From Terriglobia bacterium (GTDB lineage: Bacteria; Acidobacteriota; Terriglobia; JAIQFV01), in assembly GCA_020072965.1 (NCBI GenBank), contig JAIQFY010000006.1, positions 1 through 64,000 of the forward strand: a stretch of 64,000 bases of DNA, read 5' to 3'. Positions 1-64,000 of this stretch are shown here, in pieces (within the stretch, counting starts at the first letter, position 1; every line of letters starts with the position of its first letter). A program made the position numbers and the translations under genes. The notes beneath the pieces are model-generated. The model did not search any database and was not told the origin of the DNA. It was given only the letters and a program-made list of their open reading frames with translations.

Positions 1-463
1 CGTTGGGGTATTCGCGGATCTCCGCGGGCAGGACGAGTGCGGGGTTCGGTGAGCTTTCCATGATGCCGGTGATCCCGGCTGCCTGGTAGCCGTTGAAGAT
101 GATCATGTCTTCGGCGTAGGCGATCTGCCTGGCGGCGTCCTTCACCGGCTGCCAGTCGGAGTCCCGCGCGCCGCGCTCAACGTCGTCCACGTCCTGCCGG
201 CCAAGGGTGAAGGGCACGCGGAGCTCGACGACCTGCTGCGAGGTCCTCAGCCGGGCCATAAACCCTTCAACCCCTTCCGCGGGCGGGTCGACCTGCCCGA
301 CGTGGCCAGTTCCCACGCTGGAAAGCCCGAGGCCCGCGGGTTCCCCGACATCGACCACCCGGCGGCCCGCCACGTGCCGCCGGAACGTGCGGCGCGCCTC
401 CTCCTCGATGCTCGCCCAGGCGGCATCGGAGATCGGGGCGAGCTCGCGGTGCAGGTTGTTCAT
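1..463 (-). other. Encapsulin (Linocin_M18 family 1) shell-protein-like N-terminal half; its own ATG is at 463-461, in the same phase as the upstream Ig-repeat ORF with no intervening stop
   Basis: MNNLHRELAPISDAAW...RVPFTL...DVERGARDSDWQPVKDAA...FNGY matches the conserved N-terminal region of actinobacterial encapsulins (e.g. M. tuberculosis Cfp29 or Streptomyces Enc). This is recognised from family knowledge, not from a search. Confidence 0.65.
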
Positions 464-3400
464 GGCTGAGCATCCCGGGGAGCCGACGGTGAAGGTCGTC
501 GTGTTGGCGCTGGTGATCGCCGGCGCGGTCGCCGACGGGTTGACGGTCAGGGTGAAGTTCTGAGTGGCGTCAGGCCGCGGCGCCCCGTTCGATGCCGTGA
601 TGGTGAACGGGTAGCTGCCCGCGGCGCCCGGTGTGCCGGCCAAGGTGGCGGTGCTATTGCCGTTGTCCGTGAAGGTCACCCCGCCAGGCAGCGCACCAAC
701 CTCGGACAATGCCGGCGTGGGCGTCCCCGTGGCGGTCACTGTGAACGACCCCAGGGAGCCGACGGTGAAAGTGGTCGTGCTGGCGCTGGTGATCGCAGGC
801 GCGATGCCCGCGACGGTCAGGCTGAAGTTCTGGATGGCGTCAGGCCGCGGGGCCCCGTTCGATGCCGTGATGGTGAACGGGTAGCTGCCTATAGCACCCG
901 GTGTGCCGGCCAAGGTGGCGGTGCCGTTGCCGTTGTCGGTGAAGGTCACTCCGCTAGGGAGTGCACCCACCTCGGACAGGATCGGCGTGGGCGACCCCGT
1001 GGCAAGCACCGTAAACGACCCCGGGGAGAAGACGGTGAAGGTAGTCGTGCTGGGGCTGGTGATCGCAGGCGCCACCCCCGGCACGACGGTCAAGGTGAAG
1101 TTCTGGGTGGCGTCGGGCCGTGGTGGCCCGTTCGATGCCGTGATGGTGAACGGGTAGCTGCCCACGGCGCCCGGCGTGCCGGCCAAGGTGGCGGTGCCGT
1201 CGCCGTTGTCCGTGAAGGTCACCCCGGCAGGCAGTGCACCCGACTCGGACAGGGTCGGCATGGGCGACCCCGTGGCAAGCACCGTAAACGACCCCGCGGC
1301 GCCGATGAAAAACGAGGTCGTGCTGTTGCTCCAGATCACAGGAGCCGTCGCCGGCGGGGTACCGGGCCCGAAGAGGATTACGCTCAGCAATGATTCGCCG
1401 GCCACGTAGGCGAAGCCGGTGGCGGGGTTAACCGACACGCCGCCGAGGGAGGTCGCGTTGGGGACGGTCAGCAGCTGGGCATACTTCGCGAGGGCGGTGT
1501 CGACGACCTCCACGTTGCCCGTGTTCGTACCGGTCACCCACAGGACCCCGTGGTCAACCTGTCCTGGTTCACTTCCCGGGATAGCCGGGGCGAGGTCGGA
1601 GTCGAGGCCCAGGGAGTAAGCCTGTACTCCAGGGAGGTCGATGGTGCTGGTCGCCGACAACGTGATGACGGCGGGATCCTCGGCGTCACGGTTGCCGCTG
1701 ACCTTGATCAATGCACCGATCGGGATCGGCGAGCCAAGCGGGCCACCAATGGGGATGACCGTCGGGTCGGCGCCCGTTGGATCGAGGATCTCACGGGCGG
1801 TCATGAAGACATTGGCATTGGGATTGGCCTCAACCACCAGATCCCCGAACTTGACCTTCAGGTCCGGGTTTGCGTCTAAGACGGCCGCGATGTCCGGCCG
1901 CGATGTCTTCAGTGCTGTGAGCACTTCCGCAGAGGTGGCATAGGTGCTGACCTCGTCGAGCTCGCCCTCCAACGCGGGAGGCGGAACTATGGTGCCCTCC
2001 GCCTCAAGCCCGGCGTACGCCGGAAGGATGCGGTACATCTGGCCGGTGTAGGGCTCGACTCCGAAGAACTCACGGTTCAGCAGATCGGCCTCTGTCGACG
2101 CATCGTGGATCTTGTCGATCTGATGCCAGGCCAAGCCCGACAGGCCTACGCCCGTGGGCAGCGGATCGAACGTGTACGGTCCGGCCACCTGCCCGCTGAT
2201 TACGATCGGCAGGTTTTGGCTGGGCCAGGTGAAGTTGAGGTTCGGCATGTGGAACTCGTAGCTCTCACCCGAGATCGGCGGCGTTCCCATGATCACGCAG
2301 CCGATGGTGTTCTCCACCGGACCGCCCAGGGCGGTGTTGTCGATGGTCCGTCCGGAAACCTGCTTGATGTCGACCCACGACGGCACCATCGAGCCGGGTG
2401 ACGAGGTGGGTGCGAGTGCGCATGGATCACCTGACGCTTTCTGTGTTCCCTCGATCGCCACTGCTGCCGGAGCCCCGACCTCCCACTCGAGCTCGCCGTA
2501 CTCGTACTCGGTGGCCGGGTCCGAGGTTACGGTCAGGGTGATCGTGGCGTCCCCCGTCCCTGGGGGCGTAGTGGCGTTGTCATCGACGTGGGCTTGGAAT
2601 GTCCAGGTGCCCTCGATTGGCGTTCCGTAGAGGATGCCGTCCCCCTGGCCTGTGATGGGGTCGACGTGCGCGGTCAGCCAGCTAGGCAGATTCGTGAAGG
2701 TCCACTGGAACGGGCCCTCGCCGCCCTCAGCGATGCATGCCCACGCCTGGGGCACGCCCGCGAGGATCGCGACTTCGGGGTGCTCGGGTCCGCACAGAAC
2801 CGTAACAGTGACAGGTGCGGGGACCTCACCCGGTGCGGGCAGCTCGCCCGGGGCCAGAGTGGCCACGGACACGAACGACGTGAGGTCATTGGGCACCTGG
2901 GGCGTCGTCGGCAGGGACGTGGACGGCATGTTGCCGACATAGACAGATCCCGTCGCGGGGTCGAACGCCGGCTGGCCCGCGTTGTGGCCGAGGAGTCCGC
3001 CCCCGATGGGCGGACCCGTCGGGAACAGATCCACCGGATAATCCGGTTGGCTCACGTCGACCAGGACCAACAGCGACGACTCCGTGTCGACGCTCGTGGC
3101 GGGCACGATCTTGTCGCGCAGATTCGGATCGCGGCCGTAAGGGGGATTCGATTCGCTCTCCCACTGGTATCCCGAGCGCTTCATCACCACGTAAACGTAG
3201 GTGGCCGGGGTCTCCGAGTTGCTGGCGAGCGCCTCCTCCGTCGGATACGACACCGCAATCCCAACCGGCTCCCAACCGCCAACCGTGGCACGCCATGCGA
3301 ACTTGTTATGGTCCGCTGTGACCGTGGGGTCCGTCGGCACTTCACCGTCGGGCTGCGTGATCGGAATGGCGTCGGGCCACGGAACGTAGCCGACGACTTG

Positions 3401-3697
3401 GTTCTCCACGACGTCGATCGGTGGCCCGCCTACCATCAGCGCGCCGGTCGTTTCGGTACGGAGCCCCACGATCGTGAGCCCGTTCTTGTCGACCGAGTAC
3501 CAGAACGGTCGGGCGGGCTTGAGCGGGTTGCTGGGGGTCAACCCGTTCGCGAAGGGGTCGACCGCCGTCAGATGCGGGCTGGATGGCGCGAGATTCACGC
3601 TTTCGTGCACCGCGTACTGCGGCGGTTGGGCCGCATGAACAAACGAGAAGCTGGCTGTAAGCAGTCCAAGAATGACAAGCAGAATCAGGCGCTTCAT
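1..3697 (-). CDS. Large secreted multidomain protein (5' complete, 3' end runs off window): Sec signal peptide, beta-rich N-terminal region, >=3.5 tandem Ig-like (He_PIG / 'putative Ig' type) repeats, then an in-frame family-1 encapsulin (Linocin_M18)-like sequence
   Basis: ATG at 3697-3695 is preceded by AAGGAGA (3702-3708). The N-terminus MKRLILLVILGLLTASFSFVHAAQ is a typical signal peptide. The ORF track reports no stop-terminated minus-strand ORF in this phase, so the frame is open from 3697 to position 1. The repeat units read ...ALPxGVTFTDNGxGTATLAGTPGAxGSYPFTITASNGxPRPDAxQNFxLTV. The final ~155 codons read MNNLHRELAPISDAAWASIEEEARRTFRRHVAGRRVVDV...VELRVPFTL...DVERGARDSDWQPVKDAARQIAYAEDMIIFNGY. 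This translation was done by eye and is not verified codon by codon. Confidence 0.6.
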   Translation of the reverse strand, partial: MKRLILLVILGLLTASFSFVHAAQPPQYAVHESVNLAPSSPHLTAVDPFANGLTPSNPLKPARPFWYSVDKNGLTIVGLRTETTGALMVGGPPIDVVENQVVGYVPWPDAIPITQPDGEVPTDPTVTADHNKFAWRATVGGWEPVGIAVSYPTEEALASNSETPATYVYVVMKRSGYQWESESNPPYGRDPNLRDKIVPATSVDTESSLLVLVDVSQPDYPVDLFPTGPPIGGGLLGHNAGQPAFDPATGSVYVGNMPSTSLPTTPQVPNDLTSFVSVATLAPGELPAPGEVPAPVTVTVLCGPEHPEVAILAGVPQAWACIAEGGEGPFQWTFTNLPSWLTAHVDPITGQGDGILYGTPIEGTWTFQAHVDDNATTPPGTGDATITLTVTSDPATEYEYGELEWEVGAPAAVAIEGTQKASGDPCALAPTSSPGSMVPSWVDIKQVSGRTIDNTALGGPVENTIGCVIMGTPPISGESYEFHMPNLNFTWPSQNLPIVISGQVAGPYTFDPLPTGVGLSGLAWHQIDKIHDASTEADLLNREFFGVEPYTGQMYRILPAYAGLEAEGTIVPPPALEGELDEVSTYATSAEVLTALKTSRPDIAAVLDANPDLKVKFGDLVVEANPNANVFMTAREILDPTGADPTVIPIGGPLGSPIPIGALIKVSGNRDAEDPAVITLSATSTIDLPGVQAYSLGLDSDLAPAIPGSEPGQVDHGVLWVTGTNTGNVEVVDTALAKYAQLLTVPNATSLGGVSVNPATGFAYVAGESLLSVILFGPGTPPATAPVIWSNSTTSFFIGAAGSFTVLATGSPMPTLSESGALPAGVTFTDNGDGTATLAGTPGAVGSYPFTITASNGPPRPDATQNFTLTVVPGVAPAITSPSTTTFTVFSPGSFTVLATGSPTPILSEVGALPSGVTFTDNGNGTATLAGTPGAIGSYPFTITASNGAPRPDAIQNFSLTVAGIAPAITSASTTTFTVGSLGSFTVTATGTPTPALSEVGALPGGVTFTDNGNSTATLAGTPGAAGSYPFTITASNGAPRPDATQNFTLTVNPSATAPAITSANTTTFTVGSPGCSAMNNLHRELAPISDAAWASIEEEARRTFRRHVAGRRVVDVGEPAGLGLSSVGTGHVGQVDPPAEGVEGFMARLRTSQQVVELRVPFTLGRQDVDDVERGARDSDWQPVKDAARQIAYAEDMIIFNGYQAAGITGIMESSPNPALVLPAEIREYPN
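475..1410 (-). repeat. Tandem in-frame coding repeats (~270-273 nt, ~90 aa) encoding Ig-like He_PIG-type domains; 3 full copies plus a truncated fourth that stops abruptly at ...TTTFTVGSPG before the encapsulin-like ATG
   Basis: The period is visible as three near-identical antisense ORFs on the plus strand (633..884, 903..1157, 1176..1409). The GxYxFTITASN motif is characteristic of bacterial 'putative Ig' domains. Confidence 0.7.
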
Positions 3698-3995
3698 GGC
3701 GTGTCTCCTTAGCTTGCGCGACTCAGTTAGGGGAGACGTGGTATCGCGCAGAACCAGAACTAATTCTCCCCACCAATGCGGACGTGCCTATTCCGTTTAA
3801 TTTGTCCACTCAGTCCAGGGTAAGTTGTCCACCCGCGGACCGTAGCGAGGAATCGTTTCAGGATTCTCGTATCGCTTGATTTAATGATTAAATAGCCGGG
3901 TAGGGGCAGCATCATTTTCTCTCCAGAATAGGCAGACAACCCGACCTGTTACGCAGTGTAGGCGGGATCTGGTCGCAGAACAATCGGGCGGATTC

Positions 3996-4042
3996 TGGGC
4001 TGGAGCGGGGGAAAATCATGGGCTGGGGCGGGGGGAAATCGC
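3996..4042. promoter_or_regulatory. Tandem direct repeat (2 x ~23 nt, TGGGCTGGRGCGGGGGGAAAATC) in the 430-nt leader upstream of the secreted-protein gene and downstream of the LuxR-type regulator gene; candidate regulator-binding site
   Basis: tgggctggagcgggggaaaatca is immediately followed by tgggctggggcggggggaaatcg. Confidence 0.3.
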
Positions 4043-4128
4043 CACGACCGCGCAGCATACTGGGATTAACCAGGTTATCTGCCCGGCTCGGCGGGGCGCA
4101 TTGAAAAAGACTTATCGGAAAACGCGGG

Positions 4129-4794
4129 CTACGGTTGAATCAGCCCGTGGCGGATGGCATAGCGGACTAAACCGGCAGTGTCGTGGATGTCGAGTCTCTC
4201 CATTATCTTCGATCGGTGCGACTCGGCGGTTTTGATACTGATCCCCAGGATCGTCGCAATCTCCTTCGAGGTTTTCCCTTCGGCTACGAGTTGCAAGACC
4301 TGGCGTTCGCGATCCCGTAGCGGCATCACCTGTTCAGGGCAGTTGGTCAGGTACGCCTCCACTACGACATTAGAAACATCCGGACTTAGATACGTGTCCC
4401 CTTTGCACACTGCTTGAATGGCTCGCAGCAGCTCATCAAAGGCTTTGGACTTGACGACCACGCCACGGACGCCAGTGCGAAGACCTTCGAGCACATTGCG
4501 GCCCTGAATGTACATCGTCAAAAGAATAGTCTTGGTCCGCGGACTCACTTTCGTGATCCCCCGGGCAGCGTCGATGCCGTTGAGAAGCGGCATGGCCACA
4601 TCAAGAACCGCTACGTCGGGATGAAACTTTTCCGCCAGGCGGATCGCATCCTGTCCGTCGCCAGCTTCGCCGACCACTTGGAAGCCGGCGCGCTCCAGCA
4701 GGGCCCTAAGCCCCTGCCGGACCACTTCATGATCGTCGGCCAGTAAGATTTCGAGCGGCATAGACATACTCCCAAAGTCGGGCCGGGCACTCAT
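4129..4794 (-). CDS. LuxR/NarL/FixJ-family two-component response regulator (REC + LuxR-type HTH)
   Basis: It has an N-terminal receiver (ILLADDHEVVRQGLRALLE, D in VAVLDVAMP) and a C-terminal LTxRExEVLxLVAxGxTSKEIAxxLxISxKTVExHR HTH. The likely true start is the internal MSMPLEIL (~4767/4761). Confidence 0.9.
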   Translation of the reverse strand: MSARPDFGSMSMPLEILLADDHEVVRQGLRALLERAGFQVVGEAGDGQDAIRLAEKFHPDVAVLDVAMPLLNGIDAARGITKVSPRTKTILLTMYIQGRNVLEGLRTGVRGVVVKSKAFDELLRAIQAVCKGDTYLSPDVSNVVVEAYLTNCPEQVMPLRDRERQVLQLVAEGKTSKEIATILGISIKTAESHRSKIMERLDIHDTAGLVRYAIRHGLIQP

Positions 4795-5216
4795 TCGCCA
4801 TTGCCAAAAAGTTTCAGGACAACGATGGGTAACTCGTCCTTCAGAGCTGCCTTTGCAATGAAGCCGCTGGCCCCGCGCCTATAGCACAGCTTGCGCAACT
4901 CCGGGGTGTTGTGGACTGTGACGATGACCACTCGGGCTTCGGGACAATCCCGGCCCAAACAGGATGTAGCCTCAATGCCATCCATGACCGGCATTTCCAG
5001 ATCGAGGAGCACCAGGTCCGGGCGCAAACTTCGCGCCAGTGCCAGGGCTTCACGTCCATTGCTTGCGGCACCAACGAAGCTCAGATTTTGCTGCCTCGCC
5101 ACTACAGAAGATATGGCACGCAAAGCCGCTGGCGAGTCGTCGACCACGATGGTCCGAATCCCCTTCTTTTGTCCTGCCATGCACGCCCCCTCATCCCGCA
5201 GGTGCACTTCATTCAC
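4791..5216 (-). CDS. Single-domain CheY-like response-regulator receiver protein
   Basis: IRTIVVDDSPAALRAISSVV...DLVLLDLEMPVMDGIEA...VVIVTVH is a REC domain only. The likely start is MAGQKKGIRTIVV (~5180). Its stop overlaps the downstream regulator start (ATGA), so the two sit in one operon. Confidence 0.8.
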   Translation of the reverse strand: MNEVHLRDEGACMAGQKKGIRTIVVDDSPAALRAISSVVARQQNLSFVGAASNGREALALARSLRPDLVLLDLEMPVMDGIEATSCLGRDCPEARVVIVTVHNTPELRKLCYRRGASGFIAKAALKDELPIVVLKLFGNGE

Positions 5217-5306
5217 AAGCTGCGAGGTGAGCCTACGCCTTCAGCCCGGGAGATGCAAGTAGGGAAGTCCTCGGTTTTTGCAAGGAAAAGTCCCGATTCA
5301 CTAAGC

Positions 5307-7229
5307 TCATGCGGCGCTCACGGACGAGCCAGCATCGGCCGCGGCGGCGTCGGATGAAACAGTTTTTCTCACAAATAGATCAGACGTGGTCAATGGCAAA
5401 ACAGCCTGGATGCGGGTCCCACTACTGCTGGACTGAATCTCCAGCCGGCCTCCCAGCAGCCTGATCCGTTCCCGCATTCCGGCAATGCCGACGCCGGCGA
5501 GACGAGAGTTGGGGGCCAATATCTCCGGAGGAATCCCGCGGCCGGTATCGGCGATTTGCAATAGGACAAACTCCGCCTGGCGTGTAAGTGTAATGGTGGC
5601 AGTGCGGCATTGGGCATGGCGATGGACGTTTGAAAGCGCCTCCTGAACGACACGATAAATCGCCAGTTCCACTTCATGTCCCAGCCGTCCCAGCTTCGGG
5701 TCGATATCGAGAGTGACCTGCATCCCGCTGCGACTGGCGAATCCCTCCACATAGTCCCGCAAAGTCGCCGAAAGGCCGAGTTCGTCGAAATAGGGCGGAT
5801 GCAGAAGGTAAGAGATGGTGCGCAATTCGCTCGTGGATTCCTCGATCAAGCGACCACACTCATTCACAAGCGCTTTCGTGCTGATATCCTCAGCGGGAAC
5901 GGTATCCCGGATCATGCCCACGTTCATAGCCAAGGCGACCAGGTTTTGTACGGCGCCGTCATGCAACTCGCGGGCCAGGCGGCGGCGTTCCTCGTCTTGT
6001 AGCTGAAATAGGCGGCCGGTAAGCTCCCCCAACGACGCCACGGCGCGTTGGTGCTCGGTGACTTCTTTCTGCAGGAGTGCGTTGGATGCAGCAAGCTCGG
6101 CCGTGCGTCTCTCTATGCGCATCTCCAACTCGGCATGCGCCCGCCGCAACTCCTCCTGCGCACCTTCCCGCGTACTGATCTCACGCTGCAAAGCCTCATT
6201 CACCAGTCGCATGCGCGCCGATGCAAGCGCAGCTCCGGTACCGAAATACAAGGTCAGAGCAAGCAGCAGACTCAAAACGCTTCCGACCGCCAGCGTTACT
6301 TCCGGGAGCCTGGACCTGATTTCATTCACAACATCAGCATTCGGCCAAACGCGAAGCTGCCAGGTTGTTCCCGGGAGCCGAACATCGACGACCGTACCCC
6401 ATTCATGTTCGTGTTTTCGATTTGTCCCTGGCAGCAGATACTCCTGCTGGTTTGACTGCAACACTGCGAACGAAAAATCAAGGGGCCTAACGTCATTTAG
6501 GATGTAGTCGAGGGATTGTTCGACATCGAAGAAGGTGACAATAAAGCCCCGAGACTGCCCTCGGGCGTATACAGGGTATGCAATGGCCCACTGTCGGCTT
6601 CCGTCTGAGACCGCTTCGGGCGTGCTGATCATCGCGGCCTTGGATTTGGTCACAGCCTCGATCAATGCCTTTGGCATTCCATCAAACGCAAGCGGTCTTG
6701 TACTCATCTCCCCGTCTGCCATTACAACTACGCGCCGCTCCCCACCTGGCGTAAGCCACTCAACGGCAACACAGCCGGTCCTGTGCTGAATGTAAAGTTC
6801 CGCGTTTCTTGTCCACAACTCCTGGGCCGGGTCGGCCGCTTCCCACAACATCGCCAACCGGTCAAGGCCCAGAACTTGCCATTCCATGTCGGTGATAAGA
6901 TCTGTTCGTATCGCCTCCGCGGCCAGCTTCGTCGCCCAATGCATTTCGGAATGCTCATGGGTTCTGATTGCTCGCCAGACCGCGATCGTCGCGGCAATGC
7001 CCACGGCAAAAACAAGAACGGCGATCCATCGCCGATCAGAACCGCCGTCCTGGTATCGCCCAGCCAACTCTTCCCGGTTTGAATCGTCTCTGAGCATGAA
7101 AACCTTTCGCGGAAACACCACAACAAGCAGCGCGCCGGGACCGAGCGCAATTTGTATTAAATGCCTCCGCCAAGGACGGGCGACGAATGCCAGATAATTC
7201 TGTACCCCCGCCATGCGAAACAGGAACAA
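5307..7229 (-). CDS. Sensor histidine kinase, HisKA_3/NarX-type dimerisation domain plus HATPase_c, with two TM segments bracketing a ~270-aa periplasmic sensor region and a coiled-coil linker
   Basis: TM helices RRWIAVLVFAVGIAATIAVW and LAVGSVLSLLLALTLYFG. H-box ERRRLARELHDGAVQNL. ATPase motifs VQEALSNVHRHA...DTGRGIP...GIAGMRERIRLLGGRLEI. The start is uncertain (MLRDDSN... is likely). Confidence 0.85.
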   Translation of the reverse strand: MFLFRMAGVQNYLAFVARPWRRHLIQIALGPGALLVVVFPRKVFMLRDDSNREELAGRYQDGGSDRRWIAVLVFAVGIAATIAVWRAIRTHEHSEMHWATKLAAEAIRTDLITDMEWQVLGLDRLAMLWEAADPAQELWTRNAELYIQHRTGCVAVEWLTPGGERRVVVMADGEMSTRPLAFDGMPKALIEAVTKSKAAMISTPEAVSDGSRQWAIAYPVYARGQSRGFIVTFFDVEQSLDYILNDVRPLDFSFAVLQSNQQEYLLPGTNRKHEHEWGTVVDVRLPGTTWQLRVWPNADVVNEIRSRLPEVTLAVGSVLSLLLALTLYFGTGAALASARMRLVNEALQREISTREGAQEELRRAHAELEMRIERRTAELAASNALLQKEVTEHQRAVASLGELTGRLFQLQDEERRRLARELHDGAVQNLVALAMNVGMIRDTVPAEDISTKALVNECGRLIEESTSELRTISYLLHPPYFDELGLSATLRDYVEGFASRSGMQVTLDIDPKLGRLGHEVELAIYRVVQEALSNVHRHAQCRTATITLTRQAEFVLLQIADTGRGIPPEILAPNSRLAGVGIAGMRERIRLLGGRLEIQSSSSGTRIQAVLPLTTSDLFVRKTVSSDAAAADAGSSVSAA

Positions 7230-8159
7230 AACACCGATGTGTACATGAGCTTTCGCTCATCCAGATGGCGTTCTACAAGGCAACGGTGTCCCTTCAAATC
7301 GTTGAATCAAACGACAAGCTTCGAAAGCTGGAACTGCTCCGATGCGCCTCCATCGAACATCCGCTTTTTAGGAACTTCAATGACGCGCCCTTGTGCCTTT
7401 TCTTGGTCGATTCTTAGGGGTCTTTAGGTGGGGTAAATTTTGGAGTAAGAAATTCACGCTTAAGGTTAGTGCCACGACTCCGCTACCCTCTGGCTCCAAC
7501 CCCAGAATAAAAGTCTGCCAACATGTGATAATTATCACAACGTCCCTGCCAAAGTCAAGACTCGAGAAATCTTGGCGCCGTCAACGATCCGTGCAGTGGA
7601 AGTCGACCGGAATTCGTCATCTTCCCTTGAAACTATTCCAATGTGAACTAATATTCCAGGATTGTGACAAAATCTTCACGGTCGACACAACTCTCCTTCG
7701 AATTTGTTTACTGGTTGGATTCGGCTCTTCTTACATGAAAGATCAATCGCCCTCAGAACGAATACTGTAAAAATGTGTAGTCCGCGGCATAAGCCGTGGA
7801 GCCGCCAAGCGATTCGTGTTCTCCCCCTTTATGCACCCCGATGAACAAGGCAGTCGAAAAATCAGCATGAGCACGTTCCGATCCGGGAACTTTGTACTCA
7901 TCGCGATTCCATTACTCAGAGTCGTTTCTGCCACCCTTTGAACCAGCTTTGCATCTGCATCCTCAATTGGAATCTAAGCTCAGATCTGCTGAGGTACCAA
8001 TTTTAGGAATTTAGCTTGTTCTCACGGATAGCCGCTTTGGATTCTCTCGATTGAAAGGCCCTGCAAATATCCCGACGCAGCCCACCTCTTGGCCAGAAAT
8101 CACTCCAAACTAATACGAACGCAATTGAAAATGGTACAAATTCGCGCATGATTCAACGT

Positions 8160-8185
8160 GGGGGCGCATAGCTATGCGCCCCTAC
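8160..8185. repeat. REP-like palindrome, family 2 (GGGGCGCATAGC|TATGCGCCCC + TAC)
   Basis: It is a perfect 2 x 12-nt inverted repeat ending in CCCCTAC, which reads GTAGGGG on the other strand. It lies in the AT-rich gap upstream of the hydrolase gene. Confidence 0.6.
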
Positions 8186-8305
8186 AACGAACAATCCACC
8201 ATTACCCCATATAACACTATTTCCAACGTCTGTATTAGATACGAACCAAGATGCGAGTCTATACGTATAAGCGGGAGGGAAAGTCTGTTCAGGGGGAGAT
8301 GACCT

Positions 8306-9421
8306 GTGATCAGGAAGATTTTCAAATACGTCGGAATAGCAGTCGCTTGCCTGGTGGTTGTGGTGCTCTCGTCTGCTCTGTTGTATGGAAAGTGCCTCCA
8401 GTACAAGGTTGCTGAAGAACGCGCCATTAGTTCACCCACTGGCATCAACAGCCTTGAGGCGGTGCGAATTGGCGGTATTGATCAGTGGATCGAAGTGCGG
8501 GGCCAGAATGTGAACAACCCGATTCTCCTGTTCATTCATGGTGGTCCCGGCATAGCTTTCATCCCCTTGGGGGGTGCGTTTCAGGGCCCATGGGAGAAAT
8601 ATTTCACCGTAGTGCAATGGGACCAACGGGGAGCGAGGAAGACTTACGCTTCGAATGACAAAGAACTTCTGCGCAAGTCAATGAATGTATCCCGAATGGA
8701 ACAGGACACGCTTGACGTGGTGAACTATCCTCGGAATCCCTTCAAAAGGGGAAAGATCTTTGTTCTGGGCCATTCCTGGGGAAGTATATTGGGGCTTTGG
8801 TTGGCGCACGAACATCCGGATCTCATTTTCGCTTATGTGGGAGTCGGGCAAGTCATCAACACGCACCAGAACGACGACGTCGCCTACCAGGACGCTTTGC
8901 AACAAGCACGCAAGAGCCACAATGAACAGGCGATCAAAGACTTGGAGAATATTGTGCCTTACCCTCCTCCAAACGTGGATGGGAGAAAAGAGTCGATCGC
9001 AAGAAATTGGGAAGGGCAGTTACTGGGACCACCGCCGAGCGGAGTAGCGTTCACGGATGGCAAGAGAATTGTGTCAGACCTTGTGTCGGCTCCTGAATAT
9101 TCTCTTGCGGACGTCTACGGTTTTCTCCGTGGGACTTCTTTTTCCCTAAACATTTTGCTTCCCGAAATGTGGAAAATTGATCTTAACAAACTCGGGTCCG
9201 ACTTCCGCGCGCCGATCTTCTTTTTTGAAGGAAGATACGACCAGTACTGTCGTTCTTCCTTGATTTGGGAGTACAGTCAAACCATCAAGGCTCCCCAAAA
9301 GGGATTCATCTGGTTTGAAAATTCCGGCCATTTCCCATTCTTTGAAGAGCAACAGAAATTTAGAGATGAATTGGTCCAGGAGGTTTTGCCTCTCGCCAAT
9401 TATCGCCCAGGCGGCGATTAG
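8306..9421 (+). CDS. Alpha/beta-hydrolase fold enzyme (proline iminopeptidase / epoxide-hydrolase-like) with an N-terminal TM/signal anchor
   Basis: GTG start with AGGGGGAGA 7 nt upstream. HGGPG oxyanion motif. GHSWGS nucleophile elbow (GxSxG). N-terminal hydrophobic stretch YVGIAVACLVVVVLSSALL. Confidence 0.8.
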   Translation: MIRKIFKYVGIAVACLVVVVLSSALLYGKCLQYKVAEERAISSPTGINSLEAVRIGGIDQWIEVRGQNVNNPILLFIHGGPGIAFIPLGGAFQGPWEKYFTVVQWDQRGARKTYASNDKELLRKSMNVSRMEQDTLDVVNYPRNPFKRGKIFVLGHSWGSILGLWLAHEHPDLIFAYVGVGQVINTHQNDDVAYQDALQQARKSHNEQAIKDLENIVPYPPPNVDGRKESIARNWEGQLLGPPPSGVAFTDGKRIVSDLVSAPEYSLADVYGFLRGTSFSLNILLPEMWKIDLNKLGSDFRAPIFFFEGRYDQYCRSSLIWEYSQTIKAPQKGFIWFENSGHFPFFEEQQKFRDELVQEVLPLANYRPGGD

Positions 9422-9775
9422 TCTCTTGCAGGCATGAGTTTCTTCGAGAAAGCTTCATATCGCAGACCCGCAGAGGTTGCGCACTGTTGTCGCCCGTACG
9501 GCTTCCCCATAGGAGGGGGGGATTGAAGGGGCTGGACGTGTGCGCCCGCGGTGAAGGGTGGCGGCTTCCAGATTGGCAATTTTTAACGCGGTTGACCAGT
9601 AGCGCCAGGCGAGCGAAAGGGCTGTAATCTCCAAAATCAACATTTCGGGATTACAAAGGGCAAGACTTCGATAATCCTCGCCTATTCCCCGCCAATTGCA
9701 TCTAATGGTATCTTAGGGCCATTTCGCTCATGTTAGTTCGTTTCTGAAGAGAACATCCAGCCGGATACTTGAGGT

Positions 9776-10555
9776 TTGCCAAAAACTTGGGAGCGGTGGC
9801 CAAGAGGACCTGTGGCCGGAATGTCACTTAGACTGTTGGGACAAAGTATGCACCGATCCAACGGCGATCAGGACAGACTCATGCAAGCAGGTCGGTTTCG
9901 AAACTGGTTGAGCCTTACCGCGTGGACATACTTTTATGTCGTCTTCTTGTACGGGACCTGGATCGTGGCGTGGCTGCTGGAACGGGCTCTGGGTCACCGT
10001 GTCGGTTGGATGACCACCAGCGGGGGGCAGGCCGCTTACTGGCTTGTGATGAAATTGCTGTTGTGGATAGCGCCCGCGCTCATCCTGATTCGACTCTCGG
10101 GCCGCCGCCTGAGTGAAGTCCTGGGGCTTCGGCGCCTTCGTTTGGCTCTGATGTGGGGCACGGGGGTCGGACTTTGCCTCGGGGCAGTTGTATGGATACA
10201 AAGATCGGCCGCCCATCAGCCGTTGTTTCACCCCGTCTTGAATTGGCCGTTTCTGAGCGGCGTGTGTGTTGCGCCGATAATTGAGGAGATCACCTTTCGC
10301 GGGGCGATCCTTGGGAATTTGATGCGGCGACACCGTTTTGCGGTGGCGAACACCGTGACAGCCTTTCTTTTTCTAGGCTCACATCTTCCCGGCTGGTATT
10401 TTCAGGGCCGCCTGTTCTCCTTGCTCACTCGCCCCCTCGGTGGGGGTCTCTCGATCTTTCTTCTGGGGTGGGTATTCGGTCTCGTCGCCCACAAAAGCAA
10501 GTCGGTCGCCGGCAGCACCTGGACGCATTTTCTGAACAACTTTTTCAATGCTTAA
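9776..10555 (+). CDS. CPBP-family (CAAX protease / Abi, PF02517-like) intramembrane glutamic metalloprotease
   Basis: It is a multi-TM protein with EExxFRG (IIEEITFRGAILGNL), FxxxH (FLFLGSH) and HxxxN (HFLNNF) motifs. The true start is probably the internal MQAGRFRNW (~9881). Confidence 0.75.
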   Translation: MPKTWERWPRGPVAGMSLRLLGQSMHRSNGDQDRLMQAGRFRNWLSLTAWTYFYVVFLYGTWIVAWLLERALGHRVGWMTTSGGQAAYWLVMKLLLWIAPALILIRLSGRRLSEVLGLRRLRLALMWGTGVGLCLGAVVWIQRSAAHQPLFHPVLNWPFLSGVCVAPIIEEITFRGAILGNLMRRHRFAVANTVTAFLFLGSHLPGWYFQGRLFSLLTRPLGGGLSIFLLGWVFGLVAHKSKSVAGSTWTHFLNNFFNA

Positions 10556-10673
10556 GGCGGGCGACTCCTGCCGTCAGACAATCGGAGACATCCATTGAGG
10601 AGGTTATGCAAGCTCAGCGGAATCGTCTCGCGTTTCTTTCAATCACCCGCACCACATTGATCGCGGTCCCTCT

Positions 10674-11426
10674 TCACACCTTGGGAGTGAATTGAGCCAG
10701 CTCGTAAATACCCAGGGTCCTTTCAAGCCCGGCCACGCGTTCGACGACCCCCTCGAATCCAGCCTTCCCAAAGAGCGCATGTTCCTTGTCCTCGAACTGG
10801 TCTCCCATGACGTCGAACTCATGTGCGGAGACGACGGATCGAATCGCCGGGAACAGGATGGTGTCTTCCCGTGCTTCGTGAGGCCGGTACATGCGGACGA
10901 AAAGGTCCAGATCCGTCGCCAACGCCTTTCGTTCCGCAGCGGTGCTCAGCGTTGATGCACTGGCACGAGCTTGAATCGAAGCGGTCAGGCGCCGCCCCGC
11001 CTGATGCTGCTGGCGCAGCACACGCACCAGGTCCACCAGCTTTCCGGCCTGTTCAAACCGGGGAAAGAGATGATCCTCCTCCAGCTTCTCGTGATAATCT
11101 TCGATAAAATTCCGGATGATCCCCGCGGCCCCCGCGAGAACTTCGACCGGGAAATCTTTTCCGGTGTTCAAGCGCTGGAGGATCTCCCCATAGATTAAGA
11201 GAATCCGATTTAAGACGCCGTGCTCGCGCATCAGGTCTTCGGGCGGGGATACGTCCTCGGTCGGGTTTTCGTGAATTTCTTTCGCATCCTTTCCGGCCGG
11301 CACCTTTTGGGCAGTTGAGGCTTCGGTCGGCAAGCTTGCTGTTGCGGCGACGAGCAGTCCTGCTTCCAGCAGGAATTCTCGCCGTTCACGGGGTCGTTTC
11401 ATTGCTCTTCCTCCCTTCAAGGACAA
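10674..11426 (-). CDS. Hemerythrin HHE cation-binding-domain protein with a twin-arginine (Tat)-like signal peptide
   Basis: MKRPRERREFLLEAGLLVAATASL carries an RR-x-F-L Tat motif; the likely start is at 11402. It has paired H/E-rich helices (EHGVLNRIL, HEKLEEDHLFP, HEAREDTILFP, EDKEHALFG) typical of hemerythrin-like di-iron domains. Confidence 0.65.
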   Translation of the reverse strand: MSLKGGRAMKRPRERREFLLEAGLLVAATASLPTEASTAQKVPAGKDAKEIHENPTEDVSPPEDLMREHGVLNRILLIYGEILQRLNTGKDFPVEVLAGAAGIIRNFIEDYHEKLEEDHLFPRFEQAGKLVDLVRVLRQQHQAGRRLTASIQARASASTLSTAAERKALATDLDLFVRMYRPHEAREDTILFPAIRSVVSAHEFDVMGDQFEDKEHALFGKAGFEGVVERVAGLERTLGIYELAQFTPKV

Positions 11427-11533
11427 GAGGGACAGACACCTGTTCTGGCGCCACCGCTGCGAAATTTCTTAGGAGAGAGGGCCTGTCCTTAGCTTCCTTG
11501 AGATGGAACTTCACTGTCATCAACTACAGAAAC

Positions 11534-11556
11534 AGGGCAGACGAGGACGTCTGCCC
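11534..11556. repeat. REP-like palindrome, family 3 (GGGCAGACG-AGGA-CGTCTGCCCC)
   Basis: It is a 9-bp inverted repeat with a 4-nt loop, directly 3' of the debranching-enzyme gene. The same unit occurs 3 times at 51554-51656. Confidence 0.6.
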
Positions 11557-11560
11557 CACG

Positions 11561-13633
11561 CTACACTTCTTCCATCAAGACGCGATGGATCTCGGCGACG
11601 CTCCAGGCTTGGGCCAAGCAGCCTTTTCCCGGGGGTCGCGGGGAGCCCTCTTCGGGTGGAGGGACATCACCATCAAAGAGTTCAGGAATCTGGCCCACCC
11701 CTTCGCTCAACATATACTGAATCAGAGGTTCAAGCAGGCTTCGCACGTGCTTCTTATTCCGGGTGGTGCGGGAATGGGCGTTCAAATAAGCTGTGGCGTA
11801 AGGTCCCAGCAGCCACGGCCAGACAGTACCCTGGTGATAGGAGAAATCGCGATCGTAAGCGCTCCCCTGGTACAGGCCCCGATAGTGCGAGTCGTTCTTT
11901 GCCAGTGTTCGAAGGCCGAAAGGCGTCAACAGGTGCTCCGTGACAACCGCCACGACGGGTTTGCGATGCTGTTTTTCAAGGGGGGAGAAGGGTAGCGTCA
12001 TGGCGAATAATTGATTGGGCCGGAGGGACGCATCGATGCCGCTTTCACTGACGACGTCAGACAAATATCCCGCGGCCGGGTTCCAGAAAACCTTGTTGAA
12101 ACTCTCCTGGGCTTGGCGGGCGAGGGAGGTCAATTCCTTGGCCTTTCCCCGGTCACCGAATTTTTTCGCAAAAAATTCCAGCACTTTCAGGGCATTACAC
12201 CAGAGAGCGCAAACCTCAACGGCTTTTCCGTGCCGCGGGGTAACGGCTTGCTCTCCAATCCGGGCGTCCATCCAGGTAAGTTGAACGGATTCCTCTCCGG
12301 CCGAAAGCAGGGCGTCGTCCGACATCCGAATGCCGAAACGCGTTCCCCGGCGGTGGCACTCGAAGCTTTCGATCAGGGCCTCATAGAATCTTTGTTTGAC
12401 GACTTTCAGATCGTCGGTCCGCCGAGCCAGTTCGTACACCAGATGGAAGAGCCAGAGCGTCGCGTCCGCCGTGTTGTATTCGGCTTCTTCTCCCGCCTCC
12501 GGGTGATCCACAAACCGGTTGGGGATCAATCCGTCTCGCATGGAACGAACAAAGGTGCCCAGAATCTCCCGGGCCGCCGGATAATCATCCGTAACAAAGA
12601 GGAGGCCGGGAACTGAAATCATGGTGTCCCGGCCCCAGTCCGTAAACCAGGGATACCCGGCAATGACGGTGGGGGAGTCTTTTTGCCGCCTCACCAGAAA
12701 TTGATCCGCAGCCAACCGGAAGTAGAAAGACGTCTTCTCCGTCGATTTGATTCCCTTCACCAGTCCCTGACGCCGTTCCAGCTCCCGCTGTTTTATCACT
12801 GCGAAGCGTTGAAGCTCGGCCTCTCGAGTCAGGTCAGACCATTCCTCCGCACTGGCAAAGAACCAGAGATGTGTCCCGTTCTTCACGACCGCCCGGAAGT
12901 TTCCCGGGCTGAAGAGATCCTCGGAGAAGTCGAGGCCGCGCTCCTGCTCGCGGAGGTACTCGAAGTTCTTGTACCAGTACCCGTCACGAAAAAAGAAATC
13001 CGCGGTATGGCGAATCACCAAAGGGGGAAGTCCCGGGTAGGGCGAGAATTTCGCGTGATGCTCCCCAATATCGGTGTCCCGCTGGAGGTCACTGTTTTCG
13101 TGGGTCAGAGAATGATAATTCCGATAAGCGAGGAGCGGGCGCATATCAAAGTGGGCCTCCGATTCCTGCGGCCCCGTGAAAGCGTATTCGAGACAGGTGG
13201 CATTGTGTCCGTGAACCATGAAAACAGTCTTCTGGATCTTCCAGTCGCCCACGCGAAAGGTGGCAACGGGGAAGAATAGCTTTTCAAAACGGACCAGGAA
13301 TTGATAGCCCTGGGGATGGATGGCTCCGGGAAACTGGTTGGAACTTAGATCGATCCGGGCGCCTTCGAGCACCAGCGTCTCTTCGAATTTGGAGAGCAGC
13401 ACAAACCGGTTGACTGGGGGGGCGAGCGCCGCCACCAGCAATCCATGATAGCGCCGGGTGTTCATGCCGCACAGGGTAGAGGAGGCAAACCCGCCTAGCC
13501 CATTGGTTTCAAGCCATTCCCGATGTTGGGATCGGGCCAGATTAGAGCACATGTTTTGGTCGAATTTGATCATGATTTTCCATCCATGAAAAAGAGCATG
13601 GTTGAGTCCATGAGAACTCAAGTGTTGGAACAC
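11561..13633 (-). CDS. Glycogen debranching enzyme-like / amylo-alpha-1,6-glucosidase family protein (GDE_N + GDE_C six-hairpin glycosidase)
   Basis: N-terminal NGLGGFASSTLCGMNTRRYHGLL and C-terminal (alpha/alpha)6 region with WMDA, GKAVEVCALW and YHQGTVWPWLLGPY motifs. The likely start is the internal MIKFDQ (~13573). Confidence 0.8.
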   Translation of the reverse strand: MFQHLSSHGLNHALFHGWKIMIKFDQNMCSNLARSQHREWLETNGLGGFASSTLCGMNTRRYHGLLVAALAPPVNRFVLLSKFEETLVLEGARIDLSSNQFPGAIHPQGYQFLVRFEKLFFPVATFRVGDWKIQKTVFMVHGHNATCLEYAFTGPQESEAHFDMRPLLAYRNYHSLTHENSDLQRDTDIGEHHAKFSPYPGLPPLVIRHTADFFFRDGYWYKNFEYLREQERGLDFSEDLFSPGNFRAVVKNGTHLWFFASAEEWSDLTREAELQRFAVIKQRELERRQGLVKGIKSTEKTSFYFRLAADQFLVRRQKDSPTVIAGYPWFTDWGRDTMISVPGLLFVTDDYPAAREILGTFVRSMRDGLIPNRFVDHPEAGEEAEYNTADATLWLFHLVYELARRTDDLKVVKQRFYEALIESFECHRRGTRFGIRMSDDALLSAGEESVQLTWMDARIGEQAVTPRHGKAVEVCALWCNALKVLEFFAKKFGDRGKAKELTSLARQAQESFNKVFWNPAAGYLSDVVSESGIDASLRPNQLFAMTLPFSPLEKQHRKPVVAVVTEHLLTPFGLRTLAKNDSHYRGLYQGSAYDRDFSYHQGTVWPWLLGPYATAYLNAHSRTTRNKKHVRSLLEPLIQYMLSEGVGQIPELFDGDVPPPEEGSPRPPGKGCLAQAWSVAEIHRVLMEEV

Positions 13634-13715
13634 GCGGCAGGCCCAGTTCCTCCTCCCGGTTTCGGGAGATTTCAGGATGAATTTTTCGTCCCTTATGGTA
13701 AACTGGGGAAGCCTT

Positions 13716-13802
13716 ATCCGTCCCGGTCATGGAGGCAAGAGAACGCTGTCTTGGAAACAGCTCATTCTACTTTAAACCCGCAAACCCGTCCATGAATTCA
13801 GG
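13716..13802 (+). promoter_or_regulatory. Conserved non-coding block upstream of pilin cassette 1 (ATCCG..GTCATGGAGGC ... CCGTCCATGAATTCAGG), ~375 nt before the first pilin gene; paralogous to 19204-19285
   Basis: Two conserved sub-blocks are present despite ~40% divergence of the flanking coding genes. The distance to the downstream start codon is almost identical (374 vs 377 nt). Confidence 0.4.
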
Positions 13803-14175
13803 TTTTGCCCAGCCCGGTAGCGATTGAGTTCTGCGGTGATTCCCTTTTTCCCCGAGCGTCGGAGGTGTCGCAACTGCAACCTTCGAAGGGGGGGGCGGAG
13901 TATACGCTTCACAGCTTAACTACGAGGGGGTTCAACTAGGGTAGACGTCAATTTACACCGCGCTGATGTGAGAAAAGTCACAAATTTTGTCACTGTTCGC
14001 TTCACTGTAAAAGGTGTCCGCGGTGGTTGTTGATGGCCCTAAATCCTCGGTATCAAGTTTGGGACGAAATCAAGAGTCACTCCGTCTCGCTGGTTTGTTC
14101 CGGGAGGACGCGGCCTTGGGACAATTTCTTATGTCAGTATGCGGGGCCGAGTGAGTCAGGTACTGTTTCCGAAAA

Positions 14176-14796
14176 TTGAACAAAAAGCGAGCCGACTCTC
14201 TCATGAAGTATTGGGTGAAAGAGCTCATCATAGCGTTCATTGGATCTTGTGGAGCACCGCCTGACCGGAGCGCGGGGCGAAGGCGCTCAAGCGGCGGGTT
14301 TTCATCGCTGGAACTACTCTTCGTCGTCATGATAGTACTCATCATGAGTACCCTGGCTCTCCCGAATATGCTTGAGATGCGCAACAACTACAACTTGCAG
14401 GGCGACTTGCGACTCGTGCAGGTCATGATCCAGACCGGACGTTACAACGCCATTTCACATGGGCGGCAGTATCAGGTTGTTATGCAGACCGATCCCCATC
14501 AGGTTCGGTTGCAGGTGGACGACACGGCTGATCCGCAGGATCCATTGCACGTTCCCAATTTTGTGAATTGTCCGAACGATCAGTATTGTCGGGGCGTGAG
14601 TCCCGTTTCACTCTCGCGAGGCGTACAGTTTGTCAGGGGAGGAACCCTAACGTGCGTTTTCAATGGCAGCGTGACCGGAACGGGGTTTGACACTACCCCA
14701 ACAGGCGAGCCTTATGTGGAAGTAAGAAACAAGAAACATGAGTATCAAGTGGCGGTTTCCCCCCTGGGACGAGTACGCCTCGTGAGGGTTAAGTAA
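14176..14796 (+). CDS. fimT: Type IV pilus minor pilin / pseudopilin, FimT/GspH-like (class III signal peptide)
   Basis: Prepilin motif ...RRRSSGG|FSSLELLFVVMIVLIMSTLAL (G-1, F+1, E+5). The size and C-terminal beta region resemble GspH/FimT. The leader is unusually long, and an internal start at ~14203 is possible. Confidence 0.7.
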   Translation: MNKKRADSLMKYWVKELIIAFIGSCGAPPDRSAGRRRSSGGFSSLELLFVVMIVLIMSTLALPNMLEMRNNYNLQGDLRLVQVMIQTGRYNAISHGRQYQVVMQTDPHQVRLQVDDTADPQDPLHVPNFVNCPNDQYCRGVSPVSLSRGVQFVRGGTLTCVFNGSVTGTGFDTTPTGEPYVEVRNKKHEYQVAVSPLGRVRLVRVK

Positions 14797-14810
14797 CAGA
14801 GGGCATCTCG

Positions 14811-15467
14811 ATGAACTCAGATGTCTTGAAGGGTACCTCAGGCGGAGCAGGATCCGAAGCGAGGCGGCCCATTCGAGCCAACCCTGACCTTGGGTTCTCC
14901 ATTCTCGAGCTGATGATTGCGATTGTAGTCCTGCTTTTCGGCTTCATTGCGATGATCAATTTGATTGCCACGAGCATCGTTGTCAATCGGACTTCCAATC
15001 AGTTGACCTTGCTCACTCTATTGGCCTCCGATAAGCTTGAACAATTGAGGACCCTGGACATCAGCGATCCACAAATACAAGTCCCATCGGGTTCTTTGAA
15101 TGCAGGATCGCTTAATGACGATTCGACCCAGGATGTCGGGGGCACCCGGGTTTCATACTTTGACAACGTTTTTGTCAACCCGCGTGATGGCTCCATCACG
15201 CGCACGGGAGGTCTCGACGGCGAGGGTGAGCACGAGTCCGTCACTCGAACCATGGGAGGGACGACCACCACAACGTCCTCGGATGCTGTGCAGGCGCAGT
15301 TGAGTTATCGCCGAAGGTGGTTGATTCAGAAGGATCCGGCGGTCCTTGCGGGGGCGATCCGGATTACCGTGGAAGTGGCAGTCGGAACAAACACGGGGTC
15401 GGACGCGAACCCCGCCCAGGCCCCCACCGGTGATCGCCAAGTGATCCGTATGACAGCAGTGCGCTGA
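14811..15467 (+). CDS. pilV: Type IV pilus minor pilin PilV-like
   Basis: Prepilin motif ...NPDLG|FSILELMIAIVVLLFGFIAMINL (E+5). It is a paralog of 20285..20971. Confidence 0.7.
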   Translation: MNSDVLKGTSGGAGSEARRPIRANPDLGFSILELMIAIVVLLFGFIAMINLIATSIVVNRTSNQLTLLTLLASDKLEQLRTLDISDPQIQVPSGSLNAGSLNDDSTQDVGGTRVSYFDNVFVNPRDGSITRTGGLDGEGEHESVTRTMGGTTTTTSSDAVQAQLSYRRRWLIQKDPAVLAGAIRITVEVAVGTNTGSDANPAQAPTGDRQVIRMTAVR

Positions 15468-15496
15468 AGAAGCAGGGTAGGGTCAAGACGCCGAGA

Positions 15497-16579
15497 GTGT
15501 TGTCGGCAAAGGTTTCGCAGAGAGTGGGCGATCAGCCATGTCAAATCTTCCTATGTCCCCCAGGCCAGCAATGCCCCATCGCAGTCCCCGGGTATTCCCC
15601 GGGAAAGGACGCCGCACGTCGGGTTAGGTCCGGCTTGGATATGGTCTCGGCCGATCTCGCCAACGCAGGCTCGAACCTGGGCGCGGCAGGGCATGTTGGC
15701 TTTCCATTTCCTGTTATTGTTGAGAAGAACTACAGCCAAACCACTTTTTATCCCACTCCTTACAGCTTTGACAGAATCACTATCTTTCAAGGTATGAATC
15801 CGAACAGCTGCGATTACCTCCCGCCATCGTACCTTAGCGATATGCACGGAACGGGGACAGGGGTGAACAGCTCAGGGCAGACGAGCAACGGCCCGACCTT
15901 GTTCGTTGGGGACGATCAGAATCCAATCCCTTTTCCAAGCTACCCGGACTGTAACGCTGCTTGTAACGCAAGTATGGAGGCCCAATTTCGATGCGCCGCC
16001 AACCGGCTCCCCAGCGGATCTTTTGTTGTGGTCATCAATATTGACCCTAACGATCCAAACTACCGCCAGATTGCACCCATGACTCTGACACAAAACGCGA
16101 GTGTTGATGCTGGCGGTCTTCGAGTCAATCTCAACCACGACCCTCAAGGAGATAGCAGTGGCGGGCTTTATCCCCTGCAACAGGTTCCACGGAACAGGTT
16201 GGGTACGGAATTTCCACGCGGATCCCTGATTGTAAAGTTGGCTCCGCCGATCACTTACTCGGTTGACGTCACTGATCAAGAGCATCCTGTGCTGATCCGC
16301 TCGACGCAGGCCGGCTCAGCCGCAAACCCAACGTCGATCCCCGTGGCAACGAACATCCTCGGTTTCTCGCAGCGGGCCCAACTGCCGACTGGGATCTTCG
16401 ATAATCCGGCGGATTACCTCCCCCAACCGAATGATTTTTCGCTGATTCAGGCCTTGGAGGTGATGGTCGCCGGGAGGACCGAGAGCGGACGCATCGATGA
16501 ATATAAGAGCGCTATCGATCCGACCAGGACGTTTCGGTTGAACACCTTGTCCACAACGACTGCCCTGCGAAACAAATAA
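15497..16579 (+). pseudogene. pilW: PilW-like minor pilin paralog lacking the N-terminal class III signal peptide and hydrophobic helix; probably decayed or non-functional
   Basis: From RVRSGLDMVSADLANAGSNL onward it aligns with paralog 21039..22175. The ~45 aa that carry GFTLLEMLVGIALMVVLGG in the paralog are replaced here by a non-hydrophobic sequence (QIFLCPPGQQCPIAVPGYSPGKD). No frame of 15468-15620 encodes a prepilin helix. Confidence 0.5.
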
Positions 16580-16586
16580 TAGTGAT

Positions 16587-18665
16587 TTGAGGTGTCCCAT
16601 GAAGCCCCCTATATTTTCCCCAGGACCCTATAAGATCGCCCGCCGTGTTCCCTCCAGGCCGGAAGGGGAAAGAGGGATGGCTTTGATCACAGCCCTCATC
16701 TTCCTGGGCGTGGCCATGCTGCTTGGGCTCTCCATCTTGCTCACCACCTCCAGCGACGTGTTCCTCAGTAGTTCGATGCGGAATACCAAGACCGCCTTTT
16801 ACGCCGCCGACGCGGGAGTCAGTGTCATGCGCAAGACCTTAGTGGACGCCTTGAAAGCGCAAACTCCAGCCAGCGGTACGAGCGCAAATACTGTTTTTGA
16901 TTGCTCCGATGATCCTACTTCTGCATTTAACAAATTGATTCTGAACGCGGCGCTGGCGAACGCCGGCAACGGATCGCAACAGACGGTAAGCTCCTACTCC
17001 AGTTATGGGGATTCGGCAGCCGCATTTACGATCGATACACGCAGCGATGGAGCTCAACCCCGCACCTTTTTCAAATGCATCAACCGCGGCAAGGTGACCC
17101 CTGTCCCCATACCACCCGATGCTTCGCACAACGAGACTTACAATTTTGCTTATCAAATTACCTCGAATGGGACGTCGGGGGGCCTTGCCTCCAGCACGGT
17201 CATTGAGCAGGGGACCATTTCGTACAACTTCAATGTCAATGTCAGTCAGCCGCTCTACTTTTTATCAGGGTTTGGAATGTTGCTAAACAATTTTGATCCC
17301 CACAATCCGCCCGGACCGCTTCCTTCCGGCAGGTACACTGGACCTGCTCACACCAATGGAGAATGGGGATTCACGAATGACCCCCCCGGCTACTATGAAT
17401 TCACTGACCAGATCAGCAGTGTCAGCCCGAATGCATATTACGTTTTCGCCGGACCGCCTCCCTTTTCGGAGGACGTCCCGAAGAGTACCGATACCCATAC
17501 GACCGGAAGAATTGCGCCCATATACGATGCCGGGTCAGGGGTCAATTTCGGAGCGGCGAGCGTGCAATTTCCGACGGATTCAAGTAACCAGCTCCACGCC
17601 GTGATTGATGGCTCCGGCTACAATGCCAGCAGTCCTTTCGCACCACAGGCAGGCCTCTCGGACCCTGATTTCCAAACCGCGATGCACAACACACTGGTGG
17701 CCGCCAACAGTTCGCCCTATAACGGCGCCAACGGGGTATACATCCCCGTATCCGTGTCGCGGGATCGGAATGGGAACCCCCTGTCCTGGCAGACCAGGGG
17801 CGGCGGGATTTTCGTCAATGGAAACGTCGATAACCTGACACTGGATGCGCGAACACCGGGATTACAGATCTATATCATCGTCCAGGGCGGACTCACCACG
17901 ACCCTCACTTATAACCTGAACGCGCGGACAACAACGATTCAAAGTGGGGCCTCTTCATTCACGGCTCCGGGATTGCCGACAAATAATCTTCCTTTCCGCA
18001 GTCCGGGTCAGCGTACCTCCCCTGCGACCTCGATTTCGTTCTATGTCAATGGGTCGATCAGCAGCATGCACGGACCGGTTGATGCTTCGGGACAGCAACT
18101 GAATGATGCGGTTACGAAACTACCGATGCCTGGCGTGCAAGATGGCGCCGCCGTGACCATCACCGCGACAGGGGATGTGGAGGTCACGGGGAGTGTGCTT
18201 TACCGTAGTGCTCCTGTGACGACGGCACCAGCAAACACCGCCGGAACCCTCATCCCGGCCAACGACTACGGCCAGGCGCTTGGAATTTACTCCCAAACCG
18301 GGAACATCTATCTTAATGTCGACCATATCCCCTCCCATAATATTGAAGTCGATGCGGCGCTGGCAGCTGTGCACGGAACAGTGACCTGGTCTGGTACGAC
18401 TCGACCCCCAAACGTGACGATCATCGGAGGACGCGTCCAGAACCAACCCGGGTCTATGGGGATCCAGAATACCGTGTTGTTCGATCGGCGCTTTGGGGCC
18501 GGTTTGTATGCTCCGCCGTTCTTTCCGTATATCAATGCATCGAATTTTGCTTTGGCGGGCGCCACCTATGCATTTGCGGTGGTGTGTACCCCCGCGCCCT
18601 GTTTGCCCAAGGCCGTCCCCACGAGCTATTCCGTCCCCTCGCGAATGGTGGCCCCGGCACAATAG
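16587..18665 (+). CDS. pilX: Large PilX-like minor pilin (PilX_N-type N-terminus plus ~600-aa C-terminal region), putative pilus-tip/adhesin component
   Basis: N-terminus ...ERGMALITALIFLGVAMLLGLSILLTTSSDVFLSSSMRNTKTAFYAADAGV matches the PilX N-terminal domain pattern (G-aLi.aLi.L.v..LLg...........s.....AF.AAeAG). It is 692 aa, against ~200 aa for canonical PilX. It is a paralog of 22193..24307. Confidence 0.65.
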   Translation: MRCPMKPPIFSPGPYKIARRVPSRPEGERGMALITALIFLGVAMLLGLSILLTTSSDVFLSSSMRNTKTAFYAADAGVSVMRKTLVDALKAQTPASGTSANTVFDCSDDPTSAFNKLILNAALANAGNGSQQTVSSYSSYGDSAAAFTIDTRSDGAQPRTFFKCINRGKVTPVPIPPDASHNETYNFAYQITSNGTSGGLASSTVIEQGTISYNFNVNVSQPLYFLSGFGMLLNNFDPHNPPGPLPSGRYTGPAHTNGEWGFTNDPPGYYEFTDQISSVSPNAYYVFAGPPPFSEDVPKSTDTHTTGRIAPIYDAGSGVNFGAASVQFPTDSSNQLHAVIDGSGYNASSPFAPQAGLSDPDFQTAMHNTLVAANSSPYNGANGVYIPVSVSRDRNGNPLSWQTRGGGIFVNGNVDNLTLDARTPGLQIYIIVQGGLTTTLTYNLNARTTTIQSGASSFTAPGLPTNNLPFRSPGQRTSPATSISFYVNGSISSMHGPVDASGQQLNDAVTKLPMPGVQDGAAVTITATGDVEVTGSVLYRSAPVTTAPANTAGTLIPANDYGQALGIYSQTGNIYLNVDHIPSHNIEVDAALAAVHGTVTWSGTTRPPNVTIIGGRVQNQPGSMGIQNTVLFDRRFGAGLYAPPFFPYINASNFALAGATYAFAVVCTPAPCLPKAVPTSYSVPSRMVAPAQ

Positions 18666-18690
18666 GTCAAGTCCCCCAAGGGTGGAGTGT

Positions 18691-18789
18691 GGGGCACCGG
18701 GGTGCTTTATTAAGATATAATCCGAGAGCCTGGGGCCGAAGCAGACTGGTGCCCCGTTAATGCCCTGCCGAGTTGGTTAGAAACCTCCT
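18691..18789 (+). other. Conserved structured non-coding element 3' of pilX-like gene 1: 9-10-bp GC helix (GGGGCACCGG ... CTGGTGCCCC) enclosing a ~45-nt loop, followed by a GGTTAGAAACCTCCT mini-hairpin; paralogous to 24332-24432
   Basis: Both copies are alignable over ~100 nt. The closing helix carries a G.U versus G-C difference between copies (G/T in copy 1, G/C in copy 2), consistent with RNA-level conservation. Confidence 0.4.
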
Positions 18790-19203
18790 CCGTGCCTCGA
18801 CGGCGGTGTCCGCATGCTCCCGGCACCATTCCTCACCTTCTGCGACACCCCATACGCCGATCGCGAACGCCACCACTTCGAACACCTCCCCGAACCTCTT
18901 ACCGCTGAAAACGTATTTCCTCACATCCCCCGGCGCTACAGATTCCAGGCCGACTTCCGATTCCTGTACCTCCCCATGTCAAATCAACAACCCTAAAAAA
19001 AATCTCTGCCGCGGCGGATCACCGGGACCACTAAAACTATTGGATTCGATCACGATATTTCATCAGTGAATGAGGGGTCTGTGAATCCACCAGCGGCGCA
19101 TACGTTGGAGCCTGGCTGGAGGCAGCAGTCAACTTCCCGCGCTGCCCGGAGAATTCGGGATGAGTCCCTCTTCATATAATGATAGACAAACGAGGTTTTT
19201 TTC

Positions 19204-19285
19204 ATCCCGATCATGGAGGCGAAATGACACTGCACTGGATAAAACTAATTCTACTTCAATTCCGTTCCCCGTCCATGAATTCAGG
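19204..19285 (+). promoter_or_regulatory. Conserved non-coding block upstream of pilin cassette 2 (paralog of 13716-13802)
   Basis: ATCCCGATCATGGAGGC ... CCGTCCATGAATTCAGG, 377 nt upstream of the first pilin gene. Confidence 0.4.
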
Positions 19286-19661
19286 ATTCACTTGGCCCAG
19301 TAACGACTGAATCCCGCGGTTGACCAGCTTTCTTTCCCGCAGTTCGAGGTTTCAATCATGGGACCTTCGAGAGTGGGAGCGGCATCTTCCCCTCGCAGCA
19401 ACAACCGCATGGGGATTCAAAATTCCTGGGGGTTCGTTTTCAAACAGATTTGTGATCGACGTCACAATCTTCGCCATGGATTTCACTACTCTAAGAAGTG
19501 CCTCGGTGAACGATAATGACCCCATTGTCTTCTTCGCAGATCGGGAATGAACAAAACTCGCACACGGAAACACGTGTTTAATCCGGTGCGACATGTTTTT
19601 GTAACAATAGTATTCGAAGCTATATCTTGCCAGTTGAGTCGGATGGTGTCTGCAAAGAGAG

Positions 19662-20270
19662 GTGGGCAAAGAAATGAATAACGGAGACGGTTTTCCCATG
19701 AAACAGTTAGTCGGGGGGATCAATGCCAGGGTCAGTGGGCCTTCCGGGGCGCGGCGGGGTCTCCGCCAGAGGCGTTTAAATCACGGCTTCTCGGTGATAG
19801 AGATGGTCATCGTCGCCTCGCTGGCGCTCACAGTCGGATCGATTGTTCTGCCGCATTTAGGTCAGATGCGAGAGAATTTCAACATACAGGGCGACATTCG
19901 GGTCGTCCAGACCACCATTCAGAGCACACGGTACAATGCCATCGCACAAGGCCGGCAATATCAAATCGTATTTCAGACGGTTCCGAGTCCCCAGTTGCAG
20001 GTCATGATGGATAATTCACCCAATCCCCAGGAGCCCCCTCCTCACGCGCCGGTTTGGGTAAACCGGGGAGCCCCCGTTCCCCTGTCTCGAAGTGTGCAGC
20101 TTGCCAAGGGAGGGAGCCTGGTGTGTGACTTCAGTGGCACTGTGACCTCTACTGGCTTTGACGTTGACCAGGGCGAGCCATACCTGGAGATGTCGAATAG
20201 CAAGACGGGGAGAGACTATTCTGCGTTCGTTTCAGTGCTGGGGCGTGTGCGCATTGTTCAGAACCACTAG
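19662..20270 (+). CDS. fimT: Type IV pilus minor pilin / pseudopilin FimT/GspH-like, copy 2
   Basis: ...RRLNHG|FSVIEMVIVASLALTVGSIVLP prepilin motif. It is a paralog of 14176..14796 (QGDxRxVQxxIQxxRYNAIxxGRQYQxV conserved). An internal start at ~19698 (MKQLVGG) is possible. Confidence 0.7.
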   Translation: MGKEMNNGDGFPMKQLVGGINARVSGPSGARRGLRQRRLNHGFSVIEMVIVASLALTVGSIVLPHLGQMRENFNIQGDIRVVQTTIQSTRYNAIAQGRQYQIVFQTVPSPQLQVMMDNSPNPQEPPPHAPVWVNRGAPVPLSRSVQLAKGGSLVCDFSGTVTSTGFDVDQGEPYLEMSNSKTGRDYSAFVSVLGRVRIVQNH

Positions 20271-20284
20271 AGTGGGGCATTCTT

Positions 20285-20971
20285 ATGAGCACAAATCATT
20301 CAAACAGTACTGCTGCTTTTCATCCTGTGACACCCCGGTGGCCAGTGCGCATCCGAATGGAGCGAGGCTTTTCCATCCTCGAACTCATGATCGCTCTGTT
20401 TGTGCTGTTGTTCGGGTTCATTACGATGGCCAATCTGATTGCCACTAGTGTCGTTGTGAACCGGTCCTCCAATCATCTGACATCCATCGCCCAACTGGCA
20501 TCAGAAAAGCTGGAAGAAATACGTGCCTTGGACGCCACGGATCCGCGTGTTTACCCTGCGATCCTGTCCGGCAGCCCCGGCGCCCCGGTGACGGGAGGAT
20601 CACTCACTGGAGATGTGACCACCCCGGTCAACGTGGGGGGTGTTAACTATACCATTTCATATTTCGACGTGGTTTACGTCAACCAACGGGACGGTTCCAT
20701 CACGCGGACGGCTGGGCCAGACGATACCGGTAACTTTAGTTCCGAGACCACTTCGCTTGACGGTGCAACGACTCCCCCCGCTGCCTCCGGTAATGAGCCA
20801 ACTCAGTTGAGTTATCGGCGGCGGTGGACCATTGAGAGCAATACCCCCATTAATGGGGCGACTCAGATCACGGTGGAGGTCGCCGTCAAGACGAACAAGT
20901 TGTCGGACCCCGATCCCCCGGCGACACTGAATAATTTTAGGCAAGTGATCCGAATGCGAACTATCCACTAG
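20285..20971 (+). CDS. pilV: Type IV pilus minor pilin PilV-like, copy 2
   Basis: ...RMERG|FSILELMIALFVLLFGFITMANLIATSVVVNRSSN. It is a paralog of 14811..15467. Confidence 0.7.
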   Translation: MSTNHSNSTAAFHPVTPRWPVRIRMERGFSILELMIALFVLLFGFITMANLIATSVVVNRSSNHLTSIAQLASEKLEEIRALDATDPRVYPAILSGSPGAPVTGGSLTGDVTTPVNVGGVNYTISYFDVVYVNQRDGSITRTAGPDDTGNFSSETTSLDGATTPPAASGNEPTQLSYRRRWTIESNTPINGATQITVEVAVKTNKLSDPDPPATLNNFRQVIRMRTIH

Positions 20972-21038
20972 AGAGACGGCGTGGGTTGGCAAGAAGATGG
21001 GCGCCGGGCTCTCTATCTTCGCGAAAAGTGAGTGAGTC

Positions 21039-22175
21039 ATGATGCTGAATGATTTGATCTCTTCAAAAGTTGACTGGCACCAGCGGAATTCCATGCCATG
21101 CCTCAGGCGAGGGCGCCGCTCATCCGGCTTCACCCTTCTGGAAATGTTAGTCGGGATTGCCCTCATGGTGGTTCTGGGCGGGATGGTGTTTGGGCTGTTT
21201 AACAAGCATGCCACGGTCTACAAGCTTCAACAAGAGGTCACTGAACTGAATCTAGGCCTGCGCTCCGGACTGGAACTGATCTCGGCCGATTTGTTGAATG
21301 CAGGCGCCAACCTCTCCGCCGGAGGTTCCCAAAGATTTCCGTTTCCCGTCATGGTCGGTAAGAATGCGAATGGGAACTTTGATTCGATAACTGTTTACCA
21401 AGGGTACAAACAGGACAATGCACTTAACTACGTTTCTCCTACCACCCTGACCAAATTGACCGGGATTGATCCGGGGGTGCCTATTCCGATCAACAACACA
21501 GCGACCTTGTATCTCAATCCTGCACCCGGATTAACCGCAGCTCAGACCGCTGCGTTGCTCCCCGCCGGTGCCTACATCGTCATCGTGAACACGGACACCA
21601 GCGATCCAAACTATGGCCAGATCGCTCCGCTCACCCTGGCAGGTGGGTCGATCGCCTCCAATTGTGGGGCCAGCCCCTGCGTCCAGATCAGCACCACTGG
21701 AGGTCTGGATAACGGATCTGGATTGGTTGGTACCGGGCAGGGCGATGGGGTCGCCCCGGCCAAGCTCGGGACTTCCTTTCCTTTCGGGGCGATGGTCGTG
21801 AAACTGGCTCCCAGGGTGACTTACTTGGTGGATACTGCGATCGATCCGGTCCGACCCGCGTTGGTCCGGACGACAACGACTGCGGCCGGGGAGTCACGCC
21901 TCCAGTTGGTCTCAAACCTCCTCAGTTTCTCGCAACGCGCTCGGATGGCGACGGGGACATTTAATAATCCGGACGACTACACAGGAATTGATCCCCTGGG
22001 AAACCTGGTTGCCATGCGTAGGGATTTTTCACTGATACAATCCGTGGAAGTGACCATTGCGGGAAGAACCGCGACTGATCGTATCGATCGGTACCAAAGT
22101 GCCATTGATCCAACCAAGACCTTTCGACTGAATACTTTAACCACCGTGGTTGCGCTCCGTAATAAGGTTAACTGA
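21039..22175 (+). CDS. pilW: Type IV pilus minor pilin PilW-like, copy 2 (intact class III signal peptide)
   Basis: ...RRGRRSSG|FTLLEMLVGIALMVVLGGMVFGLF; the C-terminal region is homologous to 15497..16579. Confidence 0.7.
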   Translation: MMLNDLISSKVDWHQRNSMPCLRRGRRSSGFTLLEMLVGIALMVVLGGMVFGLFNKHATVYKLQQEVTELNLGLRSGLELISADLLNAGANLSAGGSQRFPFPVMVGKNANGNFDSITVYQGYKQDNALNYVSPTTLTKLTGIDPGVPIPINNTATLYLNPAPGLTAAQTAALLPAGAYIVIVNTDTSDPNYGQIAPLTLAGGSIASNCGASPCVQISTTGGLDNGSGLVGTGQGDGVAPAKLGTSFPFGAMVVKLAPRVTYLVDTAIDPVRPALVRTTTTAAGESRLQLVSNLLSFSQRARMATGTFNNPDDYTGIDPLGNLVAMRRDFSLIQSVEVTIAGRTATDRIDRYQSAIDPTKTFRLNTLTTVVALRNKVN

Positions 22176-22192
22176 CGAATTGAGGTGCCATT

Positions 22193-24307
22193 ATGAAGCA
22201 GGACAAGATCTCCCGTGGATTTCGAAATCTCAAGCATCGCCTGCATTCCAAGGGCAGGGACAAAAACGGAGTGGCCCTGATTACGGCCCTCATCTTCCTG
22301 GGTGTGACCATGCTTCTGGGACTCTCCATCATGCTCACCACGTCCAGTGACGTTTTCATCAGTGGTACCATGCGGAATTCGAAAACCGCCTTTTACGCTG
22401 CGGACGCCGGAATCAGTGTGATGCGGACTGCCCTGGTGAACGAGATCAAGACCCGGACGCCGAGAAATCTGGTCAACGGCACGGACCCTGTTTTTCCATG
22501 CCCCGATGCGACCTTTGACACAGCCGTCCTAACCGCGGCGCTCGGAAACGCGGGAAACGGCAACGCACAAACAGTGAGCTCGTATTCCACCTACGGCGAT
22601 TCACCCGCCAGGTACACGATTGACACGACCAGCCCCGGAGGGCAGCCCCGTACCTCGTTCAGTTGCACTCTGAGGGAAGCTACGGCTGGACCTTTCCCGC
22701 GGTTTGAACGTTATACTTTTGCCTATCAAATTACCGCGAATGGGGGCGTCCCAGGCGCGGCCGCTGATCTGGCCCAAAGCACCGTCATCGAAAAGGGAAC
22801 TATTACCTACAACGCAGAAGTCATCCAAACTGACCATCCCACCGATTACTGGAACCTGCTTTTCTCCTTCGCGGGATATGGGATGTTTATAGACCATTAC
22901 GATCCCCACAACGGGTCAACCCTCCTGCATGGAACCATTACGGGCCGTGTTCATACCAACGGGGAATGGGGATTCTCAACAGGCAATCCGAATTATGTCT
23001 TTACAGATCAAGTGAGCAGCGTCAACCAGAACGCGTGTTACTACTTCAACAGCTGTGTGGACCGCAACGCGAATTCCGTAACCCAAAATGGGCAGACGGT
23101 TGCACCGGTGTTTATGTCGGGCTTTTCACGCGGTGTGCAGAGTGTTTCATTGCCAGAGAATTCCAACAGCCAGTCACGCGCCGTGATCGACGGTTCGGGC
23201 ATTGACATGGCCGCGCTCACAGATCCCAGCCGGGATCCGAATTCTTCCGTGCCTGCTCCGCCAGCGCCCACTGCGGCGGAGTTGAGCGCAAATCTGAGGA
23301 ATGCAAACGGAACCGCATTTGGTGGCGGTAATGGCGTGTACGCCCCCATCCAGATCCAAAGTGACGACGGACGCGGGCATATCACATACAGGACTACAGG
23401 CGCTGGGGTCTATGTGAACGGAAACGTCACGGACATGACCCTGGATGCGAGAACTCCGGGACTGCAGATCTACACGATTAATCAGGGCGGGACTGTCTCA
23501 ACGGTCACCTATAATCTAACCCCTGGCACCGCCATCAACGGTTACCCTCCACTATCGACTACGCTCCAAAGCGGAGGGAGATCCATCACCTCGTCGGGGT
23601 TGCCTACGAATGTCAATCCTGTCAATCCCAATCGGCCTGCCTCACAGCAGCCCGCAGCCTCTATCTCTTTGTATGTGAATGGGGCGATCAATAGCTTGCA
23701 TGGCCCGGGTCCAGGACTACCGGGAGTGCAGGATAGCGCCGCAATGACCATTACAGCGACGGGAAATATTACTATCACTGGGGACTTGGATTATCACACC
23801 AGGCCAGTGACGACGACGCAGGGTCAAGTGGCGCCCGGCGTCCCTCCCAATAGCCCCCCGGGAACCCTCATTCCAAGCAACGACAATGGCCAGGCTCTCG
23901 GAATCTACACTTCCACAGGAAACATCTACATCGACGTCAGTGGTATTCAGTCCCGGAACATCGAGATTGATGCTTCCATGGCCACACTGAGCAATGGAGG
24001 GAATGGAGGTATTACGGTGGGAGGCGGAGTCAATGCGAGCAACATAACGATCGTGGGAGGCCGCATCCAGAATAACATCATGGTGTTGGGCAATTCCAGT
24101 ACGGTTCGCAACGTCTTGTTTGATCGCCGGTACGCAAATAGTGCCTACGCCCCGCCGTTCTTCCCGAGTACCAATGCGGCGGCGATACGCGGCACCGACC
24201 ATACCTTTACCTATCCTGTGGCCGCGGATCCCAACTCTCTGAGGGCCGTGGCTACCAGTTACGTCGTGCCCTCGCGGTTGCTCACGGCGGCGAATGCCGG
24301 CCAATAA
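22193..24307 (+). CDS. pilX: Large PilX-like minor pilin, copy 2 (704 aa)
   Basis: ...KNGVALITALIFLGVTMLLGLSIMLTTSSDVFISGTMRNSKTAFYAADAGISVMR. It shares C-terminal motifs with copy 1 (HTNGEWGF, GNIY.NVD, YAPPFFP). Confidence 0.65.
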   Translation: MKQDKISRGFRNLKHRLHSKGRDKNGVALITALIFLGVTMLLGLSIMLTTSSDVFISGTMRNSKTAFYAADAGISVMRTALVNEIKTRTPRNLVNGTDPVFPCPDATFDTAVLTAALGNAGNGNAQTVSSYSTYGDSPARYTIDTTSPGGQPRTSFSCTLREATAGPFPRFERYTFAYQITANGGVPGAAADLAQSTVIEKGTITYNAEVIQTDHPTDYWNLLFSFAGYGMFIDHYDPHNGSTLLHGTITGRVHTNGEWGFSTGNPNYVFTDQVSSVNQNACYYFNSCVDRNANSVTQNGQTVAPVFMSGFSRGVQSVSLPENSNSQSRAVIDGSGIDMAALTDPSRDPNSSVPAPPAPTAAELSANLRNANGTAFGGGNGVYAPIQIQSDDGRGHITYRTTGAGVYVNGNVTDMTLDARTPGLQIYTINQGGTVSTVTYNLTPGTAINGYPPLSTTLQSGGRSITSSGLPTNVNPVNPNRPASQQPAASISLYVNGAINSLHGPGPGLPGVQDSAAMTITATGNITITGDLDYHTRPVTTTQGQVAPGVPPNSPPGTLIPSNDNGQALGIYTSTGNIYIDVSGIQSRNIEIDASMATLSNGGNGGITVGGGVNASNITIVGGRIQNNIMVLGNSSTVRNVLFDRRYANSAYAPPFFPSTNAAAIRGTDHTFTYPVAADPNSLRAVATSYVVPSRLLTAANAGQ

Positions 24308-24331
24308 AGAGAATCACCCCGCGTCGAAATT

Positions 24332-24432
24332 GGGGCACCGAGTATGCTTTGTTTGAACATGATCTCAGAGCATGTGGCTGAAGCAGACCGGTGCCCCGAC
24401 AATTTCCCTCCCCATTTGGTTTGAAACCTCCT
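24332..24432 (+). other. Conserved structured non-coding element 3' of pilX-like gene 2 (GGGGCACCG ... CGGTGCCCC helix + GGTTTGAAACCTCCT); paralog of 18691-18789
   Basis: See the entry for 18691-18789. Confidence 0.4.
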
Positions 24433-24463
24433 TGCTAGAATCCTCGGAACGCTTGAAATCCTT

Positions 24464-24488
24464 GTAGGGGTGCACAGACGTGCACCCC
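24464..24488. repeat. REP-like palindrome, family 2 variant (GTAGGGG-TGCACAGACGTGCA-CCCC)
   Basis: 5' GTAG hallmark plus GC-rich imperfect palindrome. It forms an inverted pair with 24509-24537. Confidence 0.55.
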
Positions 24489-24508
24489 CGGAAATCATTT
24501 AGACCCCA

Positions 24509-24546
24509 GGGGGCGCACGTCTGTGCGCTCCTACCCCCCTTTTTTT
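24509..24546 (+). terminator. REP-like palindrome (GGGGGCGCACGTCTGTGCGCTCCTACCCCCC) followed by T7: probable intrinsic terminator for pilin cassette 2
   Basis: GC-rich stem-loop immediately followed by TTTTTTT (24540-24546) on the coding strand of the upstream operon. Confidence 0.5.
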
Positions 24547-24846
24547 GCTTGAATTTTTTTTCAGACCAGCCTTTAATCCTGGCGATACGGTAATGCTGCT
24601 CAAAAGCGCAGGTTTGGTCGCCCCGCCACGGTTTCCGCGGCGGGAGCATTTCGTAACAGGGCGGGGAAGATGGCGATGGTGGATCGCACCTTGGAGAAGC
24701 CCCCGCCGGCGAAGGACCCCGGCGTGGCTACCAAAGCAAATCCCTTGCTGCAGCCAAAATTCCATACTCCCACGCCGTTTTCAGGATGCCATTGTCACCC
24801 ACTACCATAAGAATGACCATACCTGCACCCTCAGCCTGGAGGCCTA

Positions 24847-27342
24847 ATGTTTTCCTGCTTGTGCACTGAAATCCGATCAAGCGCCCTCTTGTTCTTCTGC
24901 CTGTTCTTGACACTCGTCAATGTCGGCACTCGAGCCCAGGAGAAACAGCCGCCATCGAACCCGGGAGGTCCGGCCCAACCCGCTCGCGTCGTTCCATCCC
25001 CGCTCCCAGCCAAGCTTGGCGAGCCCGAGGGTTACTTGCTCCCGAATGGGTGGAAACTGACTCCCGCGGGGACCCAAGTGCCGCTGGGTGATCTCCCTTT
25101 GCGAATTGCAGTCAGCCCTGACGGAAAACTCGTAGTGGCCACGAACAATGGCTACGGTGAGCAAGGTTTGACTGTGGTGGATGTGGAGAAACAGGAGAAA
25201 GTGTTCACCATTCCAATGGCGCGCGCTTGGCTGGGACTTCAATTTTCCAGCGACGGAAAAAAGCTCTATGCCTCTGGGGGTGGAGACAACAAAGTTCTTA
25301 TTTATGGTGCTGACCGGGGGATCCAGCCTCAGGCTGAAGAGATCGTCATCGGTGACCGCAAGCAATCCCTGTTCGTCTCCGGCCTTTGCATGGACGCCAC
25401 GGGGAAACGACTCTATGCGGCGCTCAATCTCTCGAATGAACTTGCCGTCGTCGATTTGAAGACCAAGAGTGTCGCCAAAATCATCACGGTGGGCGATCAC
25501 CCGTATACCTGCGTGGTCTCACCCGATGGTAGTCGGGTGTATGTCAGCAACTGGGGCTCGCGGTCCGTGTCTGAAGTGGATACGGCCGCCCTGGATGAAG
25601 TTCGAACGATTACCGTGGGTGACCATCCCAACGACCTTGCCCTCCCTCCCACTGGGAAGCGCCTTTACGTAGCGAATGCCAATTCAAATTCAGTATCAGT
25701 GGTCGACTTGGTGGCTCACCGGGCCGCCGAGACCATTTCGGTGGCGCTCTATCCGAAATCTCCCATCGGATCCACCACCAATGCGCTCGCCCTGACACGT
25801 AACGGCCAAAGGTTATTCGTCGCCAATGCCGATAACAATTCGGTCGCGGTAATCGCCTTGGGCGGAGGAGGTCGTCCCCGGAGTGTTGTCGAAGGCTTTA
25901 TTCCCGTGGGGTGGTATCCCACGGGCCTGGCACTGAGTCCGGATGAAAAGACTCTCTATGTGACGGGCGGGAAGGGCCTGGGATCAAAAGCGAATCCGCA
26001 TGGCCCGAATCCGAATTTAAAGCGAACCAAGGAGACGGAGTACATTGGCCGCATGTTCTCGGGCGTATTGAGCATCATCCCCGTCCCATCGGCTGGGGTC
26101 TTGAAGAATTTCACCGCACAGGTGTATGCCAACTCACCATACAAACCGACCCCCAAGATCTCGCCGGGCGTGACCGCCATTCCTCGAAGACCGGGAGAGC
26201 GTTCCCCTATCCAGCATGTCATTTATATCATCAAAGAGAACCGCACCTATGATCAGGTTTTTGGTGACATCAAGGAAGGCAATGGGGATCCGGATCTGGT
26301 GCTGTTTGGAGAGGCTGTGACGCCGAACCTTCATGCGCTGGTGCGACAGTTCGTCCTGCTCGATAATTTCTATGCCGATTCTGAAGTCAGTGCCGATGGC
26401 CACAATTGGTCGACGGCGGCGTACGCAACAGATTATGTCGAGAAAACGTGGCCCACCAATTACTCATCGCGGGGCCGCGAGTACGATTATGAAGGGGGCG
26501 TGGAGGTCTCCCGGCCTACGCGGGGATTTCTGTGGGATTATGCGGCCCGGGCCGGCCTGAGTTATCGCAGCTACGGAGAGTTTATCGAGGCTTCCGAGTC
26601 GCCAGACCTTCCCTCCCGCGCGCGGGAGAGAAGTCTGGAAGGTCATTTTGACCCCATGTATCGCCCCTGGGATATTAATTATCCGGACCAGAAACGCGTT
26701 GATGAATGGCTCCGCGAATTTCGGGAATTCGAGGAGAAAGGCAATCTTCCCCGCCTTCAAATCCTGCGTCTTCCGAATGATCACACTGAGGGAACGGCGG
26801 CCGGAAAACCGACCCCGCGGGCCTTTGTGGCCGAGAACGACCTTGCTTTGGGCCGTCTCGTGGAAGCCGTCTCCCACAGCATGTACTGGAATAGCACTGC
26901 CATCTTCGTTCTCGAAGATGACGCGCAGAACGGCCCGGACCACGTGGACGCTCATCGCACGGAGGCCCTGGTGATCAGCCCCTACACCAAGCGTCACTTC
27001 ACTGACTCCACCCTGTATTCCACCTCCTCCATGCTCCGCACGATTGAACTGATCCTTGGCCTCCCTCCCATGAGCCAGTACGACGCCGCAGCCACACCCA
27101 TGTGGAACTCTTTCACGAATAGTGCTGCCCTCGAGCCCTTTGCCTCGCTTGCCGCCCAGGTGCCGCTCGACGAGAAGAACCCGGAATCCGCACCCGGCGC
27201 CAAGCGTAGTGCTGCTTTCAATTTTTCTAAAGAGGATTCTGCCCCGGACATTGAACTGAATGAGATCATCTGGAAATCCATCAAAGGGGCGGGTTCAGAA
27301 ATGCCCGCCCCCGTCCGCGCGGCCTGGGTGAGGGGGAAATAG
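24847..27342 (+). CDS. Secreted bifunctional-architecture protein: N-terminal YVTN-family beta-propeller repeats fused to a C-terminal phosphoesterase-family domain (non-haemolytic phospholipase C / acid phosphatase AcpA type)
   Basis: Signal peptide, repeated YVxNxxSNSVSVVD / YVANANSNSVSV beta-propeller blades, then VIYIIKENRTYDQVFGD...GHNWSTAAYATDYVE...LRLPNDHTEG, which is characteristic of the PF04185 phosphoesterase family. Confidence 0.8.
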   Translation: MFSCLCTEIRSSALLFFCLFLTLVNVGTRAQEKQPPSNPGGPAQPARVVPSPLPAKLGEPEGYLLPNGWKLTPAGTQVPLGDLPLRIAVSPDGKLVVATNNGYGEQGLTVVDVEKQEKVFTIPMARAWLGLQFSSDGKKLYASGGGDNKVLIYGADRGIQPQAEEIVIGDRKQSLFVSGLCMDATGKRLYAALNLSNELAVVDLKTKSVAKIITVGDHPYTCVVSPDGSRVYVSNWGSRSVSEVDTAALDEVRTITVGDHPNDLALPPTGKRLYVANANSNSVSVVDLVAHRAAETISVALYPKSPIGSTTNALALTRNGQRLFVANADNNSVAVIALGGGGRPRSVVEGFIPVGWYPTGLALSPDEKTLYVTGGKGLGSKANPHGPNPNLKRTKETEYIGRMFSGVLSIIPVPSAGVLKNFTAQVYANSPYKPTPKISPGVTAIPRRPGERSPIQHVIYIIKENRTYDQVFGDIKEGNGDPDLVLFGEAVTPNLHALVRQFVLLDNFYADSEVSADGHNWSTAAYATDYVEKTWPTNYSSRGREYDYEGGVEVSRPTRGFLWDYAARAGLSYRSYGEFIEASESPDLPSRARERSLEGHFDPMYRPWDINYPDQKRVDEWLREFREFEEKGNLPRLQILRLPNDHTEGTAAGKPTPRAFVAENDLALGRLVEAVSHSMYWNSTAIFVLEDDAQNGPDHVDAHRTEALVISPYTKRHFTDSTLYSTSSMLRTIELILGLPPMSQYDAAATPMWNSFTNSAALEPFASLAAQVPLDEKNPESAPGAKRSAAFNFSKEDSAPDIELNEIIWKSIKGAGSEMPAPVRAAWVRGK

Positions 27343-27384
27343 AATCCTGCCAAGAGTTTTTGTGGAACGATCCGTTGATGGCCT

Positions 27385-27416
27385 GTAGGGGCGTCCGCCG
27401 CGGCGGACGCCCCTAC
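27385..27416. repeat. REP-like palindrome, family 1 (GTAGGGGCGTCCGCCGC|GGCGGACGCCCCTAC), perfect 32-nt palindrome
   Basis: Exact inverted repeat with a terminal GTAG...CTAC; it lies 3' of the phosphoesterase gene. Confidence 0.65.
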
Positions 27417-27442
27417 GGTGGAAGGTACGACAGCTGGGGATT

Positions 27443-27466
27443 GGGCGCACGGCTGTGCGCCCCTAC
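27443..27466. repeat. REP-like palindrome, family 2 (GGGCGCACGGCTGTGCGCCCCTAC)
   Basis: It is 26 nt downstream of the family-1 copy, giving a BIME-like clustered arrangement. Confidence 0.6.
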
Positions 27467-27558
27467 GTCCCCCACGGCCCTCTTGAGACCACGCTGGAAA
27501 ACCGTTATCCTTAGCCTGTCATTCAAAACTCATCAACGAACTGAAGAGGGAGTGTGGC

Positions 27559-28401
27559 ATGACCCTTCAGACCCAACGAGAAAAGGCGGACCATTTTCGC
27601 CGGCTTCATCAGGGCGGGCAGATCCTGGTTCTACCGAACGTGTGGGACGTGGCGAGCGCGCGCATCGTCGAGCAGGCCGGGGCCAGGGCAATCGCCACAA
27701 GCAGCGCCGGAATTGCATTCGCCCTTGGATATCCGGATGGACAGCACATCCGTTGCGCTGAGATGGTGGAGGCGGTAGGCCGCATTGCCCGGGCTGTTGA
27801 CTTGCCGGTGACAGGGGACTTTGAGGCGGGATACGGGGAGACAATCGAAGGGATCGTCGAGAATGTCAGGGCTGTAATCGCCGCTGGGGCGGTGGGGATC
27901 AACTTTGAAGATGGAAAGGGAGAGACCATCCCCGAACTCGAGGATGTTAACGTCCAGTCGAACAAGATCAGGGCGATACGCGAAATGGCCGCGTCGGTGG
28001 GCATCCCCGTTGTCATCAATGCGCGCACGGATGTCTTCCTGGCGGGAATTGGAGAGCCGTCTGCCCGGTTCGATCACGCGGTCCACCGGGCGAACACGTA
28101 CCGAAAGGCGGGGGCCGACTGCCTCTTTGTTCCGGGAGTGATCGATGCAGAGACCATCGCCCGTCTCGTCAAATCGATTGGTGGGCCGCTGAACATTCTG
28201 GCGGGTCCGGGCTGCCCGACGATTCCCGAATTGCAGGAGATGGGTGTCGCCCGCGTAAGTCTCGGTTCGAAGCCGATGTGCGCGACCATGGGACTAGTCC
28301 AGCAAATCGCCCACGAACTTTTGGAGAAGGGAACCTATGCTTCCCTGGAAGGTCCTGTCAAATACGCTTTCATGAATCAGCTCTTTATGAAGCACCGGTA
28401 G
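27559..28401 (+). CDS. Isocitrate lyase / PEP mutase superfamily enzyme (2-methylisocitrate lyase / carboxyvinyl-carboxyphosphonate phosphorylmutase-like)
   Basis: FRRLHQGGQILVLPNVWDVASARIVEQAGARAIATSSAG...VTGDFEAGYGE...GINFEDG are ICL/PEPM family hallmarks. Confidence 0.8.
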   Translation: MTLQTQREKADHFRRLHQGGQILVLPNVWDVASARIVEQAGARAIATSSAGIAFALGYPDGQHIRCAEMVEAVGRIARAVDLPVTGDFEAGYGETIEGIVENVRAVIAAGAVGINFEDGKGETIPELEDVNVQSNKIRAIREMAASVGIPVVINARTDVFLAGIGEPSARFDHAVHRANTYRKAGADCLFVPGVIDAETIARLVKSIGGPLNILAGPGCPTIPELQEMGVARVSLGSKPMCATMGLVQQIAHELLEKGTYASLEGPVKYAFMNQLFMKHR

Positions 28402-28429
28402 GGGCGTCCGCCGCGGCGGACGCCCCTAC
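28398..28429. repeat. REP-like palindrome, family 1, beginning within the stop codon (TAG) of the preceding gene
   Basis: GTAGGGGCGTCCGCCGCGGCGGACGCCCCTAC is identical to the copy at 27385. Confidence 0.65.
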
Positions 28430-28449
28430 GATCGCACATCTATTCATTT

Positions 28450-28797
28450 GTGCAGGTACCGGTTCCCATGGAGTCGAACTCAAAGATCAATGATTTTCTT
28501 GAACTGGCGGAACTGACGCCCGAAGATGAACTGGTGCATTATGGCCTGGCGCAGGAGTATATGAGGTTTGGACAATTCGAAAACGCGGCCGCTTCCCTCA
28601 GGCGCGTGATTGCACTTAAACCCGACTATGCTGCCGCCTACCGGGAGCTGGGAAAGGCTCTGGAAAAGGCCGGAAATTTCGAGGAGGCGAAGGCCGCTTT
28701 CCTCGAGGGCCGCCGGTTGGCTGAACACCACGGCGATGGACAGACGGTTAAAGAGATCAATGTGTTTTTGAAAAGGCTGGAAAAGAAAAAGAACTAG
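28450..28797 (+). CDS. Small tetratricopeptide-repeat (TPR) protein
   Basis: HYGLAQEYMRFGQFENAAASLRRVIALKPDYAAAYRELGKALEKAGNFEEA are TPR helices. The likely start is MESNSK (~28468). Confidence 0.55.
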   Translation: MQVPVPMESNSKINDFLELAELTPEDELVHYGLAQEYMRFGQFENAAASLRRVIALKPDYAAAYRELGKALEKAGNFEEAKAAFLEGRRLAEHHGDGQTVKEINVFLKRLEKKKN

Positions 28798-28841
28798 GCA
28801 CTACTCCCGGAATCTGATCCTCCCGGGAACAAGATTCGGCT

Positions 28842-29429
28842 GTGATGATCTTCTGTCATGGAAGACCGGATCTCGGACAGCACAAGCAAATGGAGGTGTT
28901 TGTGACCGAACAATCAGAGGGTACCTACAATTTTTTGCTCGAGACCTACGAAACGGAGCTGCTGAAGATTCTCGGAATCTGGTCGTCTTTTCCCGAATCG
29001 GCGATGGATTTTCGCCCACACCCTAAGTCTCGTACGGTCCTGGAGCAAATGGAGCATCAGGTTCAATCGGAGGGGCGCTGGATGAAAAACATGCTCGGTC
29101 TCGACACCGGTGACCCGAATCCAGCCAGGAGGAGTAAGCAAGATTTCATCGAGAAGTACCATGCCGACGCCGGGCGACGGCTGGAAATGATGAGGGAGAA
29201 GTCAGACCCGTGGTGGCAGGGAACGACTACCTTCTTTGATGTGCCCCGGTCGCGGGCGTGGGTGCTCACGCGAAGAATCACCCATTCCACCCACCATCGG
29301 GGGCAGTTGGTGGTGTACCTTCGCCTGCTCAATCTACTCGTGCCATCGGTGTACGGCCCGACGGCGGATACGGCGGATACGGTGATTTACACGTTTGCCG
29401 GGCCGGGGGAAGGGTCCGATAGACAATGA
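28842..29429 (+). CDS. DinB-family (DinB_2/YfiT-like) metal-dependent protein
   Basis: HxxHHRGQ motif (THSTHHRGQLVVY) and a four-helix-bundle-sized protein. The likely start is MEVFVTEQ (~28890). Confidence 0.65.
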   Translation: MMIFCHGRPDLGQHKQMEVFVTEQSEGTYNFLLETYETELLKILGIWSSFPESAMDFRPHPKSRTVLEQMEHQVQSEGRWMKNMLGLDTGDPNPARRSKQDFIEKYHADAGRRLEMMREKSDPWWQGTTTFFDVPRSRAWVLTRRITHSTHHRGQLVVYLRLLNLLVPSVYGPTADTADTVIYTFAGPGEGSDRQ

Positions 29430-29430
29430 A

Positions 29431-29452
29431 GATCCGCGTACGAAAGCGGATC
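29431..29452. terminator. Perfect 7-bp hairpin (GATCCGC-gtacgaaa-GCGGATC) between convergent genes (DinB-like and thiC); candidate bidirectional terminator
   Basis: Stem-loop followed by an A/T-rich sequence; there is no strong U-run. Confidence 0.3.
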
Positions 29453-29503
29453 TCATACAGATGTTAGAATTAGATTACTGGGGGTAATCGTGGAATCTTC
29501 GTG

Positions 29504-29535
29504 GTAGGGGTGCCCGCCGCGGCGGGCGCCCCTAC
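29504..29535. repeat. REP-like palindrome, family 1 variant (GTAGGGGTGCCCGCCGCGGCGGGCGCCCCTAC)
   Basis: It has the same architecture as the 27385 and 28398 copies, with substitutions. It is followed by a conserved ~40-nt motif also seen at 59449-59500. Confidence 0.6.
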
Positions 29536-29579
29536 GCTGAGCTGTGCATCAATCCGTACCATTTTCAAAGACGATTGTA

Positions 29580-31460
<1,881 letters not shown>

Positions 31461-31539
31461 CTAAATGTATCGGGAGATCTGGGCTGTCGAGGACGCGACG
31501 GACCTCGTCCCGTTTTCACAATTCGCTCGGCGAACCCCA

Positions 31540-31559
31540 AAATCTCCGTACGGAGATTT
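31540..31559. promoter_or_regulatory. Perfect 20-nt palindrome AAATCTCCGTACGGAGATTT in the thiC leader / 3' of the heptosyltransferase gene; candidate operator or weak terminator
   Basis: 8-bp arms plus a GTAC centre. On the minus strand it is followed by TTTTGGGG. Confidence 0.35.
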
Positions 31560-31612
31560 CAAGTATATCACAAGTCACGGCGCCCTGGTCGGGCTGAGGA
31601 CGGCACCATGCT

Positions 31613-32713
31613 TCATTCCAGCATGCGAATCAATTCGGTGAAGACCTCATCAACCGAAAGCTGTGAAAGGGGGTTTTTCTTGAGGAATCGACACTGTGCG
31701 CCCAGCGGCCGGTAGTGTTCCGTGACTCCGATACTGAACAGGCCCAGCGTCGGCGTTCCGACGGCAGCACTCATATGCATGGGGCCGGTGTCGTTACTCA
31801 CGATCGCGGTGCAACGGTTCAACAACGCCGCGAGTTGCGGGATGGCTTCGGCCCGGTCAGGTCCGCCGATAGCAGCGGCCGCCGTGTTTCCGTCCGCCTG
31901 CATGTCCCGGGTGATCCTTTGGCACAAAGCGGCTTCGTGGACCGCAGAGAAGTTCACGAAGCCGGCACGACGCCCGTTTTCCCGCGCATGGCTTGAGACT
32001 CGACCGGCCAGTTCGATGAAACGTTCCACCGGCCATGTGCGGACCTCCCCTGAGGCCGACATCTGAAACCCGTACACCTCATCCAGTCCTAGCAACCCCT
32101 GTTGCTCCCAGAATTGAAGGGCCATGGCCTCAGCGGCTGGCGGCACCTTGAGGCGGGGAGTAACGGGGTCGCCGAGCGGCAGAGGTGGACGATCCTCCGG
32201 TGCGGTCTCGGAGGACCGGCCACCTGTCGTGTGTGGATGAGGGTTTTCCGGGGCGAGACTTTGTACTACCCTGCAGAACATTTGAGCGACGAGAAGAGAT
32301 TTATCTTCGGTTACCGGCGGGAGATTAAAGCAAAACCCCCAATAGGGCTTTCTAAATCTCTTCAGGCCAACCCGCCACCGGGCTCCCGTCCAAAGGACGA
32401 GCAGTTCAGATTCGCGGAATCCGACCAGGTCAATCGCCAGATCAAACTTCCGCCTCCGCATCTCATTGGCAAACTGGAAGATCCTGCGAATCGACGAAAT
32501 CTTGTTTCCATCGCGCAGGGCCACCCGATCCAAGGCGATGATCTCATCCACGGCCGGGACCATCTTCAGGACTGGCGCACAGCGGTGTCCGGTGAGGTAG
32601 CTGATGTGCGCTTCGGGGAAAAGCTTGCGGCACAACCGCACGGCGGGCTCGGACAGAACGACGTCACCCAGACGCGCCCAGCGAATAATTAAGATGGTTT
32701 TCGGTGAAATCAT
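31613..32713 (-). CDS. Glycosyltransferase family 9 (ADP-heptose:LPS heptosyltransferase, RfaF/WaaC/WaaQ-like)
   Basis: N-terminal ILIIRWARLGDVVLSEPAVRL and C-terminal AIVSNDTGPMHMSAAVGTPTLGLF are GT9 signatures. Confidence 0.8.
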   Translation of the reverse strand: MISPKTILIIRWARLGDVVLSEPAVRLCRKLFPEAHISYLTGHRCAPVLKMVPAVDEIIALDRVALRDGNKISSIRRIFQFANEMRRRKFDLAIDLVGFRESELLVLWTGARWRVGLKRFRKPYWGFCFNLPPVTEDKSLLVAQMFCRVVQSLAPENPHPHTTGGRSSETAPEDRPPLPLGDPVTPRLKVPPAAEAMALQFWEQQGLLGLDEVYGFQMSASGEVRTWPVERFIELAGRVSSHARENGRRAGFVNFSAVHEAALCQRITRDMQADGNTAAAAIGGPDRAEAIPQLAALLNRCTAIVSNDTGPMHMSAAVGTPTLGLFSIGVTEHYRPLGAQCRFLKKNPLSQLSVDEVFTELIRMLE

Positions 32714-33049
32714 TCAATTCAAGAGAAATCTTGCAGGGCCGCAAAACCGTGTGCCCCCCGATGGCTGAGTGAAAGGGCGGTTCATAATTTTTTTTGAACC
32801 TGATCGGCATCGGGATGGAACTCATGCACCTGTCTGGCCCGTTTTTAAGGAGGCCCCGATGAGGGCCCAAGCTCCGCCCCGGCGCGCGCCCCTTCAGCCG
32901 AAGGTTTGATGTTAGGGAGAGGGAAAACTTTTGTCAAACGATGGGGCGCTAAAGCCGGACAAGAAATTAAGCCGATGCGAGAACATGCAGACAGCCCTCG
33001 CAGGGAGGCAAGTGATGATTCTCCAGATAGGGACGGAGGTTGGTATGGT

Positions 33050-34705
33050 TCACCGTGATAGGTTTGAACTGACCTTGGAAGGGGTGCTCAAATCGACTGC
33101 CGGGGATCCTGGTCTGGATCCCGGGCGTGATTCTCCGGACATTGGAGAGGCCACCTGTGACCGGCCGCCCACGCCGACTTTGCGGGCTGTGGATTCATTC
33201 AAGATATCCAATTCGCACTCGCTCCGGGCGAGAACCTCTTTCCACATGTGCTCATTGTAGACGCAGCCGGGGTCACCCGCCTGGACATCCCCCGTATAGC
33301 TTTCGGCCCGGGCGCGACAGCCTCCGCAGAAGAATCGATAGTCACAGACGCCGCAATGGTCGCCGCGATCATCCCGGTCGCTCAGGATCGCTTCCAGGGG
33401 TTGGTTCCAGATCTCCGCGAAAGAAGATTTGCGAAGGTCGCCGATGGTCCGGGTCGGCATGTAGACGCACGGGTTGACCTGACCGTTGGGCTGGATGGAA
33501 CAATAGCAGCGATGTGCCCCGCAGCCGCCGATGTACTTGGAGACCACGCGCGCTTCCTGCCCCCGGCCGGAGCCGCCATGTCCCATCGCCATCATGCCCT
33601 CAGGATCGCCAAACATCAGACAGGCCCTCCCGAATTGAGGCGCCGTCGACATGACGCTTATCTTTCCTTCGTTCAAGGTCTGCTGAAGGAGTCTCAATAA
33701 CGCTTCGCGTTGCGAGGGCGACATGTCTTCGTGAGCCATTTCCACACCCCGTCCAACAGGGATGAAGTTGAAATGGACAAAAGTGTTTGCGCCGAGTGAA
33801 ACCGCGAGGTTGATCATTTCCCGTGCCTGCGCGACGGTGTCCCGGGTGAAACAACAGGCAATTCCGCATCGCATCCCCGCCGCACTCACATTCTTGATTC
33901 CCTCAATGGACCGGGCCCAGGCGCCCTTCGACTGGCGAAAGTCATCGTGGATGGAAGGATCCACAGAATCCAACGAGACCTCCACGTACTTAACCCCCAG
34001 GGAAGCGAGACGCTCGCAGGTGCGGGGTGTGAGCAGGGTTCCGTTGGTTGCGAGCGTCGCATATACCAGCTTTTGCCGGGCTCGTTCCAACACCGCCCAC
34101 ACGTCGGGGTCGACCAGTGGCTCACCGCCCGCCAGGGCGATCAAGGGAACGAGGTTTTCTGAAAGCTGGTCCACCACGGCCAACTTCTCGGCCCGGTTCA
34201 GCTCGTCGGAGCCCCGCTTGTGAATCGCGTCCTGATAACAGTGCTTGCAGGACAGGTTGCAGGCGTTGGTAATGTTCCAAACCACGAGCAAGGGAGAGAT
34301 GAATCGCTGGGGGGTCAGCAGACCGTGGATCGCCACCGAACGAGCGGTGTTCAGCAGCGTCCGCGTTGTGGGCCAGTGATGAAAGACCTTTTCCACGGCA
34401 CGCTCGGGCGAAATCCGTGTCTTGGCAACAAAGTAATCGATGGCTTTGTGGACCGGGGCATACTTGATCTTCTCATAGAGAGAGGCGTCGGGATTGCGGT
34501 AGGAATAAAAGATATTTTCCATGGGCGTGTGCCCATTGGGGCCCTTCGTCAAGTGCTTCAGGATCCTCCGGGTAACGGGATGGTTGAGGTACCTCTCAAA
34601 GTCGTGGGGAGTGGGGGGAGCCGCCTGGGTCAGTTTGGGAACGTTTGGCCGCTTGGCGGTCTTGATGCGAGTGCCGTCAGGGGTATACATAGCGGGAAAA
34701 TCCAT
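33050..34705 (-). CDS. Radical SAM enzyme with C-terminal SPASM-type auxiliary cluster motifs and a ~130-aa N-terminal extension
   Basis: CNLSCKHCY (CX3CX2C) core and G-rich SAM motif (LAGGEPL). Downstream motifs GGCGAHRCYCSIQPNGQVNPC and CGVCDYRFFCGGC resemble SPASM-type auxiliary-cluster motifs. It has a low-complexity ~60-aa C-terminal tail. Confidence 0.8.
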   Translation of the reverse strand: MDFPAMYTPDGTRIKTAKRPNVPKLTQAAPPTPHDFERYLNHPVTRRILKHLTKGPNGHTPMENIFYSYRNPDASLYEKIKYAPVHKAIDYFVAKTRISPERAVEKVFHHWPTTRTLLNTARSVAIHGLLTPQRFISPLLVVWNITNACNLSCKHCYQDAIHKRGSDELNRAEKLAVVDQLSENLVPLIALAGGEPLVDPDVWAVLERARQKLVYATLATNGTLLTPRTCERLASLGVKYVEVSLDSVDPSIHDDFRQSKGAWARSIEGIKNVSAAGMRCGIACCFTRDTVAQAREMINLAVSLGANTFVHFNFIPVGRGVEMAHEDMSPSQREALLRLLQQTLNEGKISVMSTAPQFGRACLMFGDPEGMMAMGHGGSGRGQEARVVSKYIGGCGAHRCYCSIQPNGQVNPCVYMPTRTIGDLRKSSFAEIWNQPLEAILSDRDDRGDHCGVCDYRFFCGGCRARAESYTGDVQAGDPGCVYNEHMWKEVLARSECELDILNESTARKVGVGGRSQVASPMSGESRPGSRPGSPAVDLSTPSKVSSNLSR

Positions 34706-34802
34706 CCTCCACGTTGGTGCCTAGCCGGGGATTTTCCCTGGGGAGGCCCGGGGACTTACTTGATCAAGGCCGGCGAGCCACCGGCCTTGACAAATTCTGC
34801 GT

Positions 34803-36458
34803 CTAATGTGAGCCATTCTTTTTGAACGGCACCGAGTACTTCTTCTCAATCATTTCCCTGAACGTCGGCCCGGAATTGTAGGCACAGAAGGGGTAAATGA
34901 GGCCGTTGGGCGCGGCATAATGGATGATGCAGCGCTTCACGCGCTCGACGTCGTAATTGTAGGAATCCATGAAGTGCATCCCGGCCACCATCAGCGTCCT
35001 GTAAGTGAATGTGCCGTCCTTGCCGCCTCGGCCGTATTTCTTGTCGGTCATCCCTTGCAGGGTCTGCAGGAACTTGGGGAAAGTCAACCCTTTGGGGGCG
35101 TACTCTGGTTTGAAGTACTTTTGCAGGGATTGCCATACCTTGATCTTGGTAAAGAACTTGAAAGTGGCTCGGTTCGTCTCCCGTGAAATGGTGTCGACCG
35201 TCTGCAGCATAGCGCCGATGTCAACAAAACGGGTGATCGGCACGGCTTCCTTGCGGTCTTCGCTCACGAACAGATAGGTGCCGATGGAGCAGTGAGGATG
35301 GCTGGTCAACTGGGTGGTTTCCTCGCCTTTGATGGCACTCAGCAGCTTAGAAAACGGCGTGACGCATGACAGCGGGAACCAATCCTCATAGCGATTCGCC
35401 AGCCCGGTCTGCTCCTCGACGCATCGCGCCACATCCGTCATCGTAAATCGCTTGGCTTCCCGTTCCCGCTTAGCAATTCGTCCGGTAAAGGTGACCGGCT
35501 GGAAGCTGATCGCGCTCGTGCAATCCACGTTTTCAATGGCCAACTTGATGATGTCGCCGATCTGGTGATCGTTCAGCCCCTTTACGATGGTGGGGACAAA
35601 ACAAATCTTCAGGCTGGCTTTTCGGCAATTTTCGATGACCTTGAGTTTCTGCTCATACAGGGATTCACCGCGCGTGCGCTTGTAAATGTCGTCGCAAACG
35701 CCGTCGAATTGCAGATACAAGGTATGCAAACCGGCCTCTTTGGCCGCCATCGCGAAATCCAGGTCGAGGAACTTGATGCCATTGGTGGCCGCCTGGAGGT
35801 GGGAGAACCCCATTTCCGCGGCCATGCGGAGGATCTCCAGGAACCGGGGGTGAAGCGTCGGTTCGCCGCCCGAGAACTGAACTACCCGGCAGGCGACGGG
35901 CCGCTCGTTGCGCAGCGCCTGCAACATCGTCCGGACGTGCTCCAGGGAGGGTTCATAAAGGTAGCCCGACGCATTGGCATTGGCAAAACAGACCGGACAG
36001 GTCAGATTGCACCGGTTTGTGAGATCGACGTTCGCCAGACCGGTATGGGAGGTGTGCATGGAGCACAAACCACACTGTTCGGGGCATCGTGTGGCACTGG
36101 GAATTGCAGGGTTAGAAACTCCCCGGTTGTCACCGAAGTGCCAGCGCTCCATTTTCAGGTACATCTTGGCGTCGGAGTAACAGACATCCTTGACGTATCC
36201 GTGCTCGGGGCAGGTCTTCTCCATCATGACCTTGCCGTCCTCTTCGAACACCAGGGCGTCAATCAGCTTTGTGCACTCCGGGCAAAGGGACTGGGTCACC
36301 TTCGGCAATCCCACATGGGGCGGGTCAATGCGCGCGCCCGTGTAAGTCGTCTTAGGCTGAATGATCTGGTGGGCTGTAAATTGAAACCGATCCTCTTTTT
36401 CCTCTGCCGACGGCAGGTCGATGGTCTGGGGTTGGTCCTGAATTGTCTGTGTACTCAC
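34803..36458 (-). CDS. Multi-cluster radical SAM enzyme with an N-terminal Cys3His zinc-ribbon/rubredoxin-like element; tetraether-lipid-synthase (Tes / GDGT-MAS)-like candidate
   Basis: GTG start preceded by GAGGAGGAG. CPEC...CPEH ribbon, an extra CX3CX2C (RCPEQCGLC) and the canonical radical-SAM CX3CX2C (NRCNLTCPVCF), GGEPT, and a ~250-aa C-terminal domain. The Tes assignment is by remembered architecture, not by search. Confidence 0.7.
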   Translation of the reverse strand: MSTQTIQDQPQTIDLPSAEEKEDRFQFTAHQIIQPKTTYTGARIDPPHVGLPKVTQSLCPECTKLIDALVFEEDGKVMMEKTCPEHGYVKDVCYSDAKMYLKMERWHFGDNRGVSNPAIPSATRCPEQCGLCSMHTSHTGLANVDLTNRCNLTCPVCFANANASGYLYEPSLEHVRTMLQALRNERPVACRVVQFSGGEPTLHPRFLEILRMAAEMGFSHLQAATNGIKFLDLDFAMAAKEAGLHTLYLQFDGVCDDIYKRTRGESLYEQKLKVIENCRKASLKICFVPTIVKGLNDHQIGDIIKLAIENVDCTSAISFQPVTFTGRIAKREREAKRFTMTDVARCVEEQTGLANRYEDWFPLSCVTPFSKLLSAIKGEETTQLTSHPHCSIGTYLFVSEDRKEAVPITRFVDIGAMLQTVDTISRETNRATFKFFTKIKVWQSLQKYFKPEYAPKGLTFPKFLQTLQGMTDKKYGRGGKDGTFTYRTLMVAGMHFMDSYNYDVERVKRCIIHYAAPNGLIYPFCAYNSGPTFREMIEKKYSVPFKKNGSH

Positions 36459-37198
36459 TCACTCCTCCTCGAATTGGAATTCTGCTTGATCTGGATCGCG
36501 TCCCTGAGGGACCGCCTGAATCTAACCTGAGTTGAGAAAGAATCCTCCCCTTGAGAATCTAGACGACTGGGTTTCGTTCAGACTGGCAGCCGCCCGGTCG
36601 GCAACTGCGTGGCGATTTAAGCCTATAGTCAGCCGAAAGTTGGCTTGCGGTTTGGTCTCGAGACTTCGTCTCATAGGCCCGGATGGGGCAGGGCCCGACC
36701 GAGGATTGAATTCTACAACGCCAGCGTGTGGTGTCAAGTGGCTAATTATCTTTGAGTTACAGCTAACGTCAACGTGAGATTGTGACTCGGATCGTTGGGT
36801 CCATGATACAATTCTCAACTTGAAGTGGTGAGCGAGGTTGATTCTGGCTGCACTGAAGAGCGTCTCTATGGAATTCAGGATGTGCCCGGACACTCCAAAA
36901 GGATGACTGTTAGGTTCCCAGACTCTGTCCGGATTCGCGACTGAACTAGCGGTTGCCCCGCTTCCATCGCGCAACTGGAAAGACCCTCTGCCAGCGCCAA
37001 GGCAAGTGGAGTCATTGCATAGACCCCCGGTGGTGTCTTTCTTTTGGGTTGGCGAGACGGGGGTGCCCATGAAGTCGATGTGGCGAATTGTCGTTTGAGG
37101 GCGAAAATGCTTAAGAAGATGGGGTCTGTGTTCGTAAATTCGAGCAGCGTTTGTTGGCGTGAATCCGTGTCCCGGAAGAATTTGAGGAGCCTGGAGTA

Positions 37199-37936
37199 TT
37201 GAGAATGATCTTCGAAACCTTTCCAGTCGGTCTACTGCAATGCAATTGCGCCATCCTGGGCGATGAGGTGACGCGTGAAGCGATCGTGATTGACCCCGGC
37301 GATGAGGTGGAGCGCATTCTTGCGGCGCTCAAGAAGCATGACCTCAAGCTCCGCAGGATCATGAACACACACACGCACATCGATCATGTGGGCGCCAATG
37401 CGGAACTCCGGGACCGGACGGGCGCGGAGGTCTGCCTCCACAAGGCGGACCTGCCTCTTCTCGAGAATCTGAAGAGGCAGGCGGCCATGATCGGCATCCC
37501 CGAACCGCCCGCATCGAGGGTTGATGCCTTTCTTGAAACAGGGGACGTGATTCGGTGCGGATCGATACACTTTGGGGTACTTCATACACCCGGACACACG
37601 CCCGGAAGCCTGACCTTTGAGACGGAAATGTTGAGCACGGGTGGAAAGACTGGGAAGAGTTCCGGCCTGATTTCAGCGGATACGGATATTCAACCTGTCA
37701 CTCTACTCGAAGGGAACAAAGCGCCGAGGCAAGTTCTCTTCACCGGCGACACGCTCTTCATGTCCTCGATTGGGCGGACCGACTTGTGGGGGGGCTCCTA
37801 TGAAACGATTCTGAAATCGTTGGCCGGGATTTTACGGAAATACGACGACTCTACTCTCGTTTATCCCGGCCATGGACCCGCGACCACGATCGGCTACGAG
37901 CGGCAGTTCAATCCATTTTTGCAGGAATTAATGTAG
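37199..37936 (+). CDS. MBL-fold metallo-hydrolase (glyoxalase II / hydroxyacylglutathione hydrolase-like)
   Basis: THTHIDH (HxHxDH) motif and a later GHTPGS. Confidence 0.85.
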   Translation: MRMIFETFPVGLLQCNCAILGDEVTREAIVIDPGDEVERILAALKKHDLKLRRIMNTHTHIDHVGANAELRDRTGAEVCLHKADLPLLENLKRQAAMIGIPEPPASRVDAFLETGDVIRCGSIHFGVLHTPGHTPGSLTFETEMLSTGGKTGKSSGLISADTDIQPVTLLEGNKAPRQVLFTGDTLFMSSIGRTDLWGGSYETILKSLAGILRKYDDSTLVYPGHGPATTIGYERQFNPFLQELM

Positions 37937-37955
37937 GGCGACCAGACTGGTCGCC

Positions 37956-39830
37956 CTACTGATTCTCCTGGATGTATTCCAGGGTAGTCCTGTCCCCGCT
38001 TCGGATTTGTGCTGCCAGGGATCGCGCAACGGGCTCTCTCCGTCGCAGGTAACGATCCGCCACGGTTGCCCTTCCTTCGTCGTCTGAATGATCCGCCAGG
38101 CCCTTCAGTAAACGGGCGCCATGAAACAGGGAAAACATCGTGGCGAGCCGTTCGGCGTTCAGCAAGGCATAGCTGAAGTGTTTTAGGTCCTCCCGTGAAA
38201 AGGCCGACTTTCCTTGCCGGATCAGTTGGATCCAACTTAAATCCTTCCCGGCCATCCGGGAGCCTTTCTTTTTTTCGCGAAGAATATCCAGGACCAGGTA
38301 TTGGATTGAGCTCGATATTTCATCTCGAATCGCCAGCAGGTTCTTGGTACCCGCAGCGGCACGCGACTTGGCCGCTTTCAGGGCCAGGCGGCTGCTTAAA
38401 AAGTCTTTCGGGCGGGACATGGCCCAGTTGATCTGGTCCTTGAGCGCCATGAGAGCCTGGATCTGCGAAGTCCCTTCATAGATGGCCGTGATGACCGAAT
38501 TGCGCAAGTGCCGCTCGACTTCATACGATTCGAAAATGCCATAGCCGCCGTGAATCTGGAGGGCCTTCCGGGTGATCTCGACCGCCTTTTCCGCCCCCCA
38601 GTACTTGATCAAGGGAGTCAGCTCGCGGGAGGCATGCTCCAGTTTCTTGACAAGCTGTTTCACTGTCCTGCCTTCGGCTTCAGTCAACTTTCCTTCGGCC
38701 AGGAGTTTCTTCAGGCCGACCCGTCGGTCCTCCATCTGGGTGGCCTCGTAAATCATGGCGCGCAGCGCCCGGATTTCCAGGTCCATATCCAGCAGCATAT
38801 CCGCCACGAGTTCGTGCTGAGCAATGGCCTTCCCCATTTGCCGGCGCTGCCGGCCATAGTCGTAGGCCTTTCGGTAAGCCGCCTGACAAATTCCCAGGGC
38901 CTGAATGCCGACCGCCACACGCGCTTCGTTCATGAACGACAGGATGTACTCCCAGCCCTTGCCCGGTTCTCCAATCAGGTACCCGATCGAGTTATCGAAA
39001 TACTGTTCCAGGGTGGGCGAGCCGCGGAGCGACAACTTGTGTTCCGGTTTCCCGATCTCAAAATTTTTCACGCGTTTGCCGTCACGCTCAATAAAGCGCG
39101 GGACCAAATGCATAGAGAGCCCTTCCAGGCCCTTTGAGTGGGCGTCTGTGCGGGTCAGGACCAGGGCGATGTCGCCGCAACCATTGGTGATAAATTGTTT
39201 TCGCCCGGTGACATGCCAGGCTCCATCGCCGGCATCGACGGCCGAAGTGGTGAGGGCGCCGACGTCGCTCCCGGCTTCCGGTTCCGTCATGGCAACCGAA
39301 CCTGAAATTTCGCCGCTCGCCAATTTAGGGATATATCGTTTTTTGATCTCATCGCTCGCGAATCGAAGCAGCATCATGGCGGGGCTTTGATAAAAAGCGA
39401 GGAAACTGAGGGTGTTGGGACAGGCGGTCGAGATCATTTCAACCATCATGGCATTGACGGTGAATGGAAAGTTCCAGCCCCCCAACTCTTTGGGCAGACT
39501 GACCGCGAGGATTCCGAGTTGCTTCGCCCCTTCGAGATTGCTCACGAGACCCTCGGGAAGGGTGACTTCTCCGTCCTTCCATTGAATCCCTGCTTGGTCG
39601 ATTCCGGCGGCCCGGGGCTCCACTTCCCGGGCACAGAATTCACCCACCAGGCTTAATACTTCCTCGTATTGCTGCCTCGTTTCGTCGACATTAAGCGGAC
39701 CATCGCTCTCTTCGTGCCAAGCCGCAGTGACCTGATTCCAATCGACGGCATGATGAAAATGAAATTGGAGATCCTCGTTTTCAGCAAAGAGATTTTTGGA
39801 GGGCATGAGGGGATCCTTGTTATCCGCCAT
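37956..39830 (-). CDS. Acyl-CoA dehydrogenase with C-terminal extension (long FadE-like)
   Basis: ACAD N/M/C domains with a C-terminal ~200-aa extension. The true start MADNKDPL is at 39830, and the ORF-track N-terminal extension merely reads through the REP pair. Confidence 0.9.
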   Translation of the reverse strand: MADNKDPLMPSKNLFAENEDLQFHFHHAVDWNQVTAAWHEESDGPLNVDETRQQYEEVLSLVGEFCAREVEPRAAGIDQAGIQWKDGEVTLPEGLVSNLEGAKQLGILAVSLPKELGGWNFPFTVNAMMVEMISTACPNTLSFLAFYQSPAMMLLRFASDEIKKRYIPKLASGEISGSVAMTEPEAGSDVGALTTSAVDAGDGAWHVTGRKQFITNGCGDIALVLTRTDAHSKGLEGLSMHLVPRFIERDGKRVKNFEIGKPEHKLSLRGSPTLEQYFDNSIGYLIGEPGKGWEYILSFMNEARVAVGIQALGICQAAYRKAYDYGRQRRQMGKAIAQHELVADMLLDMDLEIRALRAMIYEATQMEDRRVGLKKLLAEGKLTEAEGRTVKQLVKKLEHASRELTPLIKYWGAEKAVEITRKALQIHGGYGIFESYEVERHLRNSVITAIYEGTSQIQALMALKDQINWAMSRPKDFLSSRLALKAAKSRAAAGTKNLLAIRDEISSSIQYLVLDILREKKKGSRMAGKDLSWIQLIRQGKSAFSREDLKHFSYALLNAERLATMFSLFHGARLLKGLADHSDDEGRATVADRYLRRREPVARSLAAQIRSGDRTTLEYIQENQ

Positions 39831-39856
39831 GTAGGGGCGCACAGCTGTGCTCCCCC
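39831..39856. repeat. REP-like palindrome, family 2 (GTAGGGGCGCACAGCTGTGCTCCCC), abutting the acyl-CoA dehydrogenase start codon
   Basis: GTAG hallmark plus an imperfect palindrome. Confidence 0.55.
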
Positions 39857-39882
39857 CGAATTCGGATGTTACCAGGCTGGTT

Positions 39883-39907
39883 GGGGCGCACGGCTGTGCG
39901 CCCCTAC
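39883..39907. repeat. REP-like palindrome, family 2 (GGGGCGCACGGCTGTGCGCCCCTAC), inverted partner of 39831-39856
   Basis: It ends CCCCTAC. The pair lies between fadJ/B-like and the acyl-CoA dehydrogenase gene. Confidence 0.6.
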
Positions 39908-39957
39908 AATCGATCAACTAGCCATAATGCGGCTCTAGAAACGCATTTGCTCCTGAT

Positions 39958-42114
39958 TTACGAATAGAACGATTCCTTAGATTCCGCCATGCGAACGATC
40001 ATTTCCGAGGGTTTAAAGCGGTCTCCCCATTTCTTCTGGAGTGATTCGAGGTTGCGCAATACGTTTTCCAGACCCATTGCATCCATATAGCGAAAAGGCC
40101 CCCCCTGAAAGGGCGGGAATCCCAGGCCCATCACGGCGCCGATATCTCCATCCCGTGGTGAGCGGAGGATGCCCTCCTCCAGGCAACGAGCGCATTCATT
40201 CAGCATCGCCATGGAGAGCCGCGATTGAATGTCGCCCGCGACCACAGGTTTTCGATTTCTTCCACCGGGTAACAGATCGTAGATCGTGGGGTCGACTCCA
40301 ACCTTCCGGACTTCCTCCTTGCGGTTAAGCACGTACTGGTAAAACCCTTTTCGGAGTTTGCGGCCGAGGCGTCCATTCTGAATCAACTGTTCCATGCTGG
40401 AGGGCGGTTTCAGTCGTTCGCCAAACGCCTCCAGCATGATCTTCCCCACTTTTGCCGCGACATCGATGCCGACTTCATCCAGCAGGGTCATGGGCCCCAC
40501 GGGAAACCCGAAATCGATCATGGCCTGGTCCAAGGCTTCCACAGGTGCGCCTTCTTCCAGGATGAAGGAAGCCTCGTTCATGTAGGGGGACAGAATCCTG
40601 GAGGTATAAAACCCCACACCATCGTTGACCACGATGGGGAACTTCCCGATCAACTTCCCATATTCCACGGAGGTGGCAATCGTCTGCTTGGAGGTTTGCC
40701 GGGTGACGATGATCTCGAGCAAAGGCATTTTGTGGACGGGTGAGAAGAAGTGGAGCCCGATGAATTGCTCCGGACGCCTGGAGGCTTCCGCCAGTTTGGC
40801 GATCGAAATCGAAGAGGTGTTTGAGCCCCACACGCAGTCGTCACGAAGATGTGGCTCGACTTCCCGAACCACCTGATGTTTGAGGTCAACATCCTCGATG
40901 ACAGCCTCGATGATCAGACCGCAGGTCGAAAAACTGTTCAACTCGGTTGTGGCGGAGACACGATCCTTCAACTGCTGGAGTTCCAGTCGTGAGATCGACT
41001 TTCTGCGGAAGCGATCATCGAAGACCCTGTAACACGCCGTGAGGCCCTTCAAACAGGCTTCTTCGGAAACATCGCGGAGGCGGGCGTTGACCCCGGCACT
41101 CGAACAAACCGCGGCGATACCCGCTCCCATGAATCCAGCCCCCAGAATGCCCACCGGGGCGACAGCTTGCGGCCGGATGGAAGGGCCATCCATTCCCGGA
41201 TCCTTTTTCAAATCAGTGGTCGCAAAGAAAAGGTGAATCAATTGCCGGCAGGTACTGGTCATGGCGAGATCCCCAAACGCCTTGGATTCCTCCATGTACC
41301 CTTTCACGGGCCCTTGCGATACGCCCGCCCGGATTGCTCCCAGGGCGCGCAAGGGAGCAGGATAATGGCCATGTGTTTTCTCCCGGATCATTTTCTCGGC
41401 CTGGCGGAAGAGCAGCCATCGGCCCACGGGATTGCATTCAAGCGCCCAGGCAAGCAGCCCCTGGGGCCGGTGCCTTCGCGGCCGGATCTTCCCCTCACCG
41501 AGTTCTCCAGCCCGGGTAAGCGCGACGTGGAGGAGCAGGGGACGGGGAACGACCTCGTCGACGATTCCTGTCCGGAGCGCCTGCTGAGGTCTGTAATTAC
41601 GGCCACTGGTCGCAATCTCGATGGCGTTTTGAAGTCCTACAAGGGGGGGCAGGCGTTGGGTTCCACCGGCTCCCGGGAGCAAACCGAGTTTCACTTCAGG
41701 CTGTCCCAGCTGTGTTTTCCTGTCATCGGCACATATCCGGTAATGGCAGGCCAGCGCGACCTCCATGCCACCGCCCAGGCAGGCACCCTGGATGGCAGCC
41801 ACGACCGGGATCTTCATATCCGCAATCTTTTGCAGGAGCCTCTGTCCGGAGCGGGAGGCTTCAGCCGCCTGGCTCGCGGATTCGAACTTCAGGAATTCTT
41901 GGATGTCAGCGCCAGCGATAAAGGTATTCTCCTTGTCGCTGATCAGAACGATCGCCCGAAGGTCGGAGCGATGTCTGAGGTCATCAAAAATCTCTTCGGC
42001 CTCTTGAACCACTGCGGCGGTCAGCTTGTTGACCTTCTCCCCTTCGAGGTCTAAGTGAAGAAGGGCAATCTGGTTTTCATCAACGGATAGTTTGAATGCG
42101 GGCATAAGATTCAT
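39958..42114 (-). CDS. Fatty-acid oxidation complex alpha subunit (enoyl-CoA hydratase + 3-hydroxyacyl-CoA dehydrogenase, FadJ/FadB-like)
   Basis: N-terminal crotonase fold ([22 protein letters not shown]) and 3HCDH NAD-binding motif [14 protein letters not shown]. Confidence 0.9.
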
Positions 42115-42139
42115 GCAGGGCGGGATTGAGCTGTAATTG

Positions 42140-43324
42140 TTAGATGGCTCCCTGGCTTCTGAGGAATGAGATTTCAGGTCTTGAATACCCCAACCGGGTC
42201 AGAATCTCATCGGTATGTTCCCCCAGCTTCGGGGCGGACTGATACACCGGCGCCTCTAAGCCTGAAAACTTCAACGGTGATCCCAGTTGTTTCGAGACTC
42301 CCCCGGACGGAAGAGCGACTTCCTGAAGCATGCCTCGCTGCTGGATTTGTGGGTTTGTAACAACCTCGTCCAGTGAATCCACAGGTTCGCAGCAAACATC
42401 AAGTCCTTCAAACGCAGCCACCCACTCGCCCTGGGTGCGGGAGGCCAAAGTCCCGGCGACTACCTGAAACACCTGCTCGCGCTCATCTCCCGTGGCAAAC
42501 TGCTTTGATGTCAATTCGCGCCGTCCGATCGCTCCACAAAAATTCTCCCAGAATTTAGGTTCGATCGCGCCGAGGGCCAGGAACCTCTCATCCGCCGTCC
42601 GATACACATTGTAAAAGGGGACTGAGCCTGTGAGCTCCATCTTCTCGCCCACCTTCAGCGAATCGCCTGCCATGGTTTGAGAGAAGGCGACCGGGAGCAG
42701 CGCCAGGAGCCCGTCCAGCATCGACACATCGACATGTTTTCCCTCGCCGGATTTTTGTCTCGCGAGGAGGGCGATCAAGATGCCCGCTAGACAGAGCATG
42801 GCCCCGGAAGCCAGGTCGGCTATTTGAATAGGGGGGATGACGGGTGTTCCGCTGGCGTCCGTGTTCAATCCCAGCAGTCCCGCACGGGCAATATAGTTGA
42901 TGTCGTGTCCGGCCCTGTTGCGATAGGGGCCGTTCTGTCCATACCCGGAGATGGAACAGTAGATGAGTCGGGGGTTGTGTTGTTTCAGGCTGTCATAATC
43001 GATCCCCAACCGTGCCGTGACGCTGGGGCGGAAGCTCTCCACCAGGACGTCGGCCTCCCTTGACAACTTCAGAAAGACTTCCTTCGCCCCGGACGATTTC
43101 AGGTTAAGCGTCAACCCTTTCTTGTTGCGGTTCAATTGGAGAAACAGGGCCGATGTCCCGTCCACAAAGGGGGGGCTCAGTCGAACCGGATCCCCCAGCG
43201 CCGGCTCTTCAATTTTGATAACCTGTGCTCCCCAATCTCCCAGCACCATGGTGGCATAAGGCCCCGGCAGGTGGCGTGAAAGGTCAAGGACAGTGAGGTC
43301 ATTTAACATGATGAATTCTGTCAA
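42140..43324 (-). CDS. Family III CoA-transferase (CaiB/BaiF; alpha-methylacyl-CoA racemase / formyl-CoA transferase-like)
   Basis: LxGxxVLDLS...GPxAxxxLxDxGAxVIKIE N-terminal motif and an interlocked-dimer family-III architecture. Confidence 0.85.
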   Translation of the reverse strand: MTEFIMLNDLTVLDLSRHLPGPYATMVLGDWGAQVIKIEEPALGDPVRLSPPFVDGTSALFLQLNRNKKGLTLNLKSSGAKEVFLKLSREADVLVESFRPSVTARLGIDYDSLKQHNPRLIYCSISGYGQNGPYRNRAGHDINYIARAGLLGLNTDASGTPVIPPIQIADLASGAMLCLAGILIALLARQKSGEGKHVDVSMLDGLLALLPVAFSQTMAGDSLKVGEKMELTGSVPFYNVYRTADERFLALGAIEPKFWENFCGAIGRRELTSKQFATGDEREQVFQVVAGTLASRTQGEWVAAFEGLDVCCEPVDSLDEVVTNPQIQQRGMLQEVALPSGGVSKQLGSPLKFSGLEAPVYQSAPKLGEHTDEILTRLGYSRPEISFLRSQGAI

Positions 43325-43344
43325 GGCGTTCCGGCGGGACGTTT

Positions 43345-44649
43345 CTATCTGTCATAGTGCTCGAGCACCATGGCGGCGCCGTGCCCTCCCGCCGCACAGG
43401 CAGTCACCAGGCCAAACTCTGATTGCGTTCGGACCAGCTCGTTTGCCAGGGTCGTGACCATGCGTGCCCCCGTCGCCGCAAAAGGGTGTCCAATGGCGAT
43501 CGAGCCACCATAGCGATTGAGCTTTTCGTAATCGATTTCTCCTATCGGTTCGCTGCGATTCAACTTTTCTTCCGCCCACTTCCTCGATTCAAACATTTTG
43601 ATTGTCGACAGGACAGAGGCGGCGAATGCTTCATGCATCTCGATCGCGGAAAGATCGTCCCACTTGATGGCGGCGCGATCCAGGGCGACGGGGGTGGCAT
43701 AGGCGGGGCCCATCAGCATTTGATCTTTAGGCGAGTGTGCAGAGAACGCGTAGGATCGGACAAAGGCAAGCGGTTTCACGCCGAGGGCCAGGGCCTTCTC
43801 TTCACTCACGAGCATGACTGCGGCAGCGCCGTCGGTCAATGGGCTCGCATTGGCGGCCGTAATCGTTCCATAACGTCGATCGAAGACCGGTTTCAATCCC
43901 GCCATCGATTCCAAGGTGGTGTCGTGTCGAATCACATTGTCTTCCTGCACCACTTTCTTTTCTTCGACAAGGAAAGCGGGCGAGATCTCGCTTCTGAGAA
44001 TACCCTTGCGTTGCGCGGCTGAAGCGCGGATGTGACTGAGGAGAGCAAACTCGTCCTGTTCCTGACGTGAGATCCCGTTGATCTGGGCCATCTGTTCCGC
44101 CGACTGTCCCATCGTGAGTCCGGTCGAGGGTTCCTCCAGCGCCGGGGTATCGGGAATGAAATCCCGAAGTCTGAACTTCAATCCCGTCGTGAGCTTTTCT
44201 CTGAAGCTACGCCCACGATTGAGTTCGAGGAACAGATCCCTGGCATGCTTGCCGAAAGTCAAGGGGACATCCGACAGCGATTCCGCTCCACCCGCCACGA
44301 TGACGTCCGCCCGTCCCGCCGCGATCTGATCGACTCCATTGGCGATGGCCACCAGGGACGAGATGCAGGCCAGGGAAACTGTGTATGCCGGGACTCCGGA
44401 AGGAATTCCGCACCCCAGCGCAATTTCCCGTGCAATATTGGGCATCTTCAGGGCCGGTACGACCACGCCAAAGATCATCTGGTCAATGTGACGCAGGTCG
44501 ATCCCGCTGCGCGCCAGCAGTTCAGTGACTGCAATTTTCCCGAGGTCGACAGCACCGAGGTGTTGGAAATGAGTCCAGGCTTTTATGAACGGGGTCCGAC
44601 ATCCCGCCACGATCGCGGTGCGTCGACCGGGCGAAAGTGAAGGCAGCAT
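43345..44649 (-). CDS. Acetyl-CoA C-acyltransferase (3-ketoacyl-CoA thiolase, FadA/FadI-like)
   Basis: Thiolase active-site regions, including the C-terminal CAAGGHGAAMVLE. Confidence 0.9.
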   Translation of the reverse strand: MLPSLSPGRRTAIVAGCRTPFIKAWTHFQHLGAVDLGKIAVTELLARSGIDLRHIDQMIFGVVVPALKMPNIAREIALGCGIPSGVPAYTVSLACISSLVAIANGVDQIAAGRADVIVAGGAESLSDVPLTFGKHARDLFLELNRGRSFREKLTTGLKFRLRDFIPDTPALEEPSTGLTMGQSAEQMAQINGISRQEQDEFALLSHIRASAAQRKGILRSEISPAFLVEEKKVVQEDNVIRHDTTLESMAGLKPVFDRRYGTITAANASPLTDGAAAVMLVSEEKALALGVKPLAFVRSYAFSAHSPKDQMLMGPAYATPVALDRAAIKWDDLSAIEMHEAFAASVLSTIKMFESRKWAEEKLNRSEPIGEIDYEKLNRYGGSIAIGHPFAATGARMVTTLANELVRTQSEFGLVTACAAGGHGAAMVLEHYDR

Positions 44650-44764
44650 GAATTATTCTCCTGTGGATGATCGCAAGAAGCATAGGGGAAAGAGTTCGGG
44701 CTTTCAAGGGAGGAGTTTTTCTCCATCTGCGATGACTTCCTGTGCCGTACGCTAAGGATGCACG

Positions 44765-44791
44765 CCCCGAGATCCCGGGGACGGTTTTTTT
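44765..44791 (+). terminator. Plus-strand intrinsic-terminator-like hairpin (CCCCG-agatc-CGGGG) + T8 in the gap between the minus-strand fadD-like and thiolase genes
   Basis: Hairpin immediately followed by TTTTTTTT on the plus strand. No plus-strand gene lies upstream, so it may terminate a short plus-strand (antisense or sRNA) transcript. Confidence 0.3.
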
Positions 44792-44825
44792 GAGGCCTCC
44801 TGGTCTTCCGGAGTGTTCCGGGAGA

Positions 44826-46658
44826 TCATGATCGTCCCGTTGGGGCGGCCCGGCTCTCCTCGTAAAGACGGCTGATCTCACGGGAGTATTTCTCAGCGAT
44901 AAATTTCCGCCGCAGCTTGAGCGTCGGAGTCAGCTCACCGGTCGCCTCGGAAAAATCAACCGGAAGGATTCGAAACTTCTTGATTTGCTCAAATCGCGCC
45001 AATTGCTGGTTGACCCGGTTCACGATGTCGGCGATGCGTTCAATGACTTGCGGGTGTTCCGTGAGTTCGCGGTATGTCCCTTCACCCACGCCCAGCCGGC
45101 GAGCCAGCGGGGGGAGTGTTTCAGCGCTCAGCGTCAGAAGGGCCGTCAGGTAGTTGCGCCGATCGCCCACTACCATGGCCTGACTGATGAGGGGGTCGTG
45201 TTTCAGAAGATTTTCGATGTTCTGAGGAGAAATATTCTTTCCGGCGGAAGTAATAATCAGCTCCTTTTTCCGGTCCAGGATGGTGAGAAAACCCTCATCA
45301 TCAATCCGCCCAATATCGCCGGTATGATACCAACCGTCGACCAGGGCTTCTTGTGTGGCCCGAGGGTCTTTGAAATACCCGAGGAAAACATTGCGGCCCC
45401 GAACTAGAATCTCCCCGTCGTCCGCGATTCTCACGTCCACTCCCGGCAACGGCTTCCCCACGGTTCCAAACTTGAAATGGTCAAAATCGCTGACGGTGGT
45501 GGGGGAGGTCGTCTCGGTGGCCCCATACGCTTCAAAGATCGGCAATCCCACAGCATGAAAGAACTCCAGGACTTCCCTCGACAGGGGAGCTCCCCCAGAG
45601 GCGAAGAAACGGAGGCGGCCTCCCAACCGCTTCCGCAGTCTTTGAAAAGCCAACCGGTCTGCCAGCCAGTGCTTGAAACGAAGGCGTGGAGGGAGGGCAA
45701 GTTTCGAGATTTGATAGGGGGTGGCTTCTCGTCCGACCTTGATCGCCCATTGGAACAGCGCCCGTTTAAACCCCGGGCTGGATGCAACCGTTGCCAGGAT
45801 TCGCTCAAGAGCTTTCTCAAAGAAACGCGGGACTCCGGTGACCACTGTCGGGGCCAATTCTGCCAGGTTTTCCGGGACCGTCTCCATCCGTTCCGCATAG
45901 CCGACCTGTGCCCCGAGGTAGACTGGGAGATACAGACTGCCGAGCCGTTCCAAGGCATGAGCCAGGGGGAGGAATGAGAAGAATACATCCCGGTCAGAAA
46001 TCATGTTGAGGTTGGACAGGGTCTCACATACAAACATCAGGTTATCGTGGGCAAGCATGACGCCTTTGGGAGGCCCCGTGGTGCCCGACGTGTAAATGAT
46101 GATCGCGAGCTGCTCCCGGTGCAGCCTGCTGAAGGAGGGGTCCAGATTCACCGGGTGTGCAACCTCGAGCCGCTCTCCTTCCCGGAGGAAATCATCCCAC
46201 AGGATAAGGAAATCGTCTCCGCCGCTCACCCCGGTCGCATCAATGATGACAGCTTTTTCGAGAGATGGAGCCTGGGTACGTATCTCTTTGATTTTTTCAA
46301 GCTGTCTCCGATTTTCTACGACCACCAGCTTGGCCCCGGAATGGCTGAGGATGTGCGCCGTGTCTTTCGGGACGTTGGTGGCATAAATTGAAACTGAGAT
46401 GGCTCCCAAGGTCAGGATAGCCAGATCAACCATCGCCCACTCGGGTCGATTGTTGGAAAGAATAGCGATGACCTCGCCTTCCCGCACCCCCTGATTCGTG
46501 AGGGCTGCCGCGAGATGACGGACCGATCGGCCAAACTCACCCCAGGTGATGTCGATGTAGCGACCGCCGCGCTTCACCCGCAGCGCAGTCTGCTCCGGCC
46601 GGGTGCGCACGTGTTTCCAGAAGGAATGGACAATGGTCGCTTCCGAGGGCATTGGCAA
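44826..46658 (-). CDS. Long-chain-fatty-acid--CoA ligase (AMP-dependent synthetase, FadD-like)
   Basis: AMP-binding motif IIYTSGTTGPPKGVMLAH, plus the downstream adenylation motifs. Confidence 0.9.
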   Translation of the reverse strand: MPMPSEATIVHSFWKHVRTRPEQTALRVKRGGRYIDITWGEFGRSVRHLAAALTNQGVREGEVIAILSNNRPEWAMVDLAILTLGAISVSIYATNVPKDTAHILSHSGAKLVVVENRRQLEKIKEIRTQAPSLEKAVIIDATGVSGGDDFLILWDDFLREGERLEVAHPVNLDPSFSRLHREQLAIIIYTSGTTGPPKGVMLAHDNLMFVCETLSNLNMISDRDVFFSFLPLAHALERLGSLYLPVYLGAQVGYAERMETVPENLAELAPTVVTGVPRFFEKALERILATVASSPGFKRALFQWAIKVGREATPYQISKLALPPRLRFKHWLADRLAFQRLRKRLGGRLRFFASGGAPLSREVLEFFHAVGLPIFEAYGATETTSPTTVSDFDHFKFGTVGKPLPGVDVRIADDGEILVRGRNVFLGYFKDPRATQEALVDGWYHTGDIGRIDDEGFLTILDRKKELIITSAGKNISPQNIENLLKHDPLISQAMVVGDRRNYLTALLTLSAETLPPLARRLGVGEGTYRELTEHPQVIERIADIVNRVNQQLARFEQIKKFRILPVDFSEATGELTPTLKLRRKFIAEKYSREISRLYEESRAAPTGRS

Positions 46659-46704
46659 TACTCAGTTTCGTTGGGTGATAGGAGCTGGATCGAGCAGGAA
46701 GTAT

Positions 46705-46930
46705 ATCAGAAAATCAGCGTTCAAAGTTCATAGTCCAAAGTTCAAAATCAACAGTCCAAAGTCTGAAACCCAGTTCCCAGTTCCCAGTTCAAAGTTGAAA
46801 GTCTAGAATTACACGCTGTGTTCATTTCCGGCCTCCGACTTCTGACCTCCGACTTCCGACTTCTGTCTTCCGGTTCTTTCCTCTGAGAACTGGCAACTGA
46901 GAACTGTCTTCTGGCAACTGCTCTCCTCAA
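46705..46930. repeat. Low-complexity, short-tandem-repeat-rich element A (blocks of TCAAAGTTCA, CAGTTCCC x3, CCGACTTC x4, GAGAACTGGCAACTG x2) in a divergent intergenic region
   Basis: It is an inverted, diverged copy of element B at 56008-56414, with the same block order on the opposite strand. Confidence 0.6.
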
Positions 46931-47036
46931 AAACCCTTTGTGATTTAACACATCCACCGAGTACAATCCCTGCAGCGTCTTCCAGGTTTCGTCCAGAACA
47001 GATCTAAATGATGAAGTGAGAATCCGAGAGGAGCCC

Positions 47037-47423
47037 ATGCCGATCAGCAAACAACTTACGGTGGTACTAGAAAACAAGCCGGGCGCGCTGGCAGAGCTGT
47101 GCACGGAACTCTCTAAGCTTGCGGTCAATATCACAGCGATCATGGCCCCTGAATCAAAATCACAGACCCCCCTCCGCATGGTGACCAGCAGCCACGAGGC
47201 CGCAAAGCGTGTGCTCACGGCCATGAATCTGAAATTCACCGAAGAGTCGGTACTTACTCTGCGGGTCGCGGATCGGCCCGGATCATTGGGACGTCTGACG
47301 CGCAAGCTGGCCGAAAATGATATCAACATCGAGTACATTTATGGGTCCATCGTTAAAGGGATGGGCAAGGCCCTCATCGTGGTGGCGGTATCCGACAACG
47401 AGCGCGCGGCGAAGTTGGTATGA
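47037..47423 (+). CDS. ACT-domain (amino-acid-binding regulatory) protein
   Basis: It has two ferredoxin-like ACT-type halves (VVLENKPGALAELCTEL...; LRVADRPGSLGRLTRKL...). GAGAGGAG SD 4 nt before the ATG at 47037. Confidence 0.65.
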   Translation: MPISKQLTVVLENKPGALAELCTELSKLAVNITAIMAPESKSQTPLRMVTSSHEAAKRVLTAMNLKFTEESVLTLRVADRPGSLGRLTRKLAENDINIEYIYGSIVKGMGKALIVVAVSDNERAAKLV

Positions 47424-47530
47424 TTTCAAACCGGCAACCCAACCACACGGTCGAGTCGCATTGGAGAGGCAATCGGTCGGGGACACCTTGAACCCAAGTC
47501 CGCTGTGCTACCCCCTGAATCCAACTTAGT

Positions 47531-48715
47531 GTGAGGAACGATTGCATGAGTTCCCTTCTTCATTGGCGCAAGGAGTTTCCCGTTCTGGAATCAACCTGCT
47601 ACATGATTTCCAATTCGCTCGGCGCCATGCCACGCAAGACCTACGATGACCTGCGCCAATATGCCGACTCATGGGCTCGGCGTGGTGTCCGCGCCTGGGA
47701 AGAAGCGTGGTGGATGCTTCCCGCTGAGGTCGGAGACCTGATGGCTCCCCTCATTGGGGCCGAGCCCGGGGAAGTGATCATGCAAACCAACGTGACGTTG
47801 ACCCAGGCCCAGATCCTTTCGTGCTTTGAGTTCAAGCCTCCCCGAAACAAGATCGTCTGTGAGGCCATGAATTTTCCCTCCGTCATGTACCTCTACCAGC
47901 AGGCCAGCAGACGGGGGGCTCGCTTCGAAACAGTTCCCAGCCAGGATGGCATCCATACCCCGACCGAGTCGATGCTTCAGGCAATCGACGAGGAAACGCT
48001 GCTGGTACCGATGTCTCATGTGATTTTCAAAAGTGCTTATGTCCAGGACGCCCGCGAGATTATCAACCACGCTCACCGGATGGGCGCGCTGGTCATCCTG
48101 GATGTGTACCAATCTGCCGGAATCATGCCGATCGACGTGAAGGCGCTCAATGTGGATGTGGTCATCGGGGGCTGCTTGAAATGGCTGTGTGGCGGACCCG
48201 GCAATGCGTTCCTTTACGTTCGGCCCGATTTGTACGAAAAGCTGGAACCCGCCCTGACCGGCTGGCTGTCGCACGAGTCTCCATTTAATTTTGAGCCGCC
48301 CCCTATCCGGCGTCGTCACGACGTCTGGCGGTTTTTGTCGGGGACTCCTCCCATTCCGGCACACTATGCGGCCAAGGCTGGCCTCGAGATTATCAATCAG
48401 ATTGGAGTGGCCGCCATCCGCGAGAATTCGATTCGGCAGACCGCCCGGCTGATTGCGCTCGCCGACGAAGCAGGTTTGAAAGTGAATTCTCCTGGGGATC
48501 CTGAACAACGCGGGGGCACGGTCTCGGTTGATCTGCCTGATGCCATGGAGGTGGCTCACGAGCTTGTGCGCCGCGACTTCCTCGTGGATTATCGTCCCGG
48601 AGCCGGCATCCGTTTGTCACCCCACTTTTACAACACGGATGACGAGATCGACGCCGTCGTGGCCGAGATCAAAAAGATTTCCAATACCCGGGTGGTTTCC
48701 TCAACGCAGGGATAA
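47531..48715 (+). CDS. kynU: Kynureninase-like class V PLP-dependent enzyme
   Basis: The N-terminal RNDC..L...FP motif, YMISNSLGAMP (cf. YLDGNSLG), GGCLKWLCGGPGNAFLYV (cf. GCTYKYLNGGPGSQAFVWV) and the size all match kynureninases. The start may instead be ATG 47546. Confidence 0.7.
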   Translation: MRNDCMSSLLHWRKEFPVLESTCYMISNSLGAMPRKTYDDLRQYADSWARRGVRAWEEAWWMLPAEVGDLMAPLIGAEPGEVIMQTNVTLTQAQILSCFEFKPPRNKIVCEAMNFPSVMYLYQQASRRGARFETVPSQDGIHTPTESMLQAIDEETLLVPMSHVIFKSAYVQDAREIINHAHRMGALVILDVYQSAGIMPIDVKALNVDVVIGGCLKWLCGGPGNAFLYVRPDLYEKLEPALTGWLSHESPFNFEPPPIRRRHDVWRFLSGTPPIPAHYAAKAGLEIINQIGVAAIRENSIRQTARLIALADEAGLKVNSPGDPEQRGGTVSVDLPDAMEVAHELVRRDFLVDYRPGAGIRLSPHFYNTDDEIDAVVAEIKKISNTRVVSSTQG

Positions 48716-48920
48716 TCAGGGTCGACGGCCCGACTTACAGCTGGATGCGATTTCACCTGGACGCTGCAGCTCAGCGAATCCGGCATCGAGGGAGAAAATG
48801 TTCTGCTCAGGTTGAATCACCGCTCCGCAGGGGTGGGCAAAGACCAGGATCACCAGTGCATCGCAGGGTTCACAAAGCCTCCACCGATTTTCCGACTTCT
48901 TCTCCAACAAGGACAACAAC

Positions 48921-50927
48921 ATGCTAAAGAGGATCATTGCAGCTGCGTTACTTCTGGTCGCCTCACCGCACTACACACAGACGTTTCGCCCGGAAATTCG
49001 TGGGTCCCATGGAATCGTCGGGTCCGGTCGATACTATTCCGTGGCGGCAGGAATCCGGATGCTCGAACTCGGAGGCAATGCCATTGATGCGGGAGTGGCG
49101 ACGGTGTTTGCCTCTTCGGTGGTCGAGGTGTCCCACTTCGGCTTTGGGGGGGAAGTTCCCCTCATGATTTATGACGCGCGGTCGAAGAAAGTCATCGTGA
49201 TTAACGGGCAGGGAACAGCGCCTCGGGACCTGAAACCGGAGTTCTTCAGGAAGATGACGGATGATGAAAAGAAGGCCGCCCATTTCAAGAACAGCGCCGG
49301 TGTGGAGCTTCCACTGGCCGACATCGGGCAGGGAAAGATCCCTGGCAACGGGCCACTCGCCGCCACCCTGCCCGCCGTAATGGATTCCCTCGCACTCGCC
49401 CTGGAAAACTACGGCACCATGTCGCTCGAACAGGTGATGCAGCCGGCCATCGAACTGGCCGACGGATTTCCTTTTGTCGAGGGGTTGGAACACTACTGGG
49501 AACAAAACCGAAAATTCTGCGAAAAGTACCCGGATACGATGGCCGCCTATTTTCCGGGCGGGAAAACGCCGGAGGTGGGGGAAACGTTCCGTCAGCCTAA
49601 CCTGGCAAAGACCTTCCGGGCGCTGGTGGCCGCTGAACGCGCGGAGTTTCGCCGCTCGCACGACCGCCGCAAAGCCATTGAAGCGGGGCGCGATACGTTT
49701 TACAAGGGGGACATTGCGCGCCGCATTGCGGACGCTGATTTGAGGGCCGGCGGGGTCATCACGTTCGAAGATCTTGCGCAGTACCATGGGAAGATCGGGG
49801 AGCCCACGACGACCACTTATCGCGGATACCAAATCTACAAGGCGGGTTTTTGGGATCAGGGGCCGGTCCTGTTGATGGCCTTGAACATTTTAGAAGGGTT
49901 CGACCTAGCGGATATGGGGCTTGACTCCACCGAGTTTATCCATACCGTGACCGAGGCCATCAAACTGGCCTACGACGACCGCAACGCCTATTTCGGTGAT
50001 CCCGACTTTGTGAAGGTTCCTGCGAAAGGCCTACTATCGAAAGAGTATGCCACCACTCGCCGCGCGCTCATCAATTCGCACAAGGCCGCACTCGACCACC
50101 GCCCCGGCGACCCCTGGAAGTATGAGGGAGTTTTGGAGGGTGGAGCCGCCGCGGCGGAGTCAGCCCGCGTTGCCGATGCCAAATCGGGCCGACCGGTTCA
50201 TTTCCCCCACGTCCAGGGTGATCCCGCGGTCGGTTTTGTTTCCGGTGACACGACCTGTGTGAATGCCGTTGACAAGGACGGGAACCTGTTTTCAGCCTCT
50301 CCCTCTTCAGGCTGGATTCTGGGGGGTGCATTCATCGCCGGCGACACCGGGGTGCCGCTTTCCAATCGTGCCCAGGTTTTTTCGTTGGACGAGAAATCCC
50401 CGAATTATCTGGTTGGAGGAAAGCATCCACGGACCACCCTGACGCCGACCATCGTGTTGGTCCCTGAATCAAGTCCGCCCCCGAATTCTGAGCAGCAGGC
50501 GGCACGGGATGGCAATACAAATTCCACGGGCCCCTCGGGAGAGACCCCGTCTGCAAGGAAGTTGAAGCCATACCTTGCGCTCTCGACCCCCGGCGGGGAT
50601 AGCCAGGATCAACAGGTGCTGAATGTCCTGCTTAATCTGATCGATTTCAAAATGCCCATTCAGCAAGCCATCGAAGCACCCAGGCTGAACACAGATCATC
50701 CCTTCAGTTCGTTTGATAATCATCAGGACAAGCCGGGCGATCTGAGCCTGGAAAGCCGGATCGCCCCGGGCGTCATCGACGCCCTCCGGGCCAAGGGCCA
50801 CCAGGTGACCGTCCTGGGACCGTATGGCATGTACACGGGCATGACGGCCGTGGGGGTGGATCCAAAATTCGGGACTTTGTTCGGAGGAGCCGATGTGCGG
50901 CGCGAGCGTTACCTCATGGGGTGGTAG
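48921..50927 (+). CDS. ggt: Gamma-glutamyltransferase family protein (secreted), with a ~40-aa low-complexity insertion
   Basis: Signal peptide, GGT small/large-subunit conservation, autoprocessing-site region GDTTCVNAVD, and the inserted SSPPPNSEQQAARDGNTNSTGPSGETPS. Confidence 0.85.
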   Translation: MLKRIIAAALLLVASPHYTQTFRPEIRGSHGIVGSGRYYSVAAGIRMLELGGNAIDAGVATVFASSVVEVSHFGFGGEVPLMIYDARSKKVIVINGQGTAPRDLKPEFFRKMTDDEKKAAHFKNSAGVELPLADIGQGKIPGNGPLAATLPAVMDSLALALENYGTMSLEQVMQPAIELADGFPFVEGLEHYWEQNRKFCEKYPDTMAAYFPGGKTPEVGETFRQPNLAKTFRALVAAERAEFRRSHDRRKAIEAGRDTFYKGDIARRIADADLRAGGVITFEDLAQYHGKIGEPTTTTYRGYQIYKAGFWDQGPVLLMALNILEGFDLADMGLDSTEFIHTVTEAIKLAYDDRNAYFGDPDFVKVPAKGLLSKEYATTRRALINSHKAALDHRPGDPWKYEGVLEGGAAAAESARVADAKSGRPVHFPHVQGDPAVGFVSGDTTCVNAVDKDGNLFSASPSSGWILGGAFIAGDTGVPLSNRAQVFSLDEKSPNYLVGGKHPRTTLTPTIVLVPESSPPPNSEQQAARDGNTNSTGPSGETPSARKLKPYLALSTPGGDSQDQQVLNVLLNLIDFKMPIQQAIEAPRLNTDHPFSSFDNHQDKPGDLSLESRIAPGVIDALRAKGHQVTVLGPYGMYTGMTAVGVDPKFGTLFGGADVRRERYLMGW

Positions 50928-51070
50928 AGGACCGATCCTCCCAGGTCGTGGGTTCCGGTCGATCTCATTAATTCATGTGGGGATTGTGAGGGCGACTTCG
51001 GGATAAGCGCTTCACCGTAATTGGATCAATACCCAGGCAGGAAAATAGGCATCTAAAGGAGCAGAGTGGG

Positions 51071-51532
51071 ATGGTTCAAACGTTGTTGTGGGTTCACGTT
51101 CTCGGCGCGGCCCTTGTCTTGGGCGGTGTTGTGGCGGGATGGGTTTGCATGAACCAGGCGGCGATTGTGGGAGATGCGAAGGTAACCCTGTTTGCGTTGA
51201 AGGCGATGCGCCGTTTGAACACATGGACGCTGCACTTGGGGTCCGCCCTGGTTTTGATGAGTGGATTCTGGATGGCACTCGCAGGGCCAGTCCCTCTGAA
51301 GCTCAGTGCCAATCCATGGTTGTTGTATTCGGTCATTCTATATTTTGTGATTCTGTTCCTGGTGACAGGGGCGCAATCACCCATTAGCAAAAAAGTAATG
51401 GCATTGGCAGAAAAGGATGGGCCTGATTTTGGGGTGATTTTCTCAAGAATTGTTGGTCACTGGAAAATGCTTTCAGGAATCAACGTCTTCCTGCTGGCAG
51501 TGATTCTATTTCTCATGGTGTTTAAGCCTTAG
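51071..51532 (+). CDS. DUF2269-like small integral membrane protein (4 TM)
   Basis: Four hydrophobic helices; AGGAG upstream of the ATG. Confidence 0.55.
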   Translation: MVQTLLWVHVLGAALVLGGVVAGWVCMNQAAIVGDAKVTLFALKAMRRLNTWTLHLGSALVLMSGFWMALAGPVPLKLSANPWLLYSVILYFVILFLVTGAQSPISKKVMALAEKDGPDFGVIFSRIVGHWKMLSGINVFLLAVILFLMVFKP

Positions 51533-51553
51533 GAGCGAGCGTCATTTTTGAGT

Positions 51554-51574
51554 GGGGCAGACGTCCCGTCTGCC
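51554..51574. repeat. REP-like palindrome family 3, copy 1 of 3 (GGGGCAGACG-TCC-CGTCTGCC)
   Basis: 9-bp inverted repeat. It is followed by TGCTTATT and could double as the terminator of the DUF2269 gene. Confidence 0.55.
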
Positions 51575-51595
51575 TGCTTATTCCAAGCTACACAA

Positions 51596-51617
51596 GGACA
51601 GACGAGATGTCTGCCTC
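51596..51617. repeat. REP-like palindrome family 3, copy 2 (GGACAGACG-AGAT-GTCTGCC)
   Basis: Degenerate unit, 21 nt after copy 1. Confidence 0.5.
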
Positions 51618-51634
51618 CCCTTCTGGTTTGAACA

Positions 51635-51656
51635 GGGCAGACGAGACGTCTGCCCC
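51635..51656. repeat. REP-like palindrome family 3, copy 3 (GGGCAGACG-AGA-CGTCTGCCCC)
   Basis: Near-identical to the 11534-11556 copy. It lies 18-30 nt upstream of the AsmA-like gene start. Confidence 0.55.
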
Positions 51657-51673
51657 ACCACGGCGCTCAGCGA

Positions 51674-54600
51674 TTGAGATGGAAGATGGCCGAAACAGAA
51701 CAGAAAAAGACGGTATCCAGTGCTAAAGCGAAAGCCGTGGATTTCTGGCATCATCGCTCGAGGGCGACACGCCTGGAGCTTTTGCTGCTGGTGGTGGTGT
51801 TTCTGTTCTTTGAATTCATCGTCCCGACGATTCTCGGTAGCCAGTATTCCAAGCGTTTCTTCGAAAAACATCTCAGCGACGCGCTTCGGTATCCCGTGAC
51901 CTTCGATCGCATTAATACGAACCTCTTCGGCCGCCCGGCGTTGTGGGTGGGAGGTATGAACATTCAGGATCACGAGGGACATCCTTTCTTCAGGGGCGAC
52001 GAGGTGAAAATGGAGTTGAGCCCCTGGGCGCTCCTTCGCGGTCATATTGTGCTGAATCTCATCCGGCTGGTGGACGGCGACTTTCTGGCCGCCCGCCTCC
52101 CCGATGGGCGATGGAATATCGCCGACCTCGTGTCAGCGGGAAACGATCCCGATCGAGCCATCGATCTCGAAAAGACCGCCGTTGAGATGAGGAACATGGT
52201 CGCTACCATCCAGGACCAAGCCTTGCCCCTCCCCCTGGTACAACATATCCGCCTGCGAGATTTTTCCATCTCCACCCTGGACATTCGACGCAAGACGCGC
52301 TTGCAGATAGACGCCATCGATGACGACCATCCCGAATCCAGTCTCGAGGTCAAGGGCAATTTTGCTGTGTTCGTCCCGGACGACCTCAGCACACTCAGTG
52401 GAAATCTCGATCTGACCCTGAAACATTTCAACCTCCAGATTTTGAATTCCTATTTGGGGTCAACCAAGTCTCAGGTGAAGGGGTTCGAGGGCTTCTATGA
52501 TATTCAATTAAAGATGGAAGGGCAGGGATCTTCTCCCATCTCCATCATTCTGCGCTCAAAAGCCGACCAGTTGAGAGTGGCCATCGACGCAACCTCATCC
52601 GGAGCCTCCGGTTCCGCAGGGTCCACTCATCCCAGTCCAGAGGCCTTGAACCGCGGCAGAAAATGGATCGACTTCAAAACCGCTTCACTGGAGGGCCTGG
52701 TGGGCCTGTCCACCGATGAAATTCGGTTCACTAAACTCAATGGAGAGCTGGCGTCCACTCATTTCGAGATGGACGGCCGAGTTTACAACCTGCACACCAG
52801 GATGCCTCGTTTGGAGACCTCCGTTTCAACGAGTGAGTTCGAAATCGCTGATCCCCTTCGATCGCTGATTGATGCGGAACTGGATGAGTTCGGAAGACGG
52901 ATTTTCGCGGGACTGACCGGGACCGCTCGGGCACAACTGATTTGGACCGGAAGGCTCGATGACCCGACATTCGACTGGCGGGCTGAACTGAAGAAAAGTC
53001 AATATCGAAATGATCAGTATGAATTCCAACTGAAGGACATTGTTTCCGTGATGCGGTCCAACGGCAAGAAGACTCAGATCGACTCCCTGGGAGCCCAATT
53101 CTTCAACTCCCCTTTGCAAGTCTCCGGCTGGGTCGATGAGAAGGACCGGGTGAATATGAAGCTTTCTCTCCCGGCGGTCCCACTCGGTCAGATTTATCCA
53201 TTCATGAAACGGCTTCGGAGCCAGGGTTACTTGGCTTCCATGCCATGGTTGGATCGGGTCCCCAGCGTAAGTGGTCGAGGCCACGCGGAGTTACTCGTAA
53301 CCGGAGACCTGGATCACCCGGAGGCGGCTGGAACCCTGTCCATAGCCGGGACACGGATCCAGCTCGCAGGACTCTCTTTCCCGATCGAGAACGTGGAGGG
53401 TCGGGTAGTGCTGAAGGACAGGGTCGTTTGCGCGCATCAGTTTTATCACAGGGCCGTTTGCGCGGACCCGATTTCCGGATCTTTGGGGGATTCTCCCTTC
53501 GAGCTGGAGGCGGTACTGGATCCGAAGGAGTTCTCGCTGTTGGCCTTGCACTTCAGGTCTCCGTCTATGAATTTGCACCGATATGATGAACTAACGTCCT
53601 CGCGCTGGATCGATCGGGTGGATTTGCCAATAGTCGGGCAGATCAAGGGAGCCGACGGGGTCGCCGACATTCAGCTGGACTATCCTTCAGGCGGTGTGCG
53701 CCGTGCCGCTCCGATCTCCAGACCGGTCGCCCAAGTTTCGGGCCTGGATGGCGAAGCAGACGGCGAGGACGATCCGGTCCTTCTGAATGAATCCGGGAGA
53801 CTTCCGGAGTTTTCCCTGCAAATGCGTAATCTGCGAAATGGCGGCGCCGTGCTGTCCAACGTGGCGCTGCCACTCAAGGGCTTTTCCGGCGGGCTCATCT
53901 ACAGCGGCGATAGGCTGAGGTTTCGTCATTTGGAAGGGTCCTTGGGGGACTCTTCGTTGTCGCTGGATGGAGGGATCGAACAGCTGAATGAATTGGGGGA
54001 ACGATGGGATCTCAAAGCACAAATGAGCGCCGCGTTTCCGCAGATGTCCTTATTGCTCCCGGCGGCATGGAAAAACCAGATTACCGCGGAAGGGCAGTTC
54101 CCCGTCACCATTTCATTCCTAGGCGAAAGGAACGATCAGCTCGAGGTTCGCGCCGAGGTCAATTTTCCAGAATCAGCCCAACTGAGACTTGCCCGTTCGT
54201 TCGAAAAGCCCGTGGGCACCTCAAGCCACCTTTCTCTTGACGGCGTATGGAAAAACCAAGCCTTTGACATCAATGAAGGAAATCTCACGCTGGGCGAACT
54301 TCCCTTGGCGGTCCATGGCACGCTGGATTTTTCGGAGACTCTTGGGGTGGAGATGGCCCTGACCGCCGCGATGGACCAGTTCGCTCCCGTGACGACGCTC
54401 CTGAAGTTCGTCAAGCTCCCGGCAACCTCCCTGAGTGTTCGTGGCGGATCGGCTTCCGGCTCCGTAACGCTCTCGGGGAACCCGAGTGATCCCGAGGTGA
54501 GTTCGACCTTGAGACTTGCAGACGTATCGGTAGACGGGATGCCCTGGGGACCAACGAGTCTGACGGGAGATCTGACCGTCGGAACCGGGGGCGTTTCCGC

Positions 54601-55621
54601 CAGGGATTTTCTGGCCATTGTGAATAAACTCCCCATGCGCGTGACAGGCACTCTGAATCTAAATGGACCACAGCCCGCTCTGAGCGCTGAGGTGGACAAC
54701 CTGAATCTCGATGCCCTGGTGACAACTCTGGCCCGCATGTCACCGGGGGCAGAGGCGCCTCCCTCCGGGGCCGCCGGCAAAATGATGACCATCGATGTAA
54801 GAGCTTCGAGCGGAGTGTTTTTTCATCAGCCCATCAAGAAATTCGTGGCGCATGGAACCTGGGACGCCGCAGTGATTCAGCTGGACCCGATGGAGGTGAC
54901 CGCGGGCGGCAGCACGAGCAACGCCGCTATCACTTGGAAATCGCGAACGAATGAGGAGCATTTGAAGTTTGAATCCCGCGATGTGCCCATGGGAGCGTTC
55001 CTCGACGAGATACTTGATATCCAGATCCCCGTGGAAGGAAAACTCACGGTCCAGGGAGACTTGACGTCTCGTAACACCGATCCCCAGAATCTATTGGCGT
55101 CCCTGGTGGGCAATGCGCATTTTGATGCCTCTCAAGGGACCCTGCACTATGCCGGTTTGCCCCAGCGCCTTTTGTCGATGGCAACCCTCGTGCATGAGGG
55201 GTTGTTCGGTTTTAACCTGGGGCGCATTTTTCAAACCATCGATCCTCCCCAGTTCAAGCAGTTCAAATCCTGGTCCGCTGATGTGACCTTTTCTCCGGAC
55301 GGTTCTGCACGACTGGAGCGAAGTGATTTCAAATCGGAGTTGTTCGACCTGACCGCCACCGGGACCGTTAATACCAAAACAGAGGATATGGTCATCAACG
55401 TCAAAGGATCTTTGCCTGAAATCCCTCATAGCTCGAATTTCCTCGCCCAAATCTTCGGGCAGATCTCCATACGCGGTATATACCGGAATGTCGCTGATTT
55501 TACACTCTTGATTACGGGCCAGCGCAAGAAGATCAAGCCGCGCCGCTATAACTTTGAATTTAAGTTGACGGGGAATCTCGAGGGGATTAAGTCGATTGAA
55601 GATTTTCGTTTTGTCAAATGA
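51674..55621 (+). CDS. AsmA/TamB-like giant envelope protein (N-terminal TM anchor + extended beta-rich region; outer-membrane biogenesis / lipid transport family)
   Basis: 1315 aa with an N-terminal anchor LELLLLVVVFLFFEFIVPTILG and AsmA-N-like RYPVTFDRINTNLFGRPALWVGGMNIQ. Long repetitive beta-rich body and a conserved C-terminal segment. The start is probably ATG 51686. Confidence 0.7.
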   Translation: MRWKMAETEQKKTVSSAKAKAVDFWHHRSRATRLELLLLVVVFLFFEFIVPTILGSQYSKRFFEKHLSDALRYPVTFDRINTNLFGRPALWVGGMNIQDHEGHPFFRGDEVKMELSPWALLRGHIVLNLIRLVDGDFLAARLPDGRWNIADLVSAGNDPDRAIDLEKTAVEMRNMVATIQDQALPLPLVQHIRLRDFSISTLDIRRKTRLQIDAIDDDHPESSLEVKGNFAVFVPDDLSTLSGNLDLTLKHFNLQILNSYLGSTKSQVKGFEGFYDIQLKMEGQGSSPISIILRSKADQLRVAIDATSSGASGSAGSTHPSPEALNRGRKWIDFKTASLEGLVGLSTDEIRFTKLNGELASTHFEMDGRVYNLHTRMPRLETSVSTSEFEIADPLRSLIDAELDEFGRRIFAGLTGTARAQLIWTGRLDDPTFDWRAELKKSQYRNDQYEFQLKDIVSVMRSNGKKTQIDSLGAQFFNSPLQVSGWVDEKDRVNMKLSLPAVPLGQIYPFMKRLRSQGYLASMPWLDRVPSVSGRGHAELLVTGDLDHPEAAGTLSIAGTRIQLAGLSFPIENVEGRVVLKDRVVCAHQFYHRAVCADPISGSLGDSPFELEAVLDPKEFSLLALHFRSPSMNLHRYDELTSSRWIDRVDLPIVGQIKGADGVADIQLDYPSGGVRRAAPISRPVAQVSGLDGEADGEDDPVLLNESGRLPEFSLQMRNLRNGGAVLSNVALPLKGFSGGLIYSGDRLRFRHLEGSLGDSSLSLDGGIEQLNELGERWDLKAQMSAAFPQMSLLLPAAWKNQITAEGQFPVTISFLGERNDQLEVRAEVNFPESAQLRLARSFEKPVGTSSHLSLDGVWKNQAFDINEGNLTLGELPLAVHGTLDFSETLGVEMALTAAMDQFAPVTTLLKFVKLPATSLSVRGGSASGSVTLSGNPSDPEVSSTLRLADVSVDGMPWGPTSLTGDLTVGTGGVSARDFLAIVNKLPMRVTGTLNLNGPQPALSAEVDNLNLDALVTTLARMSPGAEAPPSGAAGKMMTIDVRASSGVFFHQPIKKFVAHGTWDAAVIQLDPMEVTAGGSTSNAAITWKSRTNEEHLKFESRDVPMGAFLDEILDIQIPVEGKLTVQGDLTSRNTDPQNLLASLVGNAHFDASQGTLHYAGLPQRLLSMATLVHEGLFGFNLGRIFQTIDPPQFKQFKSWSADVTFSPDGSARLERSDFKSELFDLTATGTVNTKTEDMVINVKGSLPEIPHSSNFLAQIFGQISIRGIYRNVADFTLLITGQRKKIKPRRYNFEFKLTGNLEGIKSIEDFRFVK

Positions 55622-55705
55622 GCGATCTGAAACGAAGCAGGGAGATTTGGGATGTCACAAAGCCAAGGCGTGATTTGACATCCAAGTTAGAAGCAGGAGG
55701 AGAGC

Positions 55706-56005
55706 ATGAAACGATTCAGGCAAGGAAGTTGGCAGAAGGGTTGTACGCTGGTCATATTTGCAGCGGTTCTGTTGAGCACCGTGTACTACTTCGCGGCCAG
55801 CGAGGATGATTTGGCGAGGCTGAAGCCCGGAATGACCAAAGATGCTGTCATCGAGACCATGGGGAAGCCGGATTCCAGGGGCGAGAAGAAAGGAGAGGAT
55901 CCTTGTGGCTGGTTCATCTACAAGAATGTCGGGCACTACAAGTATGTTCAGATCTGGTTTGATTGCCAGGACAAACTGGTGGGCATCGACAAGGCGTCGA
56001 AATAA
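55706..56005 (+). CDS. BamE/SmpA-OmlA-like small outer-membrane lipoprotein
   Basis: AGGAGG SD 5 nt upstream. Signal or lipobox-like N-terminus. LKPGMTKDAVIETMGKPD is the SmpA/OmlA fold signature. Confidence 0.6.
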   Translation: MKRFRQGSWQKGCTLVIFAAVLLSTVYYFAASEDDLARLKPGMTKDAVIETMGKPDSRGEKKGEDPCGWFIYKNVGHYKYVQIWFDCQDKLVGIDKASK

Positions 56006-56007
56006 GG

Positions 56008-56414
56008 CCAGTTCTCAGTTGTCAGTTCTCAGTTGCCAGTGAAGACAACCGGAAGCCAGAGGCCGGATGCAGGAGGCCGGAGGTCAGAAGTCAGAAAAGC
56101 AGTTGCCAGTTGCCGGTTCTCAGTTCTCCGAGAAGAGCAGGGAAGACTGGAAGCAATATACCGGGGGTCACCTTTTGCAATTCATAATGAAGGGCGCTAT
56201 GAATTGTGGATCCTCAGACTTTGAACTTTGAACCTTAAACTTTGAACTGGGTCTTAGGCTTTGGACTTGCCTTTTTGAACTTGGAACTTTGAACTGGTTC
56301 TTTTGGACCTTGGACTTGGGACGTTGGACTTGCCTTTTTGAACTTGGAACTTCGAACTGGTTCTTTTGGACCTTGGACTTGGGACGTTGGACTTGCCTTT
56401 TTGAACTTGGAACT
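56008..56414. repeat. Low-complexity, short-tandem-repeat-rich element B (CAGTTCTCAGTTGCCAG blocks, GGCCGGAGGTCAGAAGTC blocks, ACTTTGAAC blocks, and 2.4 tandem copies of a 63-nt unit at 56261-56414); inverted relative of element A
   Basis: Unit TTGGACTTGCCTTTTTGAACTTGGAACTTYGAACTGGTTCTTTTGGACCTTGGACTTGGGACG repeated. The block order mirrors the reverse complement of 46705-46930. Confidence 0.6.
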
Positions 56415-56431
56415 AAATCGGGTTGCTTTCC

Positions 56432-57955
56432 ATGCGAAGAATGATCGTGGCAGGAGGCGGGCTCGCGGGATGCGAGGCTGCCTGGCAAATTGCCACACAG
56501 CTGGACGTGCGTGGCGCCGCATTGGCTGCGGAGGTGGAGTTGTGGGAAATGCGCCCCCGCGTTAGAACTCCCGCGCATCGAACTGATCGGCTGGGGGAGT
56601 TGGTGTGCAGCAATTCCCTCAAGAGCGATGCCGAGTTCTCTGCACCGTGGCTGCTGAAGGAAGAATTGCGGCAGCTGAATTCGCTGTTGATTGCGGTGGC
56701 CGAGGAGACTCGTGTCCCGAGCGGCCATGCGCTGTCGGTGGACCGCGATAAATTTTCGGCCCTTCTGACGGAGCGAATCTCAAATCATCCGCGGATCCGC
56801 ATTCGGCGCGATGAGTTCGTCGAGCTGCCTGAGGATGAGGATTCGATTGTGATTGTGGCCACCGGGCCTCTCACATCGGAGGCCCTCTCCGAAAATATTC
56901 GACAGGTGACGGGTCAGGACCATCTCTATTTCTTCGACGCCATCAGCCCGATTGTCGAGGCCGAAACCATTGACCTCTCGATCGCGTTTAAGGCCTCCCG
57001 TTACGGCAAGGGGGGAGATGATTATGTGAATTGTCCCATGTCCAAGGGAGAATACGACGCCTTCTATGATGCGCTCGTCGGGGCGCAGTGTGTTCCGACC
57101 CATGAGTTCGAAAGAGAAATCCTGACCGGCGTTTCCAGCCGGGAACTGGGCGGAGAAAAATTTCCTTTGAATCTGGCTGCCACAGAGGTTGAAGTGAAGG
57201 CGATGGCCACGACCTCGGCACTGTTGAGCGAGGCGGTAATAGAAGCGGAGGCATTGGCTGCTGAAAAAATGCTGTCCAGAGGGACTCCTTACTTTGAAGG
57301 GTGCCTGCCGATTGAAGAGTTGGCCCGGCGCGGGCGCGACACGCTGCGGTTTGGCCCCATGAAGCCGGTGGGGCTGGTGGACCCTCGAACCGGCCGCATG
57401 CCGTGGGCCTGCGTCCAGCTGCGCCAGGAGACCCTGATGGCCGACAGCTACAACCTCGTGGGCTTTCAAAACCACCTGCGCTTCCCCGAACAGGAACGTA
57501 TCTTCCGCATGATCCCCGGACTTGCCCAAGCGGAGTTCATCCGCTTCGGGCAGATGCACCGGAACACCTACCTGAACTCGCCCCGCCTCCTCGTCGAGAC
57601 GCTTCAAATGCGAACCCGGCCCAATGTTTTCTTTGCCGGCCAGCTGGTGGGGGTTGAAGGATACGTCGAGTCCATCATGACGGGTTTGGTCGCCGGACGG
57701 AACGCCGTGCGGTTGGCCCTTGGTCAAAATCCCAGCGCGCCTCCCTCCGGATCCGCATGCGGCGCATTGTTGCATTACATCACCCACGCCCCTCCTCACA
57801 ATTTCCAGCCCATGAACATCGTCTTCAGCCTCCTTCCCCCGGTTGAAATCCGGACGCCAAAGGGAGCAAAGATCCCGAAGGCCGAGCGCCACCAACACCA
57901 GTGCGAGATCGCGCTCCAAGAGTTCGAACAATGGAAGCAGAATCTGGAAAATTAA
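56432..57955 (+). CDS. trmFO: Methylenetetrahydrofolate--tRNA-(uracil54-C5)-methyltransferase TrmFO (Gid), with a ~60-aa insertion
   Basis: MRRMIVAGGGLAGCEAAWQ...EMRP...TPAHRTD..LGELVCSNSL...FFAGQLVGVEGYVES...NFQPMN, with near-collinear similarity to B. subtilis TrmFO. An extra segment (LTGVSSRELGGEKF...AAEKMLSRGTPY) sits between the EFEREI and FEGCLPIEE regions. Confidence 0.85.
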   Translation: MRRMIVAGGGLAGCEAAWQIATQLDVRGAALAAEVELWEMRPRVRTPAHRTDRLGELVCSNSLKSDAEFSAPWLLKEELRQLNSLLIAVAEETRVPSGHALSVDRDKFSALLTERISNHPRIRIRRDEFVELPEDEDSIVIVATGPLTSEALSENIRQVTGQDHLYFFDAISPIVEAETIDLSIAFKASRYGKGGDDYVNCPMSKGEYDAFYDALVGAQCVPTHEFEREILTGVSSRELGGEKFPLNLAATEVEVKAMATTSALLSEAVIEAEALAAEKMLSRGTPYFEGCLPIEELARRGRDTLRFGPMKPVGLVDPRTGRMPWACVQLRQETLMADSYNLVGFQNHLRFPEQERIFRMIPGLAQAEFIRFGQMHRNTYLNSPRLLVETLQMRTRPNVFFAGQLVGVEGYVESIMTGLVAGRNAVRLALGQNPSAPPSGSACGALLHYITHAPPHNFQPMNIVFSLLPPVEIRTPKGAKIPKAERHQHQCEIALQEFEQWKQNLEN

Positions 57956-58275
57956 TCGGAGGTCTTACAGAGGCCCGGAGGGCTCTCCGATCTTAGCCCC
58001 GTCCGAGACCCGCGCTTTTTCTTTATGCGGGGCGAGGGCGGAGTAAGGTTCGAAAATGATTTGAGCCCCAGAGGGGTGAAAGAACATGTTGGGGTCGTAT
58101 CTCCACTATCGAACCTGCAGCGAAACCAAAAAAAGAATCGGTGCTATCCGCCAAGCATTAATGAGTGGCTTGCACTTTTGGGGACAACGAAGACGTCTTT
58201 AAGCTGGGGGTAGTGATGGCCAAACTCCAGAAGGCAAATCCGAATGTGCGCATTCAAAATATCAGGAAGTGAATC

Positions 58276-58872
58276 ATGTGGCAGACAATTGTTCTGGCAT
58301 TGGCTCTGTTAGGGGTAGGGGACGCAGGCAAGCAGGTCTATACCGGACCAAATGCTCTGGGGCCTTTTCGCATCGACAGAGACATTTCGATGAACAGCCT
58401 TTTCGAGAAATTGGGCCGCCCGCCAAAGGTCGCGAGGGATACTTTTTGTTATCAATCGAAAGACAGCCACGCCTTTCTCGTGCTCACACGGATGGTTGAG
58501 GTCTACGACGATAAAATAGCAGGCGATGTCATACTGAGTGATTTTCGCAATTGCATTGACAGGCCAGTGCAAGTTACGGAGGAAGCTCTGCTGACGTGGA
58601 AGACCGAGGACGGCATTGGACTCGGGAGCACAGCGCAGGACGTCCTGACCGCCTATGGGAGACCGTCGAGGGAGGATAAGATTGAAGGTGCGGGGTACCG
58701 ATGGGTTGTTCAAGGCGATTATGATATCGAACGCAATCGTTACTCCACCAGGAAAAGGGCTGAAATAGGAGATAAGGTACTAGTGTACACAAGTCCCCAC
58801 GATTTACTTACGGCCGAGTTCGGAATTCGGAATGGGAAAGTGGTCTGGATTCTCCTTTCAAAAAACGAATAA
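58276..58872 (+). CDS. Hypothetical secreted protein (signal peptide; no recognised domain)
   Basis: N-terminal MWQTIVLALALLGVGDAG and coding-like composition; function unknown. Confidence 0.4.
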   Translation: MWQTIVLALALLGVGDAGKQVYTGPNALGPFRIDRDISMNSLFEKLGRPPKVARDTFCYQSKDSHAFLVLTRMVEVYDDKIAGDVILSDFRNCIDRPVQVTEEALLTWKTEDGIGLGSTAQDVLTAYGRPSREDKIEGAGYRWVVQGDYDIERNRYSTRKRAEIGDKVLVYTSPHDLLTAEFGIRNGKVVWILLSKNE

Positions 58873-59030
58873 GTTGACCGGAAGAAAGACGAAATGATTT
58901 TGGGAGTCACATCTCCCCAATCTGCAATTGACCAAGGGTTCGGACCCGTAGAGCGGCCAAGGACGGCTCGTTCGTACAGCGAAGTCCGAATCACTGGATG
59001 TCGGATCCCACCTAGCTCGTTGCACAAATC

Positions 59031-59051
59031 CCCCCGACGGAAGTCGGGGGA
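59031..59051. promoter_or_regulatory. GC-rich palindrome CCCCCCGAC-GGAA-GTCGGGGG
   Basis: 8-bp arms with a 4-nt loop, in the intergenic region upstream of the recombinase gene. Confidence 0.3.
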
Positions 59052-59101
59052 ATATTCAGGTCCAACCTACATAAACGCCTCCCACCCCTGCACTCTGATC
59101 C

Positions 59102-59127
59102 CCCCGATCCCCCGCGGGGGATCGGGG
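59102..59127. promoter_or_regulatory. Perfect loop-less 26-nt palindrome CCCCGATCCCCCG|CGGGGGATCGGGG (contains two GATC sites)
   Basis: 13-nt arms, exact, preceded by a direct GATCCCCC repeat. Candidate dimeric-protein binding site or cruciform. Confidence 0.35.
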
Positions 59128-59411
59128 AGACCGGATGGAGGAAGAAGAACGCGAGGTGTGGTAGGCTGAATCTGAAGAATCCACCGGCTGCCGCCGGTGG
59201 TATTATGAATTACAGTATCGCATCTCCCATGCAAGCGAGGACAGGCATCGACATTAGTCGCTGGTGTGTAAAGATGGGCTAATATCGACCATGTAATCTG
59301 AGCTCATTTTTGAATTGCCGAATGTCTGTTCATGACTTCTCTTCCGCCAATTTCGTTCCTTCTACAAAACCTGGAAATAGAGTTACGAGGAGTAATTGTG
59401 GGATTTTCTCG

Positions 59412-59447
59412 GTAGGGGCGTCCGCCGCGGCGGACTATGCGCCCCTA
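59412..59447. repeat. Degenerate REP-like palindrome, family 1 (GTAGGGGCGTCCGCCGCGGCGGAC-TAT-GCGCCCCTAG)
   Basis: It carries a 3-nt insertion and a terminal C>G change relative to the 27385 copy. It is followed by the same ~40-nt conserved motif as the 29504 copy. Confidence 0.5.
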
Positions 59448-59536
59448 GGATGAATCATGCTCAATTTGTACCATTTTCAAGGACGTTTGTACTAGAGGCC
59501 AGGAAATTGTGGAAGGATTATTTGTGAGATCGGGAT

Positions 59537-60613
59537 GTGGCGTCGAGTGTCAAGTCCCGTGAAGTCAATCTCCCAGACCCGCCACAGATCATATCGCCGC
59601 TAATCCCCGCGTATCCCTGTTATAATCTGCTCAGCATGGATGAGTGGATCCAAAAGTTTCTGGACTCCCTGCGGTTTGAACGCAACGCTTCGCCGCATAC
59701 GGTGCGCAATTATGCCAGCGACTTGGCGCAGTTTCGAGATTTCCTGCTGCAGCAGGAAATATCCACAAAATCGACGGCGGGACCCAGCCCGAACCCGGAC
59801 GTGGAAAAATCCGGCGGACCCGATGTGAAGTCCATCGATAATCTTCGCATCAGAGAATTCCTCGGCACCCTCTACCAGCGTGAAAACCAGAAAAGTTCAA
59901 TCGCCCGTAAGACTGCGGCGATCCGTTCCTTCTTCCGTTTTGTGGAGCGGGAGGGTGGCATTGAGAAGAATCCGGCCCTGTTGGTGGCCGGCCCCAAGAT
60001 CCCCCGCAAACTGCCGCAAGTGATGACGGCGGAAACGGTGGGGAATTTTTTGAATGCCCTCGATGCACAGAGCGCGGAGGTTGGTCCGGACCCCCACTTT
60101 CTTCTCAAGCGCGACGTCGCCATGTTCGAGCTGTTGTATGCCGCCGGGCTGCGCGTCAGTGAATTGGTGGGACTCAATTTTGAGGACATCAATTTTGACG
60201 AGCGGATGTTGCGAGTCCGGGGGAAAGGCAAAAAGGAACGGATGGTTCCGTTTGGAACGAAGGCAGAACAAGCCATTGCCGCTTACCTGGAACGGCGGGA
60301 TCAGAAGTTTGGCTCCCACCAGGTGGTGGGGAATCGCGCCTCGGTGTTCGTGAATTTTCGCGGGGGGCGTCTCACGGCCCGCTCTGTGGCCCGGCTTCTC
60401 GATCGCTACATCCGCCAATTCGATCGAAACCTGAAACTCTCGCCGCATGGTCTCCGCCATGCCTTTGCCTCGCACCTGCTGTACGAGGGCGCGGATCTGC
60501 GGGCCATCCAGGAAATGCTCGGGCATGAGTCCCTGTCGACAACACAGAAGTACACGCATACGTCGATTAAGCAGCTTCTCGAGGTCTACGACAAGGCCCA
60601 CCCCAAGGCCTAA
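59537..60613 (+). CDS. Tyrosine site-specific recombinase, XerC/XerD family
   Basis: Core-binding domain (HTVRNYASDLAQF), catalytic R...HxxR...Y (GLRVSEL; HGLRHAFASHLL; LGHESLSTTQKYTH). The likely start is MDEWIQKFL (~59637). It has an N-terminal extension and an insertion (STAGPSPNPDVEKSGGPDV). Confidence 0.85.
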   Translation: MASSVKSREVNLPDPPQIISPLIPAYPCYNLLSMDEWIQKFLDSLRFERNASPHTVRNYASDLAQFRDFLLQQEISTKSTAGPSPNPDVEKSGGPDVKSIDNLRIREFLGTLYQRENQKSSIARKTAAIRSFFRFVEREGGIEKNPALLVAGPKIPRKLPQVMTAETVGNFLNALDAQSAEVGPDPHFLLKRDVAMFELLYAAGLRVSELVGLNFEDINFDERMLRVRGKGKKERMVPFGTKAEQAIAAYLERRDQKFGSHQVVGNRASVFVNFRGGRLTARSVARLLDRYIRQFDRNLKLSPHGLRHAFASHLLYEGADLRAIQEMLGHESLSTTQKYTHTSIKQLLEVYDKAHPKA

Positions 60614-60712
60614 CGCCATGACTTCCACGATTTTACAATCCGTCGACTCCCTTGAAAGATTCATTCTCTCCTCAAAGGGAATTCGCCCAATTCTCGCCCC
60701 GAGCGAATCCCG

Positions 60713-62038
60713 ATGACGATCAAAACCCACATCCCGCCTTCTTGCCCTCAGTGCGGTCGACCGATGGAGGCAGGGATGGACGTTTGTGCGTGCGGCTTCG
60801 ATTGGAGCGCCATCCAGCCCATGAGGGAAACCACGGCAGGCGGCCTTACTGCAGGCCAGCCGATTGACGTTGCGTCCATGGCCCAACGAACCCTGAGAAA
60901 GCCGGCAGTGACCTACCTTTTGATCGGCCTCAGCATCCTGATTTTTCTCTTGATGACTGTGATGGGCGGGTCGACCAATACCAACACCCTTCTTAAATTT
61001 GGGGCGATGTACCGCCCCTTGTTCGAGGCGGGAGAGTACTGGCGTCTGGTGACTCCTCTGTTCCTCCATATTGGTTTGCTGCACCTCATGTTCAACATGT
61101 ACGCCCTGCTGGTTCTTGGCAATGTGGTGGAACAGATCTATGGCTCGACACGCTTTCTCTATCTGTATTTATTTTCCGGGATGGGAGGAGCGGTGGCCAG
61201 TGCCTTATTCTCCACGGCCGTGTCCGCCGGGGCCTCGGGAGCGATCTTTGGTGTTGCAGGGGTGGCGTTGATTGTCGGCTATCGCCATCGGGACCGAGTC
61301 GCTTCCAATTTCAAGAGCATTGTGGGACGGGGAATCGTGCCCTTTGTCCTTTTCAATCTTGCATACGGGCTGCTCAACCGGGGAATTGACAATTACGCGC
61401 ATCTTGGAGGCCTGATCACTGGTGCGGTACTGGCTTTTGTGGTTCCCCCGATACATGCTGATTCATCAGTCGACAAGCGCAGGATGTTCTCGTACGGGAT
61501 GCTTTTGCCGCTCGCGGTCATCCTCGGGGCTTTTTTCTTCCCTATAAAAGCCCAATATGAAATGAAGCGGGTGGAGGGTGACTTTAAGATGGCGCTCTCA
61601 CTTGAGAAGGAGAAGCGCTATGACGAGGCGGCTGCCGTTTATCGACGCGCCCTCAAACTGCGTCCGAATCTTCCTTCCATTCACAACAATCTCGCCGTCA
61701 TCTATACCCGCCAGGGTAAATTCGAAGAGGCGGAACGGGAAGCCCGGGCTGCGGTGCAACTGGGCGATGGGGAGGCCATGTATCATCAAACGCTGGGTGC
61801 CGTGTTGTGGCATCAGCAAAGACTTCAGGATGCGGCGGATCACTACCATCGCGCCGCCATGCTTGATCCGAAGAATGCGGAGTTGCACGCCGCTTTAGCG
61901 GCGATCTATCAAGATCAGGGGAGACTGGGCGATGCCCTTCGGGAATGGCTGAAGGTGAAAGAACTCCGCCCGGCCGATGTGATTGTTGACAGGCAGATTG
62001 AGGCGCTGCGCAATCGTATTATTTCCCCGAAATCATAG
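60713..62038 (+). CDS. Rhomboid-family intramembrane serine protease with an N-terminal zinc-ribbon and C-terminal TPR repeats
   Basis: CPQCGRPMEAGMDVCAC ribbon. Rhomboid core motifs (GASGAIFGV; AHLGGLITG). The C-terminal ~150 aa are TPR-like helices. Confidence 0.8.
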   Translation: MTIKTHIPPSCPQCGRPMEAGMDVCACGFDWSAIQPMRETTAGGLTAGQPIDVASMAQRTLRKPAVTYLLIGLSILIFLLMTVMGGSTNTNTLLKFGAMYRPLFEAGEYWRLVTPLFLHIGLLHLMFNMYALLVLGNVVEQIYGSTRFLYLYLFSGMGGAVASALFSTAVSAGASGAIFGVAGVALIVGYRHRDRVASNFKSIVGRGIVPFVLFNLAYGLLNRGIDNYAHLGGLITGAVLAFVVPPIHADSSVDKRRMFSYGMLLPLAVILGAFFFPIKAQYEMKRVEGDFKMALSLEKEKRYDEAAAVYRRALKLRPNLPSIHNNLAVIYTRQGKFEEAEREARAAVQLGDGEAMYHQTLGAVLWHQQRLQDAADHYHRAAMLDPKNAELHAALAAIYQDQGRLGDALREWLKVKELRPADVIVDRQIEALRNRIISPKS

Positions 62039-62275
62039 TGGTGGGGATGAAAGAACAGGTCTGACGGTTGAGGAGAAACCGGGGATAGTCCGAGGTCATT
62101 GCGCCACTCAGTATGCCTCCCCAGGGTCACCTTGATTTTTCATTTTCTCCCCGTTAGAATCGACCTCGATTGAGTACAGTCTGACACTGGGTTCAGGCTG
62201 GCAATGAGTCCTGTTCGTTTCCGACCAACCATCCTCAGCATAAGAAATTACATTCCTGTCGTCGGGGTGTTGCGA

Positions 62276-64000
62276 TGGACGAAGATCCTCGAGTGCCTTC
62301 TCCTCTCGAACTGAAAGTCGATGAGTTGCTTCGGCGTCTCACCGACCTCGAAGAAATCGTGGCACGCCAGACACAGCGCATTTTTGCCTTGGAATCTCAG
62401 CGCGGCATTCCGACCTCGTCAAGCATCAGGGCCGAGCAGAAACCCAAACCGGAAGTAACGGCGGGACCGATTGCGGGTGTGCCACCCCCTTCGGCTGCGA
62501 GCTTGGCGCCGCCCCCCCCCGCTAGTGCGGGGCAGAGAGCCACTTCCCCGGTTCTTCCTCCGACTGCAGTACCGTTGTTTAGAGAATCTGCTCGAACGCC
62601 GAACGAAGCAGCGACCAGCCTGGAGGCGCGTATTGGGGGGAACTGGCTACTGTGGGTGGGCATTGTGGCGATCGTGCTGGGCACCGTCTATTTCCTGAAG
62701 CTGGCCTTCGAGAACAACTGGGTGGGACCGAGTATGCGAGTCGCCATCGGCGCCTTTTTCGGCATTGGGTTCGTTTATTGGGGTGAGGAGCTTCAGAAAC
62801 GGGAATATCCCGTCTATGGCCAGGCGGTCACGGGTGGTGGAAACGCCATCCTCTATCTTTCGATCTATGCGGCGTTTAATTTTTATCACCTGATCCCGGC
62901 GTCTGCCGCGTTTTTCTTGATGATTCTGGTCACGGCGACCCTCTCCGTGCTGGCGGCGCGTTACGGTTCCCTGGCCCTGGCATTCATCGGTCTGGTGGGT
63001 GGATTCATGACTCCCATCTGGCTGAGTACGGGCGAGGACCACCAAGTAATTCTCCTCAGTTACATTGCGCTCCTGGTCGCCGGGGTGGCTTATCTGGCGC
63101 GGGCGCGGAATTGGGCGGTCCTGAACTATTCGAGTTTTATCCTGACGCTGGTTATATTTCTGGGGTGGGCCGTCCGGTTTTACTCCGGAGAGAAACGCGG
63201 AGCCACCGAGTTTTTTCTCTGTCTCTTTGCGGGCTTGTTTCTATTTGTGGGGGCTGTATCCCAACGTCAAGCCGATGGCCCTGGGCAATTGTTGGCCCGG
63301 GTCCTGATGGGCTCTTCGTCGATTCTATTCTACCTGTTTAGTATCATTAATCTCTTCGACCACGGCACAGAGATGTTTTCCTTCATCGTGCTCTTCGATG
63401 TGATCGTCTTGATTGCCGCGATGGGGTTCCTCCTGAAAGGACTTGGCTGGGCTGCCTTTCTGCTGAATGCCCTGAGTATCTTCCCGTGGCTGATGATCGG
63501 ATATCGGGAAGAACACCTGGCCAGCACACTGTTGTCGCTCACGGTTATCTTTGTGTTTTTCTTGTTCTGGCCGCTGGGTTTCATCTTCGGGAAGAAAATG
63601 GGAACTTCCAGCCTGGATCTGGGTGTGACGGTCTCAAATGGGCTGGGATATTTTGGTGCCCTGTATTTTCTTCTGGAACAGCACCATCACGGCCTCCTCG
63701 GCCTCCTTGCCGTCTCCATGGGCGCGGTGTATTTTGCGGCGGCAAATGCTATTTGGAAAAAAGCCGAAAAAGAGAAGCGGTTTGCCCTGATAACGCTCGG
63801 GGTGGCGATCACCTTTGTCACCCTGGCCATCCCGATTCAACTTAAACAAAACTGGATCACCCTTTCATGGGCCGTGGAAGCCGTGGTGCTCACGTGGGTG
63901 GCCGTTCGAACGTCCAGTGTCAGGATGCATCTCGCATCCTGTGCCGTCATGGTTCTCACGGTGTTCCGCCTGTTTGCCTTCGACAAGACCATTTCCAGTG
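62276..64000 (+). CDS. DUF2339-like polytopic membrane protein with an N-terminal coiled-coil/Pro-Ala-rich region (3' end beyond window)
   Basis: ATG at 62276 and an open frame to the window end; >=12 predicted TM helices after a ~120-aa soluble N-terminus. Confidence 0.6.

Follow-up and report, generated by a model that had tools for sequence, protein, structure and literature searches.

An open frame across two unrelated proteins

Does a Terriglobia bacterium encode a secreted repeat protein fused to an encapsulin shell, or does the deposited sequence bring together two genes that are separate in nature? The question is raised by the left end of the stretch of DNA analysed here (64,000 nucleotides, hereafter the window). 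On its minus strand, the deposited sequence translates into 1232 codons without a stop, from an ATG at 3697-3695, preceded by a Shine-Dalgarno motif AAGGAG at 3705-3710, down to window position 2. A preliminary description, made from the letters alone, had pointed to this frame as running uninterrupted from a signal peptide through repeats into an encapsulin, and this is indeed what the deposited sequence contains. As explanations it offered an acquired operon fused by a deletion, a new encapsulin architecture, and an assembly or construct chimera; only the assembly chimera fits our results.

The left segment also stands out by its composition, with a GC content of 0.63-0.71 in 1-3700 and of 0.46-0.61 in windows past 3800. 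The GC enrichment of positions 1-3697 noted earlier is thus genuine, but a third-position GC (GC3) "near saturation" was overstated: values are 0.80-0.88, against about 0.57-0.74 in the other long ORFs of the window.

The end of the frame is part of an actinobacterial-type encapsulin locus

The last 154 codons of the frame (amino acids 1079-1232; minus strand, 2-463) correspond to the N-terminal part of a family-1 encapsulin shell protein, that is, about 57-60% of a gene of about 268 codons in its relatives. The profile search that the preliminary description had proposed gave a clear match to Linocin_M18 (PF04454; E = 3.6e-51, 174.3 bits for a cutoff of 24.3), and the NCBIfam model encap_f1 (NF041155) was matched with 183.5 bits for a cutoff of 100. 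Both scores exceed the curated cutoffs, which places the fragment by sequence in family 1. It does not amount to a complete HK97-fold protomer (about 260-270 aa): the match covers model positions 1-150 of 253 and the fragment runs off the contig end. It is identical to NCBI protein MBZ5535268.1, a 154-aa entry annotated as "partial".

The named relatives of the fragment belong to Streptosporangiaceae and Streptomyces, on contigs of 0.71-0.73 GC, in line with the actinobacterial type assigned to it from the start. Its best other matches, with 86% amino acid and 86-88% DNA identity, lie on high-GC metagenome contigs. Among the 120 encapsulin relatives listed, the 118 that are not partial measure 263-270 aa and carry no N-terminal extension. 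The fragment also aligns from residue 1 to residue 1 with shells of actinobacterial DyP-encapsulin systems such as Mycobacterium Cfp29 (PDB 7boj, 9fn9, 7p1t; E = 2.9e-55), the methionine of MNNLH lining up with the first residue of these solved shells.

In all six loci inspected (L002-L007), a DyP peroxidase gene lies directly upstream of the encapsulin gene, overlapping it by ATGA. The DyP of these loci ends in GSLGIGSLKRSAQP followed by a stop, and in the nearest relatives of the fragment it carries a C-terminal targeting peptide containing GSLGIGSLK. Compared with these loci, positions 464-471 of the window (minus strand, GCTCAGCC) correspond to the 3′ end of the cargo gene. This remnant possibly reaches position 477 (CGGGATGCTCAGCC), in which case the DyP frame reads R-D-A-Q-P-stop. 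The three codons (CSA) that link the two halves of the deposited frame come from this DyP tail read out of frame. Judged by its relatives, the 471-nt foreign segment derives from a DyP-encapsulin locus of actinobacterial type, of whose DyP gene only about the final 8-14 nt are left. While the relatives have an adjacent cargo gene with its C-terminal targeting peptide, the window retains only the last 8-14 nt of DyP and 57% of the shell gene, attached to acidobacterial DNA.

A donor genome with more than 88% DNA identity was not found in the searches run (protein and DNA relatives, JGI metagenomes). In the JGI metagenomes, a 42-nt pattern from the 5′ part of the encapsulin gene retrieved four contigs of 78-80% identity, none of which is the donor. 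We considered reading the lack of a 100%-identical full-length encapsulin as a sign of a rare donor and rejected it. The same protein database also misses a 1618-aa protein present in ENA assemblies (see below) and is thus incomplete for these samples, so that the absence was not used as evidence.

The join at 471/472 is absent from sister assemblies

Two ENA contigs cover the left part of the window up to the junction. L010 (ERZ27248265, a contig of 132,756 bp) matches positions 12000-472 over 11,529 bp, and L011 (ERZ27248002) matches positions 9435-472 over 8,964 bp, both at 100.000% identity with 0 mismatches and 0 gaps. From 471 on, they are unrelated to the window (27% ungapped identity). 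The encapsulin relatives show the mirror image, resembling the window from 471 downwards and being unrelated to it above. The breakpoint thus lies at 471/472, inside the region 440-500 that had been singled out for checking.

Past this point, both L010 and L011 read GSPG followed by SFTVTATG, complete a protein of 1618 aa and continue into host genes. At the nucleotide level, the native junction is CCCCGGGAT followed by CGTTCACGG, whereas the window has CCCCGGGAT followed by GCTCAGCCATG. Two more long contigs share the same neighbouring genes; the junction sequence was read in L010 and L011. Independent assemblies of the same population hence do not reproduce the join, and the sister assemblies, identical up to base 472, lack the fusion altogether. 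When both the chimeric and the native junctions were sought in GTDB species representatives, neither was found.

The break falls in a non-functional place in both parents: in the middle of a repeat of the Ig-like gene and 8-14 nt before the DyP stop, with loss of the DyP targeting peptide. Microhomology between the parents at the junction amounts to about 6 nt at most. The last Ig repeat had been described as cut mid-domain; indeed, it continues in L010 and L011. Base composition was discarded as a means of telling the two sides of the junction apart, GC3 being 0.87 on one and 0.88 on the other.

The foreign segment makes up the terminal 471 nt of a 139,580-bp NCBI MAG contig, of which window position 1 is the end, as inferred from the "partial" annotation of MBZ5535268.1. 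It dead-ends there, though encapsulin genes hold no repeats that would halt an assembler. Taxonomic affinity differs between the two sides, the flank belonging to an Acidobacteriia/Terriglobia MAG and the fragment being Streptosporangiaceae/Streptomyces-like. The response regulator at 4129-4794 carries the next accession, MBZ5535269.1, which indicates that the NCBI annotation left the 3.2-kb Ig ORF in between without a protein. An exact look-up of P0001 retrieved no gene product entry.

The native gene encodes a secreted repeat protein

Positions 472-3697 (minus strand) hold the first 1075 of the 1618 codons of the native gene, which is complete in L010 (11065-15921) and L011 (5739-10595); its true C-terminal 543 codons are absent from the window contig. 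The n-, h- and c-region pattern of the translation points to a putative Sec-type signal peptide (3632-3697, MKRLILLVILGLLTASFSFVHA, with AQ after the predicted cleavage site). It is followed by an all-beta region of about 770 aa (1328-3631), for which AlphaFold gave a model with a mean pLDDT of 86.2 and a pTM of 0.88. Its Foldseek matches in the PDB are all beta-propeller proteins, at TM-scores of only 0.1-0.2. The modelled region can thus be called beta-propeller-like, a generic resemblance that does not point to a specific function.

Next comes a tandem array of 270-nt units (474-1305), corresponding to Ig-like repeats of about 90 aa. Tandem Repeats Finder (TRF) counted exactly 3.0 copies in the window, ending at the junction, and 3.8 in the intact gene. 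The units are 86% identical, and Logan contigs also stop in this array. After the break, the intact gene completes one more Ig-like repeat, the fourth, which is followed by five further repeats, each about 95 aa long, and a stop at codon 1619.

The repeats had been assigned to the He_PIG type. This does not hold for the protein itself: He_PIG (PF05345) gave no match at E ≤ 0.01 in the window protein or at E ≤ 1 in the complete form, and neither form matches at the gathering score. The profile is seen in homologues only, mostly as weak precomputed matches (one, in P0131, is not marked as weak). These homologues (P0121-P0177) are secreted beta-propeller and Ig-like proteins of soil Acidobacteria and Actinobacteria, annotated with He_PIG or BACON, which share the N-terminal domain and the repeats of about 90 aa with the native gene. 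P0122 also has its C-terminal repeats of about 95 aa. C-terminal modules vary within the family, and the native copy has a GC3 (0.82) that is unusually high for its host. Among the matches listed, homologues at 70-79% identity mostly measure 1274-1594 aa, the shorter ones having 1119 and 604 aa. PF04454 was found in none of the Ig-protein homologues, and neither the 120 best encapsulin matches nor the 59 Ig-protein matches combine the two parts.

Origin of the join

Chimeric contig ends occur in short-read metagenome assemblies. With the breakpoint observed at 471/472, missing from assemblies otherwise 100% identical and lying 471 nt from the contig end, between parents of different origin, bases 1-471 are most probably such an end and the fusion an assembly artefact. 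From the comparison of assemblies, we give this reading a probability of about 0.88. As in other cases, the foreign part is short, terminal, of another taxonomic affinity, next to a repeat and unreproduced by other assemblers or samples. It differs from the usual ones in that its microhomology falls short of what a join in the k-mer graph requires and that the chimera is inferred from assemblies. The assembler would have stalled in the 270-nt tandem repeat of the large secreted-protein gene of the Terriglobia/Acidobacteriia MAG. The contig tip would then have gained about one sequencing-fragment length of unrelated high-GC actinobacterial DNA, made of the last few bases of DyP and the first 154 codons of the encapsulin. 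With no more than about 6 nt in common, the parents are too dissimilar at the junction to have been mis-joined simply through the k-mer graph; the most likely source would be a chimeric read or fragment, and tip extension by the assembler the alternative. A genuine variant private to the sample of the MAG is improbable. The open frame across 471/472 is an accident. Retention of the frame is a 1-in-3 chance event, and with just three codons separating the breakpoint from the ATG of the encapsulin, in-frame continuity is no more than chance would give.

An unlikely alternative is a real event, the integration of the actinobacterial DyP tail and encapsulin by illegitimate recombination, truncating the Ig-repeat gene in a minor sub-population and leaving a non-functional scar. 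The short microhomology would suit such an event, and the Ig gene, with its actinobacterial-like composition and an actinobacterial homologue, may mark a locus with a history of inter-phylum exchange. However, all contigs that reach the junction (L010 and L011, with the two others that share their neighbouring genes) keep the intact gene within flanks that are 100% identical, the window contig dead-ends 471 nt beyond the join, homology that could anchor integration is absent, and NCBI annotates the two parts separately. If true, the contig would have caught an intermediate of inter-phylum gene transfer in a minority acidobacterial strain. Within this minority-strain reading, a secreted encapsulin fusion that functions would be a sub-case less likely still.

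Such a new architecture, in which a family-1 shell protein would function with a secreted Ig/propeller protein, about 1075 aa long, fused to its N-terminus, is indeed very improbable. In its favour, no stop interrupts the frame at the join, and although the preliminary description knew of no precedent for a 1100-aa secreted N-terminal fusion, smaller N-terminal fusions of family-1 encapsulins are known: the Flp-encapsulin of the archaeon Pyrococcus furiosus and the anammox dihaem cytochrome c protein cEnc, like the window frame, place an extra domain before the HK97-fold protomer (PMC11664910). But there the added domain is a small cytoplasmic cargo that comes to lie in the lumen, and the fusion is conserved between genomes, whereas the window fusion involves a 1075-aa protein with a signal peptide, cut mid-domain and seen in one contig only. 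Since the N-terminus faces the lumen (PMC11664910), sixty secreted domains of 115 kDa could not fit inside. The linker of out-of-frame DyP codons, the severed repeat, the incomplete encapsulin half, the sister assemblies and the homologues listed, none of which joins the two parts, all argue against it.

Least probable of all is a laboratory construct, a cloning scar having been suspected from the CCCGGG and GCTCAGC sites present at 479-465, both within 15 nt of the join. Each proved native to one parent: CCCGGG belongs to the intact Ig repeat in L010 and L011, and the DyP genes of L002 and L003 carry GCTCAGCC as their native tail. Neither site coincides with 471/472. In all these GC-rich sequences there are 0.6-1.6 copies of CCCGGG per kb, whereas GCTNAGC is less frequent (0.08-0.54 per kb).

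More generally, where two domains seem to be fused in frame within a few hundred bases of the end of a MAG contig, beside a tandem repeat, the "fusion" should not be taken for biology. MBZ5535268.1, deposited as Acidobacteriia/Terriglobia, is probably an actinobacterial gene assigned to the wrong phylum. What remains is of modest weight, namely a secreted propeller/Ig-repeat protein of 1618 aa in a GC3 island of a single ORF, with a possibly actinobacterial trace.

The boundary at 3697 and the neighbouring genes

The region 3650-3800 had also been suspected of being a chimeric boundary. Sequence comparison shows otherwise: the boundary at 3697 is reproduced in six other contigs (two from ENA and four from Logan) and is real. 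The high GC is limited to the repeat-protein ORF (GC3 of 0.82 for a host GC of 0.56). Homologues in other contigs of about 56% GC have a similar excess, and a Mycobacteriales homologue has a natively high GC; together these hint at an old horizontal transfer of the gene, possibly of actinobacterial origin. Upstream of the repeat-protein gene and co-oriented with it on the minus strand lie a HisKA_3 histidine kinase (5307-7229), a receiver-only response regulator (4791-5216) and a GerE/LuxR response regulator (4129-4794).

A minus-strand open reading frame running into the contig end

A minus-strand frame of 1232 codons begins at an ATG (3697-3695) with AAGGAG ahead of it and continues without a stop down to window position 2. 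All the parts listed in the preliminary description are present: a putative Sec signal peptide read off the sequence (MKRLILLVILGLLTASFSFVHA/AQ, residues 1-22), three Ig-like repeats of ~90 aa and a little over 20 residues from the start of a fourth (residues ~800-1075), and an encapsulin part. At the DNA level, a tandem array with a 270-nt unit occupies 474-1305 in exactly 3.0 copies. The repeats had been assigned to He_PIG, for which the Pfam search of the window protein gave no match. Residues 1079-1232 do match Linocin_M18, as anticipated (model positions 1-150 of 253, E 3.6e-51), together with NCBIfam encap_f1 (183.5 bits, cutoff 100), and the methionine of MNNLH aligns to residue 1 of solved Cfp29 shells. 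The frame is open into the encapsulin, but this continuity is weaker than had been claimed, since only three codons (C-S-A) are spanned, a 1-in-3 event.

NCBI MBZ5535268.1 ('MAG: bacteriocin family protein, partial [Acidobacteriia bacterium]', 154 aa), carried on a 139,580-bp contig, has exactly the sequence of the encapsulin fragment. As this entry is partial at exactly 154 aa, window position 1 is the contig end. MBZ5535269.1, the accession that follows, belongs to the response regulator at 4129-4794; the two being consecutive, NCBI annotation gave no protein to the intervening 3.2-kb ORF, which we infer was handled as an incomplete or pseudo gene.

The intact gene in sister assemblies

Through the 90% cluster of the response regulator, we found two MEGAHIT contigs (ENA) and four Logan contigs from the same population, all 100.000% identical to the window with 0 mismatches and 0 gaps. 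ERZ27248265 (L010, 132,756 bp) follows it from 12000 down to 472 (11,529 bp) and ERZ27248002 (L011) from 9435 down to 472 (8,964 bp), while the Logan contigs extend down to 1267, inside the repeats (SRR15677228 and SRR15677233), and to 1516 and 2060, upstream of them (SRR15677226 and SRR15677225, respectively). From base 471 on, neither ENA contig bears any relation to the window (27% ungapped identity). In place of the new fusion architecture that had been one of the options, they continue the native repeat protein: the fourth repeat runs on (...TTTFTVGSPG/SFTVTATGTPMPTLYEV...), followed by five ~95-aa repeats (282-nt array) and a stop, giving a complete protein of 1618 aa. Ordinary host genes come next (a 443-aa propeller-like protein, DUF190, CrcB, adenosine deaminase and Rex), and two further long contigs, known from gene neighbours only, have the same neighbourhood.

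Homologues at 70-79% identity are mostly 1274-1594 aa long, the exceptions being entries of only 1119 aa and 604 aa. The repeats are intact in all four whose sequences were read, and in the homologue P0122 the C-terminal repeats are also the same as in the 1618-aa protein. The homologue search did not list the latter, although it equals the query along 1075 aa and the contig collection does include its contigs; for these samples, not being in that protein database is thus weak evidence.

Origin of the terminal 471 nucleotides and nature of the join

The closest encapsulin relatives (86% protein identity, 86-88% DNA identity) lie on 0.73-GC metagenome contigs, and the relatives that carry a name are Streptosporangiaceae and Streptomyces. 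A DyP peroxidase gene directly precedes the encapsulin in 6/6 loci inspected, the encapsulin start overlapping it as ATGA, and this DyP ends in the cargo-loading peptide ...GSLGIGSLKRSAQP before its stop. The window keeps GCTCAGCC ahead of the encapsulin ATG, and the stretch CGGGATGCTCAGCC (R-D-A-Q-P-stop in the DyP frame) is possibly also of DyP origin; above these, the window has no DyP similarity. What the join brings together is thus an Ig-like repeat, cut midway, and the final 8-14 nt of a DyP gene; the two sides have no more than ~6 nt in common.

Judging from these alignments, the simplest account of the join is a chimeric contig end (probability about 0.88). Indeed, the foreign segment is terminal, dead-ends and measures 471 nt, about one sequencing fragment; the join adjoins a tandem repeat that is also the stopping point of two of the four Logan contigs; and both parent genes are cut at meaningless positions. 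Moreover, the join is missing from every other same-population, otherwise identical assembly that reaches the site; a minority recombination variant, real but non-functional, is unlikely. As the microhomology is short, a chimeric read or fragment, and not a k-mer mis-join, would be the source.

A functional fusion is highly improbable: the N-terminus of family-1 encapsulins faces the lumen, which places N-terminal fusions inside the shell (PMC11664910) and would be incompatible with 60 protomers that each bear a 115-kDa extension with a signal peptide. Restriction sites at the junction had raised the suspicion of a laboratory construct, the least probable origin of all. They are no scar, since both belong to the parents, CCCGGG being present in the native repeat of L010 and GCTCAGCC in the native DyP tail of L002, a relative's locus. 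The organism itself very probably has no Ig-encapsulin fusion, and the join serves as a useful warning that a public MAG record is probably in error.

The repeat-protein gene and its base composition

The sharp GC switch described at the start codon 3697 is present, with GC of 0.63-0.71 in bases 1-3700 versus 0.46-0.61 further right, and GC3 of 0.80-0.88 in the minus-strand ORF versus ~0.57-0.74 in other long ORFs. With two ENA contigs and four Logan contigs running across it, this boundary is genuine, which removes 3650-3800 as a possible chimeric boundary. In the intact locus (L010), high GC is limited to the single 1618-aa ORF (11065-15921; GC 0.655, GC3 0.82); values fall to GC 0.555 in the upstream spacer, 0.577 (GC3 0.67) in the upstream response regulator gene and 0.55 (GC3 0.63) in the downstream gene. 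The repeat-protein gene (window 472-3697) is a single-ORF GC island, with GC3 of 0.82 versus 0.57-0.71 in the genes on either side. Homologues in three ~0.56-GC contigs (L008, L009 and L015) show a weaker excess in the same direction (GC3 0.68-0.72 versus 0.44-0.67, mostly ~0.6, in neighbours), and that of a Mycobacteriales MAG (L016) has a GC3 of 0.865, in line with its 0.675-GC genome. This pattern may fit an actinobacterial origin of the gene and repeated transfer into Acidobacteria.

The N-terminal ~770 aa gave a confident all-beta structure model (pLDDT 86, pTM 0.88), whose likeness to beta-propellers in a fold search is only generic (TM 0.1-0.2). From its signal peptide and repeat architecture, the repeat protein is predicted to be a secreted or cell-surface binding protein.

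Other features of the window

The genes for a HisKA_3 kinase and two response regulators (4129-7229) precede the repeat-protein gene in the same orientation. L016 carries a GerE-type regulator and a 546-aa gene near its homologue (1953-4252), with none at the other three homologous loci; the shared regulator neighbourhood may be a coincidence. Neither a tRNA gene nor an Rfam match at gathering score is present in the 64-kb window. At 15497-18665 (360+692 aa) and 21039-24307 (378+704 aa), two successive pairs of genes, similar in size, may be duplicated pilin-like/PilX-like modules; the second has N_methyl (prepilin N-methylation motif) and PilX_N, and the first has no Pfam match. An 831-aa protein at 24847-27342 combines a lactonase/YncE-type beta-propeller with a Phosphoesterase domain (PF04185), and 51674-55621 encodes a 1315-aa AsmA/YhdP/DUF748-like protein, by name of an outer-membrane lipid-transport family.

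Follow-up and report, generated by a model that had tools for sequence, protein, structure and literature searches.

We analysed a 64-kb window, the whole stretch of DNA examined here, from a MAG of an uncultured soil acidobacterium (Terriglobia). Its intergenic regions contain dispersed palindromes, which raises the questions of what class of element these repeats represent and which enzyme could have spread them. The repeats are very probably GT[AG]G-footed REP elements of this Terriglobia (Acidobacteriota) genome, with a likely TnpA_REP partner of subclass 2.4. This assignment is based on the GT[AG]G anatomy, the position downstream of genes, the inverted doublets, and a match between family 2 and the repeats at a RAYT gene.

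Palindromic units in the window

Fifteen palindromic units were found at 11 intergenic sites (approximately 2.3 units per 10 kb), whereas approximately none are expected by chance. A strict scan (a GT[AG]G+GG foot, a stem of at least 9, and at most 1 mismatch) gave 8 units in the window versus a mean of 0.03 in 30 shuffles. These results indicate that the dispersed palindrome families put forward in the original prediction are real.

All four predicted family-1 copies were confirmed; for the first three, none are expected by chance. The exact 32-mers at 27385–27416 and 28398–28429 are perfect double-foot palindromes. The former lies 42 nt past the stop of gene 24847–27342 (−20.6 kcal/mol, z −6.2), and the GTAG of the latter gives the TAG stop (28399–28401) of the PEP-mutase gene 27559–28401, which is the predicted copy starting inside a stop codon. 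The double-foot variant at 29504–29535 has 3 mismatches, one of which forms a G·T pair, and lies between the convergent DinB-family and thiC genes. The degenerate copy at 59412–59447, upstream of a XerC-like recombinase gene, has an insertion of approximately 5 nt and the 3′ end CTAG.

The predicted family-2 copies exist, and the first of them starts at 8158 rather than 8160. The copies are at 8158–8185, 27439–27466, and 39880–39907 (none expected), with partner units at 24464–24489, 24509–24533, and 39831–39856. The unit at 8158–8185 is a 28-nt double-foot REP (GTGG...CTAC) with the family-2-like stem GCGCATAG/CTATGCGC (−13.3 kcal/mol, z −5.1), and that at 27439–27466 on the minus strand is the single-foot REP GTAGGGGCGCACAGCCGTGCGCCC. 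The remaining units form two inverted doublets with the feet outside. In the doublet at 24464–24533, 24464–24489 (plus strand, GTAGGGGTGCACAGACGTGCACCCC) and 24509–24533 (minus strand) form one long hairpin followed by a T-run (−28.3 kcal/mol, z −7.4). In that at 39831–39907, 39831–39856 (plus strand) and 39880–39907 (minus strand) lie in the gap that separates the fadJ stop from the acyl-CoA dehydrogenase start (−34.5 kcal/mol, z −8.4). A copy abutting a start codon had been claimed here; the ATG at 39828–39830 does adjoin the REP, but the ATG at 39804–39806, which follows an AAGGA by 7 nt, would serve just as well as the start.

Family 3 was recovered as predicted, as a single copy and a triple array. 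The single-foot unit at 11534–11559 on the minus strand (GTGG-GGCAGACG-TCCT-CGTCTGCC) lies 1 nt past the TAG stop of the glycogen-debranching gene 11561–13633 (minus strand). The array, predicted at 51554–51656, spans 51552–51659 and comprises 51552–51576 (plus strand), a degenerate middle copy at 51596–51616, and 51634–51659 (minus strand); the two outer units pair with each other to form a long hairpin (−35.1 kcal/mol, z −7.7).

The double-foot REP GTAGGGCGACCAGACTGGTCGCCCTAC at 37933–37959 (−14.8 kcal/mol, z −9.1) gives, at its two ends, the TAG stops of the convergent genes 37199–37936 (plus strand) and 37956–39830 (minus strand). The original prediction had overlooked this unit, the GTGG feet of family 3, and the repeats of approximately 145 nt described below.

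Shared design, folding, and placement

A single design is common to the three families and comprises a 5′ GT[AG]G foot, GGG/CCC basal pairs, and a variable, covarying stem. GT[AG]G-GGG, in which the stem opens with three G-C pairs in a row, occurs in all families, and every well-preserved unit has a GTAG or GTGG foot. The feet of family 3 are GTGG, unlike the proposed GTAG/CTAC hallmark. The tag is often paired with CTAC within the palindrome, and seven units, including the degenerate unit at 59412, are double-foot.

Single units folded at −12 to −21 kcal/mol (z −5 to −9; z −2.0 for the degenerate unit at 59412). The three inverted-pair regions, 24460–24537, 39827–39911, and 51548–51662, folded as long hairpins at −28 to −35 kcal/mol (z −7.4 to −8.4), in agreement with the predicted inverted pairs. 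No doublet recurs at several loci, as each of the three has its own stem and spacer sequences. The inverted doublets agree with the proposed BIME-like arrangement as a loose analogy, but “REP doublet” or “REPIN-like” fits better.

All 11 sites fall in the non-coding 13.7% of the window (P approximately 3e-10). The units occupy 2/2 convergent, 8/27 same-direction, and 1/4 divergent gaps; 8 of the 11 sites are thus between same-direction genes, and the REPs sit downstream of genes. REP feet build three stop codons (one at the 28398 unit and one at each end of 37933–37959). A T-run (T8) follows 24509–24533 and no other unit, and none of the 17 terminator-like sites in 22–41 kb coincides with a REP. 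Rfam gave no family match in the window at gathering thresholds, and the tRNA/tmRNA search found none.

Association with TnpA_REP genes

A RAYT gene (P0034, metagenomic contigs L167–L170) is flanked by the family-2 24-mer GTAGGGGCGCACAGC[C/T]GTGCGCCC, at a distance of 36 nt on the upstream side and 5 nt on the downstream side, and also contains this 24-mer in frame. The unit at 27439–27466 is identical to the REPs around this gene. The gene is of the subclass-2.4 type and belongs to another organism, and its locus carries 9–11 REPs per approximately 9.8 kb. Two close relatives of the P0034 gene family exceed the Pfam cut-off for PF01797 (Y1_Tnp). The 2.4-type proteins show only remote homology to E. 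coli RayT (E 2e-6 to 0.03). Among 119 genome loci chosen by the palindrome alone, 5 have the palindrome in or abutting such a RAYT gene. The covariation rule of the DNA palindrome (H..A, T..S, N..S) was obeyed by 106 of 109 RAYT homologues with the GAxG[RC]xP motif. One homologue, P0111, is from an unrelated sample. A scan of viral contigs yielded 42 with REP-type palindromes, none of which had a rayT gene.

Several results count against the main reading. The 64-kb window contains no RAYT-like ORF, as the original prediction had stated. Families 1 and 3 were absent next to or inside all 237 sampled RAYT genes, and a metagenome scan with the family-1 32-mer found it once in each of 41 contigs, none with a rayT gene. 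In addition, a second homologue search with P0034 and the cluster accessions returned no acidobacterial names or accessions. We infer that the REPs were mobilised in the host genome; the cognate enzyme is likely of subclass 2.4 (RAYT group 4) and encoded elsewhere in that genome.

Distribution and comparison with a related MAG

The pattern built on the family-1/2 design was found in genomes labelled as at least 10 phyla, and near-identical REPs of 28–32 nt occurred across genomes at loci of 35–72% GC. The free NN/NN positions were complementary in 114 of 125 cross-genome hits, with approximately 8 expected.

In a related MAG at approximately 85% nucleotide identity, REPs occupy orthologous sites, which indicates long persistence and counts against inferring current mobility. 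The array at 51552–51659 has three units in the window versus one in the related MAG. Synteny stops at the doublet at 39831–39907 (alignment end 39884), and the related MAG has no counterpart of the 39831 unit. Proteins of the window are on record on 4 contigs from NCBI, ENA, and Logan sources, and an assembly artefact was rejected on this basis. With regard to extending the contig by the window-edge proteins, the record of one was limited to a 3.8-kb Logan contig, and the other had no record.

These orthologous sites support the alternative that the hairpins are REP-derived relics, immobile after loss of rayT and selected as 3′-UTR stabilisers, attenuators, or translation-coupled regulators near stops. 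At approximately 15% divergence the sites are held, and the 39880 unit in the related MAG has a different stem yet remains a perfect hairpin. The three stop codons made of REP feet and the lack of a rayT gene in the 64 kb are also consistent with domestication. Against it, the two exact 32-mers, separated by 1 kb, show 100% identity and the same 32-mer is present in 41 unrelated metagenome contexts, which argues for recent spread or conversion, and a T-run follows one unit only, with none at a terminator-like site. We consider this alternative unlikely, though credible.

The composite repeat of approximately 145 nt

A repeat of approximately 145 nt is present in three copies around 8158, 29504, and 59412, each with a REP at its centre. 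The copies are at 8104–8244 (minus strand, nhmmer E 5e-40), 29446–29588 (plus strand, E 7e-43), and 59353–59501 (plus strand, E 1e-41); the second fills the DinB–thiC gap and overlaps the thiC stop codon (29580–29582). They have AT-rich conserved arms with inverted ends of approximately 18 nt (ATCTNATACAGAYG ... CRWTYGTATTAGAT). The central REP cores are interchangeable, being 28, 32, or 36 nt inside the conserved arms, and the remaining 12 REP units are without such arms. Rfam gave no family match at E≤1 around one composite copy.

RNA folds and alifold (3 copies only) show the inverted ends paired, whereas arm pairing as DNA is weak (z −0.9 to −2.5), and the two strands fold to a similar degree as RNA. 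The idea that the composites are long hairpins was therefore set aside as weakly supported, and we call them a repeat with inverted ends rather than a proven hairpin.

The composites suggest a second alternative, in which the partner is an acidobacterial TIR-associated Y1 transposase (TIRYT or class 3) instead of subclass 2.4, and for three of the copies it is the composite that actually moves. Acidobacteria have a sharply defined TIRYT group and are enriched in class 3, and three REPs lie within the conserved 145-nt repeat with its inverted ends. However, the structures described for class 3 and TIRYT genes are atypical and lack the GT[AG]G foot, the other 12 units lack arms, and the arm pairing as DNA is weak. 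We regard this partner as quite improbable.

Other explanations

Both other explanations were rejected. Palindromic sites of a dimeric DNA-binding protein (operators or nucleoid sites) would account for the perfect dyad symmetry of 27–32 bp; this explanation is scarcely credible given compensatory stem changes that leave only the feet and the GGG base fixed, the placement of most units at gene 3′ ends, and the same sequences in genomes labelled as at least 10 phyla and inside transposase ORFs. Intrinsic terminators arisen in place would be GC-rich hairpins downstream of genes, as at 24509–24533 with its T8, but they have almost no probability, as 0 of 17 terminator-like sites in 22–41 kb match a REP, most units are without T-runs, and an origin in place cannot yield identical copies at unrelated loci.

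Relationship to published REP systems

Quentin et al. (2018, BMC Genomics 19:475) reported that “long canonical” and “double-foot” REPs go with TnpA_REP subclass 2.4 (RAYT group 4), a subclass spread over many phyla. The window REPs resemble these: the GT[AG]G foot immediately adjoins a long perfect stem that opens with three G-C pairs, some forms have 5′ GT[AG]G and 3′ C[TC]AC, and the family-2 sequence is identical to copies flanking and in frame within a 2.4-type gene. The original prediction of REP-like elements with the RAYT hallmark is supported by the GT[AG]G-tagged anatomy, but the type is not a proteobacterial one and matches subclass 2.4, found in many phyla. The window differs from the set of Quentin et al. 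in that the host is an acidobacterium, the 64 kb lack a cognate gene, families 1 (the 32-mer) and 3 (GTGG-GGCAGACG) are tied to no rayT gene so far, and three copies sit inside the longer 145-nt repeat.

The REPs also resemble the GTAG superfamily (Di Nocera, De Gregorio and Rocco, 2013, BMC Genomics 14:522) in the terminal GTAG/GTGG tag, the GC-rich stem of 6–13 bp, dimers with outer tags, location between same-direction and convergent ORFs, and TAG stops given by the tag. The tag of that superfamily is unpaired at one end, whereas the window tag is often in the palindrome. Di Nocera et al. described GTAG REPs in other phyla, and Acidobacteria are not among the phyla listed; for Acidobacteria they described Y1 transposases (TIRYTs) flanked by unrelated inverted repeats, which, like the pairing of the window tag, counts against the main reading. 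TAG-stop donation and a bias to the 3′ side of genes are known REP traits in the literature.

The doublets are similar to the REPINs of Pseudomonas fluorescens (Bertels and Rainey, 2011), in which an inverted REP pair approximately 20–60 nt apart forms one long hairpin, but they are not mutual copies and many window units are singletons. With the E. coli REP/BIME system and its TnpA_REP (RayT, subclass 2.2), the window would share, by analogy, the GTAG guide, HUH-Y1 hairpin recognition, and extragenic high-copy repeats. Unlike the window units, the REPs of E. coli are bulged, imperfect palindromes and have defined BIME spacers.

Proposed mechanism

The mechanism is drawn from work on the E. 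coli, Stenotrophomonas, and Marinomonas systems. By analogy, TnpA_REP (RAYT), an HUH/Tyr nuclease, would bind the REP hairpin on single-stranded DNA, the GT[AG]G foot would guide the enzyme to cut and rejoin beside the hairpin, and this reaction would spread REP copies into intergenic DNA. Inserted REPs would persist downstream of genes and be transcribed as 3′-UTR hairpins, which probably stabilise or punctuate mRNAs. Some would supply stop codons, and the insertions may serve as sites of recombination and rearrangement.

An in-frame REP inside subclass-2.4 rayT genes is already published, as is the element class. A linked pair of readings goes further: the in-frame REP of rayT would be a heritable seed, and the 145-nt repeat would be a new chimeric, non-autonomous element. 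We consider this pair rather improbable. If the first part were true, REPs would be re-seeded after each horizontal transfer from the copy inside the subclass-2.4 rayT, and the embedded hairpin would be no accidental insertion. If the second were true, the composites would form a bridge between REP systems and the TIR-flanked Y1 transposases that are typical of Acidobacteria.

Significance

The repeats are real, but they are an ordinary feature that is now seen in a new host, and they open no new mechanism. REPs can break assemblies and yield spurious small ORFs with peptides such as VGAHGRAPL, which is a warning for annotation; no papers were found on REP-encoded peptides. The window also provides a worked example of REP effects, with stop codons donated, an array changed in copy number, and a coincident synteny breakpoint. 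With the assignment made here, which is very probable, Acidobacteriota (Terriglobia) would join the groups that host double-foot REPs with a GT[AG]G foot.

REP units of the window

We identified 15 REP units at 11 sites by direct reading of the loci and a footed-hairpin scan. Single units are located at 8158-8185, 11534-11559, 27385-27416, 27439-27466, 28398-28429, 29504-29535, 37933-37959 and 59412-59447 (degenerate); inverted pairs are located at 24464-24489 and 24509-24533 and at 39831-39856 and 39880-39907, and an array is composed of 51552-51576, 51596-51616 and 51634-51659. The original prediction described three palindrome families, and their positions were essentially correct, with zero or near-zero matches to shuffled sequence in pattern searches. 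All of the sites that it listed are real, although the unit at 37933-37959 was omitted. By a strict definition (GT[AG]G+GG foot, stem ≥9, ≤1 mismatch) the window has 8 units, whereas 30 shuffles averaged 0.03. A 41-gene map assigns 86.3% of the window to coding sequence, yet all 11 REP sites are non-coding (P ~3e-10), occupying 2 of 2 convergent, 8 of 27 same-direction and 1 of 4 divergent gaps.

The family sequences exist as described, but they represent one common design rather than three separate ones. All units follow the scheme foot GT[AG]G, GGG, variable stem, short loop and CCC. Family 3 (11534 and 51552 type), which had been taken as footless, possesses a GTGG foot at 11556-11559 and 51656-51659 on the minus strand and at 51552-51555 on the plus strand. 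Seven units are double-foot, beginning with GT[AG]G and ending with CTAC; among these, the 59412 copy is degenerate, with CTAG at its 3′ end. The single-foot units combine as the inverted pairs that had been noted, with their feet outward, and each of these doublets folds into one long hairpin (folding energies of -28.3, -34.5 and -35.1 kcal/mol, with z from -7.4 to -8.4). The window of this acidobacterial MAG holds a real and sizeable collection of REPs with GT[AG]G feet, of the double-foot/long-canonical type.

The window proteins are identical to GenBank MBZ5535283-MBZ5535301, which are labelled as coming from an Acidobacteriia/Terriglobia MAG, and the window also lies within the 132,756-bp ENA metagenome contig ERZ27248265:k141_2064989. 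The first ~4 kb has a GC content of 65.5%, against ~56% for the window elsewhere and ~56% overall; a single minus-strand open frame at 1-3787 (≥1,262 codons, GC3 0.83) continues past the window start. Consecutive four-gene clusters at 14176-18665 and 19662-24307, with matching sizes of ~200, 220, 370 and 700 aa, look like duplicated pseudopilin-type operons, and the last gene of the second is named PilX N-terminal domain protein.

Relation to neighbouring genes

One REP starts inside a stop codon, as had been noted: the PEP-mutase gene ends on the TAG within the GTAG of the 28398 unit. Furthermore, both ends of the 37933-37959 unit give the TAG stops of the convergent metallo-β-lactamase-fold and acyl-CoA dehydrogenase genes, and the 11534 unit begins 1 nt past a stop codon. 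The donation of stop codons by GTAG ends is known already (Di Nocera 2013, BMC Genomics 14:522). The predicted abutment of a REP on a start codon holds if the ATG at 39828-39830 is used and fails if that at 39804-39806 is used. Upstream of thiC on the minus strand, the leader region (31452-31612) gave no match to a TPP riboswitch even at E≤10; it includes, at 31540-31559, the perfect 20-nt palindrome AAATCTCCGTACGGAGATTT.

Composite repeat

Three REP units (8158, 29504 and 59412) are each at the centre of one copy of a ~145-nt repeat, detected with nhmmer at 8104-8244 (minus strand), 29446-29588 (plus) and 59353-59501 (plus) with E-values of 5e-40 to 7e-43. The arms are conserved and AT-rich, the outer ~18 nt form inverted repeats, and the central REP core is 28, 32 or 36 nt depending on the copy. 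As DNA, the long-hairpin fold was only weakly better than shuffles. An nhmmer search of the sequences of this analysis found no arms outside the three window copies, and the repeat had no match in Rfam. The composite may represent either a MITE-like element or the duplication of a REP along with its flanking sequence. A further repeat of ~100 nt occurs at 46800-46930 and 55990-56120, composed of heptamer-like runs CAGTTCT/CAGTTGC followed by GGAAGTC/GGAGGTC; its first copy is conserved in a related MAG (7708-7787 of locus L172).

Distribution in other genomes

Scanning one genome per GTDB species with the pattern GTAGGGGCGNNCN{4,8}GNNCGCCCCTAC gave at least 119 matching stretches. The matches listed have host labels of Chloroflexota, Cyanobacteria, Planctomycetota, Latescibacterota, Gemmatimonadota, Desulfobacterota, Nitrospirota, Firmicutes, Acidobacteriota and others, and the GC content of their loci is 0.35-0.72. 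The free NN/NN positions were complementary in 114 of the 125 matches listed (~8 expected), and 66 of the matches are perfect palindromes. The palindrome structure is kept, with the inner stem covarying. The family-1 32-mer (27385 and 28398; Y/R variants allowed) was found in 41 JGI metagenome contigs (GC 0.42-0.68). REP-type palindromes (GTAGGGGCG...CGCCCCTAC) occurred in 42 IMG/VR predicted viral contigs (L178-L219), and no rayT gene was found in their fetched stretches.

RAYT genes containing the palindrome

Using E. coli RayT from NC_000913 as the query against six-frame ORFs of 119 loci, we found HUH/Tyr genes in L045, L114, L044, L035 and L078, each with an in-frame palindrome separating the HUH motif (MPNHIHGI) from the Tyr motif (WQRNYYEH). 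Of the three palindrome-bearing proteins tested, two scored above the Pfam threshold of PF01797 (Y1_Tnp), and the degraded one from L035 had no Pfam match. At E≤1e-10, at least 7,957 homologous proteins were found, and the name "REP element-mobilizing transposase RayT" is common among those listed. VGAHGRAPL, VGATGRSPL or VGANGRSPL occurs in nearly all of the best 120, and the residue pairing forced by the DNA palindrome is obeyed in 106 of 109 strict-motif homologues. The palindrome-bearing genes are the published TnpA_REP subclass 2.4 (Bertels group 4), which is marked by "long canonical" REPs built on three G-C basal pairs, by REPs of the "double foot" kind and by REPs inserted in frame into the gene itself (Quentin et al. 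2018); the in-gene REP found here is therefore not new.

In regards to individual genes, the L035 rayT (4993-5721) has a REP-like hairpin just 5′ of its start and an internal in-frame inverted REP doublet; a REP foot supplies its stop codon and the Tyr motif region is disrupted. The rayT remnant at L078:7456-7701, in a Dehalococcoidia MAG, retains only the C-terminal half, from the embedded REP onward; it looks as though the hairpin had been the endpoint of a deletion or rearrangement.

Relation of the window REPs to a RAYT gene

The RAYT protein P0034, of loci L167-L170, has VGAHGCAPL, coded by GTAGGGGCGCACGGCTGTGCGCCCCTAC, a sequence of the same type as window units 27439 and 39880 (family 2). 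GTAGGGGCGCACAGCCGTGCGCCC lies 36 nt upstream of its gene and GTAGGGGCGCACAGCTGTGCGCCC 5 nt downstream. The upstream 24-mer is identical to window 27443(-) and 39884(-), and the downstream REP differs by one base from the window 39831(+) unit. REP density at these loci is 9-11 per ~9.8 kb. In four independent assemblies (L167-L170), this subclass-2.4 rayT (L167:5148-5732) lies within a type I restriction-modification operon, between hsdS and hsdM. Among 237 sampled RAYT proteins, none contained the peptides that families 1 and 3 encode.

As originally predicted, no RAYT-like ORF is present among the window ORFs, and a host-genome rayT was not found by contig extension or homologue-based attempts; mobilisation by a RAYT in this genome is therefore only inferred, on the grounds that REPs of REPtrons in other genomes have identical sequence and of biochemistry in the literature.

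Comparison with a related MAG

GCA_020073085.1 (locus L172) is ~85% identical to and syntenic with window 39884-54823. The family-3 array site has 1 unit in that MAG versus 3 in the window, and the DUF2269 gene there lacks its 3′ part in the MAG. At the 39880 site, it carries a different GTGG-footed hairpin that is still perfectly paired; the alignment ends at 39884, within the 39880 unit, and the 39831 unit has no counterpart. By this comparison, the REPs here are long-lived and recombinogenic.

Follow-up and report, generated by a model that had tools for sequence, protein, structure and literature searches.

Tandem minor-pilin operons encoding candidate ComZ-type tip pilins in a Terriglobia bacterium

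Two co-linear minor-pilin operons with the gene order H-V-W-X were found on the plus strand of the analysed 64-kb stretch of DNA (the window) of a soil Terriglobia bacterium, at positions 14176-18665 and 19662-24307. H belongs to the GspH/FimT/FimU type, V to the PilV/GspI type, W to the PilW/GspJ type and X to the PilX/GspK type, although the H, V and W proteins of the window score below the curated cut-offs of the subfamily HMMs. The X proteins are very large, and their C-terminal regions are predicted to form a beta-solenoid similar to that of the Thermus tip pilin ComZ. We consider it probable (roughly 70%) that X is the ComZ-type pilin of a Terriglobia family, and that the two cassettes prime a pilus whose tip is the solenoid of X, in the place of PilY1. 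The concept itself, with PilY1 replaced and paralogous sets priming different pili, is already published for other phyla and is not new.

Acidobacteriota rank with the most abundant bacteria of soils, and to our knowledge their surface appendages are almost unstudied. In the literature on minor pilins and PilY1 we found no paper mentioning Acidobacteria, and a literature search for DUF4900 returned nothing related.

The giant X proteins

X1 (16587-18665, plus strand) is an ORF of 692 aa, for which the call in the assembly L082 starts at 16599 and has 688 aa; X2 (22193-24307, plus strand) has 704 aa. The giant size of the fourth gene was thus predicted correctly. The PilX-type N-termini were predicted as well, and here the result is split: X2 matches PilX_N (PF14341) with 31.6 bits, whereas X1, with 25.4 bits (E 1.4e-5), is 0.1 bit short of the cut-off of 25.5. 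A precomputed PF14341 match is present in most X homologs. The prepilin sites are G/MALIT in X1 and G/VALIT in X2 (the slash marks the site), neither with Glu5, and across 87 members the family consensus reads RG/VALIT, again with Glu absent at +5. The lack of Glu at this position is a feature of the apical PilX/GspK-type subunit (PMC13533445). At E<=1e-30 the X family comprises 245 clusters (50% identity). The C-terminal tail motif is conserved in the 87 X proteins. Among the C-terminal motifs listed in the original prediction, HTNGEWGF and YAPPFFP occur in both proteins of the window; the third reads GNIYLNVD in X1 and is replaced by GNIYIDVS in X2.

In the predicted models, the C-terminal region is a triangular beta-solenoid of the ice-binding-protein type, about 400 residues long, grafted onto a GspK/PilX-type pilin domain with a GspK-like fold. 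For each model, ComZ was either the best or the sole significant match among solved structures in the fold search, and ice-binding-type solenoids and GspK/XcpX came next; ComZ itself has been reported to have the same pair of structural relatives (PMC6561018). The TM-scores from Foldseek are low (0.26/0.34). The model of X1 is as confident as that of X2, and its match to ComZ is even better. Sequence searches of PDB chains with X2 and with the X-family profile found no match, ComZ included, and thus X and ComZ are linked by fold only. The C-terminal regions had been singled out as possible adhesin modules, to be examined for PilY1 beta-propeller, lectin or vWA-like folds. Neither a beta-propeller, nor a vWA domain, nor a Pfam PilY1 match (PF05567) was observed in them, and the ComZ-type solenoid was found instead.

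The order of secondary structure elements in the models is helix, four sheet strands, solenoid and terminal strands, which is compatible with an insertion topology of the ComZ type. The C-terminal strands are predicted at residues 683-691 and 698-702 of X2 and at 633-637 and 645-652 of X1, with low pLDDT (~35-65) in both monomer models.

The H, V and W genes and their surroundings

All eight ORFs were found on the plus strand, the cassettes lie exactly at the coordinates of the original prediction, and both follow the H-V-W-X order of the core minor-pilin operon of T4aP. H1 (14176-14796, plus strand) has the prepilin motif SGG/FSSLE and a hydrophobic helix; its likely true start is the ATG at 14203, giving a protein of 197 aa, the length also called in L082. 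H2 (19662-20270, plus strand) has the motif NHG/FSVIE and is 70% identical to its ortholog in the relative L001; the call in L082 starts at 19674 and has 198 aa. Both have weak matches, H1 to the NCBIfam models GspH and ComGD, H2 to GspH and ComGD/E. Pfam GspH is matched by 30/45 and N_methyl by 38/45 members of the H family. V1 (14811-15467, plus strand, 218 aa, LG/FSILE) and V2 (20285-20971, plus strand, 228 aa, RG/FSILE) match PilV TIGR02523 with E 2.2e-6 and 3.7e-7, respectively. The PilV match is shared by 46/47 members of the V family, whereas GspI is matched by 8/47; six members match the NCBIfam model HpsB. W2 (21039-22175, plus strand, 378 aa) is an intact PilW-type pilin with the motif SSG/FTLLE and an N_methyl score of 26.5 bits, over the cut-off. 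Window W1 aside, N_methyl is found in 46/46 members of the W family, and Pfam PilW in 10/46. The family profiles match the N-terminal helices of solved pilins with E from 1e-9 to 1e-4.

The exception is W1 (15497-16579, plus strand), which is damaged in this sequence. It has no N_methyl match, no prepilin signal and no N-terminal helix; from residue 43 on it shares 42% identity with W2. The same organism is represented by two further assemblies, L082 and L083, which match the window with 100% identity on either side of 15625/15626; at this point the window lacks 131 nt. This deletion splits the gene into a leader of 29 codons (15538-15627, ending with TAG) and a frame-shifted body. In L082 and L083 the gene is intact, encodes 379 aa (…RRTSGFTFIEMMVGV…) and retains the prepilin signal; in L081, a relative that is 84% identical, it is also intact, with 405 aa. 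A reading of W1 as a pseudogene is not favoured, since the sibling assemblies show that the population has intact copies, and the missing 131 nt reflect either strain variation or an error of assembly. Accordingly, the description of both cassettes as complete does not hold for cassette 1 in this sequence, and the class III signal peptides ascribed to the pilins (G/F, E5, then a hydrophobic helix) are present in H1, H2, V1, V2 and W2 and missing from W1 of the window.

The gene 5' of H1 is divergent, lies on the minus strand and encodes a glycogen-debranching enzyme. The intergenic region between this gene and H1 contains the first copy of a conserved block of ~180 nt (13691-13871, no strand assigned); the second copy (19176-19354, no strand assigned) is situated ~310 nt upstream of H2. 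The copies are 72.6% identical over 117 nt. The block was found only upstream of cassettes, in the window, L001 and L081 (nhmmer, E 1e-46 to 1e-54). Copy 1 contains a promoter-like site on the minus strand, TGGACG-N17-TAGAAT, in a promoter/terminator scan that was overall at the background level. No Rfam families were found in the window. We do not call the block a structured RNA, since its covariation is unconvincing, with a negligible term (-0.24 kcal/mol) in the consensus fold.

As had been predicted, the window contains neither a PilY1-like gene nor a major pilin gene; genes for the pilus motor or other machinery and for a secretin are also absent from it. No PilY1, major pilin or extra prepilin gene accompanies the operon in 80 related loci, and the adjacent pilY1 and pilE of the FimU-PilVWX-PilY1-PilE operon are absent both from the window and from the flanks of these loci. 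Downstream, adjoining the cassettes, is a gene encoding a beta-propeller protein of 831 aa. It was considered as a hidden PilY1 and rejected, since it combines a propeller of the YncE/lactonase type with a phosphoesterase domain in one fusion; its linkage to the cassette is not conserved outside the clade of the window.

Duplication and selection in Terriglobia

The four-gene architecture, for which a survey of related genomes had been suggested, was found in most of the 80 Terriglobia loci, with X proteins of 620-710 aa. No other neighbours of the cassette are conserved, and most loci have one set only. Independent duplications of the whole cassette or of X alone were observed in L075 (a tandem pair on the complete chromosome OY968796.1), L057 and L047/L062. 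Among relatives with one cassette only, L001 is the closest; at the syntenic site it has the cassette-2 ortholog alone.

The paralogs in the window are 45% (H), 50% (V), 42% (W) and 46% (X) identical (BLASTP), with E from 1.7e-51 to 1.5e-180, far beyond chance. The similarity is indeed only moderate, and the age ascribed to the duplication is supported by phylogeny and synteny. The second cassette is an old, lineage-specific tandem duplication, and the duplicated unit is the upstream block together with HVWX. Comparison with L081 yields dN/dS of 0.25-0.56 in cassette 1 and 0.12-0.20 in cassette 2; both cassettes are under purifying selection. The dS values of the two cassettes in the same genome pair are mosaic, 0.23-0.40 versus 0.77-1.03, which suggests recombination at the level of cassettes.

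One possibility is that cassette 1 is redundant and in decay, that cassette 2 alone is functional, and that there are no alternative tips. This would be consistent with the frameshifting deletion in W1 of the window, with the dN/dS being higher in cassette 1 than in cassette 2, with the retention of only the cassette-2 ortholog in L001, and with the PilX_N score of X1 just below the cut-off. However, W1 is intact in L081 and in both assemblies of the same organism, dN/dS is below 1 for all four genes of cassette 1, and X1 has a model as confident as that of X2 with a closer match to ComZ. Moreover, the upstream block is kept before both cassettes, and duplications have occurred independently elsewhere in Terriglobia. 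Thus decay of cassette 1 seems unlikely.

Proposed role and comparison with known systems

We favour the priming of a pilus by the cassettes, with X at its tip. X would fold in the periplasm, where the pilin sheet would be completed in cis by the C-terminal strand of X itself. A V-W dimer and H, an adaptor of the GspH/FimU type, would next dock onto X, and major pilins encoded elsewhere would polymerise beneath the X-V-W-H complex. The solenoid would cap the fibre and could serve as a plug and an adhesin, as PilY1/PilC do in Proteobacteria. With the second cassette, one pilus machine would most likely produce fibres with two different tips. The tip location, the strand donation in cis, the replacement of PilY1 and the ligand of X are inferred here from the models and by analogy. 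The original prediction raised the possibility that X is a fused priming-complex and tip-adhesin module; fold and synteny lend this partial support, and the proposal is not new.

The solenoids of X are acidic (pI 5.2-5.6), have 0-2 lysines and are rich in Ser/Thr/Asn/Gly, and therefore adhesion to surfaces or polysaccharides would fit X better than capture of DNA. The same composition bears on a second explanation, namely that the cassettes prime a competence pilus for DNA uptake, with the solenoid of X as the DNA receptor at the tip, as proposed for ComZ together with PilA2. It is in line with ComZ being the solved structure closest to X1 and X2, with the same gene order in the Thermus locus, pilA1-pilA2-pilA3-comZ, and with the competence-specific role of the cyanobacterial PilX_Com sets. 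However, DNA binding by ComZ was mapped to lysines, X has no sequence similarity to ComZ, and neither the window nor the 80 loci have comEA, comEC or dprA close to the cassette. A competence pilus is thus distinctly unlikely.

It is also possible to view the four proteins as GspH-I-J-K, the minor pseudopilins of a T2SS-like pseudopilus that stays periplasmic and forms no surface pilus. Members of the H family match Pfam GspH, the N-termini of X match the NCBIfam model GspK, GspK and XcpX are among the structural relatives of X, and T2SS, like the Terriglobia cassettes, have no PilY1 (PMC13533445). However, matches of the V family to PilV far outnumber those to GspI, PilW and PilX_N are matched by members of W and X, there are no gsp genes in the window, and the operon is never inside a gsp cluster in the 80 loci. 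Further, X has no GspK alpha-domain and carries in its place a solenoid of the type seen in ComZ and cyanobacterial PilX, where the pili are extracellular. A pseudopilus is therefore very improbable.

Finally, the window covers only 64 kb of the genome, and minor-pilin and pilY1 genes can be unlinked in some bacteria. A conventional PilY1/PilC adhesin encoded elsewhere could then cap the pilus, leaving X a spacer, a regulator or some other role, but this is quite unlikely, as no PilY1-like gene adjoins any of the ~80 cassettes, the adjacent propeller protein is a lactonase-phosphoesterase fusion, and in the published systems PilY1 is missing where PilK homologs combine a large insertion with a C-terminal strand acting in cis (PMC13533445).

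It is plausible that the two cassettes provide alternative tips, given the precedent of cyanobacteria and Myxococcus, the recurrent duplications in Terriglobia and the purifying selection on both cassettes; for this particular sequence the idea is weaker because W1 is defective. As a tentative and rather doubtful generalization, Terriglobia might, as a class, do without PilY1 and rely instead on a phylum-specific solenoid-PilX family, unrelated in sequence, that combines licensing, plug and adhesin. Repeated duplications of the operon or of X might then give one pilus machine interchangeable tips with different ligands, for instance soil polysaccharides, and the mosaic dS might reflect exchange of tips between lineages. 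No new kind of machine is revealed by these observations. They would support the view that in-cis licensing of the tip is widespread, and they give annotators a specific label for the several hundred protein clusters that at present carry only the description 'PilX N-terminal domain-containing'. The tandem pair is a natural test case for the diversification of tip specificity.

A classical counterpart is the operon FimU-PilV-PilW-PilX-PilY1-PilE of Pseudomonas aeruginosa, which shares with the cassettes the order H-V-W-X and the presumed priming role. In P. aeruginosa and Myxococcus xanthus, however, PilX is small (~200 aa) and occurs with a separate PilY1, often also with PilE; the window has neither of the two. 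M. xanthus has three minor-pilin/PilY1 clusters and is an example of a single machine that can draw on several paralogous sets. In GspK/XcpX (PDB 3CI0, 5VTM) the insertion is alpha-helical and interrupts the sheet midway, whereas X has a beta-solenoid on the C-terminal side; gspK also resides within gsp operons, and the X gene does not. In PilK homologs from systems without PilY1, a large insertion separates the acceptor sheet from the in-cis donor strand (2026, PMC13533445). CpaL/TadG of the Tad pili of Caulobacter is a minor-pilin-like tip protein of ~600 residues that starts with a pilin-like domain, has a large adhesin region in the middle and ends with an in-cis strand at the extreme C-terminus (PMC13533445). 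It belongs to another class of filaments (T4c) and has other partners (CpaJ/K).

All cyanobacterial PilX carry a solenoid, proposed to be a substitute for the PilY1 plug or an adhesin, and two priming sets build two different pili (2026 preprint, 10.64898/2026.02.12.705559). The FimT-PilW-PilV-PilX sets with PilX_Com and PilX_EPS (HpsA) resemble the cassettes in having four genes, two diverged versions per genome, a solenoid PilX and no PilY1. They form ancient subfamilies that span the phylum and have assigned functions, whereas the Terriglobia pair is young and lineage-specific.

ComZ of Thermus thermophilus (PDB 6QVI), described in 2019 as a tip pilin with a solenoid and, with its PilV-like partner PilA2, a proposed DNA receptor (PMC6561018), shares the solenoid-on-pilin fold with X. 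It differs from X in several respects. X is 140-200 residues longer and has no detectable sequence similarity to ComZ; ComZ binds DNA via lysines, of which X is nearly devoid; pilA4 follows comZ, whereas no major pilin gene follows the Terriglobia operon; and the host phylum of X is Acidobacteriota. If the proposed role is correct, the design with a solenoid-PilX instead of PilY1 extends, after Thermus and cyanobacteria, to a third phylum.

Two minor-pilin cassettes and their families

The two co-linear four-gene sets of the original prediction were recovered as eight plus-strand ORFs, with no change of coordinates. The first set consists of H1 (14176-14796), V1 (14811-15467), W1 (15497-16579) and X1 (16587-18665; 692 aa), and the second of H2 (19662-20270), V2 (20285-20971), W2 (21039-22175) and X2 (22193-24307; 704 aa), where H denotes GspH/FimT/FimU-type, V PilV/GspI-type, W PilW-type and X giant PilX/GspK-type pilins. 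Within each set the genes are 7-67 nt apart, which is operon-like. Identity between paralogs is 45% for H, 50% for V, 42% for W and 46% for X (BLASTP E-values 1.7e-51 to 1.5e-180), and thus the duplication is real and, as had been proposed, old.

The Gly↓Phe-x-x-x-Glu prepilin motif followed by a hydrophobic helix is present in H1, H2, V1, V2 and W2. The X1 and X2 N-termini have the form Gly↓(Met/Val)-Ala-Leu-Ile-Thr and lack Glu5. They had been described as PilX-type; this holds for X2 (Pfam PilX_N, 31.6 bits), whereas X1 falls just below the cut-off (25.4 against 25.5 bits). The subfamily HMM matches of the window's own H, V and W proteins are all below curated cut-offs. Consistent support comes from family alignments of related loci: Pfam GspH is matched by 30 of 45 H proteins, TIGR02523 PilV by 46 of 47 V proteins (GspI by 8 and the cyanobacterial HpsB model by 6), Pfam PilW by 10 of 46 W proteins, and the N-terminus of NCBIfam GspK by 20 of 25 X proteins. 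Thus the gene order is GspH/FimU – PilV/GspI – PilW/GspJ – PilX/GspK, the core priming set that is universal.

An NCBI protein from an "Acidobacteriia bacterium" MAG, identical to X2, bears no more specific name than "pilus assembly PilX N-terminal domain-containing protein". Scanning one genome per species yielded 236 relatives. The best 80 are almost all from Terriglobia/Acidobacteriota MAGs from soils and peat, and those of their loci with enough flank almost always have the order H-V-W-X, with X of 620-710 aa. A profile search of 1.84 billion representatives gave 245 clusters of the X family at E<=1e-30. Clustering of all ORFs flanking the cassette loci revealed no other conserved neighbour, and by motif scan none of the cassettes has a further prepilin gene nearby.

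No pilus motor, secretin, major pilin or PilY1 (the separate tip adhesin of other systems) is encoded within the 64-kb window, as predicted originally for the latter two. The neighbours include genes for glycogen debranching enzyme, a YncE-propeller/phosphoesterase fusion, PEP mutase, ThiC and fatty-acid oxidation. Directly downstream of cassette 2 lies a gene for an 831-aa secreted protein (24847-27342, plus strand). It is syntenic in two related contigs, L001 and L081, but was rejected as a PilY1 candidate, since its YncE/lactonase-type beta-propeller is joined to a phosphoesterase domain (PF04185) and the gene is unlinked to cassettes at other loci.

Two further features lie elsewhere in the window. 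One uninterrupted reading frame (2-3697, minus strand; at least 1232 aa) runs off the window start. It encodes a signal peptide and a region of ~95-residue tandem repeats and then, mid-repeat and without a stop, passes into an encapsulin shell protein starting MNNLHRELAPIS (Pfam Linocin_M18, E 3.6e-51). The GC content of this region is 0.63-0.68, compared to about 0.56 elsewhere. Possible readings are a genuine fusion, two genes that share a frame, and a chimeric join. A tyrosine recombinase of the phage-integrase/Xer type is encoded at 59537-60613 (plus strand). No tRNA genes were found anywhere in the 64 kb.

A deletion in W1

The original observation is essentially correct, except that W1 is broken in the window and cassette 1 is therefore incomplete there. 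W1 lacks the prepilin motif. In this the window copy stands alone, since the N_methyl motif occurs in each of the 46 W-family members examined. The closest homolog of X1, P0011 (84% identity), comes from L081, which carries the same tandem pair and a 405-aa W1 ortholog with an intact N-terminus (…TTGFTFIEMMVGV…). The same organism is represented by two further assemblies, L082 (ENA, a 132,756-bp contig) and L083 (Logan). They match the window at 100% identity on either side of the deletion, and their W1 has 379 aa and starts MPHRSPRVFPGKGRRTSGFTFIEMMVGV…. Compared to them, 131 nt are missing from the window at 15625/15626, between two short GGGTT(T) repeats. What is left is a 29-codon leader (15538-15627) ending in TAG and a frame-shifted body, with the mature N-terminal helix removed. 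Either the deletion is a variant of this strain or it arose as an error of assembly; at the population level, cassette 1 is complete.

History of the duplication

L001, the nearest species-level relative, is syntenic with the window. The same flanking genes as in the window enclose a single cassette there, the ortholog of cassette 2 (its X shares 68% identity with X2). When 87 X proteins are placed in a neighbour-joining tree, X1 groups with its L081 ortholog, and this pair is the sister group of the X of L001, X2 and the L081 X2. The duplication thus took place in this lineage, no later than the split from L001; L001 either lost the first copy or never fixed it.

The duplicated unit includes a non-coding upstream block of ~180 nt (13691-13871 and 19176-19354; also L001 7030-7211, L081 200-380 and 6090-6270). 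By nhmmer, it is found ahead of every cassette of this clade and only there, and its conservation exceeds that of the coding sequence. Within it lie the palindrome TGAATTCA and a minus-strand promoter-like site, TGGACG-N17-TAGAAT. No convincing RNA structure was found in it, with no Rfam match and negligible covariation. Probably it is a shared regulatory region duplicated together with the operon.

Independent duplications occurred in other Terriglobia. The complete chromosome OY968796.1 (L075, 7606-16762) carries two HVWX cassettes in direct tandem, the X paralogs of which are most closely related to one another; L057 (2756-12058) has divergently oriented cassettes with X from different clades; and in L047 (4446-10659) and L062 (659-6809) the giant X gene alone is duplicated. 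Two contigs of one MAG (MFD09603.bin.2.4; L066 and L067) each carry a nearly identical HVWX locus, due to either very recent duplication or bin redundancy.

Judged by dN/dS against L081 (0.25-0.56 in cassette 1, 0.12-0.20 in cassette 2), all cassette genes are under purifying selection. The corresponding dS values are mosaic: 0.23-0.40 in cassette 1, 0.53 in the downstream flank gene and 0.77-1.03 in cassette 2. One possibility is cassette-level recombination or replacement between lineages.

Fold and candidate tip role of the X proteins

AlphaFold2 modelling from 25-sequence alignments gave mean pLDDT of 78.8 (X1) and 77.3 (X2), mostly above 90 in the beta-rich region. In both models a long N-terminal helix is followed by a sheet of four strands, then by ~400 residues of short parallel strands and finally by two terminal strands. 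The sole significant Foldseek match of X2 in PDB is the Thermus thermophilus tip pilin ComZ (6qvi; E 3.8e-5, probability 1.00), and the structural alignment is co-linear over the full length. X1 and X2 thus belong, by their fold, to the ComZ-type apical pilins. Like them, ComZ pairs a GspK-like pilin domain with an ice-binding-type solenoid: its relatives are GspK and an ice-binding protein, respectively, and it was argued that such a protein fits only at the fibre tip (PMC6561018).

ComZ binds DNA, whereas the X1 and X2 solenoids are acidic (pI 5.2-5.6), with 0-2 lysines and 41-47% Ser/Thr/Asn/Gly/Gln. Together with tapirin similarity, this weakly favours adhesion to surfaces or polysaccharides over DNA binding. 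X1 and X2 diverge most at solenoid residues ~296-406 and ~593-632 (28-39% identity), whereas their N-terminal helices are 82% identical, the pattern expected if tip ligands differ and the machine is shared. Fold, synteny and precedent support the predicted fused tip module and alternative tips, a functional role that we infer.

The locus is a Terriglobia priming operon of the ComZ/solenoid-PilX type, with a tandem duplication specific to its lineage. The concept is already published for Thermus and cyanobacteria. The finding is of moderate interest and no surprise to specialists. It shows a recently recognised design in one more phylum, a major one of soils, and its paralogs are a natural pair for studying how tips diversify.

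According to a 2026 study, the tip complex is licensed to assemble when the PilK/PilX/GspK sheet gains a C-terminal beta-strand. PilY1/PilC provide this strand in trans; in systems without PilY1 it comes in cis from GspK, CpaL and PilK homologs that have a large insertion between the sheet and the donor strand, the Thermus competence pilus being a named example (PMC13533445). The X tail contains FDRRF…APP(W/F)FP, a variable stretch, and V-x-R-x-x-W near the end. Donation of its strand in cis to its own pilin sheet is a prediction, as the monomers are modelled with low confidence in this tail. A 2026 preprint shows that in cyanobacteria, where PilY1 is absent, all PilX proteins have such a solenoid, proposed to be a tip plug or adhesin, and two paralogous FimT-PilW-PilV-PilX sets prime two different pili (10.64898/2026.02.12.705559). 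With their pilin domain, solenoid and conserved C-terminal tail, the Terriglobia X proteins fit the template of cyanobacterial PilX and of in-cis licensing.

Follow-up and report, generated by a model that had tools for sequence, protein, structure and literature searches.

The closest described counterparts of the element that we report here are the following. The protective or processing 3'-UTR stem-loops: these include the REP stabilisers and the hairpins setting the mature 3' ends of transcripts whose termination depends on Rho. The 3'-UTR-derived small RNAs: these are either processed from mRNAs, as in the case of CpxQ and SroC, or transcribed from promoters of their own, as in the case of DapZ and MicL. 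The anti-Shine-Dalgarno element: this is found in the 3' UTR of the icaR gene of Staphylococcus aureus. The non-coding sequences of the Neisseria pilin loci: these feature a Sma/Cla repeat 3' of the loci and, reportedly, an antisense RNA at the pilE locus. Finally, the sigma-54 (RpoN) promoters: it is on these that the expression of type IV pilin genes classically depends in other phyla. To our knowledge, there is almost no characterised RNA regulation in the Acidobacteria.

The element lies in a stretch of 64,000 nucleotides from a Terriglobia bacterium, hereafter the window, to which strain-level contigs are identical. This contains two tandem cassettes of type IV minor-pilin-like genes on the same strand. 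Cassette 1 (14176-18665, + strand) has four minor-pilin-like genes coding for 206, 218, 360 and 692 aa, recognized from their ORFs and Pfam matches to N_methyl and PilX_N; cassette 2 (19662-24307, + strand) has four paralogous genes coding for 202, 228, 378 and 704 aa, recognized in the same manner. The PilX_N domain is found in the last gene of each cassette (692 and 704 aa), and the two PilX paralogues share 46-52% identity. Alignment of one cassette with the other delimits a duplicated segment at ~13630-18790 and ~19110-24432, with the similarity between the cassettes ending at the motif CCTCCT. Immediately 3' of both pilX-like genes are the two copies of the element, at 18679-18789 and 24320-24432. 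The original prediction, made from the window alone, was of two alignable copies of ~100 nt persisting despite the divergence of the neighbouring genes, and this is borne out: the copies are 71-80% identical, against ~55% for the flanking genes. When the cassette-wide alignment is scored per 60 nt, the same 71-80% is seen for the element as opposed to mostly 35-65% for coding sequence, and only the region coding for the N-terminal helix of PilX exceeds it (83%). Aligned pairwise, the two copies share 76% of the positions across 59 nt and 85% across 27 nt. The core GAAGCAGACYGGTGCCCCG has exactly two matches in the window, at 18738 and 24380, versus 0.06 expected.

The original prediction further proposed a search for homologues, and genome, metagenome and protein searches recovered five further copies from four related Terriglobia metagenomic lineages, every one of them directly 3' of a pilX-like gene; searches with the PilX protein gave the same small set. 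There are hence seven distinct copies in five lineages, all in the same orientation as pilX: three of the cassette-1 type and four of the cassette-2 type. The Terriglobia MAG L001 has a single cassette with the element, as do the mutually identical L002, L003 and L004; L010 possesses tandem cassettes with both element types, and L011 a copy of the cassette-1 type. More distant pilX homologues are without the element: this holds for L005, which is syntenic and 63% identical, as well as for L006-L009, L012, L013, L094 and L095. A covariance model of the seven copies, also part of the proposed search, found both window copies (18679-18767 at 89.9 bits; the cassette-2 copy at 103.8 bits) but no further ones in 605 kb of loci; hence, the element is single-locus and narrowly distributed. 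A scan of metagenomes with a DNA pattern likewise returned no further copies, and a protein-guided metagenome scan returned one close locus, L014, which retains only the first dozen or so bases of the element, corresponding to the 5' arm region. This peat or soil metagenome contig displays a third tandem-cassette arrangement (2951-3250): an upstream pilX-like gene, 64% identical to the cassette-2 PilX, precedes no more than the initial part of the element, CCCCCCAAGGTGGACTAGGGCACCGACCG, and ~300 nt further on another cassette begins. Across the window, no Rfam 15 family matched at gathering thresholds, and the E-value mode recovered only weak matches to generic hairpins (AS-traG, 15.6 versus 58 bits; CLRN1-AS1, 14.7 versus 48).

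Several distinct parts can be recognized in the element. The original prediction of a 9-10-bp GC helix in both copies stands: in the cassette-1 stem-loop (18689-18757, + strand), GGGGCACCGG (18691-18700) pairs with CTGGTGCCCC (18746-18755), the interior being degenerate, and in the cassette-2 stem-loop (24330-24399, + strand), GGGGCACCG (24332-24340) pairs with CGGTGCCCC (24389-24397), with U-A and U.G extensions. The helix was, however, thought to close a loop of ~45 nt; this 'loop' is instead part of a long irregular stem-loop, with an inner TGCTTT/GAAGCA helix formed in cassette 2 by 24345-24350 and 24380-24385. On the 3' side of the apical region is the 17-mer ATCTCAGAGCATGTGGC (24362-24378), which is identical in all four cassette-2 orthologues, whereas the 5' side facing it varies. 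Alignment of the seven copies also reveals a universal core, GAAGCAGACTGGTGCCCCG in cassette 1 (18738-18756) and GAAGCAGACCGGTGCCCCG, an exact core match, in cassette 2 (24380-24398), with 16-19 of its 19 bases identical throughout. The 17-nt segment and the 3' strand of the helix are the most conserved parts of the element. Beyond the core is a tail: in cassette 1 this comprises GGTTAGAAACC and CCTCCT (18775-18789), at the end of the duplicated segment, and in cassette 2 a CU-rich stretch with GGTTTGAAACC and CCTCCT (24400-24432), 49% of whose columns are invariant. The terminal GGTTWGAAACC hairpin followed by CCTCCT that had been described is indeed present in both window copies and in L001, but it is altered in the cassette-2 copies of L002 (GATCTGAAACCCACT) and L010 (AGTTTGAACCCTCC) and absent from the cassette-1 copies of L010 and L011.

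The conservation of the cassette-2 copies is pronounced. Across the four orthologues, 79% of the columns of the hairpin (24330-24399) are invariant, compared to 57-62% in adjacent coding sequence and 13-23% in other intergenic sequence, and high conservation starts and stops at the helix ends. Nowhere in the 1.5-kb alignment are 40 columns better conserved than in the stretch 24358-24400. This is despite the synonymous sites of pilX being saturated among the same four orthologues (pS 0.56-0.68), with ordinary intergenic DNA barely alignable. Hence, the cassette-2 element is under strong purifying selection. In cassette 1 the situation is different: between the window and L010 or L011 the entire 1-kb intercassette spacer is ~75-80% identical, and only the 3' 33 nt of the element rise above this. 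The elements of the two cassettes form separate clades and both types coexist in L010; the cassette duplication is therefore, judging from these clades, old. The original prediction had named a very recent duplication as one of the circumstances that would undo it; this, as well as recent gene conversion, is ruled out as the source of the similarity by the separate clades and the presence of both cassettes in L010. Together, these observations support the element being a real, selectively maintained and non-repetitive feature 3' of pilX-like genes, with homologues in other genomes.

The predicted fold is markedly stable in one of the two groups of copies. The cassette-2 copy of the window has a z-score of -3.65 and its orthologues -4.37, -4.24 and -5.16 (0/200 shuffles each). 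The cassette-1 copies, with z-scores of -1.10, -0.46 and -1.94, do not go beyond composition-matched shuffles, the window copy (-1.10; 27/200 shuffles) being no more stable than chance. The original prediction that conservation bears on structure rather than on sequence is not upheld by the comparisons, which rest on seven copies in two paralogue groups: the RNAalifold covariation term across the seven is close to zero (+0.27; 35-42/500 shuffles). While 90% of the cells are paired, only two pairs show two-sided changes, and two of the cassette-1 orthologues have a disrupted helix. The difference of G.U versus G-C on which the prediction had leaned is real (A4, columns 39-88) but one-sided, and thus not compensatory. 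One pair reads G-C, A.C and A-U across orthologues (A6, columns 22-69), and another changes from U-A to G.U between the paralogue groups. The outer arms of the cassette-2 copies never vary and are therefore uninformative on covariation. In the cassette-1 copies of L010 and L011, three to four of the ten outer pairs are broken without compensation (A.C, A.G, G.G), and yet 18-19 of the 19 bases of the 3' strand are identical; therefore, the conserved unit is not simply the helix. Sequence is conserved at least as much as pairing, and the invariance of the 17-mer and the 3' strand points to sequence-specific recognition.

The two strands of the element are not equivalent. The U.G and G.U pairs of the + strand at A6 columns 12-79, 31-61 and 21-70 would be A.C mismatches on the - strand; the z-score is -3.65 on the + strand versus -2.40 on the - strand, and the covariance model scores 87-104 bits versus 13-27. 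Given this asymmetry in G.U pairs, z-scores and model scores, folding predictions favour a sense-strand RNA over a DNA palindrome.

The sequences flanking the element differ between the cassettes. Cassette 2 ends in a REP-type palindrome with a T-run (24464-24545, + strand), likely its intrinsic terminator, at which place the orthologues carry different palindromes. Palindromes of the GTAGGGGYG family are scattered over the window, with 15 matches versus 2.3 expected. These REP-like palindromes, GTAGGGGYGYVC, occur as inverted pairs at gene ends, the cassette-2 terminator being one member, with sites at 24464/24523, 27385/27405/27455, 28398/28418, 29504/29524, 39831, 39880/39896 and 59412. The cassette-1 element is followed by a C-rich, G-poor tract of ~220 nt (18780-19000, + strand; GC skew -0.27 to -0.48), which is conserved in L010 and L011 and in which a terminator scan found no terminator-like site. 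The tract resembles a Rho-utilisation region; right after GCCCTG, the window is without ~51 nt that are present in L010 and L011. Further away, ~9 kb from the cassettes, the minus strand codes for a pair of neighbouring radical-SAM paralogues, both 551 aa long (33050-36458), of which the ORF at 33050-34705 also matches SPASM and that at 34803-36458 also a Zn-ribbon HMPTM domain; no link between this pair and the element was seen.

At the other end of the cassettes are two conserved blocks (13716-13802 and 19204-19285), which the original prediction had taken as a sign of conserved non-coding function at an equal distance from the first start codons. The blocks do exist, ~460 nt before the first starts, and are also found in orthologues, but they are better explained as a co-duplicated divergent-promoter region facing the upstream gene, with minus-strand matches to TGGACG-N17-TAGAAT (13792-13764) in cassette 1 and TGGACG-N16-TAGAAT (19275-19248) in cassette 2. 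Besides this sigma-70-like site, the blocks have a conserved TCATGGAGGCGA and look like the promoter or leader of the divergent upstream gene, which is of the glycogen-debranching type (GDE family; 11561-13633, minus strand). The CRP-type palindrome TGTGA-N6-TCACA occurs exactly at 13967-13982, 19451-19466 and 7524-7539 (three in the window versus 0.05 expected). Its first two sites are in the same relative position, ~200 nt before the first gene of each cassette, and are kept in L001, L002, L005 and L010; a -10-like TAtAAg is ~25 nt downstream of the palindrome. This motif probably marks a CRP/Vfr-like activated promoter of the operon.

The explanation that best fits the element, to which we accord a little short of an even chance, is a cis-acting stem-loop with a sequence-specific core, formed by the sense strand within the 3' UTR of the operon mRNA for the minor pilins. 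It builds on the observed position, purifying selection, fold stability and strand bias of the element. By this explanation, the element would be transcribed within the operon mRNA, starting ~25 nt past the stop codon of the pilX-like gene and, in cassette 2, lying ~65 nt ahead of the predicted intrinsic terminator. The resulting irregular hairpin of ~70 nt, which includes the invariant 17-mer in its apical region and the core in its 3' strand, could be recognized in a sequence-specific manner by a partner RNA or a protein. It might either block 3'-to-5' exonucleolytic decay of the operon mRNA or mark a processing site for the release of a 3'-UTR-derived small RNA that would end at the shared terminator (24464-24545). 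The cassette-2 copy would be the functional one, and that of cassette 1 an old, decaying paralogue which keeps the 3' core while losing the helix. Against a 3'-UTR hairpin speaks the conservation of the loop, which equals that of the stem: a plain protective hairpin would not need this. The lack of real covariation, the uncompensated breaks in the outer helix of the L010 and L011 cassette-1 copies and a codon-like periodicity in one frame of the cassette-2 orthologues likewise count against it.

Of the known systems, the protective and processing stem-loops resemble the element in being, like it, stable hairpins of the sense strand placed between an operon's last ORF and the termination region; like the hairpins of Rho-terminated transcripts, the cassette-1 copy precedes a C-rich, G-poor tract in place of an intrinsic terminator. 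However, protective stem-loops are conserved in structure or are generic repeats, whereas the element has an invariant 17-nt apical segment and 3' strand and is confined to a single locus; moreover, in cassette 2 a separate REP-type terminator already follows it. With the 3'-UTR-derived small RNAs it shares the organization of a conserved block between a stop codon and a shared terminator, the spacer being much less conserved, but its conserved block extends upstream of any internal start. The window copies, ending in CCUCCU, could pair with GGAGG as in icaR; an anti-Shine-Dalgarno role as the core function is rejected, since CCTCCT is not kept in L002 or in the cassette-1 orthologues. A search for RNA duplexes between the element and the 5' UTR returned only meaningless full-length duplexes. 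As in Neisseria, the copies of a variable type IV pilin locus each have a conserved non-coding sequence 3' of them; the element is, however, not similar in sequence to its Neisseria counterparts, its paralogous copies show no gene conversion, and no minus-strand promoter-like site was found in it.

A rather unlikely alternative is that the cassette-2 element is coding. It would then specify either a small protein of 21-26 residues, (MLxxx)M/I-ISEHVAEADRCP[DE]NFPPxLV, or a short in-frame read-through extension of PilX, and the hairpin would be an overlaid translational control. The candidate small ORF MLCLNMISEHVAEADRCPDNFPPHLV (24344-24424, + strand) has an internal ATG at 24359 and ends at a TGA (24422-24424) in frame with the pilX stop. 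In the cassette-2 copies, the frame after the pilX stop reads ...GAPxML...(M/I)ISEHVAEADRCP(D/E)NF.P.LV; it is open from the pilX stop to the TGA, which is conserved in position, in three of the four orthologues, and from the internal ATG in the fourth, with the TGA kept in all four. In the 14-codon core, each of the five substitutions affects codon position 3; for the stretch as a whole, the variable columns are distributed 9/6/19 by codon position (p = 0.017; 3-4 sequences only), and pN/pS is 0.33-0.45 in this frame versus 0.8-3.1 in the other two. The distance from the pilX stop to the ATG is kept at 51, 51, 51 and 54 nt via different indels, and in L002 an upstream ORF of five codons ending in ATGA overlaps the internal ATG. 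However, there is no start codon common to all copies (the internal site reads ATA in L001, and the upstream ATG of L002 is out of frame), neither ATG is preceded by a Shine-Dalgarno sequence such as the neighbouring genes have, and both ATGs are buried in a hairpin of -36 to -42 kcal/mol. Between the paralogues the core changes at codon position 1 with the third positions fixed, and the cassette-1 copies display no periodicity (3/5/4) and lack a start or the shared stop. The 'synonymous' rate of the ORF frame (pS 0.30-0.36) is half that of pilX, and the small ORF has no Pfam or NCBIfam match.

The third-position pattern would fit a minus-strand shadow frame equally well; this 79-aa ORF has stops in L001 and L002, and a homology search with it found nothing. 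Another minus-strand small ORF, MGREIVGAPVCFSHML, is preceded by AGGAGG in the window but has lost its ATG in L001, L002 and L010; indeed, on neither strand is any ORF with a start codon consistently open across the copies. An ancestral C-terminal extension of PilX is rejected, because the AANAG[HQ] C-terminus of PilX is common to homologues with and without the element. More specifically, we consider it very doubtful that ribosomes translate the region between the pilX stop and the TGA at 24422-24424, be it as a read-through product or as a coupled peptide of 21-26 residues (ISEHVAEADRCP...), with the overlapping hairpin as the gate.

It is also improbable, with only a slight chance, that a sigma-54-type promoter, GGCAC-N5-ATGCT, occupies the 5' half of the element. 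The element would then be a 3'-embedded small-RNA gene with a promoter of its own, from which either a ~190-nt small RNA or a leaderless ORF would be expressed between ~24359 and the downstream terminator. The match GGGCACCGAGTATGCT (24333-24348, + strand) has the correct GG-N10-GC spacing known from sigma-54 pilin promoters, and this spacing, along with GGCAC and TGC, is kept in all four cassette-2 copies, with the variable columns of the 5' half confined to the spacer and the -10 to -1 stretch. The predicted start is the A of the ATG at 24359, where the invariant sequence begins, as would be expected of small RNAs with 5' seed regions. Nevertheless, the match differs from those promoters in being downstream of the operon, of chance-level quality and overlapping a helix arm: it departs at two positions from the consensus TGGCAC-N5-TTGCW, and such matches number 26 in the window versus 30 expected. 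The cassette-1 copies have GG-N9-GC (window) or AG (L010), no upstream activator site was identified for the match, and the neighbouring ORFs scanned include no gene for an enhancer-binding protein or AAA+ activator. A promoter would also leave the perfect complementarity of the 9-10-bp arms unexplained, the 5' arm then being untranscribed.

There is similarly little likelihood that the element acts at the level of DNA, as an inverted-repeat site for a regulator or recombinase, or as a flank promoting recombination or exchange of pilin cassettes. Such a site would be in keeping with the perfect 9-10-bp inverted repeat and a core that is invariant whether paired or not. It would also suit the location, where a duplicated and rapidly evolving pilin cassette ends whose 5' side is likewise bordered by conserved blocks, as well as the retention of only the 5' arm region in L014. 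However, the two strands differ in structure, G.U pairs being confined to one of them; the ~57 bp between the centres of the arms would be an unusual spacing for an operator; and the elements of cassettes 1 and 2 bear no sign of recent gene conversion. Cross-species conservation exceeds the needs of a recombination substrate, sequence inspection found no attC core sites, and no recombinase gene is present among the neighbouring ORFs checked.

The remaining candidates are not favoured: an intrinsic terminator, as what comes after the hairpin is GACAAUUUCC in cassette 2 and GUUAAUGCC in cassette 1 rather than a U-tract, and a scan of both strands found no terminator-like site at the element; an integron attC site, as inspection revealed neither RYYYAAC at the 5' end nor GTTRRRY in the cassette-2 copies, which have GACAAT, and the GTTAATG of cassette 1 does not fit; a dispersed REP or MITE repeat, as there are only two pilX-linked copies in 64 kb and none elsewhere in 605 kb of loci; a SECIS element, which is rejected, the stop codons being TAA, TAA, TGA, TGA and TAG; and a DGR hairpin, which seems unlikely, there being no reverse transcriptase among the ORFs checked.

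The known range of the element is a handful of uncultured Terriglobia, and 3'-UTR hairpins are a familiar class; the general significance of the finding is therefore limited, unless coding or read-through were to be confirmed. If the latter were true, it would represent a recoding or small-protein module attached to a gene of the type IV pilus tip complex in the Acidobacteria. If, on the other hand, the element is a functional 3'-UTR RNA, it would be the first post-transcriptional element proposed for the type IV pilus minor-pilin operons of the Acidobacteria, and a clean case of a 3'-UTR element that has been kept through an ancient duplication of a cassette.
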